A stretch of 64,000 bases of DNA, from assembly GCA_034780895.1 (NCBI GenBank), contig JAUZTB010000094.1, positions 2,965,297 through 3,029,296 on the forward strand, given 5' to 3'. Source of the stretch: Rhynchobatus australiae. Lineage: Eukaryota. How positions within the stretch are numbered: position 1 is the first letter of the stretch; the number at the start of each line of letters is the position of its first letter. The position numbers and the translations under genes are program-made. The notes under the pieces are model-generated. The model saw only the letters and a program-made list of their open reading frames with translations, was not told where the DNA came from and did not search any database. Shown one piece after another: positions 1 to 64,000 of the stretch.

Positions 1-289
1 TTTCTTAGTTGCTTCTATTACGTTTATGATTCCTTCTTTTATAAGGCAATGATCTAATTTTTGTTTAAAAGATTTAGTTCTTCATTTAAAAAGAGTTCGT
101 GGAAGAGAACAAAACATTCTAACTACTCTAAACTTTTGAAATGCCTTCTTGTGTGATTAAATTTATGCTTCCTTGCTGGTATAGCCTTTTTTGACTTATT
201 ACGTTTCCCCTGATCTCCTTCAACAAGAACTTGGTCTTTATTGATAACCATGTTTCCTCAACCTGCATCACCCTCTAACATATCTGTTC

Positions 290-537
290 ATCTTCTTCAT
301 TACTTTCATAAAATGGGATATGCAAAATTGTAAAGAATACTCTTGCTGAATAAGACCTTGTGCAAGTTTATCACTACCTCTGGTCAATGCCTTGAAGTCT
401 AAAAATCAACTGTTTGCCTCTTTTTTTAAATAAAAGAGGTTTATTCACTTGCACTGCCACCTTCAGTAATGTGTACAAGCTCATCAAGATTCATCTGTTC
501 CTCCACATCCTTTAAAAATTTACATGCCCCTTCCTAT
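290..537 (-). mobile_element. Degenerate CR1 LINE fragment
   Basis: caaaattgtaaagaatactc, tgccaccttcagtaatgtgtaca and ctgttcctccacatcc match the reverse strand of CR1 ORF2 copies. Confidence 0.5.
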
Positions 538-3199
538 NNNNNNNNNNNNNNNNNNNNNNNNNNNNNNNNNNNNNNNNNNNNNNNNNNNNNNNNNNNNNNN
601 NNNNNNNNNNNNNNNNNNNNNNNNNNNNNNNNNNNNNATAATCTTAAACAATTTAGTTAATATTTCAATTATAATCTTAAAATGTAATAATTCATACTAT
701 CTACATAAAGCACCAGTTGTAAAATGTCTGCCCACCTTCTAGCCCATGTTGATTTGCAGCCCTTCACTACTGAAGGGAAACAAATAAGACAATTCCAGAG
801 TTCTAAACAAGCCCATTATCCAAGGGCACACCACTGCAAGACAATGCCTCTGAAATTTGGTTAAAATGTATTTTTGTTTAAAATCACATGCAATACTAAA
901 CACATGATTGCATTTAAAATAACCCACATTTACTTATTCAATAGACTTTGCTTAGGTTATATTATTTTATTTATAATGATAAAGCAATCCAGGTCTCTAG
1001 GACTGTCCACGACTCACCAGCTGTTGCCAGTATTCCTCATTCTGCGCCAGCTAGGCAAACCAGAATCAAAAAGCATGGTAACCAGCATACTCAAAATGAA
1101 TGTTGATTGAGACATAAAAACAGTGTCACAAAATTGAAAAATCCACTTACTTTATTAGAGTTCTGAGAACTGCTCTGTGAATGCTCCATTGGACCTAATT
1201 TTCATAGTAATAAAAAGACATGTTATACCACCTAGGTATTCAACGGTCTTAATAATCTATTTGAAACACAGCATAGCACAATCCAAAATAAGTAATGTTA
1301 CCTACATTGTTTGGTCTCTCATTCTTCAAATAAAAGTATCCTCCTTATTCCTCAGGAATGAGTCCAGGTTACCTACATGGACGCAATCCCTTCAGATGTT
1401 TCATTTTGGTGATGTTGCCCATGAGCTTTTCCCTTCCAGCACATTAGTGACATCATTCATTTGATGCATACATTTTTCACAGTAACCAGAACACAGTGTA
1501 ATAAACAATAGCACAATATTAAACTTTTGTGTGAAAACAAAAGCATAAGAGTGGTTCATTATTAACAGTGGCTGCAAGCATAAGGAATGAGCATAATGAA
1601 GAAATCACATTTCACAAAATATTGCAAGCAGACATCCTTGATCAAAGGGAAAATAGTTTTGGAAAAGGCAAAGTTAAAAGATGAAGGAATTCAGCCCTAG
1701 TAAACTAGCACAACTCCGAGCAACAATGTAAAAGAACTAATTCATCAGCAAACATATGCTGTATACATTACAGGAGAACAAAGCCTCAGAAATGCTGTTC
1801 CTCAACTAGGCGCCAGAAGTTTGAGGAATAAGCCATAATCAATTTCATTGGCTGGTAAATTGTTGGTCCTTCATTGTCATGAAGTATAAATCTTGGTACA
1901 TCCTGCTCACCAGTACTATAGGAATACCTTTACCAGAAAAACTGCAGCAGTTCAAGGCTGTGGCTCACCATCACCACCTCAAGGGCAATAAACACTGGGA
2001 TGCCCAGATCCCGAAAATGCAGAAGTAAAATCTGAGTTTACTGCTACTGTAGATTACGATGCCAAAAATGACAAAATAGTCAATCATTACAGCTCTCAAT
2101 TTCACAATTTCTGTGATGTTTTAATTGGGAGGCATAGCAGGGGAAAAATAAAAATCAGTGTCATAGGCCTGGAAGTCTTTTTGATTACTGTGAAGAGCAC
2201 ACCCACCCATGGTTTGTATTTGCATGTTCACTCTACTCCATTATTGAGTATTCTTTCCTTGTATGGAAATGTTCTGCCAATGTCAGAAAATTGACTCAGA
2301 TGTCAAATGACCACTACAGAATCATCAGTGGCTGCCTTAATCCAATGAATGCCAACAGCTTATACTTCCCTACTGTGGCTGGAAATCTGTGGCCAGTCAA
2401 GGGGAAAGGAATCAACAAACCAAGAATGCTGAACATCCTCAACATAGTCACACTACTGTAGAAAATTGCCTCAAGTCCCATGGGAGTTTCATTACAACAC
2501 AGGTAAACCAGCACTAACAACAGAACCACCTACTGAGTTGTGGGAGGCGCGACTTGCAGATAATGGGCCTAGCATGTCACCTGAGCAGCTTACTGCAGAA
2601 GTGGAGGAGGAATAGACTACCTGGAAGGCCCCAAATTGACTCTGTACAAAAGTCAGCTGGCCAAGAGCTGACAGGGTGAAATGTGTTGCCACCACAATAC
2701 CCAAAACCTGCAAGTGTGCTGAGATATAGACAACACAACACCTTTTTGTCTGCCCATACATGATTCAGGATCATGAAAGAGGTCAGTTCATAAGCTTTGT
2801 ATTGTTATCTTCAATGGAAATAGATGATTTTGGTGGGGTGTTTTAATTTTAGTAACAAAAAGGTATACTTCAATAAATGCAAGCTTTCTGCTACAACTGA
2901 AGAAAGTCTGGTCTTCAAATGTAATGAAACTCTCTCTCTCAATATTCTGCATAGATAGCAAAATACTGAATAGTTTTACTTCAACTGACTACTGCTTTGT
3001 GACTTTGGACCAAACCTACCCCAACTTACCCAAAAAAGAGCTTGCATTTAACATAGGCCTTTTCGCTACTACAGCAAGTCTCAATGTTTGTTCACAAAAA
3101 AGTGCACTCTGTTGCAACGTAGAAGATGCTGCAGCAAATACACACAAAGCAAACTCCCTCAAACATCAATATGATAATCAAATTTTAAGATACATTGAT

Positions 3200-3440
3200 T
3201 GAAATAAGTAACCACTAGGATTAATGGGATAACTCAAAATCCTCTTCAGTGCTGGGATATTTTAAGTTCACTTGAGAAAGCAGATGAGGACTTGGGTTTA
3301 CTCGAATCCAAAAAATAGCAAGCACACCACTGAAATATTTACCTAGATTCTTGTAATTTATGCAGAGACTTGAACTCACTGCCTCCTTACTCAGAGGTGA
3401 GAGTCCTACTCAGTAGATCATGGCTGACGCTGCAAAATTT
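3200..3440 (-). mobile_element. Deu-domain SINE remnant
   Basis: cttgaactcactgcctccttactcagaggtgagagt (tRNA-like head, reversed) and a body similar to 45085-45260 and 49800-50020. Confidence 0.5.
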
Positions 3441-5194
3441 TCTTATGGACATAATACAAATGCTAGAATGTAGATTCAGATACAATAACAGCTTCTGATG
3501 TTCAGTGAGTAAATACATCATACTGCACCAAGCTGTAGATATCGAAGTATATTTCCTCTGGTTTGTACTGTTATTCATCAGCTGGCTGGAAATGATAACA
3601 CAACTAGCTAAAGCTCAAAAGTAGCATGAAAATGGGACTCAGCCAAATCTATATATTAAATGGTTAAAAGCTGGTGAATAAATACCAAATGCATCTCTCC
3701 AACCAAATACTAGGAACCATTTAGGTTGATCTGCACTTCTGATTTCCCTTTTGATTCCCTTTTGAAGCCAGGAACAAGAGAAGCAATTAGGATTTGCGTT
3801 GGCACTACAATACTAGCAGCCTCAACTTAATTTGAAAATCATTTCTGTACATAAAAGGGGCATTATTTCAGAAATAGTCATTGTGGGTGCATGATCCTAA
3901 TTTGCATAAATTCACAGCATATTTTACTGGTACACCACCCCTTCCTATCAGATGTCTCATTTGAAGTGATGGACTCAGTTGAAGAGAGCTTTGCCATCTG
4001 CTTTTTCAGGGTATCCCTTCCACTAACTTAAGACTTCTCAGTTAAACATTATTACTTCCAAGTTTTCAAGACTTCATCTGCAGTAAACTCCATGTTCCAC
4101 TGCTTGATACAAACTAACTTGTCTTTTATATCCCAGATATCAAACAGGTGGGCACTGTAGTCCTCCACTATGCAGAGGATTTTAAAAAATGTACTCAGTT
4201 TTAGCCTTCTTGTGAAAAAACTTGACAGGCCTTGAAGGAACAGCAACATGAAAGAGATCATTCATGAGAACCATTTTCAGGAAAAATAGATTAACATTTA
4301 TACAATAGGGCAGGCCTTAGCCAAACACCATTCAAGTAGACTGAGTGACCTCTTAGGGTAACCTACTTATGTAAGAATTCTTGTTTGTTGAGAGGTGGGG
4401 GAGAACAGCTTTGGAGGGAGACTGAGTAATTTTAGTTCTACTTTGACACAGTAGCTTAAAGCTAAATCATTTTGGGTTCCCTTCTCTGCTTTTATGTATT
4501 CAGTGATGTAATTCATGACAACAGCAGGAAGGAGTGAAAGATGCAACTATAAAGATATGGTTTGTGAAAATAGGAAGAAACCTAGCCAAGGGAAAGGATG
4601 AGTTCCAGAAGACAAGATAATGAGCAGAGGATTCTATCACTAATGATAGCATGGATGAGGAATAAGGAAGAATGTACAGCAAGCCAGATTCAGTAGAGTG
4701 GAGCATGCAGGCCATGATAGAGCTGCAGGGGGTTTGAAAAGTGGGACAATGACGAATTGTAGATCTGCTCTCTACATTCTATGTAGAACCGAGCTAGGAA
4801 GGGTGACAAGAGAAAGTTGTACAAAACTGTTGACCCCACCCCCAACAAATCCCTTCCTTGCTCCACACTCATTGGCATGTCCTTTCACTTTCAAAACTAG
4901 TGTCATCACCCACTCCTCAAAGGAACCTGCATCTTTGAAAGACAGACCTTATCCCTTATCTGAATGTCTTCCCCAAACTTGTTACCTTACAATTTTACAA
5001 CAATTTCTGCTGCAAATCTGGTAGAATCTCTCTAAAATGACCATGGCCATTGGTATACCAAAACAGCCCAACCAATTACAAACTACATTGAGATTATCAG
5101 TACATTATTCTCTTCATTCCGATATTCATCCTCTCCAATACCTGTTAACTAGTTATTATGACTGAAATTGGGTAGGATCAGAATTTTTAATTGT

Positions 5195-5280
5195 TTTTCA
5201 CTTCACAAATGCAGCCCGACCCTGCAGAATATTTCCAATAGTTTTATTTCAGATTTCCAGCATCTGCAGTGGTTTGCCTT
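5195..5280 (+). repeat. Penelope-type terminal repeat fragment
   Basis: ttatttcagatttccagcatctgcag motif shared with other copies (also 6722-6825, 10812-10885, 22310-22360). Confidence 0.6.
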
Positions 5281-5899
5281 TAAATCATAGGATTTCCCTG
5301 CCTAGCTCCAATCACACATATGCACTGTAAGAGTTTCTACAGAAATAACTTCCCTTCCTACCTGCAGTCTGCAGTTATAACATTCAATTCCTGTCATTTT
5401 TCTGGCCTCAAAACATTCTTCATTACAATACCTGCAAGTTCATCCAACTCTGCCTCTACTTCCATCCAGTTCCCACTGAAACTTTCACCTGTACCATGTC
5501 AGTTTCCAACTTCATTATTTCCAGCTGGTTTCCAATTCTCCACACTCAGTAAACCAACTACCCAAACTCTGTGGCCTCGTTTCCTAATCAGAATCAAGTC
5601 CCAGTTGACTTTAAAAAAATAACATCTGCAAAGTGCTTTACAGAATTTACTAAGGCCAATATATCATTACAAGTTGCTGCAGAAGACACTCCCTCATTAT
5701 GGATGGGATTTGCGGTACTGTCTAATGGGGCAGACTCTGAGATTTGGGGGTAGAATGGCAGTGACAAAGCAAACTCTTCCACTTGTGTTGTACTGCTTCC
5801 CATTTGGGCTACCAAATTTTAAGTTGCAGATCATTTCAGTTCATCCATCAAATGGGAAGCAGTACAACACAAATGGCTTTGAAATCAACAGTGCCAGTC

Positions 5900-6330
5900 A
5901 AGGGGAGAGCAAGGTGCTAACGGTGTACATTTGAAAACTGAATCCATGTTTATGAAATAAAGGAACATGAGAGGTTGTGGAGGACAAGTCAATGTCAGGG
6001 ACTCAAGAATGATACTGATTTTGAAAGGATTTCAATACAGAAAGGACAAAAACTGAAATGAATAGATGAAACAAGGTTGTGGAAGGAGCAACAGCAAAGC
6101 TGCGTGAAGGAAAACCAGCTATGAAGCAGTATCTTTAAAGAAAATGGCAAAACAGTACTTGTGCAAAGTGAATCGTCAAAATTGTCAGTGTGTACTGGGG
6201 AAAAGCAGTTGAGTTCTCAGGAATTGGTAGGGGATAATGGAGGCAAGAGATACATTTGACATTGGGTTGAATGCAAGAGAGGGGAAACCAAAAATGAGCG
6301 TAATTAGGGCCAGGTACTTGCTATATTGTG
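5900..6330 (-). mobile_element. Degenerate L2-like LINE fragment
   Basis: Purine-rich plus strand resembling the reverse complement of L2 ORF2; similar tract at ~4500-4810. Confidence 0.35.
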
Positions 6331-9300
6331 AGGCTCTATTAAAAAGGTACAACTGCCATTTCTTAAACATTTCAGTCAACAGAAAGTCCATCATGCCTAG
6401 CAACAGCACAGAAGTAACAGCAGCTGCAATTTCCATTTAAGCAAGCAATGAAAAGCATTGTTTCAGTCACACTGGAAGTCATGCCAGAAAGCTACCTGCC
6501 ACTGGATACAAAATGAGAAGCACTTTTACCCAAGAATAAAATTCCACATGGCATGCATCTACAGTTCAGGTGAGAAAGAATGTGTGAAAACCTCAAAAGG
6601 CTAGATTATGGTCTACTAAAATGGATGTTTTCAATGGCCTTTCAATTTTAACAGTTTAGGAATTAATTGATGTAAAATTGATACAGCCACACTCAGAGGG
6701 CCTATTAATCAACTAAAAATTATCTGAAGGGTCTTTGACCTGAAACATTAACTGTTTCTATTTACACAGATATTGTCTGATCTGCTGAGCATTTCCAGCA
6801 CTTTATTTCAGATTTCAAGCATCAGTTTTTAAAATTTGCATTGAAAGTTATGTGGTTGTAAATAAAACACTTCAGAATGTTTTCAATATAAATGGCTGTG
6901 TGTGAAATGATAGAGGAGCCAGAAATGAAGCAACTGCCCAGCTTCAGATATACGGACATGTGGCAACAAACAAGACCAAAACCCACTAAGCAGGAATTTA
7001 AACAGGTCTACGAGTCCAGGCACATGGATTGTGTTTGATTCTAGGTAGCAACTTAAAACTCCAATAATAGCCATAACTGTAGCTTGCATTTCCTTTTTTG
7101 AAGTAGTAGTACTTAACAGAAAATCTGGGTATCTATAAGCAGCATTTCTCCTCAGGCAGCAGTGCATTTTGGTTTCTCTCCCTAGCGCANNNNNNNNNNN
7201 NNNNNNNNNNNNNNNNNNNNNNNNNNNNNNNNNGTTATTTACAGTATGGCTTCCAATTGTAGTTCAAGTTATGTTTGATAGATAGTTCTACATTGTTTGG
7301 GGTGACCTTTATACACAGTTTGTAATGCTATTATATTGAATAGATAAGGCCATGGGCCATTATTCTCCAGTAAATACATTCATTTACTGATATGTTGGCA
7401 CAAGATCCTTCCTTACTGGTGGTTATTTCATTATCAAAAATAGCCAAACAGGAAAGTGGTTTTCAAAAGCCATACTTTTAAGACTCCAAGTGTTGTGAAC
7501 CAAAGATCATTGCTTATCATTTTGTAATTAGAGTTTCTTCCTCCTCCATCTGCTACAAAAACTGACCAATAATTTAAAATCTCATTATATTATGCAGAGC
7601 AATCATTTCATCCTCCAAACCAAAGAGCAGCTCAATAAAAATACTGAAACTTTAGTGGATTTTGGCTTAAGTTAAAAACACTAATTTCTTTTCAAATGAT
7701 TACTCATTGGAGAATAGCTCCAGTAGGAAGCACTCTCCCAAAACATAAAACATAAGTTTATGCAAATCACTCATTTTTTTTCTAAATGGCATTCGTAGTA
7801 CTACCCAAAGTGAGAATGTGGATAAAGGCAATCTACTGCAAGCAGACAAGAACAAACCCACATGATTCATAGCTTACCAAATGGCATGCCTAGACTTGCC
7901 TTCATAAGGTAAAGGATATAGAAAAAACCCTCCCATTTTCCATCTGGAGTTACTGCTGTATTTCTCATCAGTAACTAAGATTAGAAGATCCTGAAGGCCT
8001 TTATCAAAATAATGTAACAGCTAAACTCAGCACGGAAGCTCCCGGGCCCATAATATCAACACCTCACTCTCTATGGCTTCTAACCTAGCTCTGGCTCCTT
8101 GTGAGGCATGGAACAGAGGTTAGCACAACTCTGGTTATCAGGAGGTATCCATACATGGGATAATTATTTACAACAAACACAAAGGAAGATCCCCCGTAAA
8201 AAAAAGGCTTCAAATCGAAGTTAGTATCCAAGGGCTTGAGTGTCATTTTCCAGCTTCTTTCTTCATCTGTAGTAAAGACAATGGAGTTGTGCAACATGAT
8301 AGTGAAACAACAAATGTAGAAAAAACCTGTCAGATTTATTTTCTCTCTTATTCCTTCAACTAATTTGCCTTTTTTTGTTTTCTTTTCTGCAAAATTCAAG
8401 CAACAAGCCAGTGGACCAAAGGAAAACACTATAGAAATATTTAACTGAAAAAAAATCCAGTCACCAACATTAACCCAGAAGTTTAACTGAAATTGTACTT
8501 CATTAAATCTTCCAAAATTATTTGATGTGATTTTGATCAGAAGCTGAAAGATACATGAATGAATCGATGTGAACCTGTTCTAGATCACCAAGATTTAACC
8601 TAGTTTTTAAAGAGACCTCCATATTCTAATTGGAGGAGACGAAGGGGTGGATCTCTACACTCTGTTAGAGGCTGGGGTACATAATCTAGCCATAATGGTG
8701 TATCCAAATGGATACTGGGTATGTTCCACAAAGCAAACTACAGCATTGTGGTTAATAAGCCAGAGCAATAAAACTGATTTTAGTAACCCGTGTGCATTGG
8801 CTTTGAAGAACTTTTGCAGAAGCCTCCAATGATGTCTACAAAGTGTGCATAAGATTACATAAACCTAAGTTGAAGAAATTTATGACTGGTGTGCATATTA
8901 TTTTGAAACTTGGCAAAAGGATCTTTCTTAACATGGCAAAATAAAGATCTATGAAGCATGTCTCACACTTTAAACCAAAAAACACAATATAACCTTATTA
9001 TTATTATTAAGTTGGAACAAAAATGACTAAAAAGAACAACAATCCAAAACCTTTCAGGTGCTGGTCAGTTTTCATAGATACTCCAATTGTATTTTTTCAA
9101 ACAGCTACACCACACCCAACTGTTTCTCTCCCAAAACTTTTGAGCTGTTATTTTCAGGAAAAGGGCAACTTGTACAGAGCAGCATTTCTTGTCCATCCAG
9201 CATTCATCAAGGTGATATGCAATCTTTAAATGCTCCAATCCTTTGGTATTAGTTCTCCCAACAAAGTTAATTTCTAGGATTAAGCCCCAAAACATTTCAC

Positions 9301-11989
9301 ACATTAATTAGAAAATGTACACCTTGGAAAGGAAGTTGCATTGAAGTTCTTTTTAAGGGTGAAGGGCACAAGATAGAGTTGCTCAGTTCCTGCAGAATGT
9401 ACATCTTGCAGCCAAAGTGCCCCAGTGGTAGATATGGAGACAAAGAGCATATGCACTGATCAAAGTTAACTGCTGTGTGCTGGATTATGATCTTGCTGCT
9501 ACCACATCCATCAGTCTGAACTAATGGTAAGCTTTCATCACATTCCTGACTTATGTTTTGTGGATAATGTAGATCCTTTGAACAGTCAGTCTGCCACTCT
9601 TACAGCCCCATTGTTGATACCACTGTTACCTGGAGGTTAATGTTGGGAGTCTTAACCAGAACATTGGAGATCAAGGAGTAACACCAGGATTCTCATATTC
9701 AAAATCTGTTCCCCACCAGTTCACAGCCCCAAACCAGACATTATTCAGGCATTACTGTAAATTGGTATGAGCTACTTCATTATCAGGAGTTGAAAACAAC
9801 AATCCTGAAAAGGAAGAGTCATTAATGAAGCAGCTTAAGGTGACACACTTCTCAAATGACATTCTGTAGAGATGATAACTGCCTAACAATTGCAAGCTTC
9901 TTCCTATACATCAAGTATGACTCTAGCCATCATCCCAAGATTCCATGATTTCTGCTCCCATAATCAAATACTGTCCAACTATAGAGTATTACTCTTACCT
10001 CTCCCCTGCCAGTTTCCTGACCCTCACCAAGATCAAGGCTAAGATGGGGGCCAAAGCCAACAAGTTCTACTAGAAATGAAACTATGATCAACTTATTGGT
10101 GTTATTTGCTTGAGAAGGAAAACTATCCTGCATTCCAATGGTTTTCTCCACCACAGCCCTTGCATGCTCAGAGGAAGATTGCAGAGGAAACATACAGGAG
10201 GGAAATTTTAAGTGCAGGATTAAGTGGCTAAAATTTCAGGAACAAAGAGCATCTAAAATACTTCTAGAAACTCATGTGTAACATTTCCTTTAGAAAGTAC
10301 ACGTCAAAAGAATAATCAAAATCAAAAGTTGTGTAGATTTGATCAAAACAATATTAATTGGCAATACATTAACAATGTCATTAGGACTATTCTTAACTGT
10401 GTCATCAGTATTTCAACCAAACAAACTCAAATGTATGGACCAACTCAGAACAAGGAGGGGCACTACTAAATTAAAATTCCTGCATGAGCAGCAAGGAACC
10501 ACACAATGTTCTTTCCATTAAAGGGCTTTTAAGGCATGTGATCCATCACTAATGTAATCTCTAGTGCCTCTTAACACTAAGATTTTAGAAGAGGTGGTGT
10601 AATAATAACCTTCATATTCTTCAATGCAGATTTTTGACAGCAGCAAAGAGGCTTCTTTAAATTTTTCCACTAGGTATATCAGAGGTTTACAGGACATATC
10701 TTGCAATGTCTAATTTGGACAAGCACTAAAATGTGGCTGGCAATTGGAGAATCACAGCCTAGCAATCCTTTGAAGAGAAAGGGAGCCAGTTTTCAATTGC
10801 CAAGAAAAGCTTGAGCAACATACAAAGCACTGGAGGAACTCAGTGGGTCAGGCAGCATCTATAGAGGGAAATGGACAGTCAATGTGTTGCCAAGAAAAAC
10901 TTCCCAAGTTGGGAAAGCAAAGCTGAATTGAACCATCCCTCATCATGCGCTTCTGTAACACAGTATCAATTGCTTTATTACTTACAATGATGTATAGCAT
11001 TATCTAGATTTTCACTGATAATTTCATTTTGACATGCAAACTGCACGGTATTCCAAATACATGTGTATCCTCCAGTACCCTAAAGGGAGCAAAGAAAACC
11101 TCATTCAATCACACGAACATTCACTGCAATGCCTCTTATATCCAATCACCAAGTTAATATCATTAGACAATGCTTCACCTTTTGGAATTTTTCTAACAAA
11201 ATCATATCAAAGATGCAACTAGCAGCATCTGGTACCATACTTTTGATACTGGTTTAATAAAATGAATATAGTTAGGCAATTTTTTTTTAAACTGGACTGG
11301 AAATACAAAAGCCTTTTGAGCCAATAAACAGGAAATCTAGAATTCATATCATGGCACCAAGATTAAATTCACTTCAGAANNNNNNNNNNNNNNNNNNNNN
11401 NNNNNNNNNNNNNNNNNNNNNNNNNNNNNNNNNNNNNNNNNNNNNNNNNNNNNNNNNNNNNNNNNNNNNNNNNNNNNNNCATGGAAAATAAACAAGATTG
11501 TCTTCTGAAGTTGCCAAGATAGTTGCAAAATTAATGCCTTTTAGAGAAATTAATGTTAAGCCTGATCTGGCCAATATGCAACTCCGGTCCAATGTAAATC
11601 AGGTTGACACTTAACTACCTTCTGAGGTAGCCAAAGGTTAATAGCTTTAAGCAATTACCTTTTATCCCTGTCCCAAGGTGGAGGGTAGAGAACAAAGCAT
11701 CATTATTCAGACTGCAGAAAGCAATGTGCCATAAGTATCAGTGCTAGGACTACTTACTCAAAATTTGGGATTTAGAAGTCTATCTAGATCACTGATGCCC
11801 TACAGGGATGGAAATGTTATCCATACCAGATATGGTCTGTGTGATGCAAAACCCACGGCAATGTAGTCAACTCTTAACTGCCCTACAAAGAGGCCTAGCA
11901 AGACCCAGTTCAGGAATGGGCAATAATTGCAACAATTGATACCCACAACCTAACCAATCAATAACAGAAAATCACAACACATAACATCA

Positions 11990-12550
11990 TTAAAAAGAAA
12001 AACTAGCAGCTAAGTGGCAATTATACCTTAACAGGGAGGTCTGGCATATCAGGAGAAAAGCGGAAGCATTAGCTGACAGACAAGCAATTAACTGGGCAGA
12101 AGAGAGGAGAGGGATACCGACGATGAGATTGTTACAAGTAGCAACTGGCCAGCACATCAAATCAATGCATTTCCAGGATTTGAAAGTAATGGTCAAGCAC
12201 AGTTTTGAGCCTCTACTATATATTAAAAAAATGGCATTAAAATACAAGACAGAAAAATTTAGAAATGTTACCAGAACAGAGAGATTATAGCTGTCAGGAA
12301 AAGTGAAGATTTTTTTTAAAAAAAGGTGGCACAAATATGTATGGTTTGGACAAGGCGGATGTGCAGCGAGCAAAAATACAGAGGCCATAAATAAAGCATA
12401 TTTGGTTCAATAAAGAAATGTGGACCTCACAAGCGCAGAAATGGTTGAAACAAATAGCTTTTATGTTTTCAAAAGGAAACTAGAGTGCACACGAGGAATA
12501 AAAGTTTGCTGAAAGACTGAGATGGAATGAGAATAAACCCACATAGGATA
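11990..12550 (+). mobile_element. Degenerate CR1 LINE 3' fragment
   Basis: cagttttgag, ttaccagaa...gagattatag and ttttcaaaaggaaactaga resemble the other CR1 copies in the window. Confidence 0.4.
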
Positions 12551-13718
12551 GCCAATAAACATTACTTTACCAGCCACACCCACAATTTAAAATAAAGTTC
12601 ACAACAGACCTTGCACCCACTAATTTCAAACGATTTTGATAACATCAAGTAAAGATGAACTTGAGCCTAAGTCCCAAGAGGTTGAAAAGTCTATCTAACC
12701 TACTTCACATCATTGATCCTACCATTTCCATTATCTCAAATGTTTAGTGCAAGCAACATTCATTCCTTCAGATATGTTGGCAAATAAGAAACTGCCTTTT
12801 ATAAACCTATCAGACAAGATTTATTTCTGAACATATTCATTAAAACATAACCATATTGTGGATAATGGTAAAATTAATTACCACTCAAATTTCCTGTTTG
12901 TAGCTTTGTAACTTTTGCTAAAAGTGCAATCAAATTCGCTGCCAATCCAGCAAGTTTAGCTGAGGATTAGCCTGCTCAGAGTTTGCTAATCTTAGCTATG
13001 GTAAAAGTGGCTCCCCAATATGCCACAGCATCCCAATTTATGATGAAAAGAGACAAGATTTCCACACCTTATCAAGATTCCCACTGGAAGTGCGCACATG
13101 GATGTCAAGGATAAGATCATCTTGTTGAGTCATTTGGATCAAATGACAGAACAAGGGATTTTTAATATAATGAAGTCTCACTTGTTACCTTTCAAATCAA
13201 CTGGTGCAAACAGTATTTCAATAGATAGGACTTATGACACGCTTCCAGTGCAAAAAAATCAGCCCAACAACTCACCTGCTTCTATTCCATGCTTTTTCCA
13301 AGACAAGCCCTTTCTGAACATCTCTCCATGATTTCATTTTTACTGAATTATACACTTCTACATTTAAAATCACATACAAAGGAAACAGTGCTGGCAAGGA
13401 GAGCTAACAGGCAAGGTGCATTGTATGTGACAGCTATTTCTTAATTCACTGCCACAGCCAAAATGAATTCCTACCAGATGATTTAACAGCTAAAAAGTAC
13501 AAATTGACAGTTTGATCAAAAGGAGCTGTCACCTCCCGATGTTGAGCACATTTTTAAAAAAAAAGTTATTTAACTTGGGCCGAGTTGAATTTATAATTTG
13601 TGTCAGAGGTGAAGTGTTTTAACTCACTGCATCATCTGGTTACAAAAAAAATGTCAATCTACTGAAGTTTGCACTATAAACACAAGGAATACAAAACAAT
13701 ACACAAATGAAAATTTGT

Positions 13719-13724
13719 TTTATT
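13719..13724 (-). terminator. Candidate polyadenylation signal (AATAAA) for copy A
   Basis: Plus-strand TTTATT, with a T/GT-rich tract downstream on the minus strand (ttgtgtattgttttgt). It closes a ~3 kb repeat-poor stretch that looks like a 3'UTR. Confidence 0.35.
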
Positions 13725-16700
13725 GTTATACACTCAACAGACTTTCATAGAAATGAAGGTGAACACATTTTTTTTGTTTTAAAAGGTCTACAATTAAACA
13801 AAGTACACTTAGTTTAGGACTGTATAGGTTCTGTTGTCCTGGAGGTCTGCATCAGTGGAACGATTAACGATGGGAAAACACTCTACATGTAATCGCATAG
13901 AAAATCATTAACCCTAGCAAAGAACTATGTAGCAATCAATATATACACATTATACATGTACTGTACCATTAAACCTTTCCAGCGCATTAGATGAAACTAT
14001 AGTTTCCCATTTTATTGGCATGTCCAAATAGCAACCGAAGTGTTCATTACTCCATTTTAATAACCACTTCACTGCAAAGTCCAATGTAGGAAACAGTGTT
14101 TTGGTAGTACAGTAAAATCAAAAACATTAAATTCTGAAATAAAAAAAATTAAAACGAATCAGCAAGACCAGTAGTGAAAACCAGAATTCAAGTTGAAGGA
14201 ACAAAAAAAATGCAGTTCAGATCAATAGCAGATAGGATGAGAACACTCACTATTGCAGTACTGCAAGGTAATCTCATTTTCCTGGAATATGAACATTTTC
14301 CAGATGCAAGGACCTCTCCATGGTTACACTGAACCTATCACAATTCCCTTATACATTTTTAAAAAAGTGTGGTCGATTATGGTTGGGTCTGTGCTATGAA
14401 GAAACAAATCTCACCATGGTACTACCCCCAAGAAACCCGACTGCTTTGTTTCTTCCAAATCTTTAAACCTGTTGTGGTGTACCCATTCTAGCCTGGAAGT
14501 TTTAACCAGGAAAAGAAAATGTATGGTTTGTGACACTCTGATTAATTTGACTTGAAGGGGTCAACAATAATTGACTATCCATAAAGCAGTAACTGCTCCT
14601 ACCGTGCTCCCAGTGAACTGCAGCTTGGGTAATGCCTAAAGATTTAGGTGTGCAGGGTGGAGGAGAAAATGTTAACTGTTAAAAGGCAGACCCCAAGCTT
14701 TAACTTGAAAAAAAAACTAAACCCATGTAGTACATTCAAATACCAGAACAAAGGATAGATGAATGCCAGAATCCTAAACCACCGATGCCAGATATGACTA
14801 TAAATAGTATCAATGTTTCAGTGCAAGGATCTAAAAAAAATAGCAACAGTGATACGCAAGCACTGTGATTTTAGGAACTGAAAGAGGCTGCACAATCAAA
14901 TTTAATTCAGATGTAACAATAAGCAGATTCCTGTCAAAATTCCTGTTGTACCAAATCATTACTGACTTGTAAGAGTCATTTCTGCAGGCCTGATGAATAA
15001 GCTAGTTTATCTTGTCCACCTATTACAAACAGGATTCCACTGTACACTGAACTATGATGCACCATTTACCAGTTATATAATTAACATTCATGGAAGGAAT
15101 TCCAAAAGTATGTGGTAACTGCAATATTAGCTTGATATCCATCAACACTAATACCTAGTGGTAGTATACCAATTGCATTTCACACTTCTGTACTATATCC
15201 CCTCAGCTTGAGAAGGCATGTAAAGGGGAAGGAAATGTGGACAAGGGAAATTAGAAGTTCTGTAGCACTGGGGATTTGTCTGTCCACCATTCCCAGCTGA
15301 ACCTGTTGAGTGAAGACCAGGTGTTTCTTCAAACAGGAGGAGAGAAGAGAATCAAGAGGATTTATGCAGGCTTTATTTTCCGCAATCAACAGCCAGTGCA
15401 GGATCAGGATTTTCAGAGGTTTGGAACCAAAATGTGCCCCCCACCCAAGAACAGTAGAGCGAAGAGAAAAGTTAAAAATTATACATGATAGCTGGAGAGT
15501 TACTAAAAGCAGGCAGGATTCTCTGTTCAGAGTCCAATGAAAACATGGCAACTAATATCTACACTCATTCAACTATTTTAAAATTGAGTTTTAACGTAGA
15601 AAGCAATGCAAGAAAAGTAGCAGGAAAAACTATGACGTGCCATGCAGTGGTCCTGGGTTCCCACCAATGCAAAAAAAAACCCACTACAATACAGATTTCC
15701 AAAGACCAAAGGACCACCAACCCAACAATACCCACCATACACAGCATCAAAAATGCCTCGTTTCCTGTGGCTTTAGCCAAATTGAGTCAGCTGGCTGGCA
15801 AATGATTGACTTAGTTTTCACAAATGTCAGTCACATGGAGAACAGATACATAGGAGGCAGCTGCACATTGATTGATATAGGTGTATTAAAGGCTGTATTC
15901 CAGAATTAGATGGCAAATAAATCAAGACAATGATCCAGAATTATACAGCCTTCAGTACCCAGGACTGTTATAGCTTGCAACACATACCAAGGCATCTCAC
16001 AATACAAACACACACTGGAAAGCTTTGCAGTACAGGTGGCTCAATTAGTGACCCAATTAATGGCTAATTTTGCCACTTAATTCATATCCATTTCTGCCAC
16101 TATGCTTTGCCAAAGCCAAATCTAGCATGTGTCTAAAATCTTGCAACACAAGTAGGTTTCCAGAAAAGCAAAATGCGCAAACAGTGAGAGGTGACCAGAT
16201 ACTCTCAAATTTGTGCAAAAAATGGCCATAACCAAGTCAGAGGACAGAGAATTTTCCACAATATGTCACTTAGAAAATAGCTTACTGGATTAGAAAACNN
16301 NNNNNNNNNNNNNNNNNNNNNNNNNNNNNNNNNNNNNNNNNNNNNNNNNNNNNNNNNNNNNNNNNNNNNNNNNNNNNNNNNNNNNNNNNNNNNNNNNNNN
16401 NNNNNNNNNNNNNNNNNNNNNNNNNNNNNNNNNNNNNNNNNNNNNNNNNNNNNNNNNNNNNNNNNNNNNNNNNNNNNNNNNNNNNNNNNNNNNNNNNNNN
16501 NNNNNNNNNNNNNNNNNNNNNNNNNNNNNNNNNNNTCCTCCCCCTCCCACCACTATGTATAAATTCAAAGGAGTGGTATTGTTAAACTGCCTAGTATCAA
16601 TTGAGCTCGTGGTCTTATAGGTCAATTTGCATATTTGCATCTGTAAAGCAGAGTCCCAGCACAACCTTCTCAGATCTGACAAACTACATAGGTTTCTTTT

Positions 16701-16769
16701 ATTAGTATACTGAAGTGACAAAACAAATATTTAAAGGAGTCACACCTCTCTCAGGTGATCAACTCCACG

Positions 16770-17459
16770 TCACTGGGTGGTAAATCTCCCAGCTGTTGCA
16801 GTGGGTGTGGGGGTCATAGCTGTCATGGAGGTCATGGGGGTCATGGGAGTCATGGGAGTCATCATTCCCATCTTCACTTGGTTGCGGAGATTTGCATTCT
16901 GCTCCAAAAGGAGCTCATTGGTGGCCATCAGGTTTGACACCTGTTTTTGGAGATCCTCAACGCGCTTTTGGAGCATGAGATTCTCTTCCTTCAGAAACCG
17001 GTAGTCAGCTGCGCCTGGATTTTGCATGCCGTAGTCGTATACTTCGAACCCCATGCCCTCCATCCTCCTCCTCTTCATGTGGGCGTCGTAGCCATCGTAG
17101 TGGTCAGCGTCATAACCTCTAGAGTAGAGGTCATCATAGCGGTCATATCTGCGTGCCAAGGGAGAAAACACTTGGCTGTGCGCCATACCTTGGTTTTCAT
17201 AACCATACTCGTCGCGCTTTACGTGCAGGAATTTACATTTGGGCCCTCTTTGACAGTCACCCTTTTGATAGTCGTGGCAGATCGGAATCTCACCTTTATT
17301 AACGGGTAGATCAGAAGATAAAAGGCCAAGGGTGGACATCTCATTAGCGTCTGGGTGGCGGAACTTGCAGCGCTTACCGCGGTTGCAGACGTTGCGCAGG
17401 AAGTCACGGCAAATATCATCTGTACTGGGGCCAGCCTCCTCGGTGCCGTTATCTGGCAT
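16770..17459 (-). CDS. zc3h10: ZC3H10-like CCCH zinc-finger protein, copy A (229 aa; 2 CCCH fingers, basic motif, coiled coil, short MTP-repeat tail)
   Basis: Open 229-aa frame with ICRDFLRNVCNRGKRCKFRHP (ZC3H10 finger-1 type), ICHDYQKGDCQRGPKCKFLH (finger-3 type), KRRRMEG and LKEENLMLQKRVEDLQKQVSNLMATNELLLEQNA, matching the ZC3H10 coiled coil as recalled. Pyrimidine tract and AG acceptor 48 nt upstream of the ATG. The symbol denotes family (paralog), not proven orthology. Confidence 0.9.
   Translation of the reverse strand: MPDNGTEEAGPSTDDICRDFLRNVCNRGKRCKFRHPDANEMSTLGLLSSDLPVNKGEIPICHDYQKGDCQRGPKCKFLHVKRDEYGYENQGMAHSQVFSPLARRYDRYDDLYSRGYDADHYDGYDAHMKRRRMEGMGFEVYDYGMQNPGAADYRFLKEENLMLQKRVEDLQKQVSNLMATNELLLEQNANLRNQVKMGMMTPMTPMTPMTSMTAMTPTPTATAGRFTTQ
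16809..16862 (-). repeat. Coding 9-bp tandem repeat (6 x ATGACNNCN; MTP/MTS/MTA)
   Basis: Plus strand gtcat recurs every 9 nt; translates MTPMTPMTPMTSMTAMTP. Confidence 0.9.
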
Positions 17460-17530
17460 TTTTATAGATTATTTCTGCGCTGTTTAGCCAAGGCGCTACG
17501 CAAGCAACTGCAAAAGAAAAAAAAAGGCAG
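17460..17530 (-). promoter_or_regulatory. Splice acceptor and 48-nt 5'UTR leader of copy A coding exon
   Basis: Minus strand T-rich tract ending cttttgcag|ttgcttg, AG at 17509-17508; homologous to 33301-33370 and 58472-58540. Confidence 0.8.
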
Positions 17531-18844
17531 GTCTTTACAGAGAATGAGCGATTGTTTACAAAGTAACTGCTGCGCATTCCATAAAACATTGAAATTAGAG
17601 TGGCCGCAGTAGCAAAATTAAGTGACAGTTAGCAAAGAAATCTGTGCAATATCTTTGCTTGCACAAGGAAAAAAAAACATAAGTCACATATGAATGTCAG
17701 ATCCATAAGTGAGGTGCGCGCAAAAAATGTGCTCTGCGTTTTCAGGATCATGAAGTTTTCCCAACTTCTTTTTCCAGTTATGTGGGCCATGCCAGAACAG
17801 ATCACTTCCTGATGTGCCATTATAACATTTCTTTAAAATGTATTCAGGAGGTAATCATGAAAATGTATGCAATAAAAAGTATGATCTCCAAACAATGCCA
17901 GCCTAGCTCACAACTTACACAACTAGCCTAGCTAAAGCAGTACTCATTTCACTTGCGAAGGAAAAATTTCACCAGCATGAACTCTATTCACAGGTTCACT
18001 ACTGAGCTAGCCTGTAATAACTGGGACTAACGCATGCGCTTCCATGGAAATCAGCATTAGGCTTCAACAAGAGCAACATGACCTCAAAAATGTGACTGTA
18101 GACTTCAAGCAACTGCAAGTTTTTTCCATTAGAATGCGAAGATTAGCTCAAACAAGATACTTCAGGTAGTTCTGAGCCAAGCATATCAAACAGCCAAAAC
18201 CAGACATTTGTTTCCATGATTGCAAGTTTGACCTTCCATTCATTTAATTCTGCAGACTATTTTCATCCAAAGGTGGGGCATTAGTTTTTTGTTAAAGAGT
18301 TATCATTTCCTAACGATGCAATAGTAAACGTTTGCACTTCAAAGTATGTGATAACTTCTGTACTTGCTATACGAGTTACAGCAATGTAACACTTCCTGGA
18401 TTGTCCACTTCAATTTACTACGTTTTCCACACAAGGCCACTAGGCCTCCACTTTCTTCGTCGGGAAACAATACACGTGAATACAAAACCAAATCCTCAAT
18501 CAAAAAGTGCAAACTGTTGGGAGTAATAAGAGCTAGTCAAAAAGGTTAAAACAAACAAGAGAACGAACACATTTAGAATACTACTCACTCCTTCAAATAT
18601 ATAGGAGTAAATATCCAAACACACATACCTTCCCTCACACTCCAAATGGAGTAACTGAGCACAAAGAACTGCAATTCTAGTCTTCCGTGAAAGATTAAAC
18701 GGAACCAAAACATTTTTGAAAGTACAAGCAATAAGTGTGTAAAAAATATCAAACAGTATTCTTTGCCCCTCCCCCACACAAAAGGCTGGTTGTATCCTGC
18801 GTGCCACGCAACCAAATAACGCACTTTATTCGATGGTGGATTTC

Positions 18845-19603
18845 ATCTTTTATGGTTTATATTTTTCTAGCGATATATTTGAGGAGCATGAATCAATCCC
18901 TCCGGACTCCAGCTGTTTGCANNNNNNNNNNNNNNNNNNNNNNNNNNNNNNNNNNNNNNNNNNNNNNNNNNNNNNNNNNNNNNNNNNNNNNNNNNNNNNN
19001 NNNNNNNNNNNNNNNNNNNNNNNNNNNNNNNNNNNNNNNNNNNNNNNNNNNNNNNNNNNNNNNNNNNNNNNNNNNNNNNNNNNNNNNNNNNNNNNNNNNN
19101 NNNNNNNNNNNNNNNNNNNNNNNNNNNNNNNNNNNNNNNNNNNNNNNNNNNNNNNNNNNNNNNNNNNNNNNNNNNNNNNNNNNNNNNNNNNNNNNNNNNN
19201 NNNNNNNNNNNNNNNNNNNNNNNNNNNNNNNNNNNNNNNNNNNNNNNNNNNNNNNNNNNNNNNNNNNNNNNNNNNNNNNNNNNNNNNNNNNNNNNNNNNN
19301 NNNNNNNNNNNNNNNNNNNNNNNNNNNNNNNNNNNNNNNNNNNNNNNNNNNNNNNNNNNNNNNNNNNNNNNNNNNNNNNNNNNNNNNNNNNNNNNNNNNN
19401 NNNNNNNNNNNNNNNNNNNNNNNNNNNNNNNNNNNNNNNNNNNNNNNNNNNNNNNNNNNNNNNNNNNNNNNNNNNNNNNNNNNNNNNNNNNNNNNNNNNN
19501 NNNNNNNNNNNNNNNNNNNNNNNNNNGAAAAATGCAAAGACATCGCTTTTGACAGCCCAAATCAAAATAGCAAAAAAACAAACCCAATTGGAATATGCGT
19601 CAC
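18845..19603. repeat. Unresolved duplicated element, copy 1 (77-bp flanks around a 605-N gap)
   Basis: 18845-18921 is identical to 39172-39248, and 19527-19603 is identical to 39747-39823. Confidence 0.9.
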
Positions 19604-20899
19604 TCCTAGTGACCGCAATGGTCATTCTAATATTGAGAGGATTGTAGTGACTCCCATCTTCACATTATTAAAAATCAAGATTTCATTCAGTAAATTTTAA
19701 CATTTGCCACTTTAACGCAGTGCAAGCAGTAGCACGTTAAAACTTTTCCCACATTCACACAACGTGGTGCTTCTATATCCAGTGCCTAAATGGCAGTGAA
19801 ACCAAATAAGACCTCTTACAAAGGCAATAACATCCTTATTTATGGACTACTATCTTTCCACAATACTAAACTGTAGATCACTCATTTTCCATTGGTGTTT
19901 ATTTCAAGCTTTTTCTTAAAAAAAGTTTCTATGGTCTTTAAAATTCACAAGCAAATAAAAAGGCAGTAACTGTGTAGTCATTTGAATTGATTGGTTTCAT
20001 GCCCATCACATATAATGAAAAGGTCCATCTATATCACCTCATCTTTTCTATGGCATATAACCTTTCCCAATACCTGCTATCACCACCTCTATCCCATCTG
20101 TTGTGTATGTTCTTAGGAACAGCATGCTGTGAGCAGAACAACAAAACAGTATTCCCCTCTTCCCCACCCCCCCCCCCAAATAAGGCAGTCCTAAAAGCAA
20201 CATCCCTTAGATTCTCAAGTTTTCAACACTATGTCATGTAATTGAAATATAGAACATAGAAAAGTACATCACAGGAATAGGTCCTTTGGCCCACGATGTC
20301 TGTGCCAACCATGATGCCAATCTAAACTAATCACATATGCCTGTGCATGGTCTATATCCCTCAATTCCCTGCCTGGTCATATTCCTCAAAATTTCCAATC
20401 CCCCCCAAAACTTGAACCAATTTGACAAAGATTTAAGTTATTTATCTTAATATCCTCCTAGACAGCCTGGCATCAATGCTCCTATACCTGTCCTGTGAAC
20501 CACCATTCTCATTTTCATCTCAGGGATGCAATCTGAAACATAATTCATACTCAAGTCTTAGAATTTTATCAGACTATGTACACATGGATTCCAAAATGGA
20601 TCAAATGCACACAAATGCAGAGGAATACTTCCTAAATTTTATTCAATACCCAAAATAGGCATTAAATGTCTTCAGAACTTCTGTGCAGACACTGGGGCTG
20701 GGATGCTGCTCTCGTGTCCTCAACCACTTGTGGTATGATGACAATTTAGTTCATGTAATGGAGCAAAACTGTTGTGCAGGAAGGACAAAAAGTAGGTAAC
20801 ACCATCAAAAGTGTCCTTATTATTTAGAACTTCCCAACCAATAGCCACAACATATATAGATAATACGGGATGTATTTTCCACAATTATTCACAGGTTTA

Positions 20900-21099
20900 C
20901 ATTAATTTTTTTTTAATTTTAAATTTTATTTACAGTGTGGTAACAGGCCCTTCCAGCCCAACGAGTCCGCGCCGCCCATTTTAGACCCCAAATTAACCTA
21001 CCCATACGTCTTTGGAATGTGGGAGGAAACCGGAGCACCCGGAGGAAACCCACGCAGACACGGGAGAACGTACAAACTCCTTACAGGCAGCGGCGGGAT
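20900..21099 (-). mobile_element. V-SINE (HE1-like) with CR1-type 3' tail, 5'-truncated
   Basis: Reverse complement of the V-domain core (gggaggaaaccggagcacccggaggaaacccacgcagacacggg), tail aacaggcccttccagcccaacgagtcc and an A-rich end. Confidence 0.8.
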
Positions 21100-22499
21100 A
21101 AAATGGTCATAATAGTCATTTGAAATGTTTGGTACCCACTTCGAGAAAATTTTACCAGCATCAATATCCCTTATTTTGCTATGATCAAGTACAAGACTGG
21201 TGGGTCTTTGACTATTCTCAGTCGTCATTATCCACTGATTTGCTTATCTGCCAATCCACAAGATCAACCTCAGGCCTCATCTATATGTGTGTACACATTG
21301 GCAACCACACACACACAGTGATCAGATTCCAGACCACTTGCATCGTAGCTCCCTACTGTGCACTGCTCAAACTTATAACTGCTTACAAGTATAAATACCT
21401 TCAAATGTTTGTTAGCTAATAAGCCCTTTTTAGGTATTTAAATGCTCCAATGTTTATTAATTTTGGGGCACACTTATGTTTACTTGGGGGAGGGACATGT
21501 ACTGGTACAAAGGACAGAGCCTTTGTGGTATCTGCACTTGTTATCTGTGGAGTCTGTGCCCCTATCCCCCCCCCCCCCCAAAAGATAATGGGACAATGTA
21601 AAGAAATTGGCTTTGGTAATATCTCACCAATGGACAAGGCAACTTAACATTTTGTCTTAAAGCAAGGAGAAATGCTCAACTGACGGCAGTAAAAATTACC
21701 CCATTACATACAATTTTTCACCAAAACATTCTGGTGTCTTTTATGATCTCTCTCCTGAAAGGTAGTATCCTGTAGTTACACCCACTCATCCCAACCAGCT
21801 TCCTCCAATGCCTTCATCAAGCAACTTGATGGCATCATCAGCTTCTACTCTTGGTACTCGCCTACTGCCCCCATCCCTTGCTATTAAGGGTGAACAGCCA
21901 AAAAGCCACAACCATGCCCAAATTGTAGAGACAACAGTGTGCATACAAGATCTACATGGATCTTTAAAATGGCACAAGAAGCAGAATTTTCCAAATTAGA
22001 TAGATCTGGAATGAAATAAAAACTAGTTTTAGCAACGTCTGTGCCATAGCAATACAAATTTTAATAATTCTAGTCTCAACATTTAAAGTAATACCAGGAT
22101 AAGAACTTGAATCACCAAGATACCAAAGTGCTGGTCAATAGATTTAGTACAAAATGGGACTTGATGGTCAGCATGGATATGGTGGACCGAAGGGTCTGTT
22201 TCTGTGCTGAATAACCCAATATATACAACTGATTTAAGCTTTACAGGTCAATGATTTTTCAACCACCATTAATGATGTTAATCAACTAATCCAGTGCAAA
22301 TTAATGGTTTCTCTCTCAACAGATGCTGTGTGACCCATTTCAGACTTCCAGCATTTGCAGATTTTAATCAACTATAACTGATTACTTAACTTGGATTGCA
22401 AAAGGAAGGAAAACTGCCAACAGCCCAATATGGGATTAATTTGAACAGCAAAAGTGTTGAAAGAGGTTAGTAATTTGCCATTAACAACAGAACACCCAA

Positions 22500-22900
22500 G
22501 GATCTCAGTGGGTCAATCAGCATCTGTGGAGGCAAAAGGTGCAAGTCCATGTTTCGGGACAAGATTCTGCGTCTGAACTGGGAGGGAACAAGAAAGGTTG
22601 CCAGTAGACGGGGGGGGGGGGGGGTGGAANNNNNNNCAGCGAGTCAGAGGGGGAGGGGAGGATGGAATTAGAAAATTCAATATTCATACCACTGTGTTGT
22701 ATGCTACCCAAGCAGAATATGACGTTGTGTCCTTCCAATTTGTATTTTGCCTCTCTGTAGTAATGGAGAAGGCAGAGGATAGACAAATTGGTGTAGAAGT
22801 GGGAAAGAGAGTCAAAGTGACCTGCAATATATTGGAGGAAGTGGAGAAACAGTTGGTGGTCAAAAATCAACTTCACACATTTGTTGACACAAGAAAGACT
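22500..22900 (-). mobile_element. Penelope-like element 3' fragment (GIY-YIG C-terminus and terminal repeat)
   Basis: Peptide HFDSLSH...LSILCLLHYYREAKYKLEGHNVIFCLGSIQHSGMNIEFSN resembles fish PLE endonuclease C-termini. Confidence 0.75.
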
Positions 22901-23470
22901 GGAGAGGCTGGAAATCTGGAGCAACACACAAAAAAATGGAGGAACTCAGCAGATCAGGCAGCATCTATGGACGAAAACAAACAGTTCACATTTCTGGCAG
23001 AGACCCTTCATCAGGACCGGAAAGAAAGAGAGCAGGAGCCAGAATAAAAGGGTGGAGGGAGGGGGAGGAGCACAAGCTAGTGGGTGGCAGGGCGAATCCA
23101 GGTGAGGGAGGAAGATAGGGGTGGGAATGATGAGAAGCTGGGAGAAACCGCTATCTCTTTATTCCATGATCCACTGTCCTCTCCCTAACAGATTCCATCT
23201 TCTTCAGCCCTTTGCCTCTTCCACCTATCACCCCTCAGCTTCTCATATCATTCCCACTTTCCCCCCCCTCTATATCTTCCCTCTCTCACCTGGATTCACC
23301 TATCACCCACCAGTGTGCTCATCCCTCTCCCCCCATCCTTTTATTCTGGCTTCTGCCCTCTTTCTCTCCAGTCCCGATGAAGGTCTCAACCAGAAATGTC
23401 AACTGTTCATTTCTCCCCATAGATGTTGCCTGACCTGGAGAGTTCCTCCAGCATGTTTGTGTGTTGCTCA
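22900..23470. repeat. Inverted pair of Penelope-type terminal repeats
   Basis: ~22920-23141 is the reverse complement of ~23235-23470 (gcaacacaca...ggaggaactc versus gagttcctcc...tgtgtgttgc; ccagaataaaagg versus ccttttattctgg). Confidence 0.85.
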
Positions 23471-24439
23471 CACATTTGTCATTTTGGATTTTCTCTGGAA
23501 AAAAGTGACCAAAGTGTTGGCATTAGGCATATTAACAAAAAGCCTAATGGGATGCCTATAAATAAAAAAAAGATAACTATTCAAAGCGGAAGCAATATTT
23601 TAGGGCTCTAAAGTTAAATAATGCTGGAATGCTCAACTTTTAAAAATTGACAGAGACACCAGGGGAAAGTCAAACACAACACCAGCAAATTTAGCAACAT
23701 ATCTTCAGAACGATGGGCAAAATACCACCGGGATTAGGTCATAGCAAAGTCCACTTCTCTCGGACATAAACTTCCACGTTTGAAAACTAGTCACTCCATA
23801 ACAAAGGAGTACTGGAGCCCCACCTGCTTTATCTCACATATATCCAGTTTAATTTTAATCCCACTTCAACTAAAACCATCTCATTAAGATCAGAAGTGGG
23901 ACGTTCTAGTTGGTATAACTCAATTACACGGATATTTTAGCAACATTACTCTCTTTGCTTTATATGCATCAACAGTTTTGAGTAACTCCAGCATGCTCCA
24001 GAACATTGCTTAAAACTGCCGGTGATATTAAAATACTTTAATGTGTTCTAAAGACTTTAGTCTGATAACGATTTAAAAATATACAATATCAATAGTTGAT
24101 ATACACTATAATACAATGGTTTTGAAAGTAACTAATCTGTAAGAACATGGTTCAGAAGTGCATTGTAAATTAGTTCATCGCCTTTGATTTGATGTTAGAT
24201 AGTCTCCTTTCCAAAGCAACTTGCTCGTTGGAAGGGTTTAAACATCCTATTCTGGGTGGTCAGAGTATAACTAATTTCGTGGTAGAAAATGAAGTCAACC
24301 GCGTCAATTAAAATCTCCACAGCAGCGACTCTCGGTTGGAATCACAAATAGTCGAGCAAGGGTGAATAACAGGGCGAGGATAAGAGCTGGAGCACCACTG
24401 ATTTCCTAAACTGCAATGTTCAACACAAGGGTTAGTAGT

Positions 24440-24780
24440 TAGAGGAAACAGCAGCGCCAGAGAGAAATCCAAGGGCTCTGGATCTTACCTCCACGCATCC
24501 AAGCGGCCTCAACTTGTGCGCAATTTAATCGGCCTTTGGAAACAATTGACGATGAAATCAACTCGGGCCTCATCAACACGAAGGTCTGGAGGAGGGCGGA
24601 ATTTCTAGGGAAGGCGGCGGTTCCCATTGGTGAATTTACCCGCCGATTTGGCGCAATAGGTTCAGGCGCCATTTTGTAAGCAAAGCGGAGAAAGACGCGG
24701 CCTGAGAAACCGGTTGTAAAATGGCGTCTCCATACTGCCACCCCTACCCCGCAAATCACATACGCACGTTAACAATTATA
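24440..24780. promoter_or_regulatory. CpG-rich promoter region (YY1 x2, CCAAT, GC box, E2F-like site)
   Basis: High local CpG density in a CpG-poor background. GGCGCCATTTTG 24665-24676 and AAAATGGCG from 24718 (YY1, opposite orientations); ATTGG 24626-24630; GAGGGCGGA 24592-24600; TTTGGCGC 24647-24654. Confidence 0.75.
24489..24694 (-). other. Putative first (likely non-coding) exon
   Basis: Strong donor GAG|GTAAGAT at 24489/24488 inside the CpG-rich region. The 5' end is guessed from the pyrimidine motif TCTTTCTCC (24695-24687). Confidence 0.55.
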
Positions 24781-25032
24781 CAAGGCAACTTAAGGAAGAA
24801 TAGGACGTGAACGGTTCAAAGGAAAAAAACAGGATAGCAACCACAAAGTTTCCCATTTCCAATCGAGTGTTCCTTCCAATTAACAAGGTACCATGAGACC
24901 AAATCATAATGCACTGAAATGAACAATTGCTGGAAAAATATACTGGAAGCTAAAGCAAGTACAAGTAGTAGTCAGACCCAAACTTAATTAAAATACACTA
25001 AACGTTACTTCAGCAAACACCCCACTTTTTAC

Positions 25033-25240
25033 AGAGAAACAAAGGACTGCAGATGCTGGAATCTTGGTGAAAAACGTGTCAACGTTTCGGGTCAGGACTC
25101 TTCTTCAGGACTCAAGAAGAGTCTGGCCCGAAACGTCGACCACCTGCTTTTCTCTATGGATGCTGCCTGGCTTGCTGAGTTCCTCCAGCATCATCGTGTT
25201 TTTCATCTGGATTCCAGCAACTGCAGTACTTTATTTCTCT
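25033..25240. repeat. ~208-bp foldback element from inverted Penelope-type terminal repeats, with hammerhead-like cores
   Basis: Outer arms agagaaacaaaggactgcagatgctggaatc / gattccagcaactgcagtactttatttctct; inner arms gtcaacgtttcgggtcaggactcttctt / aagaagagtctggcccgaaacgtcgac. Confidence 0.85.
25076..25113 (-). ncRNA. Minimal type I hammerhead ribozyme-like motif (PLE-associated)
   Basis: Minus strand gagtc-CTGAAGA-agagtcctgaccc-GAAAC-GTT-gacac: CUGANGA and GAAA cores, short stem II with one mismatch, palindromic ACGT helix III, partial stem I. Confidence 0.55.
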
Positions 25241-25244
25241 AGGG

Positions 25245-25625
25245 AACACTAAAGGTTTGAGGCAAGGTAGCTAGGAGTACGGTTGTCAATGGTGGAGCAA
25301 AGAAAATCAAGGATCCGGGTCAGAACTTGAAGGAATGTAGAGAACTTGGATGGTTGCGAGCTGGGGAGCTAGAAAGACACTAAAATAATTTGTAAATAAA
25401 AAGACGAGAATTTTAAAATTCAAATATTGACGGACCGAAACAGGCAACAGGCACGTGTAAATGGAATGGTACGAAATGAGACTTGATAAAGGGAAAGTAT
25501 CAGCTGTTGAAGGAACGTTATGTCCCAAATGCAAGAGATGCAGAGATCATGCAAGAGCAATTTCTGGAGTTTCATGATTCTGAAAGTTTTACTTGGTGCA
25601 GAGACGGGATGTGATGCCACAAAAG
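25245..25625 (-). mobile_element. L2-clade LINE fragment
   Basis: Minus peptide LPVSVRQYLNFKILVFLF is typical of the L2 ORF2 C-terminal region. Confidence 0.55.
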
Positions 25626-26329
25626 GTAAAGAGTAATTTGCACTTATGAAAGAGAAATACGTTTATAAATGGTGCATCTATTTATGTATTCCTATGTAAT
25701 TTTTGGTTGTTAGTGAACTGTGTGTTTGCTGAACAGCATAATGAAGTGGCTGTCACAGCTAAATGAACAGTCACAGAACAGGAACTTAAAATCACCCTGC
25801 AGAGTCCTGTACTCTGGTACCAATAACAGAATTTGGTCTAATAAAATCCTATGGGCCTAACTGACAGAAATATGTAATGTATTCCCCAAAACACCCAAAT
25901 GGTTGAAGTAAATGACTTATTCAACCACAATAAAGCACACACCAAACCAGTTTGAAATCCACAACTCTTCTCTTTGAACTGGCCAAATTTGACAACTTCT
26001 CGACTTCCCAGAATCTCAGCATATTCAGAAACTCTCGGCTCGTGTTCTTTGATTTTCGAGNNNNNNNNNNNNNNNNNNNNNNNNNNNNNNNNNNNNNNNN
26101 NNNNNNNNNNNNNNNNNNNNNNNNNNNNNNNNNNNNNNNNNNNNNNNNNNNNNNNNNNNNCTGGAAGTAACTTGTGTTAAGTAGAAGGGCATGTTAATAT
26201 ATCCCTGCTTTAAAACATTGTGCAATTACAGATTGCAAGACAATCTGAATTTTGCACTAAAATAATGAGTTTACTGACTTAATGTTTTTAATTTTACCGT
26301 TCATATTCTTTATATACTAATAGATTCAG

Positions 26330-26890
26330 GCAAAAATAAAAAAGATGCCAGAAACACTCAGCAGGTCAGGCAGAGGAAGAGAAAGAGTTAACACTGCAGG
26401 TCAACGACCTTTCGTCAGAATGGCGAAAGAGAAAAAAGTGGCAGGCAACAGCAAGCTCAGCGTTCGCCTTGCAGACTGAATGCTGGTGCTCCACAAAGTG
26501 ATCTGCATTTGGCCCAATGTAGAGACCACGTTATAAGTGCTGAACATAGTACTCTAAAGATTGGAAATGCAAGTGAATTGATGTTTCACTTGGAAGGACT
26601 GTTTGGGTCCCTGCATAGTGGGAAGGGAAGAGGTAAAAAGACAGGTGTTGCTTCAGAAAATCCATAAAGAGGACATGGCCTCCAAGGATGGAAGAACTGA
26701 CCAGGGATTCCCAAAAGCAATAATCCCTTTGGAATGCTGAAAGAAGAGGAGATGTGCCTGGTGGTGGAATCTCATTGAAGGTGGCAGAAAGGATGATCCA
26801 CTAAATGCAGAGGCAGGTCAGGTGGAAAGCAACGACTAGTAGAACTTTATCCTTGCTGTCCAGGAGGGGGCAGTGGATTAGAAATGTGCT
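26330..26890 (-). mobile_element. Penelope-like element remnant (GIY-YIG region)
   Basis: Minus strand reads GPKQSFQVKHQFTCISN...GLYIG...HFVEH, a degenerate GIY-YIG motif; terminal repeat at 26330-26420. Confidence 0.7.
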
Positions 26891-26919
26891 CAATCAGCTC
26901 ATCAACCTGACCTTCCTGA

Positions 26920-27610
26920 AAATCAAAAAACTATAGATGTTAATAATACTGAAATAAAAACAAAAAGTGCTGGAAACATAGGCTGGTCAGGCAGCATCCA
27001 TAGAGAGAGAAACAGTTAACACTTCAGTTTAATTACCCTTCAAAGAGATCCTTCTCCTTCCACAAATGCTGCCCGACCTGCTGAGTATTTCTAACTTGTT
27101 TCCGGTTACCTGCAGCTCAAATTCTCCATCCCATCTGACCACTGTGGCCTCCTGCACTGCTGCATCAGGACTCAATGCAAGCTTGAGAAATTATACTGAA
27201 TCTTCTGTCTGGGCACATTAAAGACTTCCCAACTTGATACTGAATTCAACAATTTGAGATAATTCTCTCCATTTGTATCAGAACCAGCAATTCTGCAAGT
27301 CATCCATCTGCATTATTACCTCAGTTTTCCTCACTCCATTAGCAAGCAAGGCCTGACCTGCTAGCTTTCCCTATAGCTCTGCCTTTTTGCAGCTTGTACA
27401 TTCCTTTGTTTTCTCTCTCTAACTGCCTTCATTTTGCAGCTTTAAATGTTTTTTTGTTGGTGTTATTTCTCTCTAAATGTCCTCATTAGTCCATCAACCA
27501 GATCACTTTGTTTATCCCATGGCAATCCTGATCTCATCTTTGTCCTTTCCATTCCTCCCCAACCCTCTCTACAACTTAAAACTGAATTTTATTTTCTTCC
27601 CAGTACTTAC
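26920..27610 (+). mobile_element. Penelope-like remnants (inverted terminal repeats, endonuclease C-terminus, 3' region)
   Basis: Inverted tgctggaaac...ggtcaggcagcat / atgctgcccgacctgctgag; ggcctcctgcactg...gaattcaacaattt resembles the PLE C-terminus; 27270-27610 is similar to 36710-37060. Confidence 0.6.
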
Positions 27611-28384
27611 AAAGGGTGTTTTGACAGTTTTTTTGATTTCCTATGCATTCAGATAGATTGTTTCTGGATGATTTAGAAAGACACATCACCACACATTGCG
27701 ACTACCACAAATAGGGTTATTGTGAATCTACAGCCACGTGACTTTTGGAAGACTGGAATTCATAAAATATATTTCTGAATCTTAAGGGAGAAACTATAGA
27801 ATTACTGACAGGAGGAAAAACATCATAAGGTACAACTACAAAACAACATTCTAATCACAATGGATCATATCAGTTACATTATACCATCACATACAAGATG
27901 CATAATTAAAAGTTCCCGGAACACTGGACAAAGCTGTTATTTTAATGACCAGCAACCTTTTTGAAACATTCATAACCATTTCAATAAATTCCACTGTTGG
28001 TGTCTGTGTGTTATGGTTATCAGCAGATTTTAGAATCTACATTTCATATCTGGCATACTTCTGTTTCTCCAACCTTCTCCATAGATACAGGCAAAATAAA
28101 TCAATGAGAGCTTGTAGTAACAGAAATATAGAATACACCAATATGTAGAATTATCATTTTGATTCCTAGTTAACTGACACTGTGGTACATAATTCAGCAT
28201 TATTAAATATTAGTCACATTCCCCCATGTCCCAGCATATCAGAAACCCTAACCTCCCATACCAGTAAGAAAAATTAGTGGTTATCTTCTTTCTTCATTTG
28301 TTAATACATTGTGATTAATGAAAATATATTGTGTATTCTAACTAGGAAAATTACAACCACTTCACAGTCTTAACCACAAACTAA

Positions 28385-29112
28385 TTCCAAGCAAACTCAT
28401 CACCAAACTCCGAGACCTGGGGCTCATCGCCTTCCTCTGTGACTGGATCCTTGACTTTCTGACCAACAGACCGCAATCAGTGAAGATAGGCAGCAACACC
28501 CCTACCACTCAACACTGGTGGCCCACAAGGCTGCATCCTCAGCCCTCTACTCTACTCCCTATACACTCATGACTGCGTGGCCAGGTTCTGCTCTAACTCC
28601 ATCTACAAGTTTGCAGATGATACCACCATAGTAGGCCGTATCTCAAACAAAGATGAGTCAGAGTACACGGAGGAGAAGAGAGCTTAGTAACATGGTGTCA
28701 TGACAACAACCTTTCCCTCAATATCAGCAAAACAAAAGAGCTGGTCATTGACTTCAGGAAAGTGGGTGGGGTACATGTACCTGTCTACATCAATGGTGCT
28801 GAGGTAGAGAGGGTTGAGAGCTTCAAGCTCCTTGGAGTGAACATCATCAATAACCTGTCCTGGTCCAACCACGTAGATGCCACAGACAAGAAAGCTCACC
28901 AGTGCCTCTACTTCCTCAGGAGACTAAAGAAATTTGACATGTCCCCTTTGACACTCACTAACTTTTATTGATGCACCATAGAAAGCATCCTCTCTGGATG
29001 CATCATGGCTTGGTATGGCAACTGCTCTGCGCGCGACTGTAAGAAACTGCAGAGAGTTGTGGACACAGCCCAGCACATCATGGAAACCAGCGTCCCCTCT
29101 CTGGACTCTGTA
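28385..29112 (+). mobile_element. Rex1/Babar-type non-LTR retrotransposon RT fragment
   Basis: Translates [13 protein letters not shown]...[18 protein letters not shown]...YKFADDT, then VERVESFKLLGV...LYFLRRLKKF and WYGNCSARDCKKLQRVV, with stops. Confidence 0.9.
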
Positions 29113-29899
29113 NNNNNNNNNNNNNNNNNNNNNNNNNNNNNNNNNNNNNNNNNNNNNNNNNNNNNNNNNNNNNNNNNNNNNNNNNNNNNNNNNNNNNNNN
29201 NNNNNNNNNNNNNNNNNNNNNNTACCTTAAAGAACACTTGTAGCTACTGGTCCCTCATTTAGCATCAGTGGGTTCTTGAGCATGTTCCCCCAATTAATAA
29301 GATGTTTAATATTGGCCCTCATCTACTTTCCTGCAGGATCTTCACAAAGAAAAATTGAGTGACAATACAAAAGTAAACACAGGAAATATTTGAATACTAT
29401 TCCCAGAAAATTTAACTTAGGAACAACACTTCATGTCAAAAACAGCCTTACATGGCAGACAGACTTTACTAATCACCAACATGGAGTCTAAGCCACAAAT
29501 ACTTGAATTGCAGTTAAATGTATATACTTCAACCTGTCACACTAAGAAAGCCGAAACTATACCTGTTTGCAGAATTTGCCTATTCTATTCTTCTGCTGTA
29601 AAGAGATACAAGAATGGTCTGATATGCTCTTTCCCTGCAGATAAACACACAATGGCTGACTGCACGGAGGAAACTGGAAAGTTAATCTGTATTTTTAAAA
29701 TCTGGACAACATTTTAGGGTAAACAATATAGGGAAGGAGCCTAAACCAAAATAGGCTTGCATTTATATAGTGCACTTAATCATCCCCAGACACCCCAAAT
29801 ACTTTACAGATTAAATGAAGCACACCAAGTGTTGTAGTGCAGGAAATGCCTCAGCAAAGCTCCCATAAACAGTAGGAAGGAAAATGTTAGGATCTACTA

Positions 29900-30700
29900 A
29901 CTGAGTGGCAACAGTGCACTTGGGAAAATAATAGGATTGGCCAGAGTCAAGGTGGATTTATGAAAAGGGAAATCACATTTGACAAACCTGTTAATTTTTT
30001 TTTACATTATTAATAGAAGACAAGGCCAAACCAGTTGCTGAAGGCCTTCAAATGAGATGCCACACAAAAGGCTTATTAAATAAAATTAGGACATACAGTA
30101 CTGGGGGTACTATACTCTAGATGCAGTCTCACCAATGCTCTACATAACTGAACCATAACCTTACTATTTTTATATTCAATTTCCTATCAATAAATAATAA
30201 CATTGTTGGCATTCCTTGCTGTACTTGCAAGGAAATACTTGCTGTACCTGTAAACTAACCTTTTGTGAATTATGCAGAGACAAGATCCTTTTGCATCTGA
30301 GTTCTGCAATTTCTCACTATTTAGAAAATATGCTTAATTTTTTTTTCCAAAAATGGACAATTTCACATGTTCCCCATTGTATACACCATTTGCTAGATCA
30401 CTGCTCACTCACTCAGTATCACCTTGCAGCTTTATGCCCTTGTCACAACTTACTTTCCTACTTACCCGTGTCATCAGCAACTTTAGCATCCATACCTTCA
30501 GTGCCTTCACCCAAGTCATTATTATAAGCTGTAAAAAGTTGAGGCCCAAGCACCTACCCCTACAGCCCACTGCTCATTACATTTGTGACCAGAAAAGGGC
30601 TATTTGTTTAACTGTTTCCTGTTAGCCACCTAAACTTCTATCCATGCCAATATGTTGCCTCATACATCACAAGCTTTCATTTTCCACAATAACCTTTCAT
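29900..30700. mobile_element. Two CR1 fragments in opposite orientation (plus ~29900-30110; minus ~30115-30700)
   Basis: GFMKRKSHLTNLL on plus; gtgtcatcagcaactt (reverse complement of the ADDT motif) on minus. Confidence 0.65.
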
Positions 30701-30929
30701 GGAGAGATATAGCACAAAAATGGGCCTTTCAGCCTATTGAGTCTGTGCCAAACATCAACCACCCATTTACACTAATCCTACATCAATACCTTTTTTTTAA
30801 AATTACATCCACATTCCCATCAACTGCTCTCCCCTTTCCCTTGGCAAATGTCTGAAAACAAACAGGTCTTTTTTCCATATTGGTATCACGTTTAACCCAG
30901 AGATGATGATATCAATATGCTTAGAAGCT

Positions 30930-31385
30930 CATCAAGACCCTCTATTAACACCTCTTCTATGTTTGTTATCTCTAGACTCAATGGTGTCAATATGCTCCTG
31001 CCAACCTTCTCATTCCACACTCCATAAACCAGACGTCATTCAAAACTCTGCTGCACAACCTTCAACATGCACCATCCTATTCACCCATGCTTGCTGATAT
31101 ACTTTGGCTCTGTTAAGCAATGCTTCGATTAAAAAAATTCATGCTTATTTTCAAATCCCTGTGGTCTTGCCTCTCCCTATCTCAGTAATCCCCTCAAGCC
31201 CTATAAATAGTACATTTATTTATGCTTCTCCAAGCCTGAGAGCTGGGTCATTAAAATTGGTCCAGTGCTGGCAGCCATGATTTTCACTGTCAAGGCCACA
31301 AGCTCTGAAAATCCCCATAGAAAATTTTCAGCCTCAAAATACTCCTCAAAACCTAGTGCTTTGACCAAGCTTTTGGCTACCTACT
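30930..31385 (+). mobile_element. L2-clade LINE 3' end
   Basis: caaaactctgctgc (QNSAA), ttttcaaatccct...ccctatctc, ctcctcaaaacc...ctttgaccaagcttttgg. Confidence 0.7.
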
Positions 31386-32810
31386 GAGAAACGGAGAAAG
31401 TGATACACAAGAGAGCGAGAGAGAGAATCAGTTAAGGGTTGGCAGACACCTAATAAATCTGGTTTTGGCAGAATCACAAATATCATAGCACCAGTTGACT
31501 TTCAAAGATATAACCATAAGAAAATGCTTACATAGGTGAGGGACAAAGAACCAAATTAAATGTTGTAATAACTATAAAAAATGGGCATTAGAATTTTCAA
31601 ACTTTAATATTTTACCCACCAAAGTGAAAAAGAACTTGAGCTAGGATGAGGAATAGCGAAGAGTAATTAAAATATTTATCATGTTGACAGTTGAAGTATA
31701 TTAAGGCTGTGTGTTTCAAAGAAATTAACTTCCATGAGAAAAGACAACCCCTCAAATCCAATTTTAAATAACCAAAACTACAAGGTGGTGTAAAATAATT
31801 TTTCCAATCATTTCTTTCCACTATAATGATAAATGATAATAAATCCTAATTGTATCACTGAGTGAGTTAGAAAGAGAAATCACAGTTGCACTGAGAATCA
31901 ATATATCATGTAGAAGGTGGTTTAAATCACTTAAATATATCTGGATGTTCAGCATTACATTACCAGTAACATGACAGATTGCAACACTAATATCCCTAAA
32001 TCCTTTCTGATCTCTACAAGAACACTTCTACATTAGTTGCCATATGCAAATTGACATTCTCAAGCAATCTATTCGCCCTTACATTTAACAGGTAACATTT
32101 CTGTGCATAACTGAAAGCAACAGACCATTCATTTAAGCAACAAGTAGATTCCAAAATTTCAGAATGGTTTAAGAAAATTCACAGATACATTCATTATGCT
32201 TCCTCATTTCAGAAAAACAGAAAACATCAGAATTTTGAACAAAAGCACAATAAATATTTTTGGGCAACAGTCTGCAAGACATCTCAGGAAACGTCGTTGC
32301 TATTGGCAGTTCCATCGTTGCCAATGCTGAGTAAATGATCCATACCTGATGATGAGCAATGCACAACTCAATGAAAACTGCCCTTCTACAGAACAGCAAC
32401 CGGAAACAGTCACAACTTTGTACCAATGCTAAAGGTATTCATCAATTGTCTAGAAGTGTAATTAATGCAGTGAGCAGAGTTTTGCATTACAACATATTCC
32501 AATGTTACCATTCAGGTTGTTAAATTAATCAATATAAAAGTTTGGCAGACAAAAGCTATTTCATAGCGAGCATGTGTTGGTAAAGCATATTACATTCACA
32601 ATAAGCTTCATTTATAAACATCTGTCCAAACAAAGAATTCTACAGGAATACCTGCTGAGGTCAAAATGAAACCGGGGTCTATTTGATGTAACAAAGTATA
32701 ATAATAAAGTGCTGGGTCTTAATCATATTCTCAGATTAGCATTCCCTGCTGTTGCTGAGAGAAGTATATTCCACTTGTTTCCACAATGTGGAGGCCAACA
32801 TTTCCACTGC

Positions 32811-33300
32811 CATTTGTTAGCAGAAGTGTGCATTTTGCTCCAGGTCTGACACTTGTGTGGCGTTCTCAATTGCGATTTCACAGGATAAGGTTTTTGCAAA
32901 AGTATTAGGAATCAACTGGATATGAACTCAGGATGCATCATTCCCATCCAGATGTGGATCACTCTTTGTCTCGATAGACACCTACTCATCAAGGAAAAAG
33001 CACTGGATAACTGTACATGCTTTCCACATTGTGATTTTCACCACACCTACAAGTTTCTATCTGCAATTTACATCTGATCACTGGCATCCAACCTTCTGTC
33101 AGTCACGGCAGACTGGAATCCAGCATTTAAGACGTAGGTCATCGAAAAAAAAGCCAAGCTCAAAACTTATTAGACTTTGGATGGCGGAACTTGCAGCGCT
33201 TGCCGCAGGTGCAGAAGTTGCGCATGACTTCTTGGCAAATATCAGTGCTATTGGTAGTCACGTTGTTGCCAGTGTTGACTACATGATCTGTACCTGACAT
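32811..33300 (-). pseudogene. ZC3H10-like pseudogene, copy B
   Basis: ATG at 33300 with the same leader and acceptor as copies A and C. First finger reads ICQEVMRNFCTCGKRCKFRHP, then a stop at 33162-33160. Downstream remnants IPVCRD*QKVGCQ* (finger-3 homolog) and QVSDL/EQNA (coiled-coil homolog, ~32811-32858) carry stops and indels. Confidence 0.85.
33160..33300 (-). CDS. Residual 46-aa single-CCCH micro-ORF within copy B (expression unknown)
   Basis: Manual translation: MSGTDHVVNTGNNVTTNSTDICQEVMRNFCTCGKRCKFRHPKSNKF*. C-x7-C-x5-C-x3-H spacing is intact. Below the ORF-track length cutoff. Confidence 0.35.
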   Translation of the reverse strand: MSGTDHVVNTGNNVTTNSTDICQEVMRNFCTCGKRCKFRHPKSNKF

Positions 33301-33370
33301 TTTATAGTTTAATTCAGCGCTGTTCATTCAAGGTGCTCAGCAAGGAACTGCAAAAGAAAAACAAGTCATA
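33301..33370 (-). promoter_or_regulatory. Splice acceptor and leader of copy B exon
   Basis: Minus strand ttgtttttcttttgcag|ttccttgctgag...ctataaaATG; AG at 33349-33348. Confidence 0.75.
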
Positions 33371-36300
33371 TCTTTACAAAGACAGAGGGAATTAACTGCA
33401 AAATTACTGATTCACCCATCCTAGTGATTAAATTTCCTTCGATTTAAAGGAAGACATACTTACAGCAATAAACAATGGAATTTCAACATTCTATTCCCTC
33501 CCAAATTTCTTCTTTGTACTCCTGAAGACAATATAGGTGTACTAGAATTAGTGGCTTTCTGACACCTCAGTCAGCTTTGCCTTATATGTGGGCCGAAAAC
33601 ATCAACTGTTGGGAAGCTGTTCTCATGCAGGAACATCAAAGCCAAACCTAATACATGCTCACACATGCACTGACAGAAGGGGTCACTAGAATGTGGTCAG
33701 GAACAAGACCTCGCTTGATTTTCCCTTCCTAACCCAGAGATAAATGATGGCATTCCTACTGCTAACCTAGCTGTGATTACCCAATTCACCACATAAGAGA
33801 TAAAACTTGGGATTGTAGGTTATATAGCTCAACTAGTCATCTTAAACTGGGACATCTGGGGATGTCTAATTTATTTCTATTAATAAGAGGAGAAAAATAA
33901 AGTTGAATAATTCACCCACATGCAATTTACAATTTGGGGGAGATGGGAGATTAATTAAAACCAGAACACTTGGCTCATTTCTTTCTCTTTATCTTATACA
34001 TAACATCATAGAAGTGGTCATTCAGTCCACTGGAGCCATAAGAACACAAGCAATAGGAACAGGATTAGGCCATCTGGCCCGTTGAGCCTGCTCCACCATT
34101 CAATAAAATCATAGCTGATCTGGCCGTGAACTCAGCCACGGCAGCTCCAAGGAGGGCAATGCCATTAGTCTCATTCCACCTACCACAATTAACCTACCAG
34201 AACTACTTTGGGATTAAGAGGAAACCCGAGAACAGCCATGAAGTCAGGTCCCTGGAGCTGTGAGGTGGCAGCATTAACAACCGCACCACTGTGCACTGTG
34301 CCCCACAAACCTTTCCACAACTGTTCTGATGGAGGTCCATGAAAGCAACAAGGGCCAATGATTTTACTGGGATCAATAATTTAAAAGTTCATTTTAACAT
34401 TGATCCTTAAGGATTGCAGACCGGGCTAGTGTTTAGTCACTGAAAGATGAGCAATGGAATTATGGCAACTTAGCCATTGAAGAGAAACAAACCTCCAGTA
34501 TGTTAGCCCGACATCTCATCACCACCATTGACCCTGCCCACAAGCTATCTTAGAAGCCTAGCAACAATCAGATATATGCTCTGTGTTAACATGAAATAAT
34601 TAGGTAACCTACCACTTTGATGTATGTCAGAACTTTTCCATTTTAGCACCCTGTAGCCATTCTAAGCAATACTAATAATAAATCTCTTCATGGAGTTAAT
34701 AATTCATAGGTTGCATTCATAAATAATACGAACAACAAAACAATCCAATGATAGCCTGCTTAGATAAAAACTCAAGATGAAATGTTACCCCTTCCTTATT
34801 ACAAAGATAATAAAGGGGGGGGGGGGAAAGGGGGGAAACAGTGGAGAAGCCTATGCATTTTTGTTAATGCTTGCAGAAAGCAGGCTACCATTTTCAGAAC
34901 CTGTCAAATATGTTGCAGAAAACACGTGCTTATCGTGTTTAACTCAATTGATCAGTATTTTATGCGCTTTTATGCAGTGACTAAAGATAAGCAGAAATGC
35001 AACATAATGCCGCCATTTTGAATATATTAATAGATAGGCAAATGCCAGCTACTTTGAGGAATTTCAAGTGACCATGAAAGAAAGTAAATTGAACACAAGA
35101 TAGTTTTAAATAAATAGCACCGAAACAGTAGTGCACGAAAACCTGACATAACATTTAGCATAGTAATGTGGGATTACTATGGCCACTATAAATTGTTTCA
35201 CTTCCAACTTCATACCTTGCCAAATTTCATTTGTAAAATTATTCACCTTGAACTAACAGTGTACGTATCATTTCACTCATATCAAATATTATGCTTCCAT
35301 TGCAAACAACAAAACAGACAAAAAAGTATGTTTCATATAATAAAACTTTGCACACCCAAAAACCAGAGGGAGTTAAAGTTTACAAGTATCAATGCAAGAC
35401 ATCATGCAAAAGAAAAAAGATTTAGGAAATGCAGTTGTCACTTACCTGCATGCGACATCCAATAGAANNNNNNNNNNNNNNNNNNNNNNNNNNNNNNNNN
35501 NNNNNNNNNNNNNNNNNNNNNNNNNNNNNNNNNNNNNNNNNNNNNNNNNNNNNNNNNNNNNNNNNNNACTTACCTGCATGCGACATCCAATAGAAACACA
35601 TTATTCAGGCGAATCATGGAGGGACCGTGCTCGCAATCCATTCTCCATCCTAAATTACCCCACAATCTTTTGCTGTATTCTTACTGATATATAAAGGAAA
35701 CCAATACAGCAACTCACAAGGGCCATTGCCCAGCCTATACCAGTAAATGTGACAAACGATTGCAGATTATGGTGTAGAAGCGACTCATTTTATCAAAAAC
35801 AACAGATTTCCTGTGGTGCTGCTCAGTCAGAAATTATATTTTTGTGTCAAGAAATATATTAGAGTGGGAAGTGCTTCACGTTTCCACTGAAAGTCAACGA
35901 TTAAACCACAGCAAGCAACTTTGAAACATTTTTGATTGGTTTCCCCTGCACGCAACACAAGAGGGAAGGAGCAGACAGAGGTGGTACAAAGGAAAAGAAA
36001 GCAGGAAGCAGAGAACAAGAGCCTCTCAAAATTTGATTAGCCTGAAACTCATTCCACACCACTACCCATCCTAATTCCAAACACCTCACTTCTTAACTCT
36101 TACCACAGACATCATGCCACTGATTATTTTTGCTGAATATAATGCTGCTGTGGAAAGGGCAAAAGGGGCAATCTGTTAAATTACTAATCCCAGTGGACAA
36201 GATCCCAGGATGTANNNNNNAGGATGTACATTTAGAATAAAAAGCAAGCCAAAAATAATTATCTTCAGAAGAGGTAAAAAGAATTATTGTTGCAAGTGTG

Positions 36301-36469
36301 GGATTTCAAATAAAAAAGTTCATCTAGGTTCTGAAAGGCTGTGGCCCTGAAGTAAAATCTTCATGATGATAAATAGAAAAGATGATTGAATGGGTAAGTT
36401 TAATACAATTGCATTTTAACATTGAATTTATAATTTAGTTGAAGCCTGAGCACACGTACAATCCTATAA

Positions 36470-36680
36470 TCTAGGTTGGTTCCTCAGTGCAGTACCAAGG
36501 AAGGTCCTTAAATTCATACCGCATCCTCTCAGATGACATCTTAAACCAAGGACCCAACTGCCTGTAGGGGAGCATAAAAGTTCCTGCTGCTCTAATCAAG
36601 AAACCATGAATTCTTCTAGGATCCAAAGCAGCATTGTCTTCTCAAACAACATAACCAAAAACAGATAATCTGATCTTGAT
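36470..36680 (+). mobile_element. Deu-domain SINE remnant
   Basis: cagtgcagtac...tcagatgacatcttaaaccaaggaccc...caacataaccaaaaacagataatctg; related copy at ~50560-50810. Confidence 0.5.
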
Positions 36681-36689
36681 AGTGAAAGC

Positions 36690-37160
36690 TACAACTTCAA
36701 GTAAATCACTTTCTCTGTATGTATCAGAATTGGCCACTTCTGCTGTAAATAATCCATCTGTAATATTAGCTCAGTTTTTCTCTCCCCAGTAGCATGGCTT
36801 GACCTGCTGGGCATGTCCCACATGTCAGCATTTTGCATTTCTTAGTTTGTTTTCTCTAATTGCATTCATTTTATAGCTCTTATGTTCCTTTGTTTGCATT
36901 CCACCCCCCCCCAACTACCCTCATCAACCTACCAACCAAATAACCTCATCTACAGTTTATCTCCATAGCAATCTTAGCTTCATCCCATCATTTATTGTCC
37001 TATCCATCCCTTCTGCAACTTTACACTAACTTGATTTCTCCCTTTCCCAGTTCTGAAAAATGGTCGGTAACTTTAAATACATACTGTTTCTTTCCAGAGT
37101 CTGCTGAGTGTTTCCAGCATCTTCTGTTTTTACTTCAGAATTCCAGCATCTGCAGTTTGA
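36690..37160 (+). mobile_element. Penelope-like 3' region and terminal repeat
   Basis: Similar to 27270-27610; ends ctgctgagtgtttccagcatc...ttccagcatctgcag. Confidence 0.6.
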
Positions 37161-37999
37161 TTTCATTGTCTGATCATAAATTTAGTTACTTTTCAAAAAT
37201 AATCTGATTAGATGCGAAACATTTTGTGATGTCCTAAGCATGTGATTAAAGGTCTTGTATACACATGCAATAGCGATTGGCTGAAGGCTTATCTCAGTGT
37301 GGAAATGCTTACAGGTCAAACATGCCAACAATGGGTGAAAGCAAGTCATCATTCTGTAAACTCACTCAGCCTTGTGGCCTTTTGTTTCTAATGCTGTGTA
37401 CCTGTGAATACACCTAAGTTTTTTTGTTGTGTAGACAAATCAATACTACAAGGAGCAATATCATTAAAGAAAAAAAATAGCCTTTTGGTGCTTCAGTTTT
37501 GTTATCATACAGCACTGGCTTCCTACCATTCTCCTCCGACGGCACACCGATAGCACACACTTCAGCGCACCATACTGGTGGTTCCTGTTTGGGCTTCCTC
37601 GTGATGTACAATGTTGGCACATTATCAAATTTGATAGGAAACTTACAATCCGAAAGCTGGGAGTTAACAGAGAAGGCGAGCCTACCCAAGGTTAGCAATT
37701 AACTTTTTAAATTTAAAGAAAAACTAAGGACAAATCAGTCTCAAATTAGTAAAAAGTTATCAATAAAGAGCTAGTAATATTTTTTCAAGAATTTCAAGTT
37801 TTTGATCACATATCGCTTCTTCAGGGTGGAATGACATGGAAATGATGCCAAAACTTTTTAAAAACTATATATGTTATTAAACTTTCCCATAAAATAGTTC
37901 TACATTCACAATGCCTCCATCAATATTTTCTGTTTGTTGTTCTACGTGTCAAAATGCCTGTTAAAAATTCACATTAATTCAGAAAGAAATCACTAATGA

Positions 38000-38290
38000 G
38001 AAGTCATCAATCTAAAATGTTAACTTTCTCTCTGCACAGATGCTGCCCGATCTGCAGAGCATTTCCACCATTGTTTTTGCTTATTACTCATGGGCTGACA
38101 ATAGGTACTAAACTCCACCGATTGCTGGCCAACTCCTGCCTCACCCCTCCCCTCTTTATACCGGCCACCTCCACTTTACACTTTCAGTCCTGATGCAGGA
38201 CCTTGACTTCAACTTTGATTATCCCTTTGCCTCCACAAATGTTACCCAATCTGCTGAGTTCCTCCAGCAGCTTGTTTTTTTGCTCCAGAA
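38000..38290 (+). mobile_element. Penelope-type terminal repeat fragments
   Basis: cacagatgctgcccgatctgc; cagtcctgatg; ctgctgagttcctccagcagc. Confidence 0.6.
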
Positions 38291-39171
38291 AAGTAACTTT
38301 AATTTTGTGTGAGGACTCACAAAACAGATGCAATTGGCAGAAACTCGCTTTGATGTTAACTGAATCTGGCTTCTCTTGTGGACAGGGCTATTTTCCAGTG
38401 TGATTTTTCTAAACTAAAATGAAAGATTACAGAATGGAAATTTGCAACACAGAAAACTGCATATGAAGTTTCTCAATTTTGGCACTAGCATGGCTGATTT
38501 GCAAGCAAAAAGTATACCTCGAAGTGTTAAGTTTATTTACCTCAGTCACCAAAGTTACCAGAAAACAGTGGGACTATAATAGATGGCTAAACACTCCCAG
38601 AGTACAAGGACAACAGGAAATGTACATTTTAAACATTCACTTTCCCTTCAACATTAGGGAAGAAAAGTTAAGTTCAGAGCTGCACGGCGTAGTTATAACA
38701 GCTGAAGGTGAGTGGATTATAAAACAAACATGTGAAAAAGTGCTTTATCTCAAAGAATTAAACCCTTTATATAAGTAACAGACTTGTATTGTCTGTCTCT
38801 TGATCTACAAGTCTGTGACACAAAGAGAGAAAAAAGGCAACAGAGTGGTAGGTAGAGTGGATAAGAAACGGAGAGAAACCGAATGAATTACAACAATTTT
38901 TCTAAAAAATGAGCAACGCCAAAGGAAATCATAGAAGCTGATAAAATGCTCCCATTCTAAAAATTTCAACAATGGGTTATTGGGACCTTCACTTTCGGTC
39001 TCTGACGCCCAACTATCGCACACTCCGCTCCTCGATCACCTAACACCCAGTCCCACCCGGCGACGGTCCATTACTCCAATACATGGTATTTCGGAAGTGG
39101 CCTCTCGGAAAATAAATTGCATCCGAAAATCAGTAAATAGACGGAGTTAAACCCCATTATTTATAATTCTG

Positions 39172-39823
39172 ATCTTTTATGGTTTATATTTTTCTAGCGA
39201 TATATTTGAGGAGCATGAATCAATCCCTCCGGACTCCAGCTGTTTGCANNNNNNNNNNNNNNNNNNNNNNNNNNNNNNNNNNNNNNNNNNNNNNNNNNNN
39301 NNNNNNNNNNNNNNNNNNNNNNNNNNNNNNNNNNNNNNNNNNNNNNNNNNNNNNNNNNNNNNNNNNNNNNNNNNNNNNNNNNNNNNNNNNNNNNNNNNNN
39401 NNNNNNNNNNNNNNNNNNNNNNNNNNNNNNNNNNNNNNNNNNNNNNNNNNNNNNNNNNNNNNNNNNNNNNNNNNNNNNNNNNNNNNNNNNNNNNNNNNNN
39501 NNNNNNNNNNNNNNNNNNNNNNNNNNNNNNNNNNNNNNNNNNNNNNNNNNNNNNNNNNNNNNNNNNNNNNNNNNNNNNNNNNNNNNNNNNNNNNNNNNNN
39601 NNNNNNNNNNNNNNNNNNNNNNNNNNNNNNNNNNNNNNNNNNNNNNNNNNNNNNNNNNNNNNNNNNNNNNNNNNNNNNNNNNNNNNNNNNNNNNNNNNNN
39701 NNNNNNNNNNNNNNNNNNNNNNNNNNNNNNNNNNNNNNNNNNNNNNGAAAAATGCAAAGACATCGCTTTTGACAGCCCAAATCAAAATAGCAAAAAAACA
39801 AACCCAATTGGAATATGCGTCAC
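39172..39823. repeat. Unresolved duplicated element, copy 2 (77-bp flanks around a 498-N gap)
   Basis: Identical flanks to 18845-19603 in the same orientation; similarity stops abruptly outside them. Confidence 0.9.
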
Positions 39824-40399
39824 CGCTCGTGTGACTACCTATCTCTATTGTAACAGAAGTTTTAGTGCACAGAACAGAAATGCTGGGTATTTTTAAAATG
39901 CTGACAGATTAGAAACTGTTGATGTTCAAAGGAACTTTGCTGCTCTTGTATACAACATAAGAACTAGAAGTCTCAGAACAAGGAGTACCCTTTAGTACGA
40001 AAACGAGAAGAAATATCTTCATTTGTAGGGTTTTGGACGCGCAGTCGTTGTGTTCATTCAAAACAGATCGATAGATTTCAAGATCATAAGTGAATACATC
40101 AAAACTGATAATCCGCTGTCCAACTATTCAGAAATCCCGATGGTTCGGCTTCTAATCCACCAGGTAACGTTTGTCGCTCTACGTTTTCACTCACTGAGGC
40201 CCTGATTCTCCTGTCCTCTCTTTCATTCACTGGGCTGCAGTTCCTTTGCTCCCACTCACTGGGGCCCCGGTTCCTGGGGTCCCTTTCAATTTACCTGATT
40301 CCCTGGAAAATTTTAGTACTGTGTAACATCTTTAAAAACTGAATTGAAAGAGTGTTGAGATAATTAATAGATATCACATCCAGTAGTACAGAAATCCTC

Positions 40400-40745
40400 T
40401 CAAAATGCTGTTGGAACTCAGCAGGTTCCTCCAGCATTTTGGGTGTTGGTCCAGCATCTGCAGAATCTCCTGAGTGTCTAGAAATCCTCCCAGCCTCTTT
40501 AACTATTTCCTCCCTTACCTCCCCCCACCTGACTCCATATGCCTATCACCCCCTCCTCACCTGGACCCACCTATCACCTGCCAGCTCTTGCGTCACCCTT
40601 CTCTTCCAGTCCAGATGAAGGGTCTCAACCCGAAATGTCGACCTTCTATTTCCCTCCACAAATGCTGCCTGACCCACTGAATTCTTCCAGCAATTCCTGT
40701 TTTTTTTGTTCCAGATTCCAGCATCTGCAGTCTATTTGTGTCTCA
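40400..40745 (+). mobile_element. Penelope-type terminal repeat with degenerate hammerhead core
   Basis: cagtccagatgaagggtctcaacccgaaatgtcgac, then atgctgcctgaccc...ccagattccagcatctgcag. Confidence 0.7.
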
Positions 40746-41009
40746 AGTCTGGAAAAGCTGCTACTCCAGCACTAACAAAGTCCTGAGTGTACTGAATTAT
40801 CAGAGTTTTACTGAATGCAGTGCAGGGAAATGGAGCTGAGATCTTGATGAATGGTCGAGCAGAGTCAAAGGGCTGGCTAGCCTAATCCTGCTTCTTGTTC
40901 TTATGATCTTATGAGTTTGTCTCTGTGGTGAATGCCACATTAGGAATAATCTAAAATCAAAAATTGCAGGCAGTGAGAATCTGAAATGAAAGCAGAAATA
41001 AAAATAGCC

Positions 41010-41440
41010 ATCTGTGGTAGAGAATTCCACGGGTTCACCACCCTCAGAGTGAAGACCTTTCTCTTAGTTTCAGTCCTAACTAAACTGTGACTCCTCATTC
41101 CAAACACCCCCAGCCAAAGAAAACATCTTCCCTGTATTTATACTGTCAAGCCCTGCCAGAATTTTATATATTTCAATGAGATTTCTTGTCATTCTTCTGA
41201 ACTGCAGTGTATACAGGCCTAGGCAACCCAATCCCTTCTCACGGGACAGTCCTGCCATCCCAGGAGTCAGTTTGGGGACCTTCACTACACACCCTCAACA
41301 GCAAGTATAATCTTTCTTAGATAAAGAGACCAAAACTGGACACTATACTCCAGGTATGGCCTCACCAAACACCTGTATAATTGTAGTTATACATCCTTTC
41401 TCCTGTGCTCAAAATCTCTTGTAATGAAGGCCAACATACT
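41010..41440 (-). mobile_element. CR1-clade LINE fragment
   Basis: Minus peptide PGMAGLSREKGLGCLGLYTLQFRRMTRNLIEIYKILAGLD. Confidence 0.85.
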
Positions 41441-42099
41441 ACTTGGATTTAAGATCAACCTGAAATAAAAGCAGCCCTCAGGCAAGAATCCATAATCTTT
41501 TGAGGCATCATAGTTGAAAGGGGAATGTTTTTTCTGATGCAGTCAATGTGCACCTGATAAATGTGGGTGCATTTGTGTGTATGCAACTAACTCATGTGAA
41601 TATTTGATACAAGGACATCATCATGTGCGACAGAAACACCTTAATTGTTGTTAGTCTGCAAGAAAGTGCACACTCATGTTCTCAAAGTCTAGATCATTAA
41701 AACTTACTGGCACTACAAGACAGGGTAAATATGCAGGTGGGTATAATGGGTGGCATGGACACAGTGGGCTGACGGACCAGTTTCTGTGCTGTACAAGTCT
41801 ATGACTATGACTGGCTCAACAACTACCTCCAAATACACTTCAGTGGAAAAGTTACAAGGCTACATACAGTGACAGATCTCTGGTCATTTCTTGGGTGGAG
41901 CAGTTGGGATAACAGCTCCCCTGTACTGCCATCTGCAGGGCATTTCAAGTAAGGAAGACACTGCTTAAAAATTGGGACTCTGAATCTTATGCAGCCTCTG
42001 GCCTTGCTAAACCTAATTCATCAAAACCTTTCATGAAGGAAGTAGCATATCAGAATGTTGTATAGTCATGGTAGTGATAAAAGATTATTACAGTGAAGC

Positions 42100-42505
42100 C
42101 ACATTGTTCACATACCCGACACCAGACTCCGGAAACAGACACTCTGTTCAGAGTTGTTGTCAGAACATGTTACCAGGTAGACAGAAAAAGATTCAAAGAT
42201 ACACTCAAAGCTTCCATGAAGAAATGCAACATCACCATCAACTTCTGGGAACCTCTGGTCCATGACCATTCAAAGTGGGGGAGGAGCATTCAGGATGGTA
42301 TTGGGAACCTTGAGGCCATATATTGGGAGCACAAAGGAGCCCTGTGTAAGTGGTGGAAGGAGAGCACCACCTCTCACTTGTCTACCCCATCTATTGGAAG
42401 AGTCTGTGGATCCCACGTTGGCCTCATCAGCCACCTCAAAACCAACAGAACTGGAGTGGAAGCAAGTCATCCTCAATCTTGAAGGGCTGCTCAGAAAGAG
42501 GAAGG
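42100..42505 (+). mobile_element. RTE-clade LINE 3' fragment
   Basis: RKRFKDTLKASMKKCNI...W...CGSHVGLISHLKT is typical of the RTE C-terminus. Confidence 0.85.
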
Positions 42506-43589
42506 TTATACTAGAGTGGGAGATTTCCCAATTTCTAACAATTGCAAAATTAGAATCATACTATTTTGCAGTCCCACAAATATCAGTTGGCAAGTGAGTT
42601 GCAAAATGGAGGAGCCTTGTGCATGTGCAAGTTGGAGGAGGTAGGATGGATGAGTACATTAAAAATCACACTACTATTCAGATATATGTGGATAAATCTG
42701 TGTTTAGGAACAAAGGTAGGGCCATACTAATGCTGCCTGCTGGATTCCATATGTGCTGTTATTACTCTGCTTAGGAAACTGGTTATTTTTATCCTCCCAG
42801 GCCTGCAGACCAACTCTGGTAGGTTCACTATTTGTGAATGTGGTAGGTTGCAGTATCAACAGATCCATCTGCAAACTCAATACATGACTAAGACTGAATA
42901 GATGCTGAAAATATGACACAGTACCCTGAAGTCCAAGCTGTGGTCTATTATGCAAGTCCACATTCACTGAAGGCAGCAATGTACTACTTGCAACTGCTGG
43001 ACGAAAACCTGGAACGTGCACCAAAATTTTTTTGCTAAATTCATTCCCGAATTCCAAACATTGAAGAATGAGAAAGTCTGCTTCATGTTGAACGGTTGTA
43101 GATGTAGGTTAAGAATGTATGAGAAATACTTTCGGATGTACCATCTGAATTAATTGCTTTTTACTACAGTCAGTGTACGTGTCTACAAATGTCAACCTAG
43201 CCACACCTGAATCTGCATATTATACTGAAAATATTCATTTATCTCCTGCCTCATCTTTGCATCTTCTTCATCTAACCTGTTTCTATACCACTATATCTCC
43301 AAAATTATCTGTACCAATAGGTAACTAAACTTTTTCCTCTAGCTTAAAGTTTGAAATTATAACTGCTAGAAATTGTATTTTTTCTTATTGCAGCTTCTAG
43401 AGTTCAGAATCTATTTTCCACCAAGTGACGGTACTGGGCTTTTCAACCATCTTCTATAGTGTTGCTTATCGTCTTCCACCAGCAGTCTGAATGCCCTAAC
43501 AATTCCTATTGATCTATCATCAATTAAGATCGGATGTACAAGGTAAAGATTTGTGTGGGGTGGGAGTGTAGATGTATTAAAAGGAAAAT

Positions 43590-44645
43590 TGAAACTAATT
43601 CAGTAGAGTTTTCTGATTAAGTAACATAGAAGATCAATAAAGAAAATGTAGTTAATGTGGCATATATGGACTTCCAAAAGGCATTTGATAAGCTATTACA
43701 TTATAGGTTTGTCAACAAGACTGAATAAAAGGGGATTTAGCAAAATGGATATAAAATTGATAAGAGCAAACAGTTGAAAAGTTATTTCTCCGACTGGAGG
43801 GAAGTGTACAGCAGAGTTCCACAGGAGTCAGACCATTGCTTTTCTAATGCATATTAATGATTCAGACATTGATGTACAGAATGCAGTTTCCAAAACTGCA
43901 GATGACACAAAATTTGGAGGTGTAGTGAATTGTGAGAATGATAGTAATAGACTTCAATGAGATATAGACTGGTGAAATTGGTAGCTGCTGAAATTTAAAG
44001 TGGAGAAATAGTAAGAACAATTGGAAGTAGTAATATAAACTAGAGAGTACAATTGTAAAAGGTGCACTAGAACAGAGAGATTGGTGGGTAAATGTACATA
44101 ATTCATCAATAGTAGAAGGTAAGGCTGAAAAAGTGATCAAGGCTTTATAAACAGAGGCAGAGTACAAAAGCAAGGAAGTCACGATGAACATTTATAAAAC
44201 AGTGGTTCAGCTGCTTATAGAGCATTATGTCTGGTCTGTCATAATTTAGGAATGATGTGAAGGGCTCAGAGAATGCAAAAGAGATTTAACAAAATGATTC
44301 CAGGGATGAAGGACTTTAGTTAAGTGCATGGACTGGAGTAGGTGCAGCTGCCCTTAGAATAGAGGAGATCAAGAGGGGAATCTGATAGAGGTATTTAAAA
44401 TAATGAAGGGTGTATACAGAGTGGATACAGGGAAACTATTCCATTGGCAGTGAGTGGTTAGAGTCTGGAGTGCATGCCAGGATTAGTAGTGGAGGCAAAT
44501 TAAATTGTGACATTCTAAAAAGAGACCCAGACAAGCATCCGAAAGGAATTTGCAGGGTCATGGGAGTGGGACCAGCTGGATTGTTCTTACATAAAGCTAG
44601 TATGGACTTTATATGCTGAATGGCCTTCTTGTGCTGTATCCATTC
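43590..44645 (+). mobile_element. CR1-clade LINE 3' fragment (degenerate RT and 3' tail)
   Basis: Translates YMDFQKAFDKL, VPQES and ADDTKFGG; tail gctgaatggccttcttgtgctgtatc. Confidence 0.85.
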
Positions 44646-45084
44646 TGTGATGCTGCGAGATCAAGTCAGAGCAAATTTCCATCTCTCCTTGCACTCTTCT
44701 GGANNNNNNNNNNNNNNNNNNNNNNNNNNNNNNNNNNNNNNNNNNNNNNNNNNNNNNNNNNNNNNNNNNNNNNNNNNNNNNNNNNNNNNNNNNNNNNNNN
44801 NNNNNNNNNNNNNNNNNNNNNNNNNNNNNNNNNNNNNNNNNNNNNNNNNNNNNNNNNNNNNNNNNNNNNNNNNNNNNNNNNNNNNNNNNNNNNNNNNNNN
44901 NNNNNNNNNNNNNNNNNNNNNNNNNNNNNNNNNNNNNNNNNNNNNNNNNNNNNNNNNNNNNNNNNNNNNNNNNNNNNNNNNNNNNNNNNNNNNNNNNNNN
45001 NNNNNNNNNNNNNNNNNNNNNNNNNNNNNNNNNNNNNNNNNNNNNNNNNNNNNNNNNNNNNNNNNNNNNNNNNNNNNNNNNNCA

Positions 45085-45262
45085 GGCAATTTGGTACTGG
45101 CAGGGAATTCTAAGCCAACATTTCACCTGAAAGATGGGCAATCTCTACTGTGAATACTCCCTTGGTACCGCAATGAAGACTTAGATTCCAATCTATGGAG
45201 TGAAGCTTTAACCTATAACCTTTAACTCAGAGATTAGGGTGCAACCCTCTGAACCACAGTTG
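45085..45262 (-). mobile_element. Deu-domain SINE remnant
   Basis: cacctgaaagatggg...tactcccttggtaccgcaatg...taactcagag. Confidence 0.5.
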
Positions 45263-47501
45263 GCACAACAGCTTGGAAAGACGACAACTGGCCAATGATT
45301 CACTTTTGCTCATTTTGTGTCAGTGCCCAAACGTCCACTTTTACCGCACATACCAGGTCACAGGCTTGAGCTGTGGTACTTTCACTCACCTGAAATTCAT
45401 TGGTTACAATTTAATATACCGTCACGACTTCTTGCTGCCACTGCATCCAGTTTCTATTTGCTTTCCTTTTCATCTTTATTTTGTTGACATCAAGGTTCCT
45501 TGCATTTGACTTCTTGTTTTGCAACTTCCATTTTAAGCCCCCTCACTGGAGTGCAGACAATTCTTCTTCTGCAATAGTCCAGCAAGCTAATTCTAGTTCT
45601 CTATCCAAAGGCATTAGAGCCCATGCAGAGTTTCCAATACTTTATTTCCACCCATTTTTATGATGATTCAGACTTCTGTAAATATTTTGTTACATCCATT
45701 GCAAATGCCAGCACTTCCTGTGAACTGAATGGAGGCTTTGAGTGCAAAGTAATCAGGGATTGTAGTCTCTTGGCACACAATAATCCAATTTAATTTTGGA
45801 TTGCATTGCAGGAATTTCAATTGCATGCACCTGTCAATTGAGATTATTAACAGTAGTCATACTAGACACTTACGACAGACAAAATTATCAAATGTTTATT
45901 TGCTCAGAGTCATTCAAAGAAATGAGCAAAACATAAATTGTTGAAGTCACAGCAAATAATGTGGCAACCCTATCAGTTCAGAGTTAAACAGCCGATTTGG
46001 TTCCTTTGAGTGTCTTTCTGCACAAATCTATTAAGGAGAGGCACTTCTTTTCAAAAACAAACAACAAGCTACATAATACATACTGAAAAGCATATCAAAG
46101 TCCACCTGTAAAGTGATACCTGTACTAAAATCACATCAAGTCTCCCCTTACTTGTGACAACTGTCTCCACCATTATTGGTTTTCCAAACACATACAATGC
46201 TGGTAATCAATAGCATTGGCTTGCCTGGCTCTGGATGCACTTCATGCATAGTGAAAAAACATCCAACTTCCTATCATGCAGTTGTGGAAGCCATTTTGAC
46301 TGTGACATTGCTAAAATATCGTTGTTTTCAGCTAGTTGAGTGTGCATTTAAGTTACAAACAAAATAATCCTAATTGTCACAGTATCCTTGCTTACCAATA
46401 ATAATGGACACTGAATGAAATTAGACAGGATTATACTTACAATGGGACAAAACTTGATTTCTATGCCTGTTGGCATCTTTCAATTTTAAAACATTTAGGT
46501 TTATTTTCCCAGTATAAGTCCAATAAGAATTTTAGGAAAATTTAAAAATCAATATTTCAAATTGCTAAATTAGAACCAAATTTGTTTATTTTGCTGTAAT
46601 GTTTTTGCCTCAGATTGTCTAATTTTGAGCAGGCTTATGGTCAATAGAGGTAGCTTTTGACTGTCTAGTCACGCAGATATTTGAGCAAATCAACAATGGC
46701 AAGCTTGGCAGATTAAACTTATTTGACCTTATACATTTAAAGTGTCATAGGCACAACATACAATTTCAAGTATGGTACATACACATATAGCATATATATT
46801 ATAATATATATATGTGGGACTGAGGATTCAAGTTTTTTTTCTTTTAAAAAAAACATTATTCCATGATATGCACAGTGACTGAATAAAGCAAATTCGATAT
46901 TTCTTGCATGATATTGTATGATTTTTTTAAAACAGGATTTGGGGATTTACAATACAAAACAGTTTAATTTTCTGTGAAACTTTAAATTAGTGACTTTCTT
47001 TATTCTACATTGCCAATGATTGGTCTTTATACATATTCTTTTACTCATCTATTTGATTTTGAACCCTCAAGATTATTTAAAATTGAAGTGATACAGCAAC
47101 ATGGGTAACAAAATGTAACAGGGTGAGATAGATCCCTGCTGTTTAATAATGCATGGATTGTNNNNNNNNNNNNNNNNNNNNNNNNNNNNNNNNNNNNNNN
47201 NNNNNNNNNNNNNNNNNNNNNNNNNNNNNNNNNNNNNNNNNNNNNNNNNNNNNNNNNNNNNGGATTGTTGGGATCTTGAAATATCGTAGCAGCCTTCCAA
47301 GGATTTTGGCTGCAGAAATTCTGTCAATTCACTGGATCAATTCCAAATGAATTTGGAAAACTAGTGTACCAAAAAAAAAACAAAGAACAAAAAATACACA
47401 AAAATAATGAAAAATGTGCATTGTATACCTACATAGAATATTTCAGTTTTAAAGAATGGCGAGAATTGGGGTTATGGATAAAACCTACAGAAAAATTAGA
47501 G

Positions 47502-48015
47502 ATACAGGCCCTCTCCATGTTTTGAACGCTCGACCTATGTACAGCCCATACGTACGAACAAGCAGTTGGGAGACAGGCGGGTGCTGCAGAGCTACAGGTA
47601 AATGTTCTTGACACTAGCTGGAATTTTGCCACATCTAACCCAAGAAGAATACATTCTAGTTAACACATTGATGTCCATTTTGCAAATTCTATCCAGAGTC
47701 ACGCCGTCCATGCCAGCAGTGGCGTGTTTTTTTTAAAGTCAATAGCATTTAAAACCTCGTCTGCATTAAAATCTTTTAAAATTATATTATTAGGACGAGA
47801 TAGGCTTGGGCTAAATTTGTTAATATTAGCTTCATTATTAAGAACGGCAAAACAAGATTTAAAATGCTTTTCCAGACTATCTATTCCTACGGGACGAATC
47901 CCCTCGGCAGGCATCTTCTGCCACGTGGGAGCTCGATTCGTGGCCGCGTTTCCGTCTTGCGAACCGTTCGGGTTACGAACAGTTCTCAGGAACGGAACCC
48001 TACCGTAACCTGCAA
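47502..48015. mobile_element. Tc1/mariner (Tigger-like) non-autonomous DNA transposon
   Basis: CpG-rich ends tacaggccctctcc...gaacgctcgacctatg and gaaccgttcgggttacgaacagttctcaggaacggaaccctaccgtaacc resemble Tigger-type termini, around an AT-rich interior. Confidence 0.55.
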
Positions 48016-49799
48016 CCTGAAAATTGAATCTTCATTTCCCAGAGAGTCAAGCCTTTGAAATGTGTTGTCAGCTTGTCTGAGGCAGAGATCCCACCATGTA
48101 AAAGATTATTTCAACAGTAACCAACACTTGCACAACTCAATGATCTTGTGGACTGGTTTTGATCAGCAGGGTGGGAGAAAAAAGGAAAATGGTGGGCGGG
48201 GGTTAGAGGAGCTTTCCAGGATTTTTTTTTGCTTTCTTGCCTTTCCCAATGTATTAAATAACTGCTGGGTACTAACTTATATTGTTGTGCTGCTCTTGGC
48301 ATCACGAGTGCAGGCTAAAATGAGTGCTCGATAGAACTGGCCTTCCGACAGGCTCGTATGATAACAAAATGGTTCGTGCTATTTCTCTCTACATGGCGAT
48401 CTGCTCCAGTGTAATACTACAATTGTGACATTACGGGAAGCAATTTTCCCTGCTTATCAACTTATCTTCCTGTGCACCAGTTTGCACAGAGCAAGCTCCG
48501 TGAACACATAAATGATACATCATAAAAATGGTTAATGTACAACATTTAATATATTAACAAGGGGGCTCCTGTGATGTCGTACATGGTATAGTAAGGAGAC
48601 TAAAGAGGAAAAAGGAAAAACGTTGAAGATCCTGGGAAAAAAACGTGAAAATAAAACTTAAAAGGGAAATAGTGGTTATATTTTTGTTTTCAAAGAGCTG
48701 TTAAGGGTGAATTAGTGAAAGGCCAGGCCAAGGTTGGGAATATTTGCAGAGCCTGAAAAGTTTTCCCTTGTTAACTGGCAGACAGGACTAGGAACCTGAA
48801 AGTTTTGGTATTAGTATATTATTGTCACTTGTACTTGTACCGACTTTTTGCAAACAAACAGCAGTCTTACAGGGAGGAGCATGTTTTATGGAATTAGATT
48901 GGAGAGAGGAACCTGTTGAAGGATCACTATTTCTCACAAGCTAGGTCAGCGGAGAGTTTACATATTTAAAAAAAAATCCAGGTAGCAAGAGGGCACGGGC
49001 AGGAAATTTAGAATCAAAGTCACAGCATGGAATGTGGGCGAGCTCCCATCAAAAAATGNNNNNNNNNNNNNNNNNNNNNNNNNNNNNNNNNNNNNNNNNN
49101 NNNNNNNNNNNNNNNNNNNNNNNNNNNNNNNNNNNNNNNNNNNNNNNNNNNNNNNNNNNNNNNNNNNNNNNNNNNNNNNNNNNNNNNNNNNNNNNNNNNN
49201 NNNNNNNNNNNNNNNNNNNNNNNNNNNNNNNNNNNNNNNNNNNNNNNNNNNNNNNNNNNNNNNNNNNNNNNNNNNNNNNNNNNNNNNNNNNNNNNNNNNN
49301 NNNNNNNNNNNNNNNNNNNNNNNNNNNNNNNNNNNNNNNNNNNNNNNNNNNNNNNNNNNNNNNNNNNNNNNNNNNNNNNNNNNNNNNNNNNNNNNNNNNN
49401 NNNNNNNNNNNNNNNNNNNNNNNNNNNNNNNNNNNNNNNNNNNNNNNNNNNNNNNNNNNNNNNNNNNNNNNNNNNNNNNNNNNNNNNNNNNNNNNNNNNN
49501 NNNNNNNNNNNNNNNNNNNNNNNNNNNNNNNNNNNNNNNNNNNNNNNNNNNNNNNNNNNNNNNNNNNNNNNNNNNNNNNNNNNNNNNNNNNNNNNNNNNN
49601 NNNNNNNNNNNNNNNNNNNNNNNNNNNNNCCCACACATACCCAACAGATTTCCTCTACTTACTCCACAACAACAAATAAAAGCCAATTCTATTGCACATG
49701 TCAACTTGGATCTTGTGCACAATAAAAGTTTGCTGTTGGGAAGCCCTCAACAAAAGTGACACATCCCACCATGCTGCTTTAACGTGCCTCTTCAAGTGA

Positions 49800-50020
49800 A
49801 AGGTGTTTTTGTGAGGTTGGCTGAGGACACCAGGTAGATCTTCCCAACTCTTCTGTGAAAAACAGTTTGGGATCATTTTTGTCCACGAGAGAGACCAGGC
49901 AGGGCCTTGGTTTTGCACTTCATCCAACAGACAACACATTTGAAACCGCATGGCTTCACTACATTCAACTTAAATCTTAAAAATGGGGCTTTAACCCTTA
50001 CCTGATTTGAGAGCACGAAG
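49800..50020 (-). mobile_element. Deu-domain SINE remnant
   Basis: caggtagatcttcccaactcttctg...gggatcatttttgtccac...gggccttggttt...tcatcc. Confidence 0.5.
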
Positions 50021-53000
50021 TACATCCTACACACAAGAATATTTTATGTATACATATATTGATGATTACCAAATTGATATACAAATACCATTAAGTTCAT
50101 TCCTCTGAGAAATGTCCCCAATTAGGACATTAAAAATGAATCAGGGTGAGTTAGAAATACTGGAAGAATAAACATTAATGTACTTCTTTTAATGCATACT
50201 TGGATTCTCTATAGTTTAGTCAAAGGTCAAAACTAGTCATATTTGGAGAAAATATCATTGTAGGTGTTTCTCTGCAGTATAGGCTGAGATACTTCAAGAT
50301 GCAACAGCATCACAACTGGTAGCATGGTACTATATAGCAAGATTCTATAGGAATTTATAATCAAAGACAGAAGTTCTCACATAAATGTTACATTAAATAT
50401 GAGATAAATATTTTGAATTAAGAATCCAGAAGTGAAAATCATTAACATATCAATAGATTTATATTTGGAGGCTTTCTCTGGTTTCCAATGATAGTTTAGG
50501 AAGTGTTTGAATTATCTACTTTAGTTATTATCCTCACAGCATTAATTACAGGAGCTTAAAACATGCAGTCTTCATGAAAACAAGATTAGGAAATGGACAC
50601 AAAAGATCCCATGGCAATATTTAAAGAACAGAAATTAGTCCCATTGTTCTGGCCAATATTTAAGCCTCTGCCAAAATCACAAATGAAAACAGGTTATCCA
50701 ATCATTACCACATTAATCTTAGTTTACACAAAGTAGACTTCCGCATTTCCTAAATTTACTTTAGAAAGAAATGCATTCTAACATTAAAGCATTGAGACAT
50801 CCCTGGGTTGTCTCTCTTAGTTGGGGCAATACCTACTATGCAATATTTACTTCTATGCACATCCTCCACCTTCCAATGTACCAGTTTCAAGAGTATAGTA
50901 AGATGCCATTTGGCCCATTGAGTCTGTACCACATCCTTTCAAAAGAGCTTGGCAGTCTCAGTTGTTCCCCACCTATGTGCAATTTCTCTCCAAGTATTTA
51001 CCCCTTTCCCTTTTGAAAGGGATTAATGAATCTTTTTCCATTTTTCACATCAAGCAGGGCACATCTTGCTTAGCCACTTATTGTATACAAAGATATTTTT
51101 CCTCTCATCTTCTCTGGCATTATTTATAACATCTTAAGTTGGCTTGAATTCTCAGTCTCCACCTCTTGCTTGGCAGCCAAGCCACAAAGTCAGAGGACAT
51201 GCTCCAGCAGTGGCCAGGTTTAGTTTCACACATTAACCACATTTTCTGCAGTGGCTGAATGGTGTTCACTGGCGATCAGGTGTTCACTGACAAATCTCAT
51301 CCAAAGTGATTTGCACTGTAGCTCCCAAAATGTTGCCATCATCTACCAAGCTCATCTGTTCTGCATTTTCCTGCAAAATTGAGACTTGACAGATTTGCAA
51401 CTGCAGAAAGGTCAAATCAACCTGCTTTGATATGTTAGCTATCAACCGAGCAATATCAAATGGAAATATAAAATGACTACCTGTTCAAAAAGAAAAGCTG
51501 ACAGTCAGATGGCAACCTTATAGAGTATTATTGTCCTCCAGCATTCTCATTCCTGGCAACGTTATACAGGCAATGCACCAATGTGCAAAGACAAAAAGCA
51601 AAAGTATAAATATTGCATATTCAGATCATTCAGAAAATAAAAAGACGCCTTCTGGAGCCCCTTGTAGTGGATTTACTTTATTCTAAACTGAAGATGTTAA
51701 TTGAACAGATATTGACATGTTGTGACATGAATTTGCAATAAATAACAAAATTAAATGTTCTTTTCTGACTTCCTACATGGCCACTTATGAAGATTTTTTG
51801 GGGCATTGATTTCAATTCTATACAAGAACAAAGCAAAGATTATGAACAAGAGCAGGACAAGTTGAACCCTGCTATCTTTTCTTCACTGTCACAGCCATAT
51901 TTTACCGTCCTCCTATCCGGTGGAGTACATCTGAATGCAGCTCAAAGCAGATGAATTCAAGCAATGTTAGGAATAATCATCAAGCAAAATGGGGATAGGA
52001 CCATGATTTTAATCCAAGCTATAGATGGAGCCAATCCTCTGACCCTGGCTCAAGCAATGATTCAACTTGACTCCAGAAGAGCCAGTATAAGCAGGTCAAT
52101 ACAAACTAGTGGATTTCATATGCGAAGTAGAAACCCAAAGTGTCTAGGATCACTGCTAAACGTTGTTCATTATTTAGAACTCTACTTTTAAATCCACTGA
52201 AAATGATGTGATTAAAAACAGAAAATGCAAGACAGAGAAATATTGCAATGCACGCACAAGCATCCAACAGAAGTACAATTATTTCCCCCATTTGTTCAGC
52301 AAGAGACATTGTCTTGTGCATTACATTAGCTGTAGATAAGAAAGTGGGTGTCCTTCACCCAGCCTTTTACTTATACTGCTCTGAAACTGGTGCTGCTGGC
52401 ACACATAAGATGTTGGGGACAAATCCTTGAGCCATCCCTCTATATTTCCAATGTGAGGAAGTAGTTAATCTCAGTCCAGCTCCTTCCCTCAGTGACATGG
52501 CTATATAAGGAGGAAGGAGGGCAAGTTTGCAGATACAAACTGCTATCCTCTTCCTATGTGGAGTTACCCGTTTCCCCTCACCAATTTAAATCTTTCACAG
52601 TTGTGTCTGTATTTAGCATGTAGGATAAGACAGTGAACCATAATTGAATCTGCCAGGTGTTTCTGTAGGATGCCTCCCACAAAATCTAATGTATAAATTA
52701 GCATGGTGAATTAAGTCATCCAATATGCACGAGTGACAGTCAAAGGGTCTTCTCAAGACCAAAAGCAAAGAGTACTTGCTAAACTGCCTAGATTTTTCTG
52801 AATGCTTAAGACTAAAAAACCCTTAATGAATAATTACTAATGTCAGGAGTTAAAACATTAACTGACAACATATATACTAGTTATACACTATGGAGAAAGT
52901 GCTTTTTTAAAAATGTTATCACAATGTGGATTAAAAAATCTACAATTTACACAATTAAACAAGATACAAAAGAACACTGGGAGCTTAGGTTATATAAAAG

Positions 53001-53824
53001 TTAATTAGAAAATAATATTACATGCAGCCCAATGGAGAAACACAATTAAAGATACATGTCTTCCAAGTCCACTTGGCTCCTTCAAAAAGAATGTGAACTC
53101 ACCATTTCTGGTCCTGAATCAGTTTTAATCCCAACAATACACGTGACAACACCACTGTACATTCATTTTAATATATAGTTTGTAGTATTTACACAGTGTT
53201 CACCAACTGTACCAACTAGAGGGTACCAACAGTAAACATTTGCAGATTCTCAATAAATGATAACTTTTCATAAACATCAGACATCATTGACAGTTGGTAT
53301 CTACAATAATAACTTATCAGTTCAAAAATGGACAAAATGGGTTTATGGGGCCTTTGAAACACATCTTGAATTGCTTTAGATTTTGGAATTTTTGGCAGCA
53401 ATTAACTAATCTTGGAAGTTGGCCACTATGTTGTGAAATTTCAGGGATTCTCAAAACAGTAAAGTTTTACCTGTATTTTAAGACCAAGGTTTACCGAAGA
53501 CTCATGTGCCAAATTTCTCACTGTTGGTGTTGGCCCTATAAATACTTCCCCACAAAGAGCATTTTCAATACTGCTCACTGACTGATAGAAATCTCACCAT
53601 CNNNNNNNNNNNNNNNNNNNNNNNNNNNNNNNNNNNNNNNNNNNNNNNNNNNNNNNNNNNNNNNNNNNNNNNNNNNNNNNNNNNNNNNNNNNNNNNNNNN
53701 NCTAACATTTTTACTTTTATTTTTCTTATTATCATAAGTAGTTATTAATAAAGTAGTTTTTAACACTTATACATGACTTGGTATGTTTCTTTTGTTGCTG
53801 GTTCATAACACCTATCTGCCACTC

Positions 53825-53997
53825 CAATTATTGACTCTCCTACAAACAAAAGATTACCCTTTGTCTTCTGCTCCCATTCAACAGCCTTATACTCAATCCT
53901 GCTTGCAAAGAAATCTATCTGTCATTGCAATTATTGACTCACGCAAACACAAGATTACCCTTTTGTCTTCTGCTTGCACTCAACAACCTTCTACTCA
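53825..53997. repeat. Imperfect direct repeat, 2 x ~70 bp
   Basis: caattattgactc...caaacaaaagattaccctttgtcttctgct...tcaaca.cctt.tactca at ~53825 and ~53928. Confidence 0.8.
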
Positions 53998-55746
53998 TAG
54001 GTGTATTGCACTGAGTTAATAGTGCCAGTTTGTTCTCCATTAAACCTGAACTGCATTTACTTCATGTGTTATCAGTCACGTAACTTTTGTTCTGATCGAG
54101 CACACCCAGCAAAGTGTGGCTAAGGATTGGAGCAAGTTGTTTATAGACTCTTATCCTTTCTCATTCCAGATAACGTCTAACTTGCACTCAAATTCAAATA
54201 CTCTGAGTAGAACAGATTCAAAGCTTAGACATCATTGGAGATGTGTTTGGTTAGACCAAACTTCTGCTTACTTCAGTCCAGGCACACACATGACTCCACC
54301 ATAGCTTAGACCACCTTTCATTCTTGATTATTTTTTGACTTTGGTATTTAACTGTTAGCGAACACCAAAACACAAACATTAATACCAAAATTGCCAACCT
54401 ACGAGGGCATTAATACTGAATCCTAAGTTTTTTGCTGCATTTCATGTTTCTAATCTATGTGTAATTATAAGACTTCCCCTCCCTCTTTTTCCTTTTGCCA
54501 ATTTTCTATCCTCATCTTTCTCACTCGAAGGTACAGACACAATGTGGTCAAGGTGCATTCAGGTATTTTCATTTAGGAGCCCAGCTGAGTCAGATTTTAT
54601 GCTCAACAGCCACAGGCATCTTCACAGGGATACACGGATAATACGCTTTAATGCACATTTATACTGTTCGTGACTAAAATGTATTTTAGTCAAATCACAT
54701 ACATACACATTTACATATATATCATCTATATAGTGGGATTTTGTATGAATGTGTATTTATATTTTCTCTGGATTGGTTTTGCAACTTAAAGCAGCAGACA
54801 CCCCCAAAATCCTCTGATTGACAATGAGCTAGTACAATGGGGTATCTGACAGATGAGCATCCTAGCCAGATGTCAAAATGGCATGGCAATATACAAGTGC
54901 TGAGCTTCAACCTTCCAATAATGCAACATCATATGATAAGAAACCAGCAATTCTTTCTCCACAGCTTCTGCTGCAATTTACAGACCAACACCCAGTTTCC
55001 ACGACCTAGGCACTAAATGAAATCTATATGTATAACATATTCATTTCACAAGCTTGCATAACAATTACCTGCACATTCTAGCTTCACTTTAATATCCTTG
55101 GTGGTTACAGTGACCGTTTATGGCGAATGTGTATTAATTTTATTTCTGAAAACACTTTTTGTAGTCCATCTACTGAGGACTTGTACAGTTTTGAAATAAA
55201 AATATAGTAAATGTATGATCAGTTAAATGCATTGATCAGAAAAAATCTATTTGTAAAAAAAAACATAGAAGAAAACATGTTAATTGATGACTTGAGAAAA
55301 GAGGCAGAGGGCATGTTTAATTATTAAAATACTTTAAACTAAATGCACAAGACTCTCTCAAAAAACTTTTCTATACACATTTGCTTAGAAATGGGATGGA
55401 TACAGAAATTCTTTTTGCAAATATTAGAATACTTATACTTAGCAAAGTAGGGATATTGCTTTTCATTCCCAGTAATTACCCCAAATGTAATTTCTGAATA
55501 AAAAGGAAAAGAAAATTTGTGGCACAGGATCACTGTTTAAAATTTTTAAAAAATACATCTGTAATCAACCAAAAGAAGTGAGAATCTAACAATGTTAAGG
55601 GGATGGGGAAGTTTACTCACTTTCTCAATTAATTGTTTGTTTTGACAGAGCCCATCAACCTATTATTGTTCTTGTAGCAGATGTTTATATTCAATATAGG
55701 TAGAGGAAGCCTTGCCATCAATACCTCTTGTAAAAAATATAATTGT

Positions 55747-55752
55747 TTTATT
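55747..55752 (-). terminator. Candidate polyadenylation signal (AATAAA) for copy C
   Basis: Plus-strand TTTATT in the context ttgttttattgtt, the same local context as 13719. Other AATAAA hexamers exist nearby. Confidence 0.25.
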
Positions 55753-56824
55753 GTTTGACATAACTAATACAATTTGAACTTGAGTACTCAAATCTGAGAA
55801 ATTCTGGAGCAAGACAGTTTGAAAGAACTTAATGATTATCAGTAACTGCCATCATTAATCCAAGATGCTTCAGTGATCTTACTTCCAAATGCCCTCATCC
55901 TAAGTTAGCCCCATGATGTTGCCCAGTTCACTGCTGCATTTAAAGGAAGGCAGCCATTATGTATTAGATTTGCATTGTCCTCCCTCTGTGGGTGAAACCG
56001 TCCTATTTATCTCATTTGTGCTACAAAACAGTTTCACCAAGAGGGAGAAAGGGGAGCCATGGTGCCATTTTCTGCACATTCCAATTTCTGCTCCAACCAC
56101 AATCAAAGCAGTAGAGGATTATTTTTGGGTGAGTGGGATGGAGGAGAGAAAGAGGGTATTTACTTATATTTTTATTTAAAAAATCCTGGCTTAAAAAAGT
56201 GATTTAAAAAAAAATCAATGCTTGAAAAGGCACAATGCTCTTTAAGCGCATGTACACGTGTTTTTAGAAAGCATTTTTGATGTTGATTGGAACCAATTTT
56301 ACATGAGCAAGCAAAGCAGCCATAGTTGCAGAGAAAAACCTATCCCCACTGCTGCAGCAGTAGGAGAGCTTGAGTTGGTGTGGGCATTGCAATGCGCTGT
56401 CAAAGACTTTGCTTTCATTAGGCACCAGAGCTTACAATGTGAGCAAATCAAAAATCAAGGTTTCTGCTGACACCAAACGTTCAAAGAATTCAAAAACACG
56501 AGTTGTATTTAATCTTTTCCCCCCAGAAAAAACATTTGCGACATATATAATGGCAAACTGAAGCATGTTTCAACTTCCATTTGCTACTGTTGCTGAGGTA
56601 CAATTCTGCGCAGACTGTACTCCTGGTGAGTTCAACAGCAACTACTATTTGAGACAGGAAAAAAAATTCTCATTATTTCATTTTTGTTTTGTTTTTGCAA
56701 AAGGGTTCGTGATGGTGAGACTCCCTCTTTGAGAATCATACTTGACTCAGTTTTTGCAATTGCCCTGGGAAGCAATAAGAAATAGAAATCTTCTGTAAAG
56801 ATTCAAACGAAATGTCTTCTAATC

Positions 56825-58471
56825 TCAACTCTCCTCTGCACGACAGAGGAACCTCATACTCTGTGATGCATTTGGATAACTGACCATTTGAGTGGTGGTA
56901 TAACTCATGGCAATGCCTGGGAGCGATTGCGTAACTGCCACTGGTGCAACTGAGATGGCAATTGGTGCTATTGAAACTGGTGAAGCCATCCCCTGGGCAT
57001 AAGGTGTAGAGAGAGCAGCACTAAGATGGGGTGGACTTTGGGATGTAGCTTCAGAACACAAAGCATTATGAGCTCTAGCTTGCGCTATTAATTCTTGATG
57101 AGAAATAGGCTGTGATCTCAAGGTCTGGTTGCTAAGAGTGGTGTGAGTCTCCACTATGCTATGATTATAATTGGCAAGAGTGTGCATAGTTGGTGGTTGT
57201 GATGGATCATTTCCTGTGGTCAGGATGCCCAGCTTCACTTGCTTGCGTAGATCAGCATTTTGTTCCAGAAGAACCTCATTTGTAATCATTAGGCTTGACA
57301 CCTGCTTCTTAAGCTCTTCATTGCGCTTTCTGAGCATATGGTTTTCCTCTTCCAGAAAACTCATTTCAACTGGACGCAGATTGGACGTACTGTAATCAAA
57401 TACTTCAAACCGCAGGCCCTCCATTCTTTTTCTTTTTGGATTTTGATCATAATCACATTTCTCAGTCTCATACAGGTCATCCAAACGGTCATATCTGCAG
57501 ATCTCAGGAGAAGCTTCTCTATTTTGTGACAATTTTTCTGTGCTTTTCTTATCGTTGTCATCACGTTTCAAGTGCTGGAATTTACACTTGGACCCTCTTC
57601 GACATTTGCCTTTTAGAAAGTCACGGCAGAATGGGACTTCCTTTGTAATAAGAGGCAAATTAGAGGGTGAAAGCCCAAAAGTCACAGCCACTGTCTTTTG
57701 CAAGTGGGCAGGAAGCTTTCCTGTTTTATTGTAATAATTCTCTTCACCCTTTGTCCCGTGAATGAACGTGCAGTTCTCACGGGTGCATTTGCTATTCTGA
57801 AAGTACTGACAAAAGATAGACTCATGCCGCATATCACCTACATCATAGGCTTCAACATTGTCCGGGTGAAAGTACCTGCAATTCTTACCACGACTGCAGA
57901 CATTGCGCAGAAAGTCTCGACAAACATTCCGTTTGCTCTTGCTAGCGTCATGTTTGCTATTATTGACTAAATTATCAGCATCATTACTTAGGTCAGCATG
58001 GTTGGAGACCTCAATATCATCTGGGTGAAAATATCTGCAATTCTTACCACGATTGCAGAGATTGCGCAGAAAGTCTCGGCAAATGTTCAGTTTGCTTTTG
58101 CCAGCCTCATCATTGCCAACGTTGACTAAATTATCAATGTCGTTCCTTATGTCAGCGAGTTCAGAAGCCTCAATGTCATCTGGATGGAAATACCTGCAAT
58201 TCTTACCACGGCTGCAGACATTGCGCAGAAAGTCTCGGCAAATGTTCTGTTTGTTTTTACCAGCTTCATCGTTAGCAATGTTGACTAAATTATCAGTGTC
58301 GTTCCTTATGTCGGCAAGGTCGGAGGCCTCAACATTGTCGGGGTGGAAGTACCTGCAATTCTTACCACGGGTGCAGACATTGCGCAGAAAGTCTCGGCAA
58401 ACATTCCGTTTGCTCTTGCCAGGCTCATATTTGCTGCTGTTGACTAAATTATCAGTGTCGTTCTCGGACAT
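56825..58471 (-). CDS. zc3h10: ZC3H10-like CCCH zinc-finger protein, copy C (548 aa; 4x finger 1, finger 2, finger 3, coiled coil, S/T/P/A-rich C-terminus)
   Basis: Open 548-aa frame: four CRDFLRNxCxRGKNCRYFH fingers, FCQYFQNSKCTRENCTFIHG, FCRDFLKGKCRRGSKCKFQH, PKRKRMEG, LEEENHMLRKRNEELKKQVSSLMITNEVLLEQNA, and C-terminal TTQMVSYPNASQSMR typical of ZC3H10. Acceptor AG at 58521-58520. Confidence 0.93.
   Translation of the reverse strand: MSENDTDNLVNSSKYEPGKSKRNVCRDFLRNVCTRGKNCRYFHPDNVEASDLADIRNDTDNLVNIANDEAGKNKQNICRDFLRNVCSRGKNCRYFHPDDIEASELADIRNDIDNLVNVGNDEAGKSKLNICRDFLRNLCNRGKNCRYFHPDDIEVSNHADLSNDADNLVNNSKHDASKSKRNVCRDFLRNVCSRGKNCRYFHPDNVEAYDVGDMRHESIFCQYFQNSKCTRENCTFIHGTKGEENYYNKTGKLPAHLQKTVAVTFGLSPSNLPLITKEVPFCRDFLKGKCRRGSKCKFQHLKRDDNDKKSTEKLSQNREASPEICRYDRLDDLYETEKCDYDQNPKRKRMEGLRFEVFDYSTSNLRPVEMSFLEEENHMLRKRNEELKKQVSSLMITNEVLLEQNADLRKQVKLGILTTGNDPSQPPTMHTLANYNHSIVETHTTLSNQTLRSQPISHQELIAQARAHNALCSEATSQSPPHLSAALSTPYAQGMASPVSIAPIAISVAPVAVTQSLPGIAMSYTTTQMVSYPNASQSMRFLCRAEES
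57827..58462 (-). repeat. Coding tandem repeat, 4 x 159 bp (53 aa), each with one CCCH finger
   Basis: Motif ttgactaaattatca recurs at ~57963, 58122, 58281 and 58440 (period 159). Peptide unit NDxDNLVN...CRDFLRNxCxRGKNCRYFHPD. Confidence 0.95.
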
Positions 58472-58540
58472 GCTTCCAGATTATTTCTGCGCTACTCAGC
58501 CAAGGCTCTCAATAAACAACTGTAAAAGAAAAAGAAGCCA
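58472..58540 (-). promoter_or_regulatory. Splice acceptor and 48-nt leader of copy C exon
   Basis: Minus strand ttctttttcttttacag|ttgttt...gcgcagaaataatct...ATG, sharing ccttggct and agcgcagaaataatct with copy A. Confidence 0.8.
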
Positions 58541-59675
58541 GGTCTTTTACAATGAATAAGAGATTAATCTACAAAGTAATTTAGGTTAATCCCTTTCTCA
58601 CAAAATATTGCAGATGCACCTACATTGTCAATTCATTACAAAATACTTACTGGAAAGTATTAGCGGAACATCAAGGTTCACATTAAAAACCATAAAGGGA
58701 TAAGCAGTACTAAGTCTGTTTTTTGGGTTACTTTTAATATCACAGATACCATTGCTTTGTTTTTTTCTGAAAAAGACACCAGCATAATATGTAAACATGC
58801 CTTCTTGATTATTACACTCCAGATAGGACACACTTGGAAAAAAAAATGGAATTCATCCTGCAAGTGATTTTTATAGGAATTTGTAAATGCAAGGAGTTAG
58901 AATCAGCACTAGAAACAAATGACTGAAGAAACATGTTAAAAGAAGATTAAGAAGGTGCTGATTTAGCTCACCAGATTCAGTCTACCACAATTAAAAAGGT
59001 ACCATAAGTATTGGGTAAATGTATACTGAAAAGCCAATCTTTGACTTTTCACAGAATTCCACAACAGAAGTNNNNNNNNNNNNNNNNNNNNNNNNNNNNN
59101 NNNNNNNNNNNNNNNNNNNNNNNNNNNNNNNNNNNNNNNNNNNNNNNNNNNNNNNNNNNNNNNNNNNNNNNNNNNNNNNNNNNNNNNNNNNNNNNNNNNN
59201 NNNNNNNNNNNNNNNNNNNNNNNNNNNNNNNNNNNNNNNNNNNNNNNNNNNNNNNNNNNNNNNNNNNNNNNNNNNNNNNNNNNNNNNNNNNNNNNNNNNN
59301 NNNNNNNNNNNNNNNNNNNNNNNNNNNNNNNNNNNNNNNNNNNNNNNNNNNNNNNNNNNNNNNNNNNNNNNNNNNNNNNNNNNNNNNNNNNNNNNNNNNN
59401 NNNNNNNNNNNNNNNNNNNNNNNNNNNNNNNNNNNNNNNNNNNNNNNNNNNNNNNNNNNNNNNNNNNNNNNNNNNNNNNNNNNNNNNNNNNNNNNNNNNN
59501 NNNNNNNNNNNNNNNNNNNNNNNNNNNNNNNNNNNNNNNNNNNNNNNNNNNNNNNNNNNNNNNNNNNNNNNNNNNNNNNNNNNNNNNNNNNNNNNNNNNN
59601 NNNNNNNNNNNNNNNNNNNNNNNNNNNNNNNNNNNNNNNNNNNNNNNNNNNNNNNNNNNNNNNNNNNNNNNNNNN

Positions 59676-59860
59676 TTTCCTCCGGGTGCTCCGGTTTCCT
59701 CCCACATTCCAAAGACATACGGATTAGGAAGTTGTGGGCGTGCTATGTTGGCACCGGAAGCATGGCGACACTTGTGGGCTGCCCCCAGAACACTCTACGC
59801 AGAAGATGCATTTCACTGTGTGTTTTGATGTACATGTGACCAACAAAGAAACCTTGTCTT
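59676..59860 (+). mobile_element. V-SINE 3' part with a different (Rex1-like) tail
   Basis: tttcctccgggtgctccggtttcctcccacattccaaagac V-domain, then ...catttcactgtgtgttttgatgtacatgtgac. The 5' part lies in the gap. Confidence 0.75.
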
Positions 59861-60729
59861 GAAAAACTATGTAATTCTTGGAAATAAAGGCTAGGGGTTC
59901 GAATGCAGTGATCCACATTCCTTTTTCATTGTAATGTTGACTCACATTTACTAATTCCTTTATCACTGTTTATCAAAGATCGCTCTATTTTTATTTTTTC
60001 AGGCTTTTACATTATTGCATCTGATCTCAAACAACACCTACCCATCCCCCACGAATGGCAAAGCAATTCCCAAGAAATTGCATTCCTTTTGTGTTCAAGT
60101 CCTTACCCCTCTTAAATCTTCAGGAAAATCATGTGTATCCAACAACTTTAGAGTACTGATCCCATATTTCAAAAGGAAAGTAGTAGCTGGTTCTTCTGGC
60201 ACTTTTCTAAATATGATGCAAAAAAAAAAGCGTGCTATTTGGTGGTTAAGAGAATTGACACTCATTTACGTTTATTTAATAAACATCAAAATTTAGATTG
60301 ATGTACTCTTCTGAGCAACTTCTCTTGCCTCTCCAAGACTCCTACACAGTCTTCCTACATCCTCACTGAGAGAAGTCAAAACTCATTCCACTATTCTTTA
60401 CTTTAATTAATTCTTCTCAGGGCCTCCAAATCAAAGAACTTGTTACCTCACTTTCTGATCTAATTATCACTTTCTAGTTTGGCAGATCTTATGACCTCAA
60501 TCTTTTTTGGCATTTTCTAGAAAAGGATGAGTATCGAAGTTTCTCCATTGTGTAAAAAAAATTCAGATATAAGGTGTAGGAGGTCACTATTCAGCCCATT
60601 GTGTCCTTGCTATCCAAAGGAGGACATTAGGACATCAGTTCCCAACTTTCAGTCCAAAGTCTTGCCCATCAAGTGCTCATCCAGATACCTTTTAAATGTT
60701 TGGAGGGTTTCTGCCTCTATCACCCTTGA

Positions 60730-61828
60730 GCCATAACATATTTGGATTTCCAAAAGATGTTCGACAAGATGCCACACAAAATCAGATAAGAGCTTATGGT
60801 ATTGGAGGTAATATATCTGCATCAAGTAAGGGTCATTTTTCAGGTTGGGAATCTGGAACCATTGGAGGGACACAGGGATCAGTGATGACACAGTTGTTTA
60901 CAACATATATTAATGATTAAGAATACTGCACAGAAACAGACCCTTCAGCCCCCCTTATCCATGCTGAAAAGTTTTTTTTGAGGAAAATAGTAAATACACC
61001 AAGGGTAAATTTGTAAATGATAAAGAATGTGGAAAGACAAGCTGCGAGGAAGATACAGAGTTTACTAGAATATATTGATACAAAAAGTAGGCAAAAGGAT
61101 GCCAAATTAAGTATAATACGAGGAATGTAAAAATCGTTCACTTTGGAAGGAAGAATAATTAAACAGATTATTATTCAAATGGGGAAAGCCTGCAGTACAA
61201 AGGGATTTGAGGGTCCTTGAACATGAAACACAGAAGGCCAGTGTAGAGGTGCAGCAGGTAATCAGGAAGGTTGATGGAATACTAGCTTGTATTTCAAGGG
61301 GCTTGAAGTACAAAAGTCAGGAAGTCTAACCACAGCTGTAGAAGGCACCAGTGAAACCATATCTAGATTAATGTTCAGTTTTGGTCCCCTTAGATAAGGT
61401 ATATTACCATTAGAGGCAGTTCAAAGGAGCTTCACCAAGATGATCCTGGGAGCAGAGGGATTGTTTTATGGGGAAAGATTGAAGAGGTTCGGTCCACTCA
61501 TTGGCNNNNNNNNNNNNNNNNNNNNNNNNNNNNNNNNNNNNNNNNNNNNNNNNNNNNNNNNNNNNNNNNNNNNNNNNNNNNNNNNNNNNNNNNNNNNNNN
61601 NNNNNGAAGAGGTTCGGTCCACTCATTGGCATTTAGAAGAATGAGAGGCAATCTTATTGAAGTATCTAAGGTTCTTAGAAAGGTTGGAATAATTTATCTC
61701 ACATGGGAGAGTCTCGGATCAGAGGGCATAGTCTTAGATAAGAGGACTGGACAAAAGTTGGATTAGTCATGATTTTATTGAATAGTGGAGCAAGCTCAAG
61801 GAGCTGAATGACCTATTTCTTATGGTCT
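60730..61828 (+). mobile_element. CR1-clade LINE fragment
   Basis: YLDFQKMFDKMPH, TQGSVMTQLFTTYIND, SLAFRRMRGNLIEVSKVL; 3' tail gagctgaatgacctatt. Confidence 0.85.
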
Positions 61829-61829
61829 T

Positions 61830-62800
61830 TCAGGCAATGAATTCCAGACCACCGCCACTTATTGAAGAATTTTTGTTCTTAATTCCCCTCTAACCTTTAT
61901 ACCAATTAATTATCTTAAAGCTATGCCCCCAAGTTATTGGTCTCACTAAGGGAGACACATCCTTTTAGTGTTTACTCTCTCCAGGCCTCCAAGTTTGATA
62001 CATCACACAAAAAAAAACAAAGCACTGAGCCCTGTGGAACGTGATCGTATATTGTCCCCCAGTCATTAAAGTCCTGTCAAACATTAGCCTCTGCCACATT
62101 GCAAACTTTTAATTCAATTGCCACTTTACCTTGGATTCTGTCAGCATATACTTTCTTGATTGATCTGCTCTGTGAGACTTTAATCAAACATCTTTCCAAA
62201 ATCCATTTATATTGCATCAAATGTTCTGCCCTCATCAGCAGGAATCTCCTAAAAAAAATGTAATTAAACTTGTCAGACACACAGCTTCCTTTAACAAATA
62301 CATGCTAAGTGTCCTTGAGTAACTTGGTGCCTCTNNNNNNNNNNNNNNNNNNNNNNNNNNNNNNNNNNNNNNNNNNNNNNNNNNNNNNNNNNNNNNNNNN
62401 NNNNNNNNNNNNNNNNNNNNNNNNNNNNNNNNNNTCTCCAAAAGTTCCAACAACCTGCCCATTGCCAAAGCAACTGACCTGTGGATCTCCTTTCTCCTCA
62501 TTTAAAAAAATATTACTAGAGAGCAACCTTCCAGTCCTCCGTCACCACATGTACAGACAAAGAGCACAAGAAAATTGTAGTCAGAGCCTGCACTATATCC
62601 TCTCCTGCTTCTTTTGAGGACTTGGAATACATTTTATCCAGACCAAACAATTTATCTATTTTTAAAGATGCCAGATGTCTTTAATATGTCCTCACGATAC
62701 TTCACAATGTCAATACCTATATCATACCCCACTTGTCTGAAGACAGATGAAGTATTCTTATACAACTTTACACATCTTCTGTCTTCACACTCAGGCTGCT
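61830..62800 (-). mobile_element. CR1-clade LINE fragment (degenerate)
   Basis: Reverse complement of AVCLTSLI and related RT motifs; ttccagaccaccgccact 3' region. Confidence 0.6.
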
Positions 62801-63639
62801 TTTTGGTCTCTAATAAGACATACTCTTTGCACTAGTTCTAAATTGTATTCAGGAGTCGTCATCCGATAACAGCATATCTAAGATGAAAATGCTGCTCTAC
62901 TTCCTACTGTCAGAAGTCTGTTACCAACAGTACTAATGGAGCACAAAAGCCGAATTCAGTTAAATAAAATATGCAAGTTATTGGTCCATTTCCTCAAGTT
63001 GGATACAAGAACATGACAACTATCTGATGAACTGTTTCAAGTATCATTCATCAACCTTCCAAGAGTAGCATACTTACTCATTGAATGGTTTTGCCAAAAT
63101 AACATTGACAAATTGGATCGTACAATTTTAAGTTATGTTGTGCATTTGAATTCTGAACTTTCAGTATTTTGGTAAATAATCCTAACCAGTTTCTGGTCCA
63201 ATTTGTGATGCTGAATTCACTCCAGGCAGGGGAGGGTCATTTTCTCACATGAGAAATACAGATAGGACAGAACTTTGTACCACTGTACTTTCCTGTGACT
63301 TGTTTTTAAAACAATGTAGCAATACAACCTAGTCAAAAGCACATAGAGTCCTCCTCTTCCCACCTCACTTCTGCCAAAAACTCAAGACATAGTGTAGCAA
63401 TGAACAACAAATGCAGGATAGCACAGTGTCTGAATTNNNNNNNNNNNNNNNNNNNNNAGCCAGCTAATCTCAACTACATCAACAACAGAAGAAGAAACCA
63501 AGCTTTGACTGTTAAGATGTTTTTCTTAAAGGGCAGAATTCCAGTCCAAACAGGATTAAAGAGTCCTTTGGACAGATGTATTCTCGGCACCTTCCAGCAG
63601 GACAAGGTCACTCAGAGATCCTGGAGTACACCAAGTCCA

Positions 63640-64000
63640 TCAGTAAACTAATAACATCTGCAATGGAGTAACCACATTCATCAGATGAATGATAGCCATA
63701 TTCCCAATGACAATCTGTATGGTGAACTGGCCATGGGGTCACAACCAGCTGGATGCCCACATCTCCACTACAAGGACAACTGTAAATGTGATATGAAGAA
63801 GGTGGGCACCAGCATGACCTCTGGAGTTTGACTATTCAGGAAGGTTTTGGAAGAAACAAGAAGCAGAAAGTTCAACTAACAAAGAGGTCAGAGAAAGCAA
63901 AGGTGAGCAAATTTTGCACCTTCTCAGACCACTGCCTTCATCTGCAGCAAGTGTGACAGAGATATTCAGGCCAAAGAGAAATTCTGAGCCCACCAAGCAA
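63640..64000 (+). mobile_element. RTE-clade LINE 3' fragment
   Basis: HIHQMNDSHIPNDNLYGELA...GCPHLHYKDNCKCDMK and FICSKCDRD. Confidence 0.75.

Follow-up and report, generated by a model that had tools for sequence, protein, structure and literature searches.

What are the three ZC3H10-like coding exons on the minus strand of the window (the whole stretch of 64,000 nucleotides of Rhynchobatus australiae DNA that was analysed), when ZC3H10 is normally a single-copy gene with three CCCH fingers and a coiled coil encoded in one coding exon? The exons (A, B and C) were found to be the middle of a cluster of five ZC3H10-like copies: D, A, the dead copy B, C and the canonical copy K.

16770..17507, minus strand: coding exon of copy A, with a 48-nt leader (17507-17460) and a 229-aa open reading frame (17459-16770)
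32830..33347, minus strand: pseudogene copy B, with an acceptor, a 47-nt leader, ATG at 33300 and a decayed open reading frame
56825..58519, minus strand: coding exon of copy C, with a 48-nt leader and a 548-aa open reading frame (58471-56825)
57864..58463, minus strand: tandem repeat in copy C, 3.8 units of 159 bp (53 aa), one copy of finger 1 in each

Copy D is tail-less with three fingers, and its coding exon lies 3.4–4.3 kb to the left of the window; K, the canonical three-finger gene, lies 11 kb to the right, on the strand opposite to A, B and C. Four copies are intact (D, A, C and K), and a further copy, E, is unlinked (contig C79; two fingers in its relatives). The finger sequences of A, C, D and K can be aligned with those of marmoset ZC3H10 and match Pfam zf-CCCH, and the best matches of the cluster proteins are all ZC3H10. 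A preliminary description of this DNA had given finger counts of two, one and six, with no three-finger copy. The counts stand for A and C, and none of A, B and C has the canonical three-finger layout, but that layout is found in K and D, which flank the window, and the single finger of B is what remains of two. Finger number varies among the functional paralogs (two in A, three in D and K, six in C), as had been proposed.

The intact finger of B (finger 1, 33237-33181) is followed by a TGA at codon 47 (33162-33160), after which come a frameshifted finger-3 remnant with an A-type junction and a remnant of the zipper end; the basic NLS-like motif and the coiled coil are absent or decayed. The remnants 3' of the stop ruled out B as a one-finger paralog, and B is, as judged from them, a decayed two-finger pseudogene.

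The distance from the acceptor AG to the ATG is 48 nt in A, 47 nt in B and 48 nt in C, and the acceptor-plus-leader alignments scored above all 500 shuffles in 10 of the 10 pairs of A, B, C, D and K; coordinates and shuffle tests thus agree with the earlier account of three same-strand exons whose acceptors are homologous and whose leaders measure 47-48 nt. First-exon homology was seen between the K side and the C side (score 122.5, shuffle maximum 60.5) and between exon 1 of A and the K side (90, shuffle maximum 56); exon 1 of A against the C side scored 57.5, below the shuffle maximum of 62. A, C and K each have a separate exon-1 homolog. Since the first non-coding exons were duplicated too, the copies are whole-gene duplicates, and the genomic tandem duplication claimed earlier is borne out: the intron loss of a retrocopy is not seen, acceptors and first exons being retained. 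First exon, intron and coding exon were duplicated together, and one inversion brought C and K into a head-to-head arrangement in which some 220 bp separate their first exons. Thereafter A lost finger 2 and the tail, finger 1 of C became fourfold, D lost the tail and B decayed.

Upstream of A and of B, the following promoter and first-exon cassettes were located.

18845..19603, minus strand: cassette of promoter and first non-coding exon that lies upstream of A, with an assembly gap in the middle
39172..39823, minus strand: second, near-identical cassette of promoter and exon 1, located 5.8 kb upstream of B, with an assembly gap in the middle

The cassette of A, with a splice donor near 19132, is fitted exactly by the unplaced contig C55669 (L036, 759 bp, 32 CpG), whose 77-bp ends equal both gap flanks at 100% and whose remaining length (759−154=605) equals that of the gap; loose read ends at the acceptor of A match the same contig. 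The second cassette has the same 77-bp ends and unrelated outer flanks, and a contig of another species links its left flank to the cassette (flank match by eye). A CpG-rich stretch at 24.3-24.75 kb was rejected as the promoter of A, as its depth was 0-1.1 in the main bin and its sequence bears no likeness to exon 1.

Between A and D we found neither a CpG-rich stretch nor an exon-1 homolog, which suggests that the two share one first exon. D also has an internal 5' exon.

1151..1194, minus strand: internal 5' exon of D; its translation resembles the N-terminal extension of the zebra-shark D isoform P0293

A and D may accordingly belong to a single transcription unit as alternative last exons, splice choice giving a two- or a three-finger protein; we rate this at slightly less than an even chance. 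In Chiloscyllium punctatum, D is labelled 'isoform X1' by RefSeq and A 'isoform X2', and three reads join the inside of A to the 5' exon of D by rare splicing; however, the isoform labels are names only, the three reads all come from one run, and part of exon 1 of A may hide in other gaps. An A-D fusion protein was discarded, as read-through meets a stop in the leader of D (by eye). The shared unit is compatible with the pairing of K with A and of C with D discussed below.

The orthologs in several species have neighbouring accessions on one scaffold (gene order being judged from accession order and scaffold length), so the cluster is no mis-join of unlinked loci. Of the neighbours expected from synteny, PA2G4 (about 1 Mb away) and an extended-synaptotagmin-type (ESYT) gene (about 100 kb away) are on the same contig (C94), in an order and on strands unlike those of the tetrapod read-through models P0054 and P0056; RPL41 was looked for around the cluster and not found nearby. 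The cluster genes are already auto-annotated in RefSeq, and it is the mechanism that we infer. No paper on the shark and ray cluster genes was found in the literature, and ZC3H10 was not found in the whale shark supplements (12 of 24 files and part of file 19).

Protein identities are 92.6–100% for A (11 elasmobranch proteins; 77.6% in the chimaera ortholog of Callorhinchus), 86.8–95.4% for C (17 six-finger orthologs), 89.6–98.6% for D (13 proteins) and 95.2–99.8% for K (13 proteins). A showed 14 synonymous changes and 1 non-synonymous change (omega about 0.02, P 8e-9), its fingers being near-invariant; paralog pairs gave an omega of 0.24–0.30. The repeat units of C are 77–86% identical (pairwise dN/dS 0.17–0.49), and each is closest to the corresponding unit in 11 orthologs. 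RNA reads of relatives end exactly at the acceptor of A, which is transcribed and spliced there; D is transcribed in relatives as well, and reads of A and D occur in the same RNA runs. A and C are thus under purifying selection rather than neutral, and A is not untranscribed, at least in relatives. A search of sequencing runs with C gave no RNA run among the matches listed. Half of the sampled words of C occur in run X1, whose reads look spliced at A; this run was not counted as evidence for C. The cluster consists of ancient whole-gene duplicates of ZC3H10, the intact copies of which are conserved across sharks and rays. Lineage specificity, also claimed earlier, applies only at the class level, as the A type is common to the chimaera too. 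The C+D clade had supports of 84/74 and 83/82 in two trees, which is not strong; E grouped with K at 96/73 in one tree and without resolution in the second, a point that bears on whether E branched off before cartilaginous and bony fishes parted, as one of a 2R ohnolog pair would. Finger 2 may have been lost just once, in a common ancestor of A, the chimaera copy and E; the AU test did not reject this (p-AU 0.184).

What do the proteins do? A retains finger 1, finger 3, the KRRR motif and the leucine zipper, without finger 2 and the C-terminal tail; it thereby has no finger-1/finger-2 pair, no R89 and no S126-Pro site, the last being missing from D as well. C has four copies of finger 1, then finger 2, finger 3, the basic motif, the zipper and the tail; its AlphaFold2 model (mean pLDDT 32, pTM 0.18) was uninformative except for a helix at 367-413. 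Each of the A, C, D and K orthologs that were checked has the basic NLS-like motif and the coiled coil. All four intact copies have Leu at the zipper d positions and nearly the same e and g residues, in heptads like those of bZIP proteins. A keeps the K-type zipper core, with Val at the second (inner) a position, where K has Val226 and C has Asn384; this Asn occurs in 36 of 36 C/D-type proteins and in none of 246 others (22 of the 304 retrieved proteins were not matched by the pattern). In the sections of PMC4335062 available to us, Asn-Val a-a' pairs destabilise bZIP dimers. Read by these rules, the Asn/Val split disfavours A:C pairing and favours K:A and C:D; the heteromers of A and C proposed earlier are thus predicted to be disfavoured, although both proteins do keep the coiled coil. 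Asn occupies four of the six a positions in C and D, so that dimers of these two may be weak or may fail to form. The Asn rule derives from true bZIP proteins, and ZC3H10 is without their basic motif.

A model of the K:A zippers scored 0.66, the best of 3 controls 0.01. Among microbial pairs, 51 of 78 solved ones and 2 of 108 mismatched ones attained the pass mark; among eukaryotic pairs, 39 of 65 solved ones and 2 of 126 unrelated ones did so. The runs agreed in at least 86% of contacts, with a partner pLDDT of at least 70, and the pairing was in register (residue 226 of K opposite residue 167 of A). The pass could stem from resemblance to leucine zippers of solved structure, and a Fos-derived zipper matches the family profile; nor does a pass tell which family member binds.

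The best explanation, to which we give an even chance, is that the proteins work as nuclear leucine-zipper dimers of two classes, K+A and C+D. The Val-to-Asn change would keep C and D from pairing with K and A. Because A combines a K-compatible zipper and basic motif with the absence of the finger-1/finger-2 pair, R89, S126-Pro and the tail, a K:A dimer would retune the RNA and single-stranded DNA targets of K and its kinase control. The near-invariant fingers of A indicate that it likely binds a target of its own, beyond merely blocking K, and the four extra-spaced finger-1 units of C would add avidity for repeated motifs. No mention of dimerisation was found in the available portions of the ZC3H10 literature searched for it. 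A fuller scheme, which we consider doubtful as a whole, would have two channels: Val-to-Asn would separate K/A/E dimers from those of C/D, the RNA or single-stranded DNA targets within each channel would depend on arrays of two, three and six fingers, and splice choice from the shared, near-identically duplicated cassette would pick A or D.

Alternatively, the intact copies could be independent specialised regulators, kept apart by tissue or stage and acting alone or as homodimers, with no role for heterodimers. A, C and K do have their own first exons, the finger and tail changes are fixed per paralog, and A could be a self-sufficient binder, as the MBNL tandem fingers align in a single stretch to its finger 1-3 pair (E 1e-6); yet A and D are found in the same RNA runs, C and K stand head to head about 220 bp apart, and A has the K-type zipper core with a K:A model that passes its controls, which makes this reading somewhat unlikely. 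Free pairing of all zipper-bearing copies, A:C included, to give combinatorial finger arrays is quite improbable: the common Leu and e/g residues would allow it and a lone Asn-Val mismatch over six heptads might do no more than loosen the dimer, but Asn is fixed in all C/D-type proteins and absent from the 246 others, and such mismatches are rare in binders and frequent in non-binders (available sections of PMC4335062). The reading of the copies as artefacts of assembly or as neutral debris has a negligible chance and is refuted for A, C and D, for although the assembly is gappy with one collapsed repeat and B itself is debris, orthologs are 87–100% identical in many species, the omega of A is 0.02, the C units are 14–23% divergent and the RNA is spliced.

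In the accessible parts of two mammalian studies, the zipper region of ZC3H10 binds DNA, fingers 1-2 bind RNA and S126 is a p38 site (PMC6911170), and ISG repression needs the NLS, fingers, coiled coil and R89 (PMC13375009). RNA or DNA binding and gene regulation are known only for the mammalian protein, whose modes of action are disputed: DNA binding by the zipper region versus finger- and R89-dependent binding. In sharks and rays, nature provides domain variants that have long been under selection (A without finger 2 and tail, D without tail, C with four finger-1 units) and that let the domains be tested separately. A is about as conserved as its parent gene, suggesting a core role in elasmobranchs that has gone unrecognised. 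With the Asn common to C and D, escape from paralog interference (of which Mcm1/Arg80 is reportedly an example) can be tested directly at a single residue.

Among known systems, MBNL is the best solved match to the finger 1-2 pair (E 4e-13) and to the finger 1-3 pair of A. MBNL has two tandem CCCH pairs and is not known to have a leucine zipper; the likeness is limited to the finger pair, and in C the repeat involves finger 1 without its partner. With the bZIP networks that use Asn specificity positions, the cluster has in common Leu at d, Asn or Val at a and an in-register model. The canonical bZIP basic region is N-x7-R/K directly before the zipper; it was not seen there by eye (K has a Pro), no bZIP Pfam match (cut-off E 0.01) was obtained in A or C, and the ZC3H10 fingers supply RNA binding instead. 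In yeast, according to the available text of PMC6711710, paralogs form heteromers after duplication of a homomeric protein. Here too, duplicates of a presumed homodimer would keep or lose cross-pairing; the difference is that a single residue follows the predicted split through hundreds of millions of years. Axolotl has two ZC3H10-like proteins with neighbouring accessions and three fingers, one of them shortened; these group with the tetrapod genes and so arose separately. Vertebrate ZC3H10 itself has the same full layout as K (three CCCH fingers, NLS, coiled coil and low-complexity tail); the cluster differs in its five tandem copies and one unlinked copy, its two- and six-finger forms, the tail loss in A and D, the zipper Asn in C and D, and the loss of S126-Pro in A and D.

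The six-frame scan found CCCH fingers at three minus-strand sites in the window, and a search of the species' own genome with copy A as query gave 12 matches at six loci. The copies are as follows (C94 is contig JAUZTB010000094.1):

window 17411–17223, minus: copy A, two fingers (six-frame scan)
window 33237–33181, minus: copy B, one finger (six-frame scan)
window 58399–57572, minus: copy C, six fingers (six-frame scan)
C94:2961008–2961847, minus, left of the window: copy D, 279 aa, three fingers, without the tail
C94:3040375–3041577, plus, right of the window: K, 400 aa, canonical layout
C79:7728701–7729571 (L003, L013): E, unlinked copy, GC-rich (GC3 0.93)

From left to right, D, A, B and C follow one another on the minus strand, with K next on the plus strand; the open reading frames of A and C are 229 and 548 aa. 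The preliminary description had reported no three-finger copy, which holds inside the window but not for the cluster, as the three-finger copies D and K flank it. The start of E lies inside an assembly gap; finger 2 is missing much as in A, and the tail is kept. Its seven relatives, found in chimaera, sharks and rays, have two fingers and the tail. An extended-synaptotagmin-type gene is located ∼100 kb left of the cluster, on the strand of A–D and opposite to K, and PA2G4 ∼1 Mb to the right. A strong CpG-rich stretch ∼34–36 kb right of the window (L021) probably serves as promoter for the gene that follows.

Identity to orthologs was 92.6–100% for A (11 elasmobranch proteins; 77.6% in Callorhinchus), 95.2–99.8% for K (13 proteins; 77.2% in Callorhinchus), 89.6–98.6% for D (13 proteins) and 86.8–95.4% for C (17 six-finger proteins), and the named species holding orthologs comprise both sharks and rays. 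Sawfish proteins were 99.8% (K) and 98.4% (C, five-fingered in sawfish) identical, and such protein matches put the species with the rays. A differed from a contig of another species by 14 synonymous changes and 1 replacement (omega 0.02); paralog pairs gave omega values of 0.24–0.30 at a dS of 1.1–1.6, which is near saturation. The 159-bp repeat units of C are 77–86% identical to each other (omega 0.17–0.49), and each is nearest its counterpart unit in 11 orthologs, unit 2 by a narrow margin. Overall, A, C and D are almost certainly paralogs under selection. The chimaera split is dated to ∼420 million years ago in the part of PMC6238376 available; no Callorhinchus C or D was present among the matches listed (best 120 of 433 in one search and best 120 of 194 in another). 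Both trees were built on finger 1 plus finger 3 to the zipper end only, with B and the species' own E excluded; the 38-protein tree united A, the chimaera copy, C and D in one clade (97/88), and the 24-protein tree left this grouping open. The C-terminus of A contains a 9-bp repeat encoding Met-Thr-Pro-type units (window 16808–16862), and differences in its copy number account for most of the length variation of A between species. Proteins P0205, P0008, P0011, P0140 and P0276 are the five-finger sawfish C, two K-type proteins on one scaffold of the skate Rhinoraja and two adjacent ZC3H10-like proteins of axolotl.

Copy B had been described as a one-finger paralog, but it is a dead copy, a pseudogene: a TGA is present at codon 47, after finger 1. 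Past this stop the shifted frame encodes what is left of finger 3, with the same junction to finger 1 that A has, and farther on a remnant of the zipper end. The DNA of B is nearest to A (156 bits versus 105 for K, 101 for C and 88 for D), and the part beyond finger 1 scored 304.5 (shuffle maximum 147). In Callorhinchus, three adjacent accessions on one scaffold comprise the A ortholog, K and another intact protein with two fingers; judged by position and N-terminal likeness, B may be what remains of the counterpart of this other two-finger protein.

In three stranded RNA runs of a related species the depth over A was 19–38, and 0 in the adjoining intron bin. First mates lay on the plus strand, which in most libraries denotes minus-strand RNA. 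Reads with loose ends at the acceptor of A numbered 25 in run X21 and 18 plus 9 in X23, and contigs of runs X1 and X7 likewise break there. The reads run on into an exon on the unplaced contig C55669, the 77-bp ends of which match the flanks of two assembly gaps, at 18.9–19.5 kb (exact length fit) and 39.2–39.7 kb; the assembler therefore collapsed two near-identical cassettes:

window 18845–19603, above A: cassette 1, promoter and exon 1, 759 bp (L036)
window 39172–39823, above B, the long-dead pseudogene: cassette 2, promoter and exon 1, near-identical to cassette 1

Their near-identity likely stems from recent duplication or gene conversion, and the cassette above B may still feed A or D. 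Three reads of one run splice from a donor in the A coding exon (window 17294) to an exon at 1194–1151, the 5' exon of D. Among cross-mapping RNA reads, 7 and 5 match D; E, read by eye, was also matched. A contig from a different species reaches the acceptor of A from an alternative upstream donor at window 18825. A CpG-rich stretch at window 24300–24750, with little RNA in the runs examined, contains a AAAATGGCG motif, which we take to be YY1-like, and showed no likeness to exon 1. Orthologs of C mostly have several RefSeq accessions apiece, a pattern that usually points to transcript variants.

The acceptor is followed by a leader to the ATG of 48 nt (A), 47 nt (B) and 48 nt (C), and the alignment of acceptor plus leader exceeded all 500 shuffles in 10/10 pairs among A, B, C, D and K, confirming the homology proposed for A, B and C. 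Homologs of the first exon of A stand head to head 1.3–1.8 kb right of the window (L018:1350–1760), facing K and C. The K side scored 122.5 against the C side (shuffle maximum 60.5) and 90 against exon 1 of A (maximum 56); exon 1 of A versus the C side gave 57.5, below the maximum of 62. The first exons were thus duplicated too, which bears out genomic duplication rather than retrocopying: A, C and K arose by whole-gene duplication. Where the first exons of C and K meet head to head lies the centre of an inverted duplication, and probably a bidirectional promoter.

In the zipper, the d positions are Leu and the a positions Asn, Val or Ile. In a count of 304 proteins, 22 of which fell outside the pattern, the second a position was Asn in 36/36 C/D-type proteins versus 0/246 others. 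In bZIP proteins, Asn-Val pairs strongly destabilise dimers, according to the part of PMC4335062 available; carrying this rule over to the ZC3H10 zippers therefore predicts two classes, K/A/E and C/D, a mechanism to which we give even chances. A K:A zipper model scored 0.66 (best control 0.01), with at least 86% contact agreement between runs, partner pLDDT of at least 70 and K226 opposite A167. The same mark was reached by 51/78 solved versus 2/108 mismatched microbial pairs, and by 39/65 solved versus 2/126 unrelated eukaryotic pairs; the pass may reflect likeness to solved zippers, and it does not single out the paralog that binds. The available parts of PMC6911170, PMC13375009 and PMC7879490 contain no 'dimer' passage on ZC3H10.

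RefSeq already carries the cluster genes as 'ZC3H10-like'. Outside subscription papers, none of the literature found on shark ZC3H10 concerned this cluster by title or abstract, no match was found for CCCH expansion by tandem duplication in cartilaginous fish, and fish ZC3H10 paralogs appeared in no title among the ZC3H10 literature listed or in broader listings; supplements may name the genes.

This is a genuine, ancient and functional cluster that includes one pseudogene, and it is a variant of the known ZC3H10 family. As far as the excerpts of the cited studies go, mouse ZC3H10 has a p38 site at S126, and its DNA binding needs the zipper region, its RNA binding fingers 1 and 2 (PMC6911170). 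All K (14/14) and C (17/17) proteins retain the Ser-Pro site, which all A (12/12) and D (14/14) proteins have lost. In human cells, repression of interferon-stimulated genes is reported to need the NLS, each finger, the coiled coil and R89 (PMC13375009); we take the role of R89 with caution, because the R89A primers of that study, by eye, seem to correspond to a different region of the protein. R89 sits in finger 2 and, by eye, is kept in K, C and D; A is without that finger. An N-terminal ZC3H10 fragment selected the RNA AGUGCAG (available part of PMC11612968), and the finger 1–2 pair of ZC3H10 resembles the tandem fingers of MBNL.

Follow-up and report, generated by a model that had tools for sequence, protein, structure and literature searches.

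The DNA of Rhynchobatus australiae analysed here carries a six-finger CCCH zinc-finger gene of ZC3H10 type that is real, old, conserved and apparently unstudied. It is a paralogue of ZC3H10 and not the canonical orthologue, because the canonical gene is kept beside it in the same species, and it belongs to one elasmobranch clade of proteins with four position-specific units of finger 1. An earlier note on this DNA had described the fourfold array; that the gene is a separate paralogue within a tandem ZC3H10 cluster, that it is conserved throughout elasmobranchs and that its linkers too are constrained had been missed. The window below means the whole 64,000-nucleotide stretch analysed (assembly GCA_034780895.1, contig JAUZTB010000094.1, positions 2,965,297 to 3,029,296), and positions are counted from its first letter.

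Results

A six-finger protein in one unbroken frame

On the minus strand, an unbroken frame runs from the ATG at 58471 to the stop at 56825 and encodes 548 amino acids (P0001), with six CCCH fingers of types 1, 2 and 3 in that order, finger 1 being present four times (Table 1). The frame opens with four in-frame units of 159 bp, or 53 codons (58462-57827), which TRF recovers with a period of 159, 3.8 copies, 83% matches and 0% indels (57864-58463); frame and repeat together confirm the four 53-residue units of the earlier note. By type each copy is a finger 1, and none is a finger 2 or a finger 3. In all of them the zinc ligands, RDFLRN and RGKNCRYFHPD are unvarying, KRNVC and DNVEA are common to units 1 and 4, and NDEAGK, NIC and DDIE to units 2 and 3, every one of these motifs being present as first described.

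The protein also has, at the sequence level, the traits of the ZC3H10 family: a basic cluster, then a coiled-coil or bZIP-like segment, and the C-terminal motif. The PKRKR cluster is likely to be a nuclear localisation signal, and such a signal has been mapped in human ZC3H10 according to the available part of PMC13375009. The Pfam bZIP_1 match is weak (E 0.019, under the cut-off). Finger 2 carries Q-Y behind its first Cys, where the ZC3H10 family has H-D almost without exception; the Q-Y is present in 18 of 18 aligned orthologues. Fingers have a net charge of +3 to +4 and linkers of -3 to -5. In the AlphaFold model the fingers fold locally and the linkers are of low confidence (pTM 0.23); neither AlphaFold nor Foldseek supported compact finger pairs (pTM 0.23 and 0.33, low global confidence; no match at E<=0.001). 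Histidine methylation of the repeats by CARNMT1 was considered and dropped: the paper gives no consensus and lists human ZC3H10 finger 2, and nothing was inferred from it. Downstream of the gene, at 53812-53997 and beside an N gap, lies a two-copy 102-bp tandem repeat.

Table 1 Features of the ZC3H10-type genes in the window
Feature	Position	Strand	Remarks
Two-finger ZC3H10 paralogue (fingers 1 and 3, coiled coil)	16770..17459	-	229 aa, intact
Decayed two-finger-type ZC3H10 copy	33081..33300	-	stops and frame changes; same acceptor context
Coiled-coil / bZIP-like segment	57230..57361	-	approximately aa 371-414
Basic cluster PKRKR	57425..57439	-	aligns with KRRR of canonical ZC3H10
Finger 3	57572..57628	-	C282-H300
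Finger 2	57758..57811	-	C221-H238
Unit 4 (A type)	57827..57985	-	finger 1d at 57922-57866; ancestral place, ahead of finger 2
Unit 3 (B type)	57986..58144	-	finger 1c at 58081-58025
Unit 2 (B type)	58145..58303	-	finger 1b at 58240-58184
Unit 1 (A type)	58304..58462	-	finger 1a at 58399-58343
Untranslated start of coding exon (48 nt)	58472..58519	-	predicted splice acceptor AG at 58521-58520

A tandem ZC3H10 cluster

The species with the six-finger protein also carry a canonical gene of 397-401 amino acids, in neighbouring accessions and on contigs of equal size, and the accession of a two-finger protein likewise neighbours those of the six-finger and canonical proteins, again with contigs of equal size. 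The cluster is made up, in tandem, of the canonical three-finger gene, the six-finger gene, a decayed copy and the two-finger gene. Within the 64-kb window the canonical gene is absent, and in R. australiae it is expected to sit beyond 64000.

The two-finger paralogue is without finger 2 and without the proline-rich tail, ends in a C-terminal MTP-type repeat and has orthologues in sharks, rays and Callorhinchus. Its conservation (98.7% identity between P0156 and P0240 of Heptranchias, 72% to Callorhinchus) is above that of canonical ZC3H10. In Callorhinchus a single scaffold carries the canonical gene together with two two-finger genes, and the decayed copy may correspond by position to the 248-aa gene of that species. 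A 76-base fragment at 32274-32349 resembles the start of the decayed copy.

Both the two-finger and the decayed copy lie on the strand of the six-finger gene with a similar acceptor, and the 48-nt untranslated exon start of the six-finger gene resembles theirs. This similar upstream exon context, the neighbouring position of the genes and a coil conserved among all three cluster members would suit a paralogue that chiefly modulates canonical ZC3H10 by coiled-coil pairing, its extra fingers being secondary, and the two-finger paralogue might pair with canonical ZC3H10 likewise. We hold such a role to be decidedly unlikely as the main one, however, as it leaves unexplained the near-invariance of all four fingers and of the linkers specific to each position.

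A 16-nucleotide stretch at 58493-58478, in the untranslated start of the six-finger gene, is found identically at 17483-17468 in the two-finger paralogue, in both cases on the minus strand. Its first seven bases are one mismatch from the published ZC3H10 RNA motif (AGUGCAG / GCAGCG in the accessible text of PMC11612968), and the F-L-R codons of each unit contain the complement of nine bases of the stretch. A part in autoregulation is possible, and folding lends it no statistical support. Pairing of the 5' untranslated stretch with the finger codons was rejected: unit 1 is paired in the minimum-energy and centroid folds, but the z-score is +0.42, and in the two-finger paralogue the pairing is absent (z +0.92).

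Several further copies and repeats were seen beside these. Cartilaginous fishes have, on another contig, an additional ZC3H10-like gene with two fingers and 300-329 aa (P0163, P0164, P0166, P0168, P0178 and P0179), so that finger 2 was lost at least two times in the ZC3H10 family. Rhinoraja longicauda has two near-identical canonical-type copies of 397 aa on the contig of the cluster (P0009 and P0012), a recent further duplication. In the window, two N gaps (18922-19526 and 39249-39746) have flanks with almost the same translation (18735-19700 and 39151-39908), and hence one repeat, or a duplicated block, borders both gaps.

Four units across sharks, rays and skates

Among the proteins listed, four units are present in 16 of 18 named species of shark, ray and skate, and three Logan proteins also have four; the main protein cluster had 15 of its 19 members among the matches listed. 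The named species span squalomorph and galeomorph sharks as well as batoids, three of these placements having been confirmed by look-up. The best five matches of the 548-aa protein are elasmobranch proteins of 512-557 aa that cover 92-100% of the query at 86-91% identity; three-finger ZC3H10 comes next at approximately 50% identity, and no entry of the protein collection searched is identical to the query. In a run search with the non-repeated coding part, no RNA run stood among the matches listed; two runs that were aligned may be RNA and are not taken as evidence of expression.

The assembly from which the window was taken has gaps (19 N runs), which might suggest an assembly artefact or a non-functional repeat. 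Yet the units differ from each other at 25-40 of 159 bases, orthologues of 545-557 aa are predicted in independent assemblies and the gene is under purifying selection, all of which makes this reading vanishingly improbable. Misassembly, against which the earlier note had cautioned, is excluded by the four units in 16 named species. The contig of sequencing run X21 reaches 720 bases past 57826 where a four-unit model up to the acceptor needs 693, a fit that is not decisive.

Departures from this pattern were few. The Pristis pectinata protein (P0127) has three units, most of unit 2 being absent; the junction at which its unit 1 passes into unit 2 lies between codons 43 and 48, and unequal crossing-over or an assembly collapse would produce such a join. 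In Hemiscyllium ocellatum two models of 180 and 335 aa (P0134 and P0136) break within unit 4, by either a real disruption or an assembly error. Given one three-unit lineage and one split gene, four units may not be essential. In three skate-like Logan proteins (P0006, P0137 and P0138) a shift of frame close to residue 503 is followed by an end at 512 aa. The X21 contig has a one-base gap at the matching place as well as a seven-base gap (window 56964 and 56900); the tail may have been lost in one lineage.

In a gene tree of 36 proteins all 11 six-finger rows form one group (support 100/100) whose stem measures 0.61 changes per column. The R. australiae protein is sister to that of Pristis (98/90), a placement that by itself points to a rhinopristiform ray. 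Canonical rows form a group of their own (97/92), with the six-finger rows outside it. The six-finger group is joined to the two-finger genes (96/94), a joining made uncertain by long branches, which would place the split before the holocephalan divergence. Protein searches found no six-finger protein in Callorhinchus or other holocephalans, which may reflect loss, absence or missing annotation. When proteins with a ZC3H10-type coil were fetched (368), 297 had three fingers, 21 had six, one had five (Pristis) and one had four; the 21 are 20 members of the elasmobranch orthogroup and P0345. The four-finger protein P0276, in which fingers 1 and 2 are exactly duplicated and fused to other domains, was set aside as a likely gene-model artefact.

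An old array held by purifying selection

Unit comparisons between species were made on 68 units from 17 four-unit proteins. Pristiophorus, whose unit 4 carries a 10-residue insert, and the three-unit Pristis were left out, as was a pair of nearly identical Logan proteins that are duplicates. Units at the same position differ between species by 4.0-7.7 aa, and units at different positions within a species by 10.9-20.2 aa. Across the shark/batoid divide the nearest unit is the one at the same position in 67 of the 68 cases, so the A-B-B-A arrangement predates the shark-ray split. The available part of bioRxiv 10.1101/2025.02.26.637739 dates that split to 265-349 million years.

The A-B-B-A pattern itself stands in part. 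Of eleven DNA sites that divide the units two against two, eight set 1+4 against 2+3, two pair 1+2 and one pairs 1+3. Half of the eight, namely four, are silent changes at third positions, and this speaks for shared descent more than for convergence. The pattern is confined to approximately codons 10-44, however, and past codon 45 the alike pair is units 1 and 2. Over the full 159 bases, pairs 1-2, 1-3, 1-4 and 2-3 differ at 25-28 positions and pairs 2-4 and 3-4 at 38-40.

Selection was compared between the units of R. australiae, whose mean synonymous distance is approximately 0.66. The ratio pN/pS is 0.08 in the fingers (codon bootstrap 0-0.25) and 0.38 in the linkers (0.20-0.66), which supports purifying selection on the fingers and on the linkers as well. 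The finger cores are thus constrained, as had been proposed, and for the finger overall the lack of synonymous excess that would have refuted this was not observed. That the linkers diverge was overstated: 12 of 32 linker codons keep one residue across all four units. In the non-repeated coding part, 21 differences in run X2 comprise 15 synonymous and 6 non-synonymous ones among those listed, 40 of the 159 rows of the table (ratio 0.12, p 3e-6).

Along the unit the distribution of silent change is uneven. In codons 23-36 (e.g. 58396-58355) twelve consecutive residue-invariant codons are also base-invariant in all units, and codons 37-42 all vary (permutation p 0.0007); taken alone, codons 23-36 show no synonymous excess. 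This synonymous freeze may reflect either repeated short conversion or a constraint at the nucleotide level.

These observations bear on whether the array might be young and unstable, undergoing unequal crossing-over or concerted evolution and varying between individuals. The near absence of synonymous change between units at codons 23-36, the three units of Pristis with their junction between units 1 and 2, and a cross-position distance within species slightly below that of permuted data (14.87 vs 15.28, p 0.0002, kinship ignored) could be read in this way. Against it stand the synonymous distance between units, the position identity kept across the shark/ray divide and the four units in most named species, and we regard an array of this kind as extremely unlikely. 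Units more alike within than between species, the sign of concerted evolution, were not found; there is a slight within-lineage excess, visible for instance as T44 in several Scyliorhinus units, and later exchange between units is small.

A-B-B-A alone can be obtained by three single-unit duplications, with no exchange required. A rooted tree of 32 units from eight species places units 1 and 4 together (94/89), and rooting on unit 1 or unit 4 is not rejected (AU p 0.115 and 0.088). Canonical ZC3H10 has N-D-E-A-G and I as the B units do, and the A residues therefore look derived. One ancient, non-adjacent exchange between units is favoured, with units 2 and 3 as what we infer to be the youngest pair. 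The unequal crossing-over or conversion put forward in the earlier note is in this sense retained, but as a mostly ancient process, the units being position-specific.

On the stem lineage of the six-finger gene, then, finger 1 and its linker were multiplied to four units and finger 2 was altered. In the history that we propose, units 1 and 4 would have come to share the derived K11, Y12 and V21 before the shark-ray split, by one block duplication and deletion or by a single conversion event in which unit 4 overwrote unit 1. Across sharks, skates and rays purifying selection afterwards held the arrangement nearly fixed, with occasional local exchange only.

The cluster probably lies on the elasmobranch X

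Human ZC3H10 is located at 12q13, and read-through gene models join ZC3H10 to ERBB3-, PA2G4- and ESYT1-type domains. For the comparison of contigs, common species names were matched to Latin ones in what we take to be the correct way. The shark X is given as homologous to part of human chromosome 12 in the part of the literature available.

Contig sizes agree with this synteny. The Narcine contig with the six-finger, canonical and two-finger genes measures 103,180,129 bases, which is the length given for the X-homologous chr12 of Narcine in the accessible portion of 10.1101/2025.02.26.637739. The Scyliorhinus torazame (S. torazame) contig with the gene is 46.26 Mb, and the published X, as far as its source is available, is 46 Mb. 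Seven of ten contigs from the non-myliobatiform, non-Narcine species of that preprint fall within the X range of 16.4-28.8 Mb stated in its available text, and those of 8.1, 12.2 and 37.8 Mb fall outside it; three of these ten sizes belong to the canonical gene. Contigs of 69.7 and 73.1 Mb fit the stingray range of 45.0-73.0 Mb in the same available text. The X-homologous chromosomes of Narcine and of stingrays are fusions.

Indirect as these indications are, they make it likely that the ZC3H10 cluster lies on the elasmobranch X chromosome. X linkage is carried over from the ancestral position and by itself implies no role in sex. No ZC3H10 entry was found in the supplements of PMC12318234, PMC11406177, PMC10620051, PMC13100897 and PMC12952989, and the available text of PMC12318234 describes elasmobranch X genes as having no chromosome-wide dosage compensation. 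One could imagine a multivalent RNA reader, X-linked and specific to elasmobranchs, that would act in sex-biased development through an uncompensated dose of one versus two, the cluster regulating itself through the ZC3H10-like motif in the shared 5' untranslated exon, which would also pair with the frozen finger-1 codons; as a whole we consider this very unlikely.

A proposed avidity of the repeated finger 1

The reading that we prefer, with moderate confidence, is of a nuclear, probably self-associating RNA binder in which the repeated finger 1 would provide avidity for spaced GC sites, with targets unlike those of ZC3H10. The protein would enter the nucleus through its basic signal, and its coiled coil would probably give self-association. 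The four finger-1 copies would be separate basic beads on acidic, flexible tethers of 34 residues, each keeping the residues that touch a GC step in related fingers. Together, they would bind RNAs with several spaced GC-containing motifs of ZC3H10 type more tightly or more selectively than the three-finger protein does, and the outcome would be a target set new relative to ZC3H10. Multivalent RNA binding by the repeated finger 1, as the earlier note had suggested, is plausible.

The positions matching MBNL1 R186, R190, R195 and R201 are arginine in 68, 68, 68 and 67 of the 68 units, and the position matching F202 is aromatic in all of them. In mammalian ZC3H10, fingers 1 and 2 bind RNA and both are needed, according to the available part of PMC6911170, citing Treiber 2017. 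Because this binding requires the two fingers jointly and copies 1a-1c lack a finger-2 partner, these copies on their own may have little or no RNA binding.

The repeated fingers could instead bind DNA or chromatin, or make contacts with proteins, for instance in a repressor reading repeated short promoter motifs. In the accessible text of PMC13375009, ZC3H10 acts on DNA with all its fingers, the human protein binds TTTC in interferon-stimulated promoters and repression needs each finger and the coil; R231 and S268, which by alignment match the critical R89 and the p38 site S126, are invariant in the orthologues. On the other side, the available part of PMC6911170 has mammalian ZC3H10 acting on DNA via its bZIP part with the fingers dispensable for DNA binding, and the best solved relatives by sequence, MBNL1 and CPSF4, are RNA binders. 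We judge a function of this kind unlikely, and keep to avidity for RNA as the preferred reading.

Discussion

ZC3H10 has three fingers in nearly all cases, and there is dispute over what these fingers read in mammals, be it RNA, DNA or both. A paralogue in which only finger 1 is multiplied and finger 2 is altered, frozen for at least 265 million years, offers a natural test of finger 1 and of avidity by number; together with the two-finger neighbour and the three-unit Pristis form it provides a finger-number series of 2, 3, 5 and 6. It is also a clean example of a coding repeat that ceased homogenising. The gene is probably an X-linked, lineage-specific regulator, in a group in which X dose is believed to determine sex. 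The weight of the finding is limited in that the domain-number variant is present already in automatic annotation and its function is a prediction from sequence.

Comparison with known systems

The closest known entries are RefSeq predictions called 'zinc finger CCCH domain-containing protein 10-like' (among them XP_067832662.1, XP_043537837.1 and XP_069761837.1), orthologues of 545-557 aa with four units and 86-95% identity; they are automatic predictions under a generic name, and a literature search that covered few subscription papers found no paper on a six-finger elasmobranch ZC3H10.

Canonical ZC3H10, with three fingers, a nuclear localisation signal, a coil and a proline-rich tail, shares with the six-finger protein the finger order 1-2-3, the basic cluster, the coil and the C-terminal motif, at approximately 55% identity from unit 4 onward. 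The six-finger protein differs from it in the four copies of finger 1, in the change of KRGKRC to (N/T/S)RGKNC and in that of H-D to Q-Y in finger 2.

Among solved structures, those of MBNL1/2 come closest in sequence (3d2q, E 3.8e-7), and their RNA-contact positions are kept in the six-finger protein. Several fingers on flexible tethers, as a route to multivalent binding of GC motifs, would be a further likeness, in working only. The MBNL fingers form two compact pairs of CX7CX6CX3H and CX7CX4CX3H, a spacing that the six-finger protein does not have; its finger 1 is CX7CX5CX3H, repeated singly and accompanied by the coil that marks ZC3H10. It is no MBNL member, though it may work in a similar way.

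The distant ZC3H10-type protein P0345 resembles the elasmobranch protein in having six fingers and a ZC3H10-type coil, but there the pair of finger 1 and finger 2 is present three times, and not finger 1 alone. Finger expansion has thus occurred independently in the wider ZC3H10 family.
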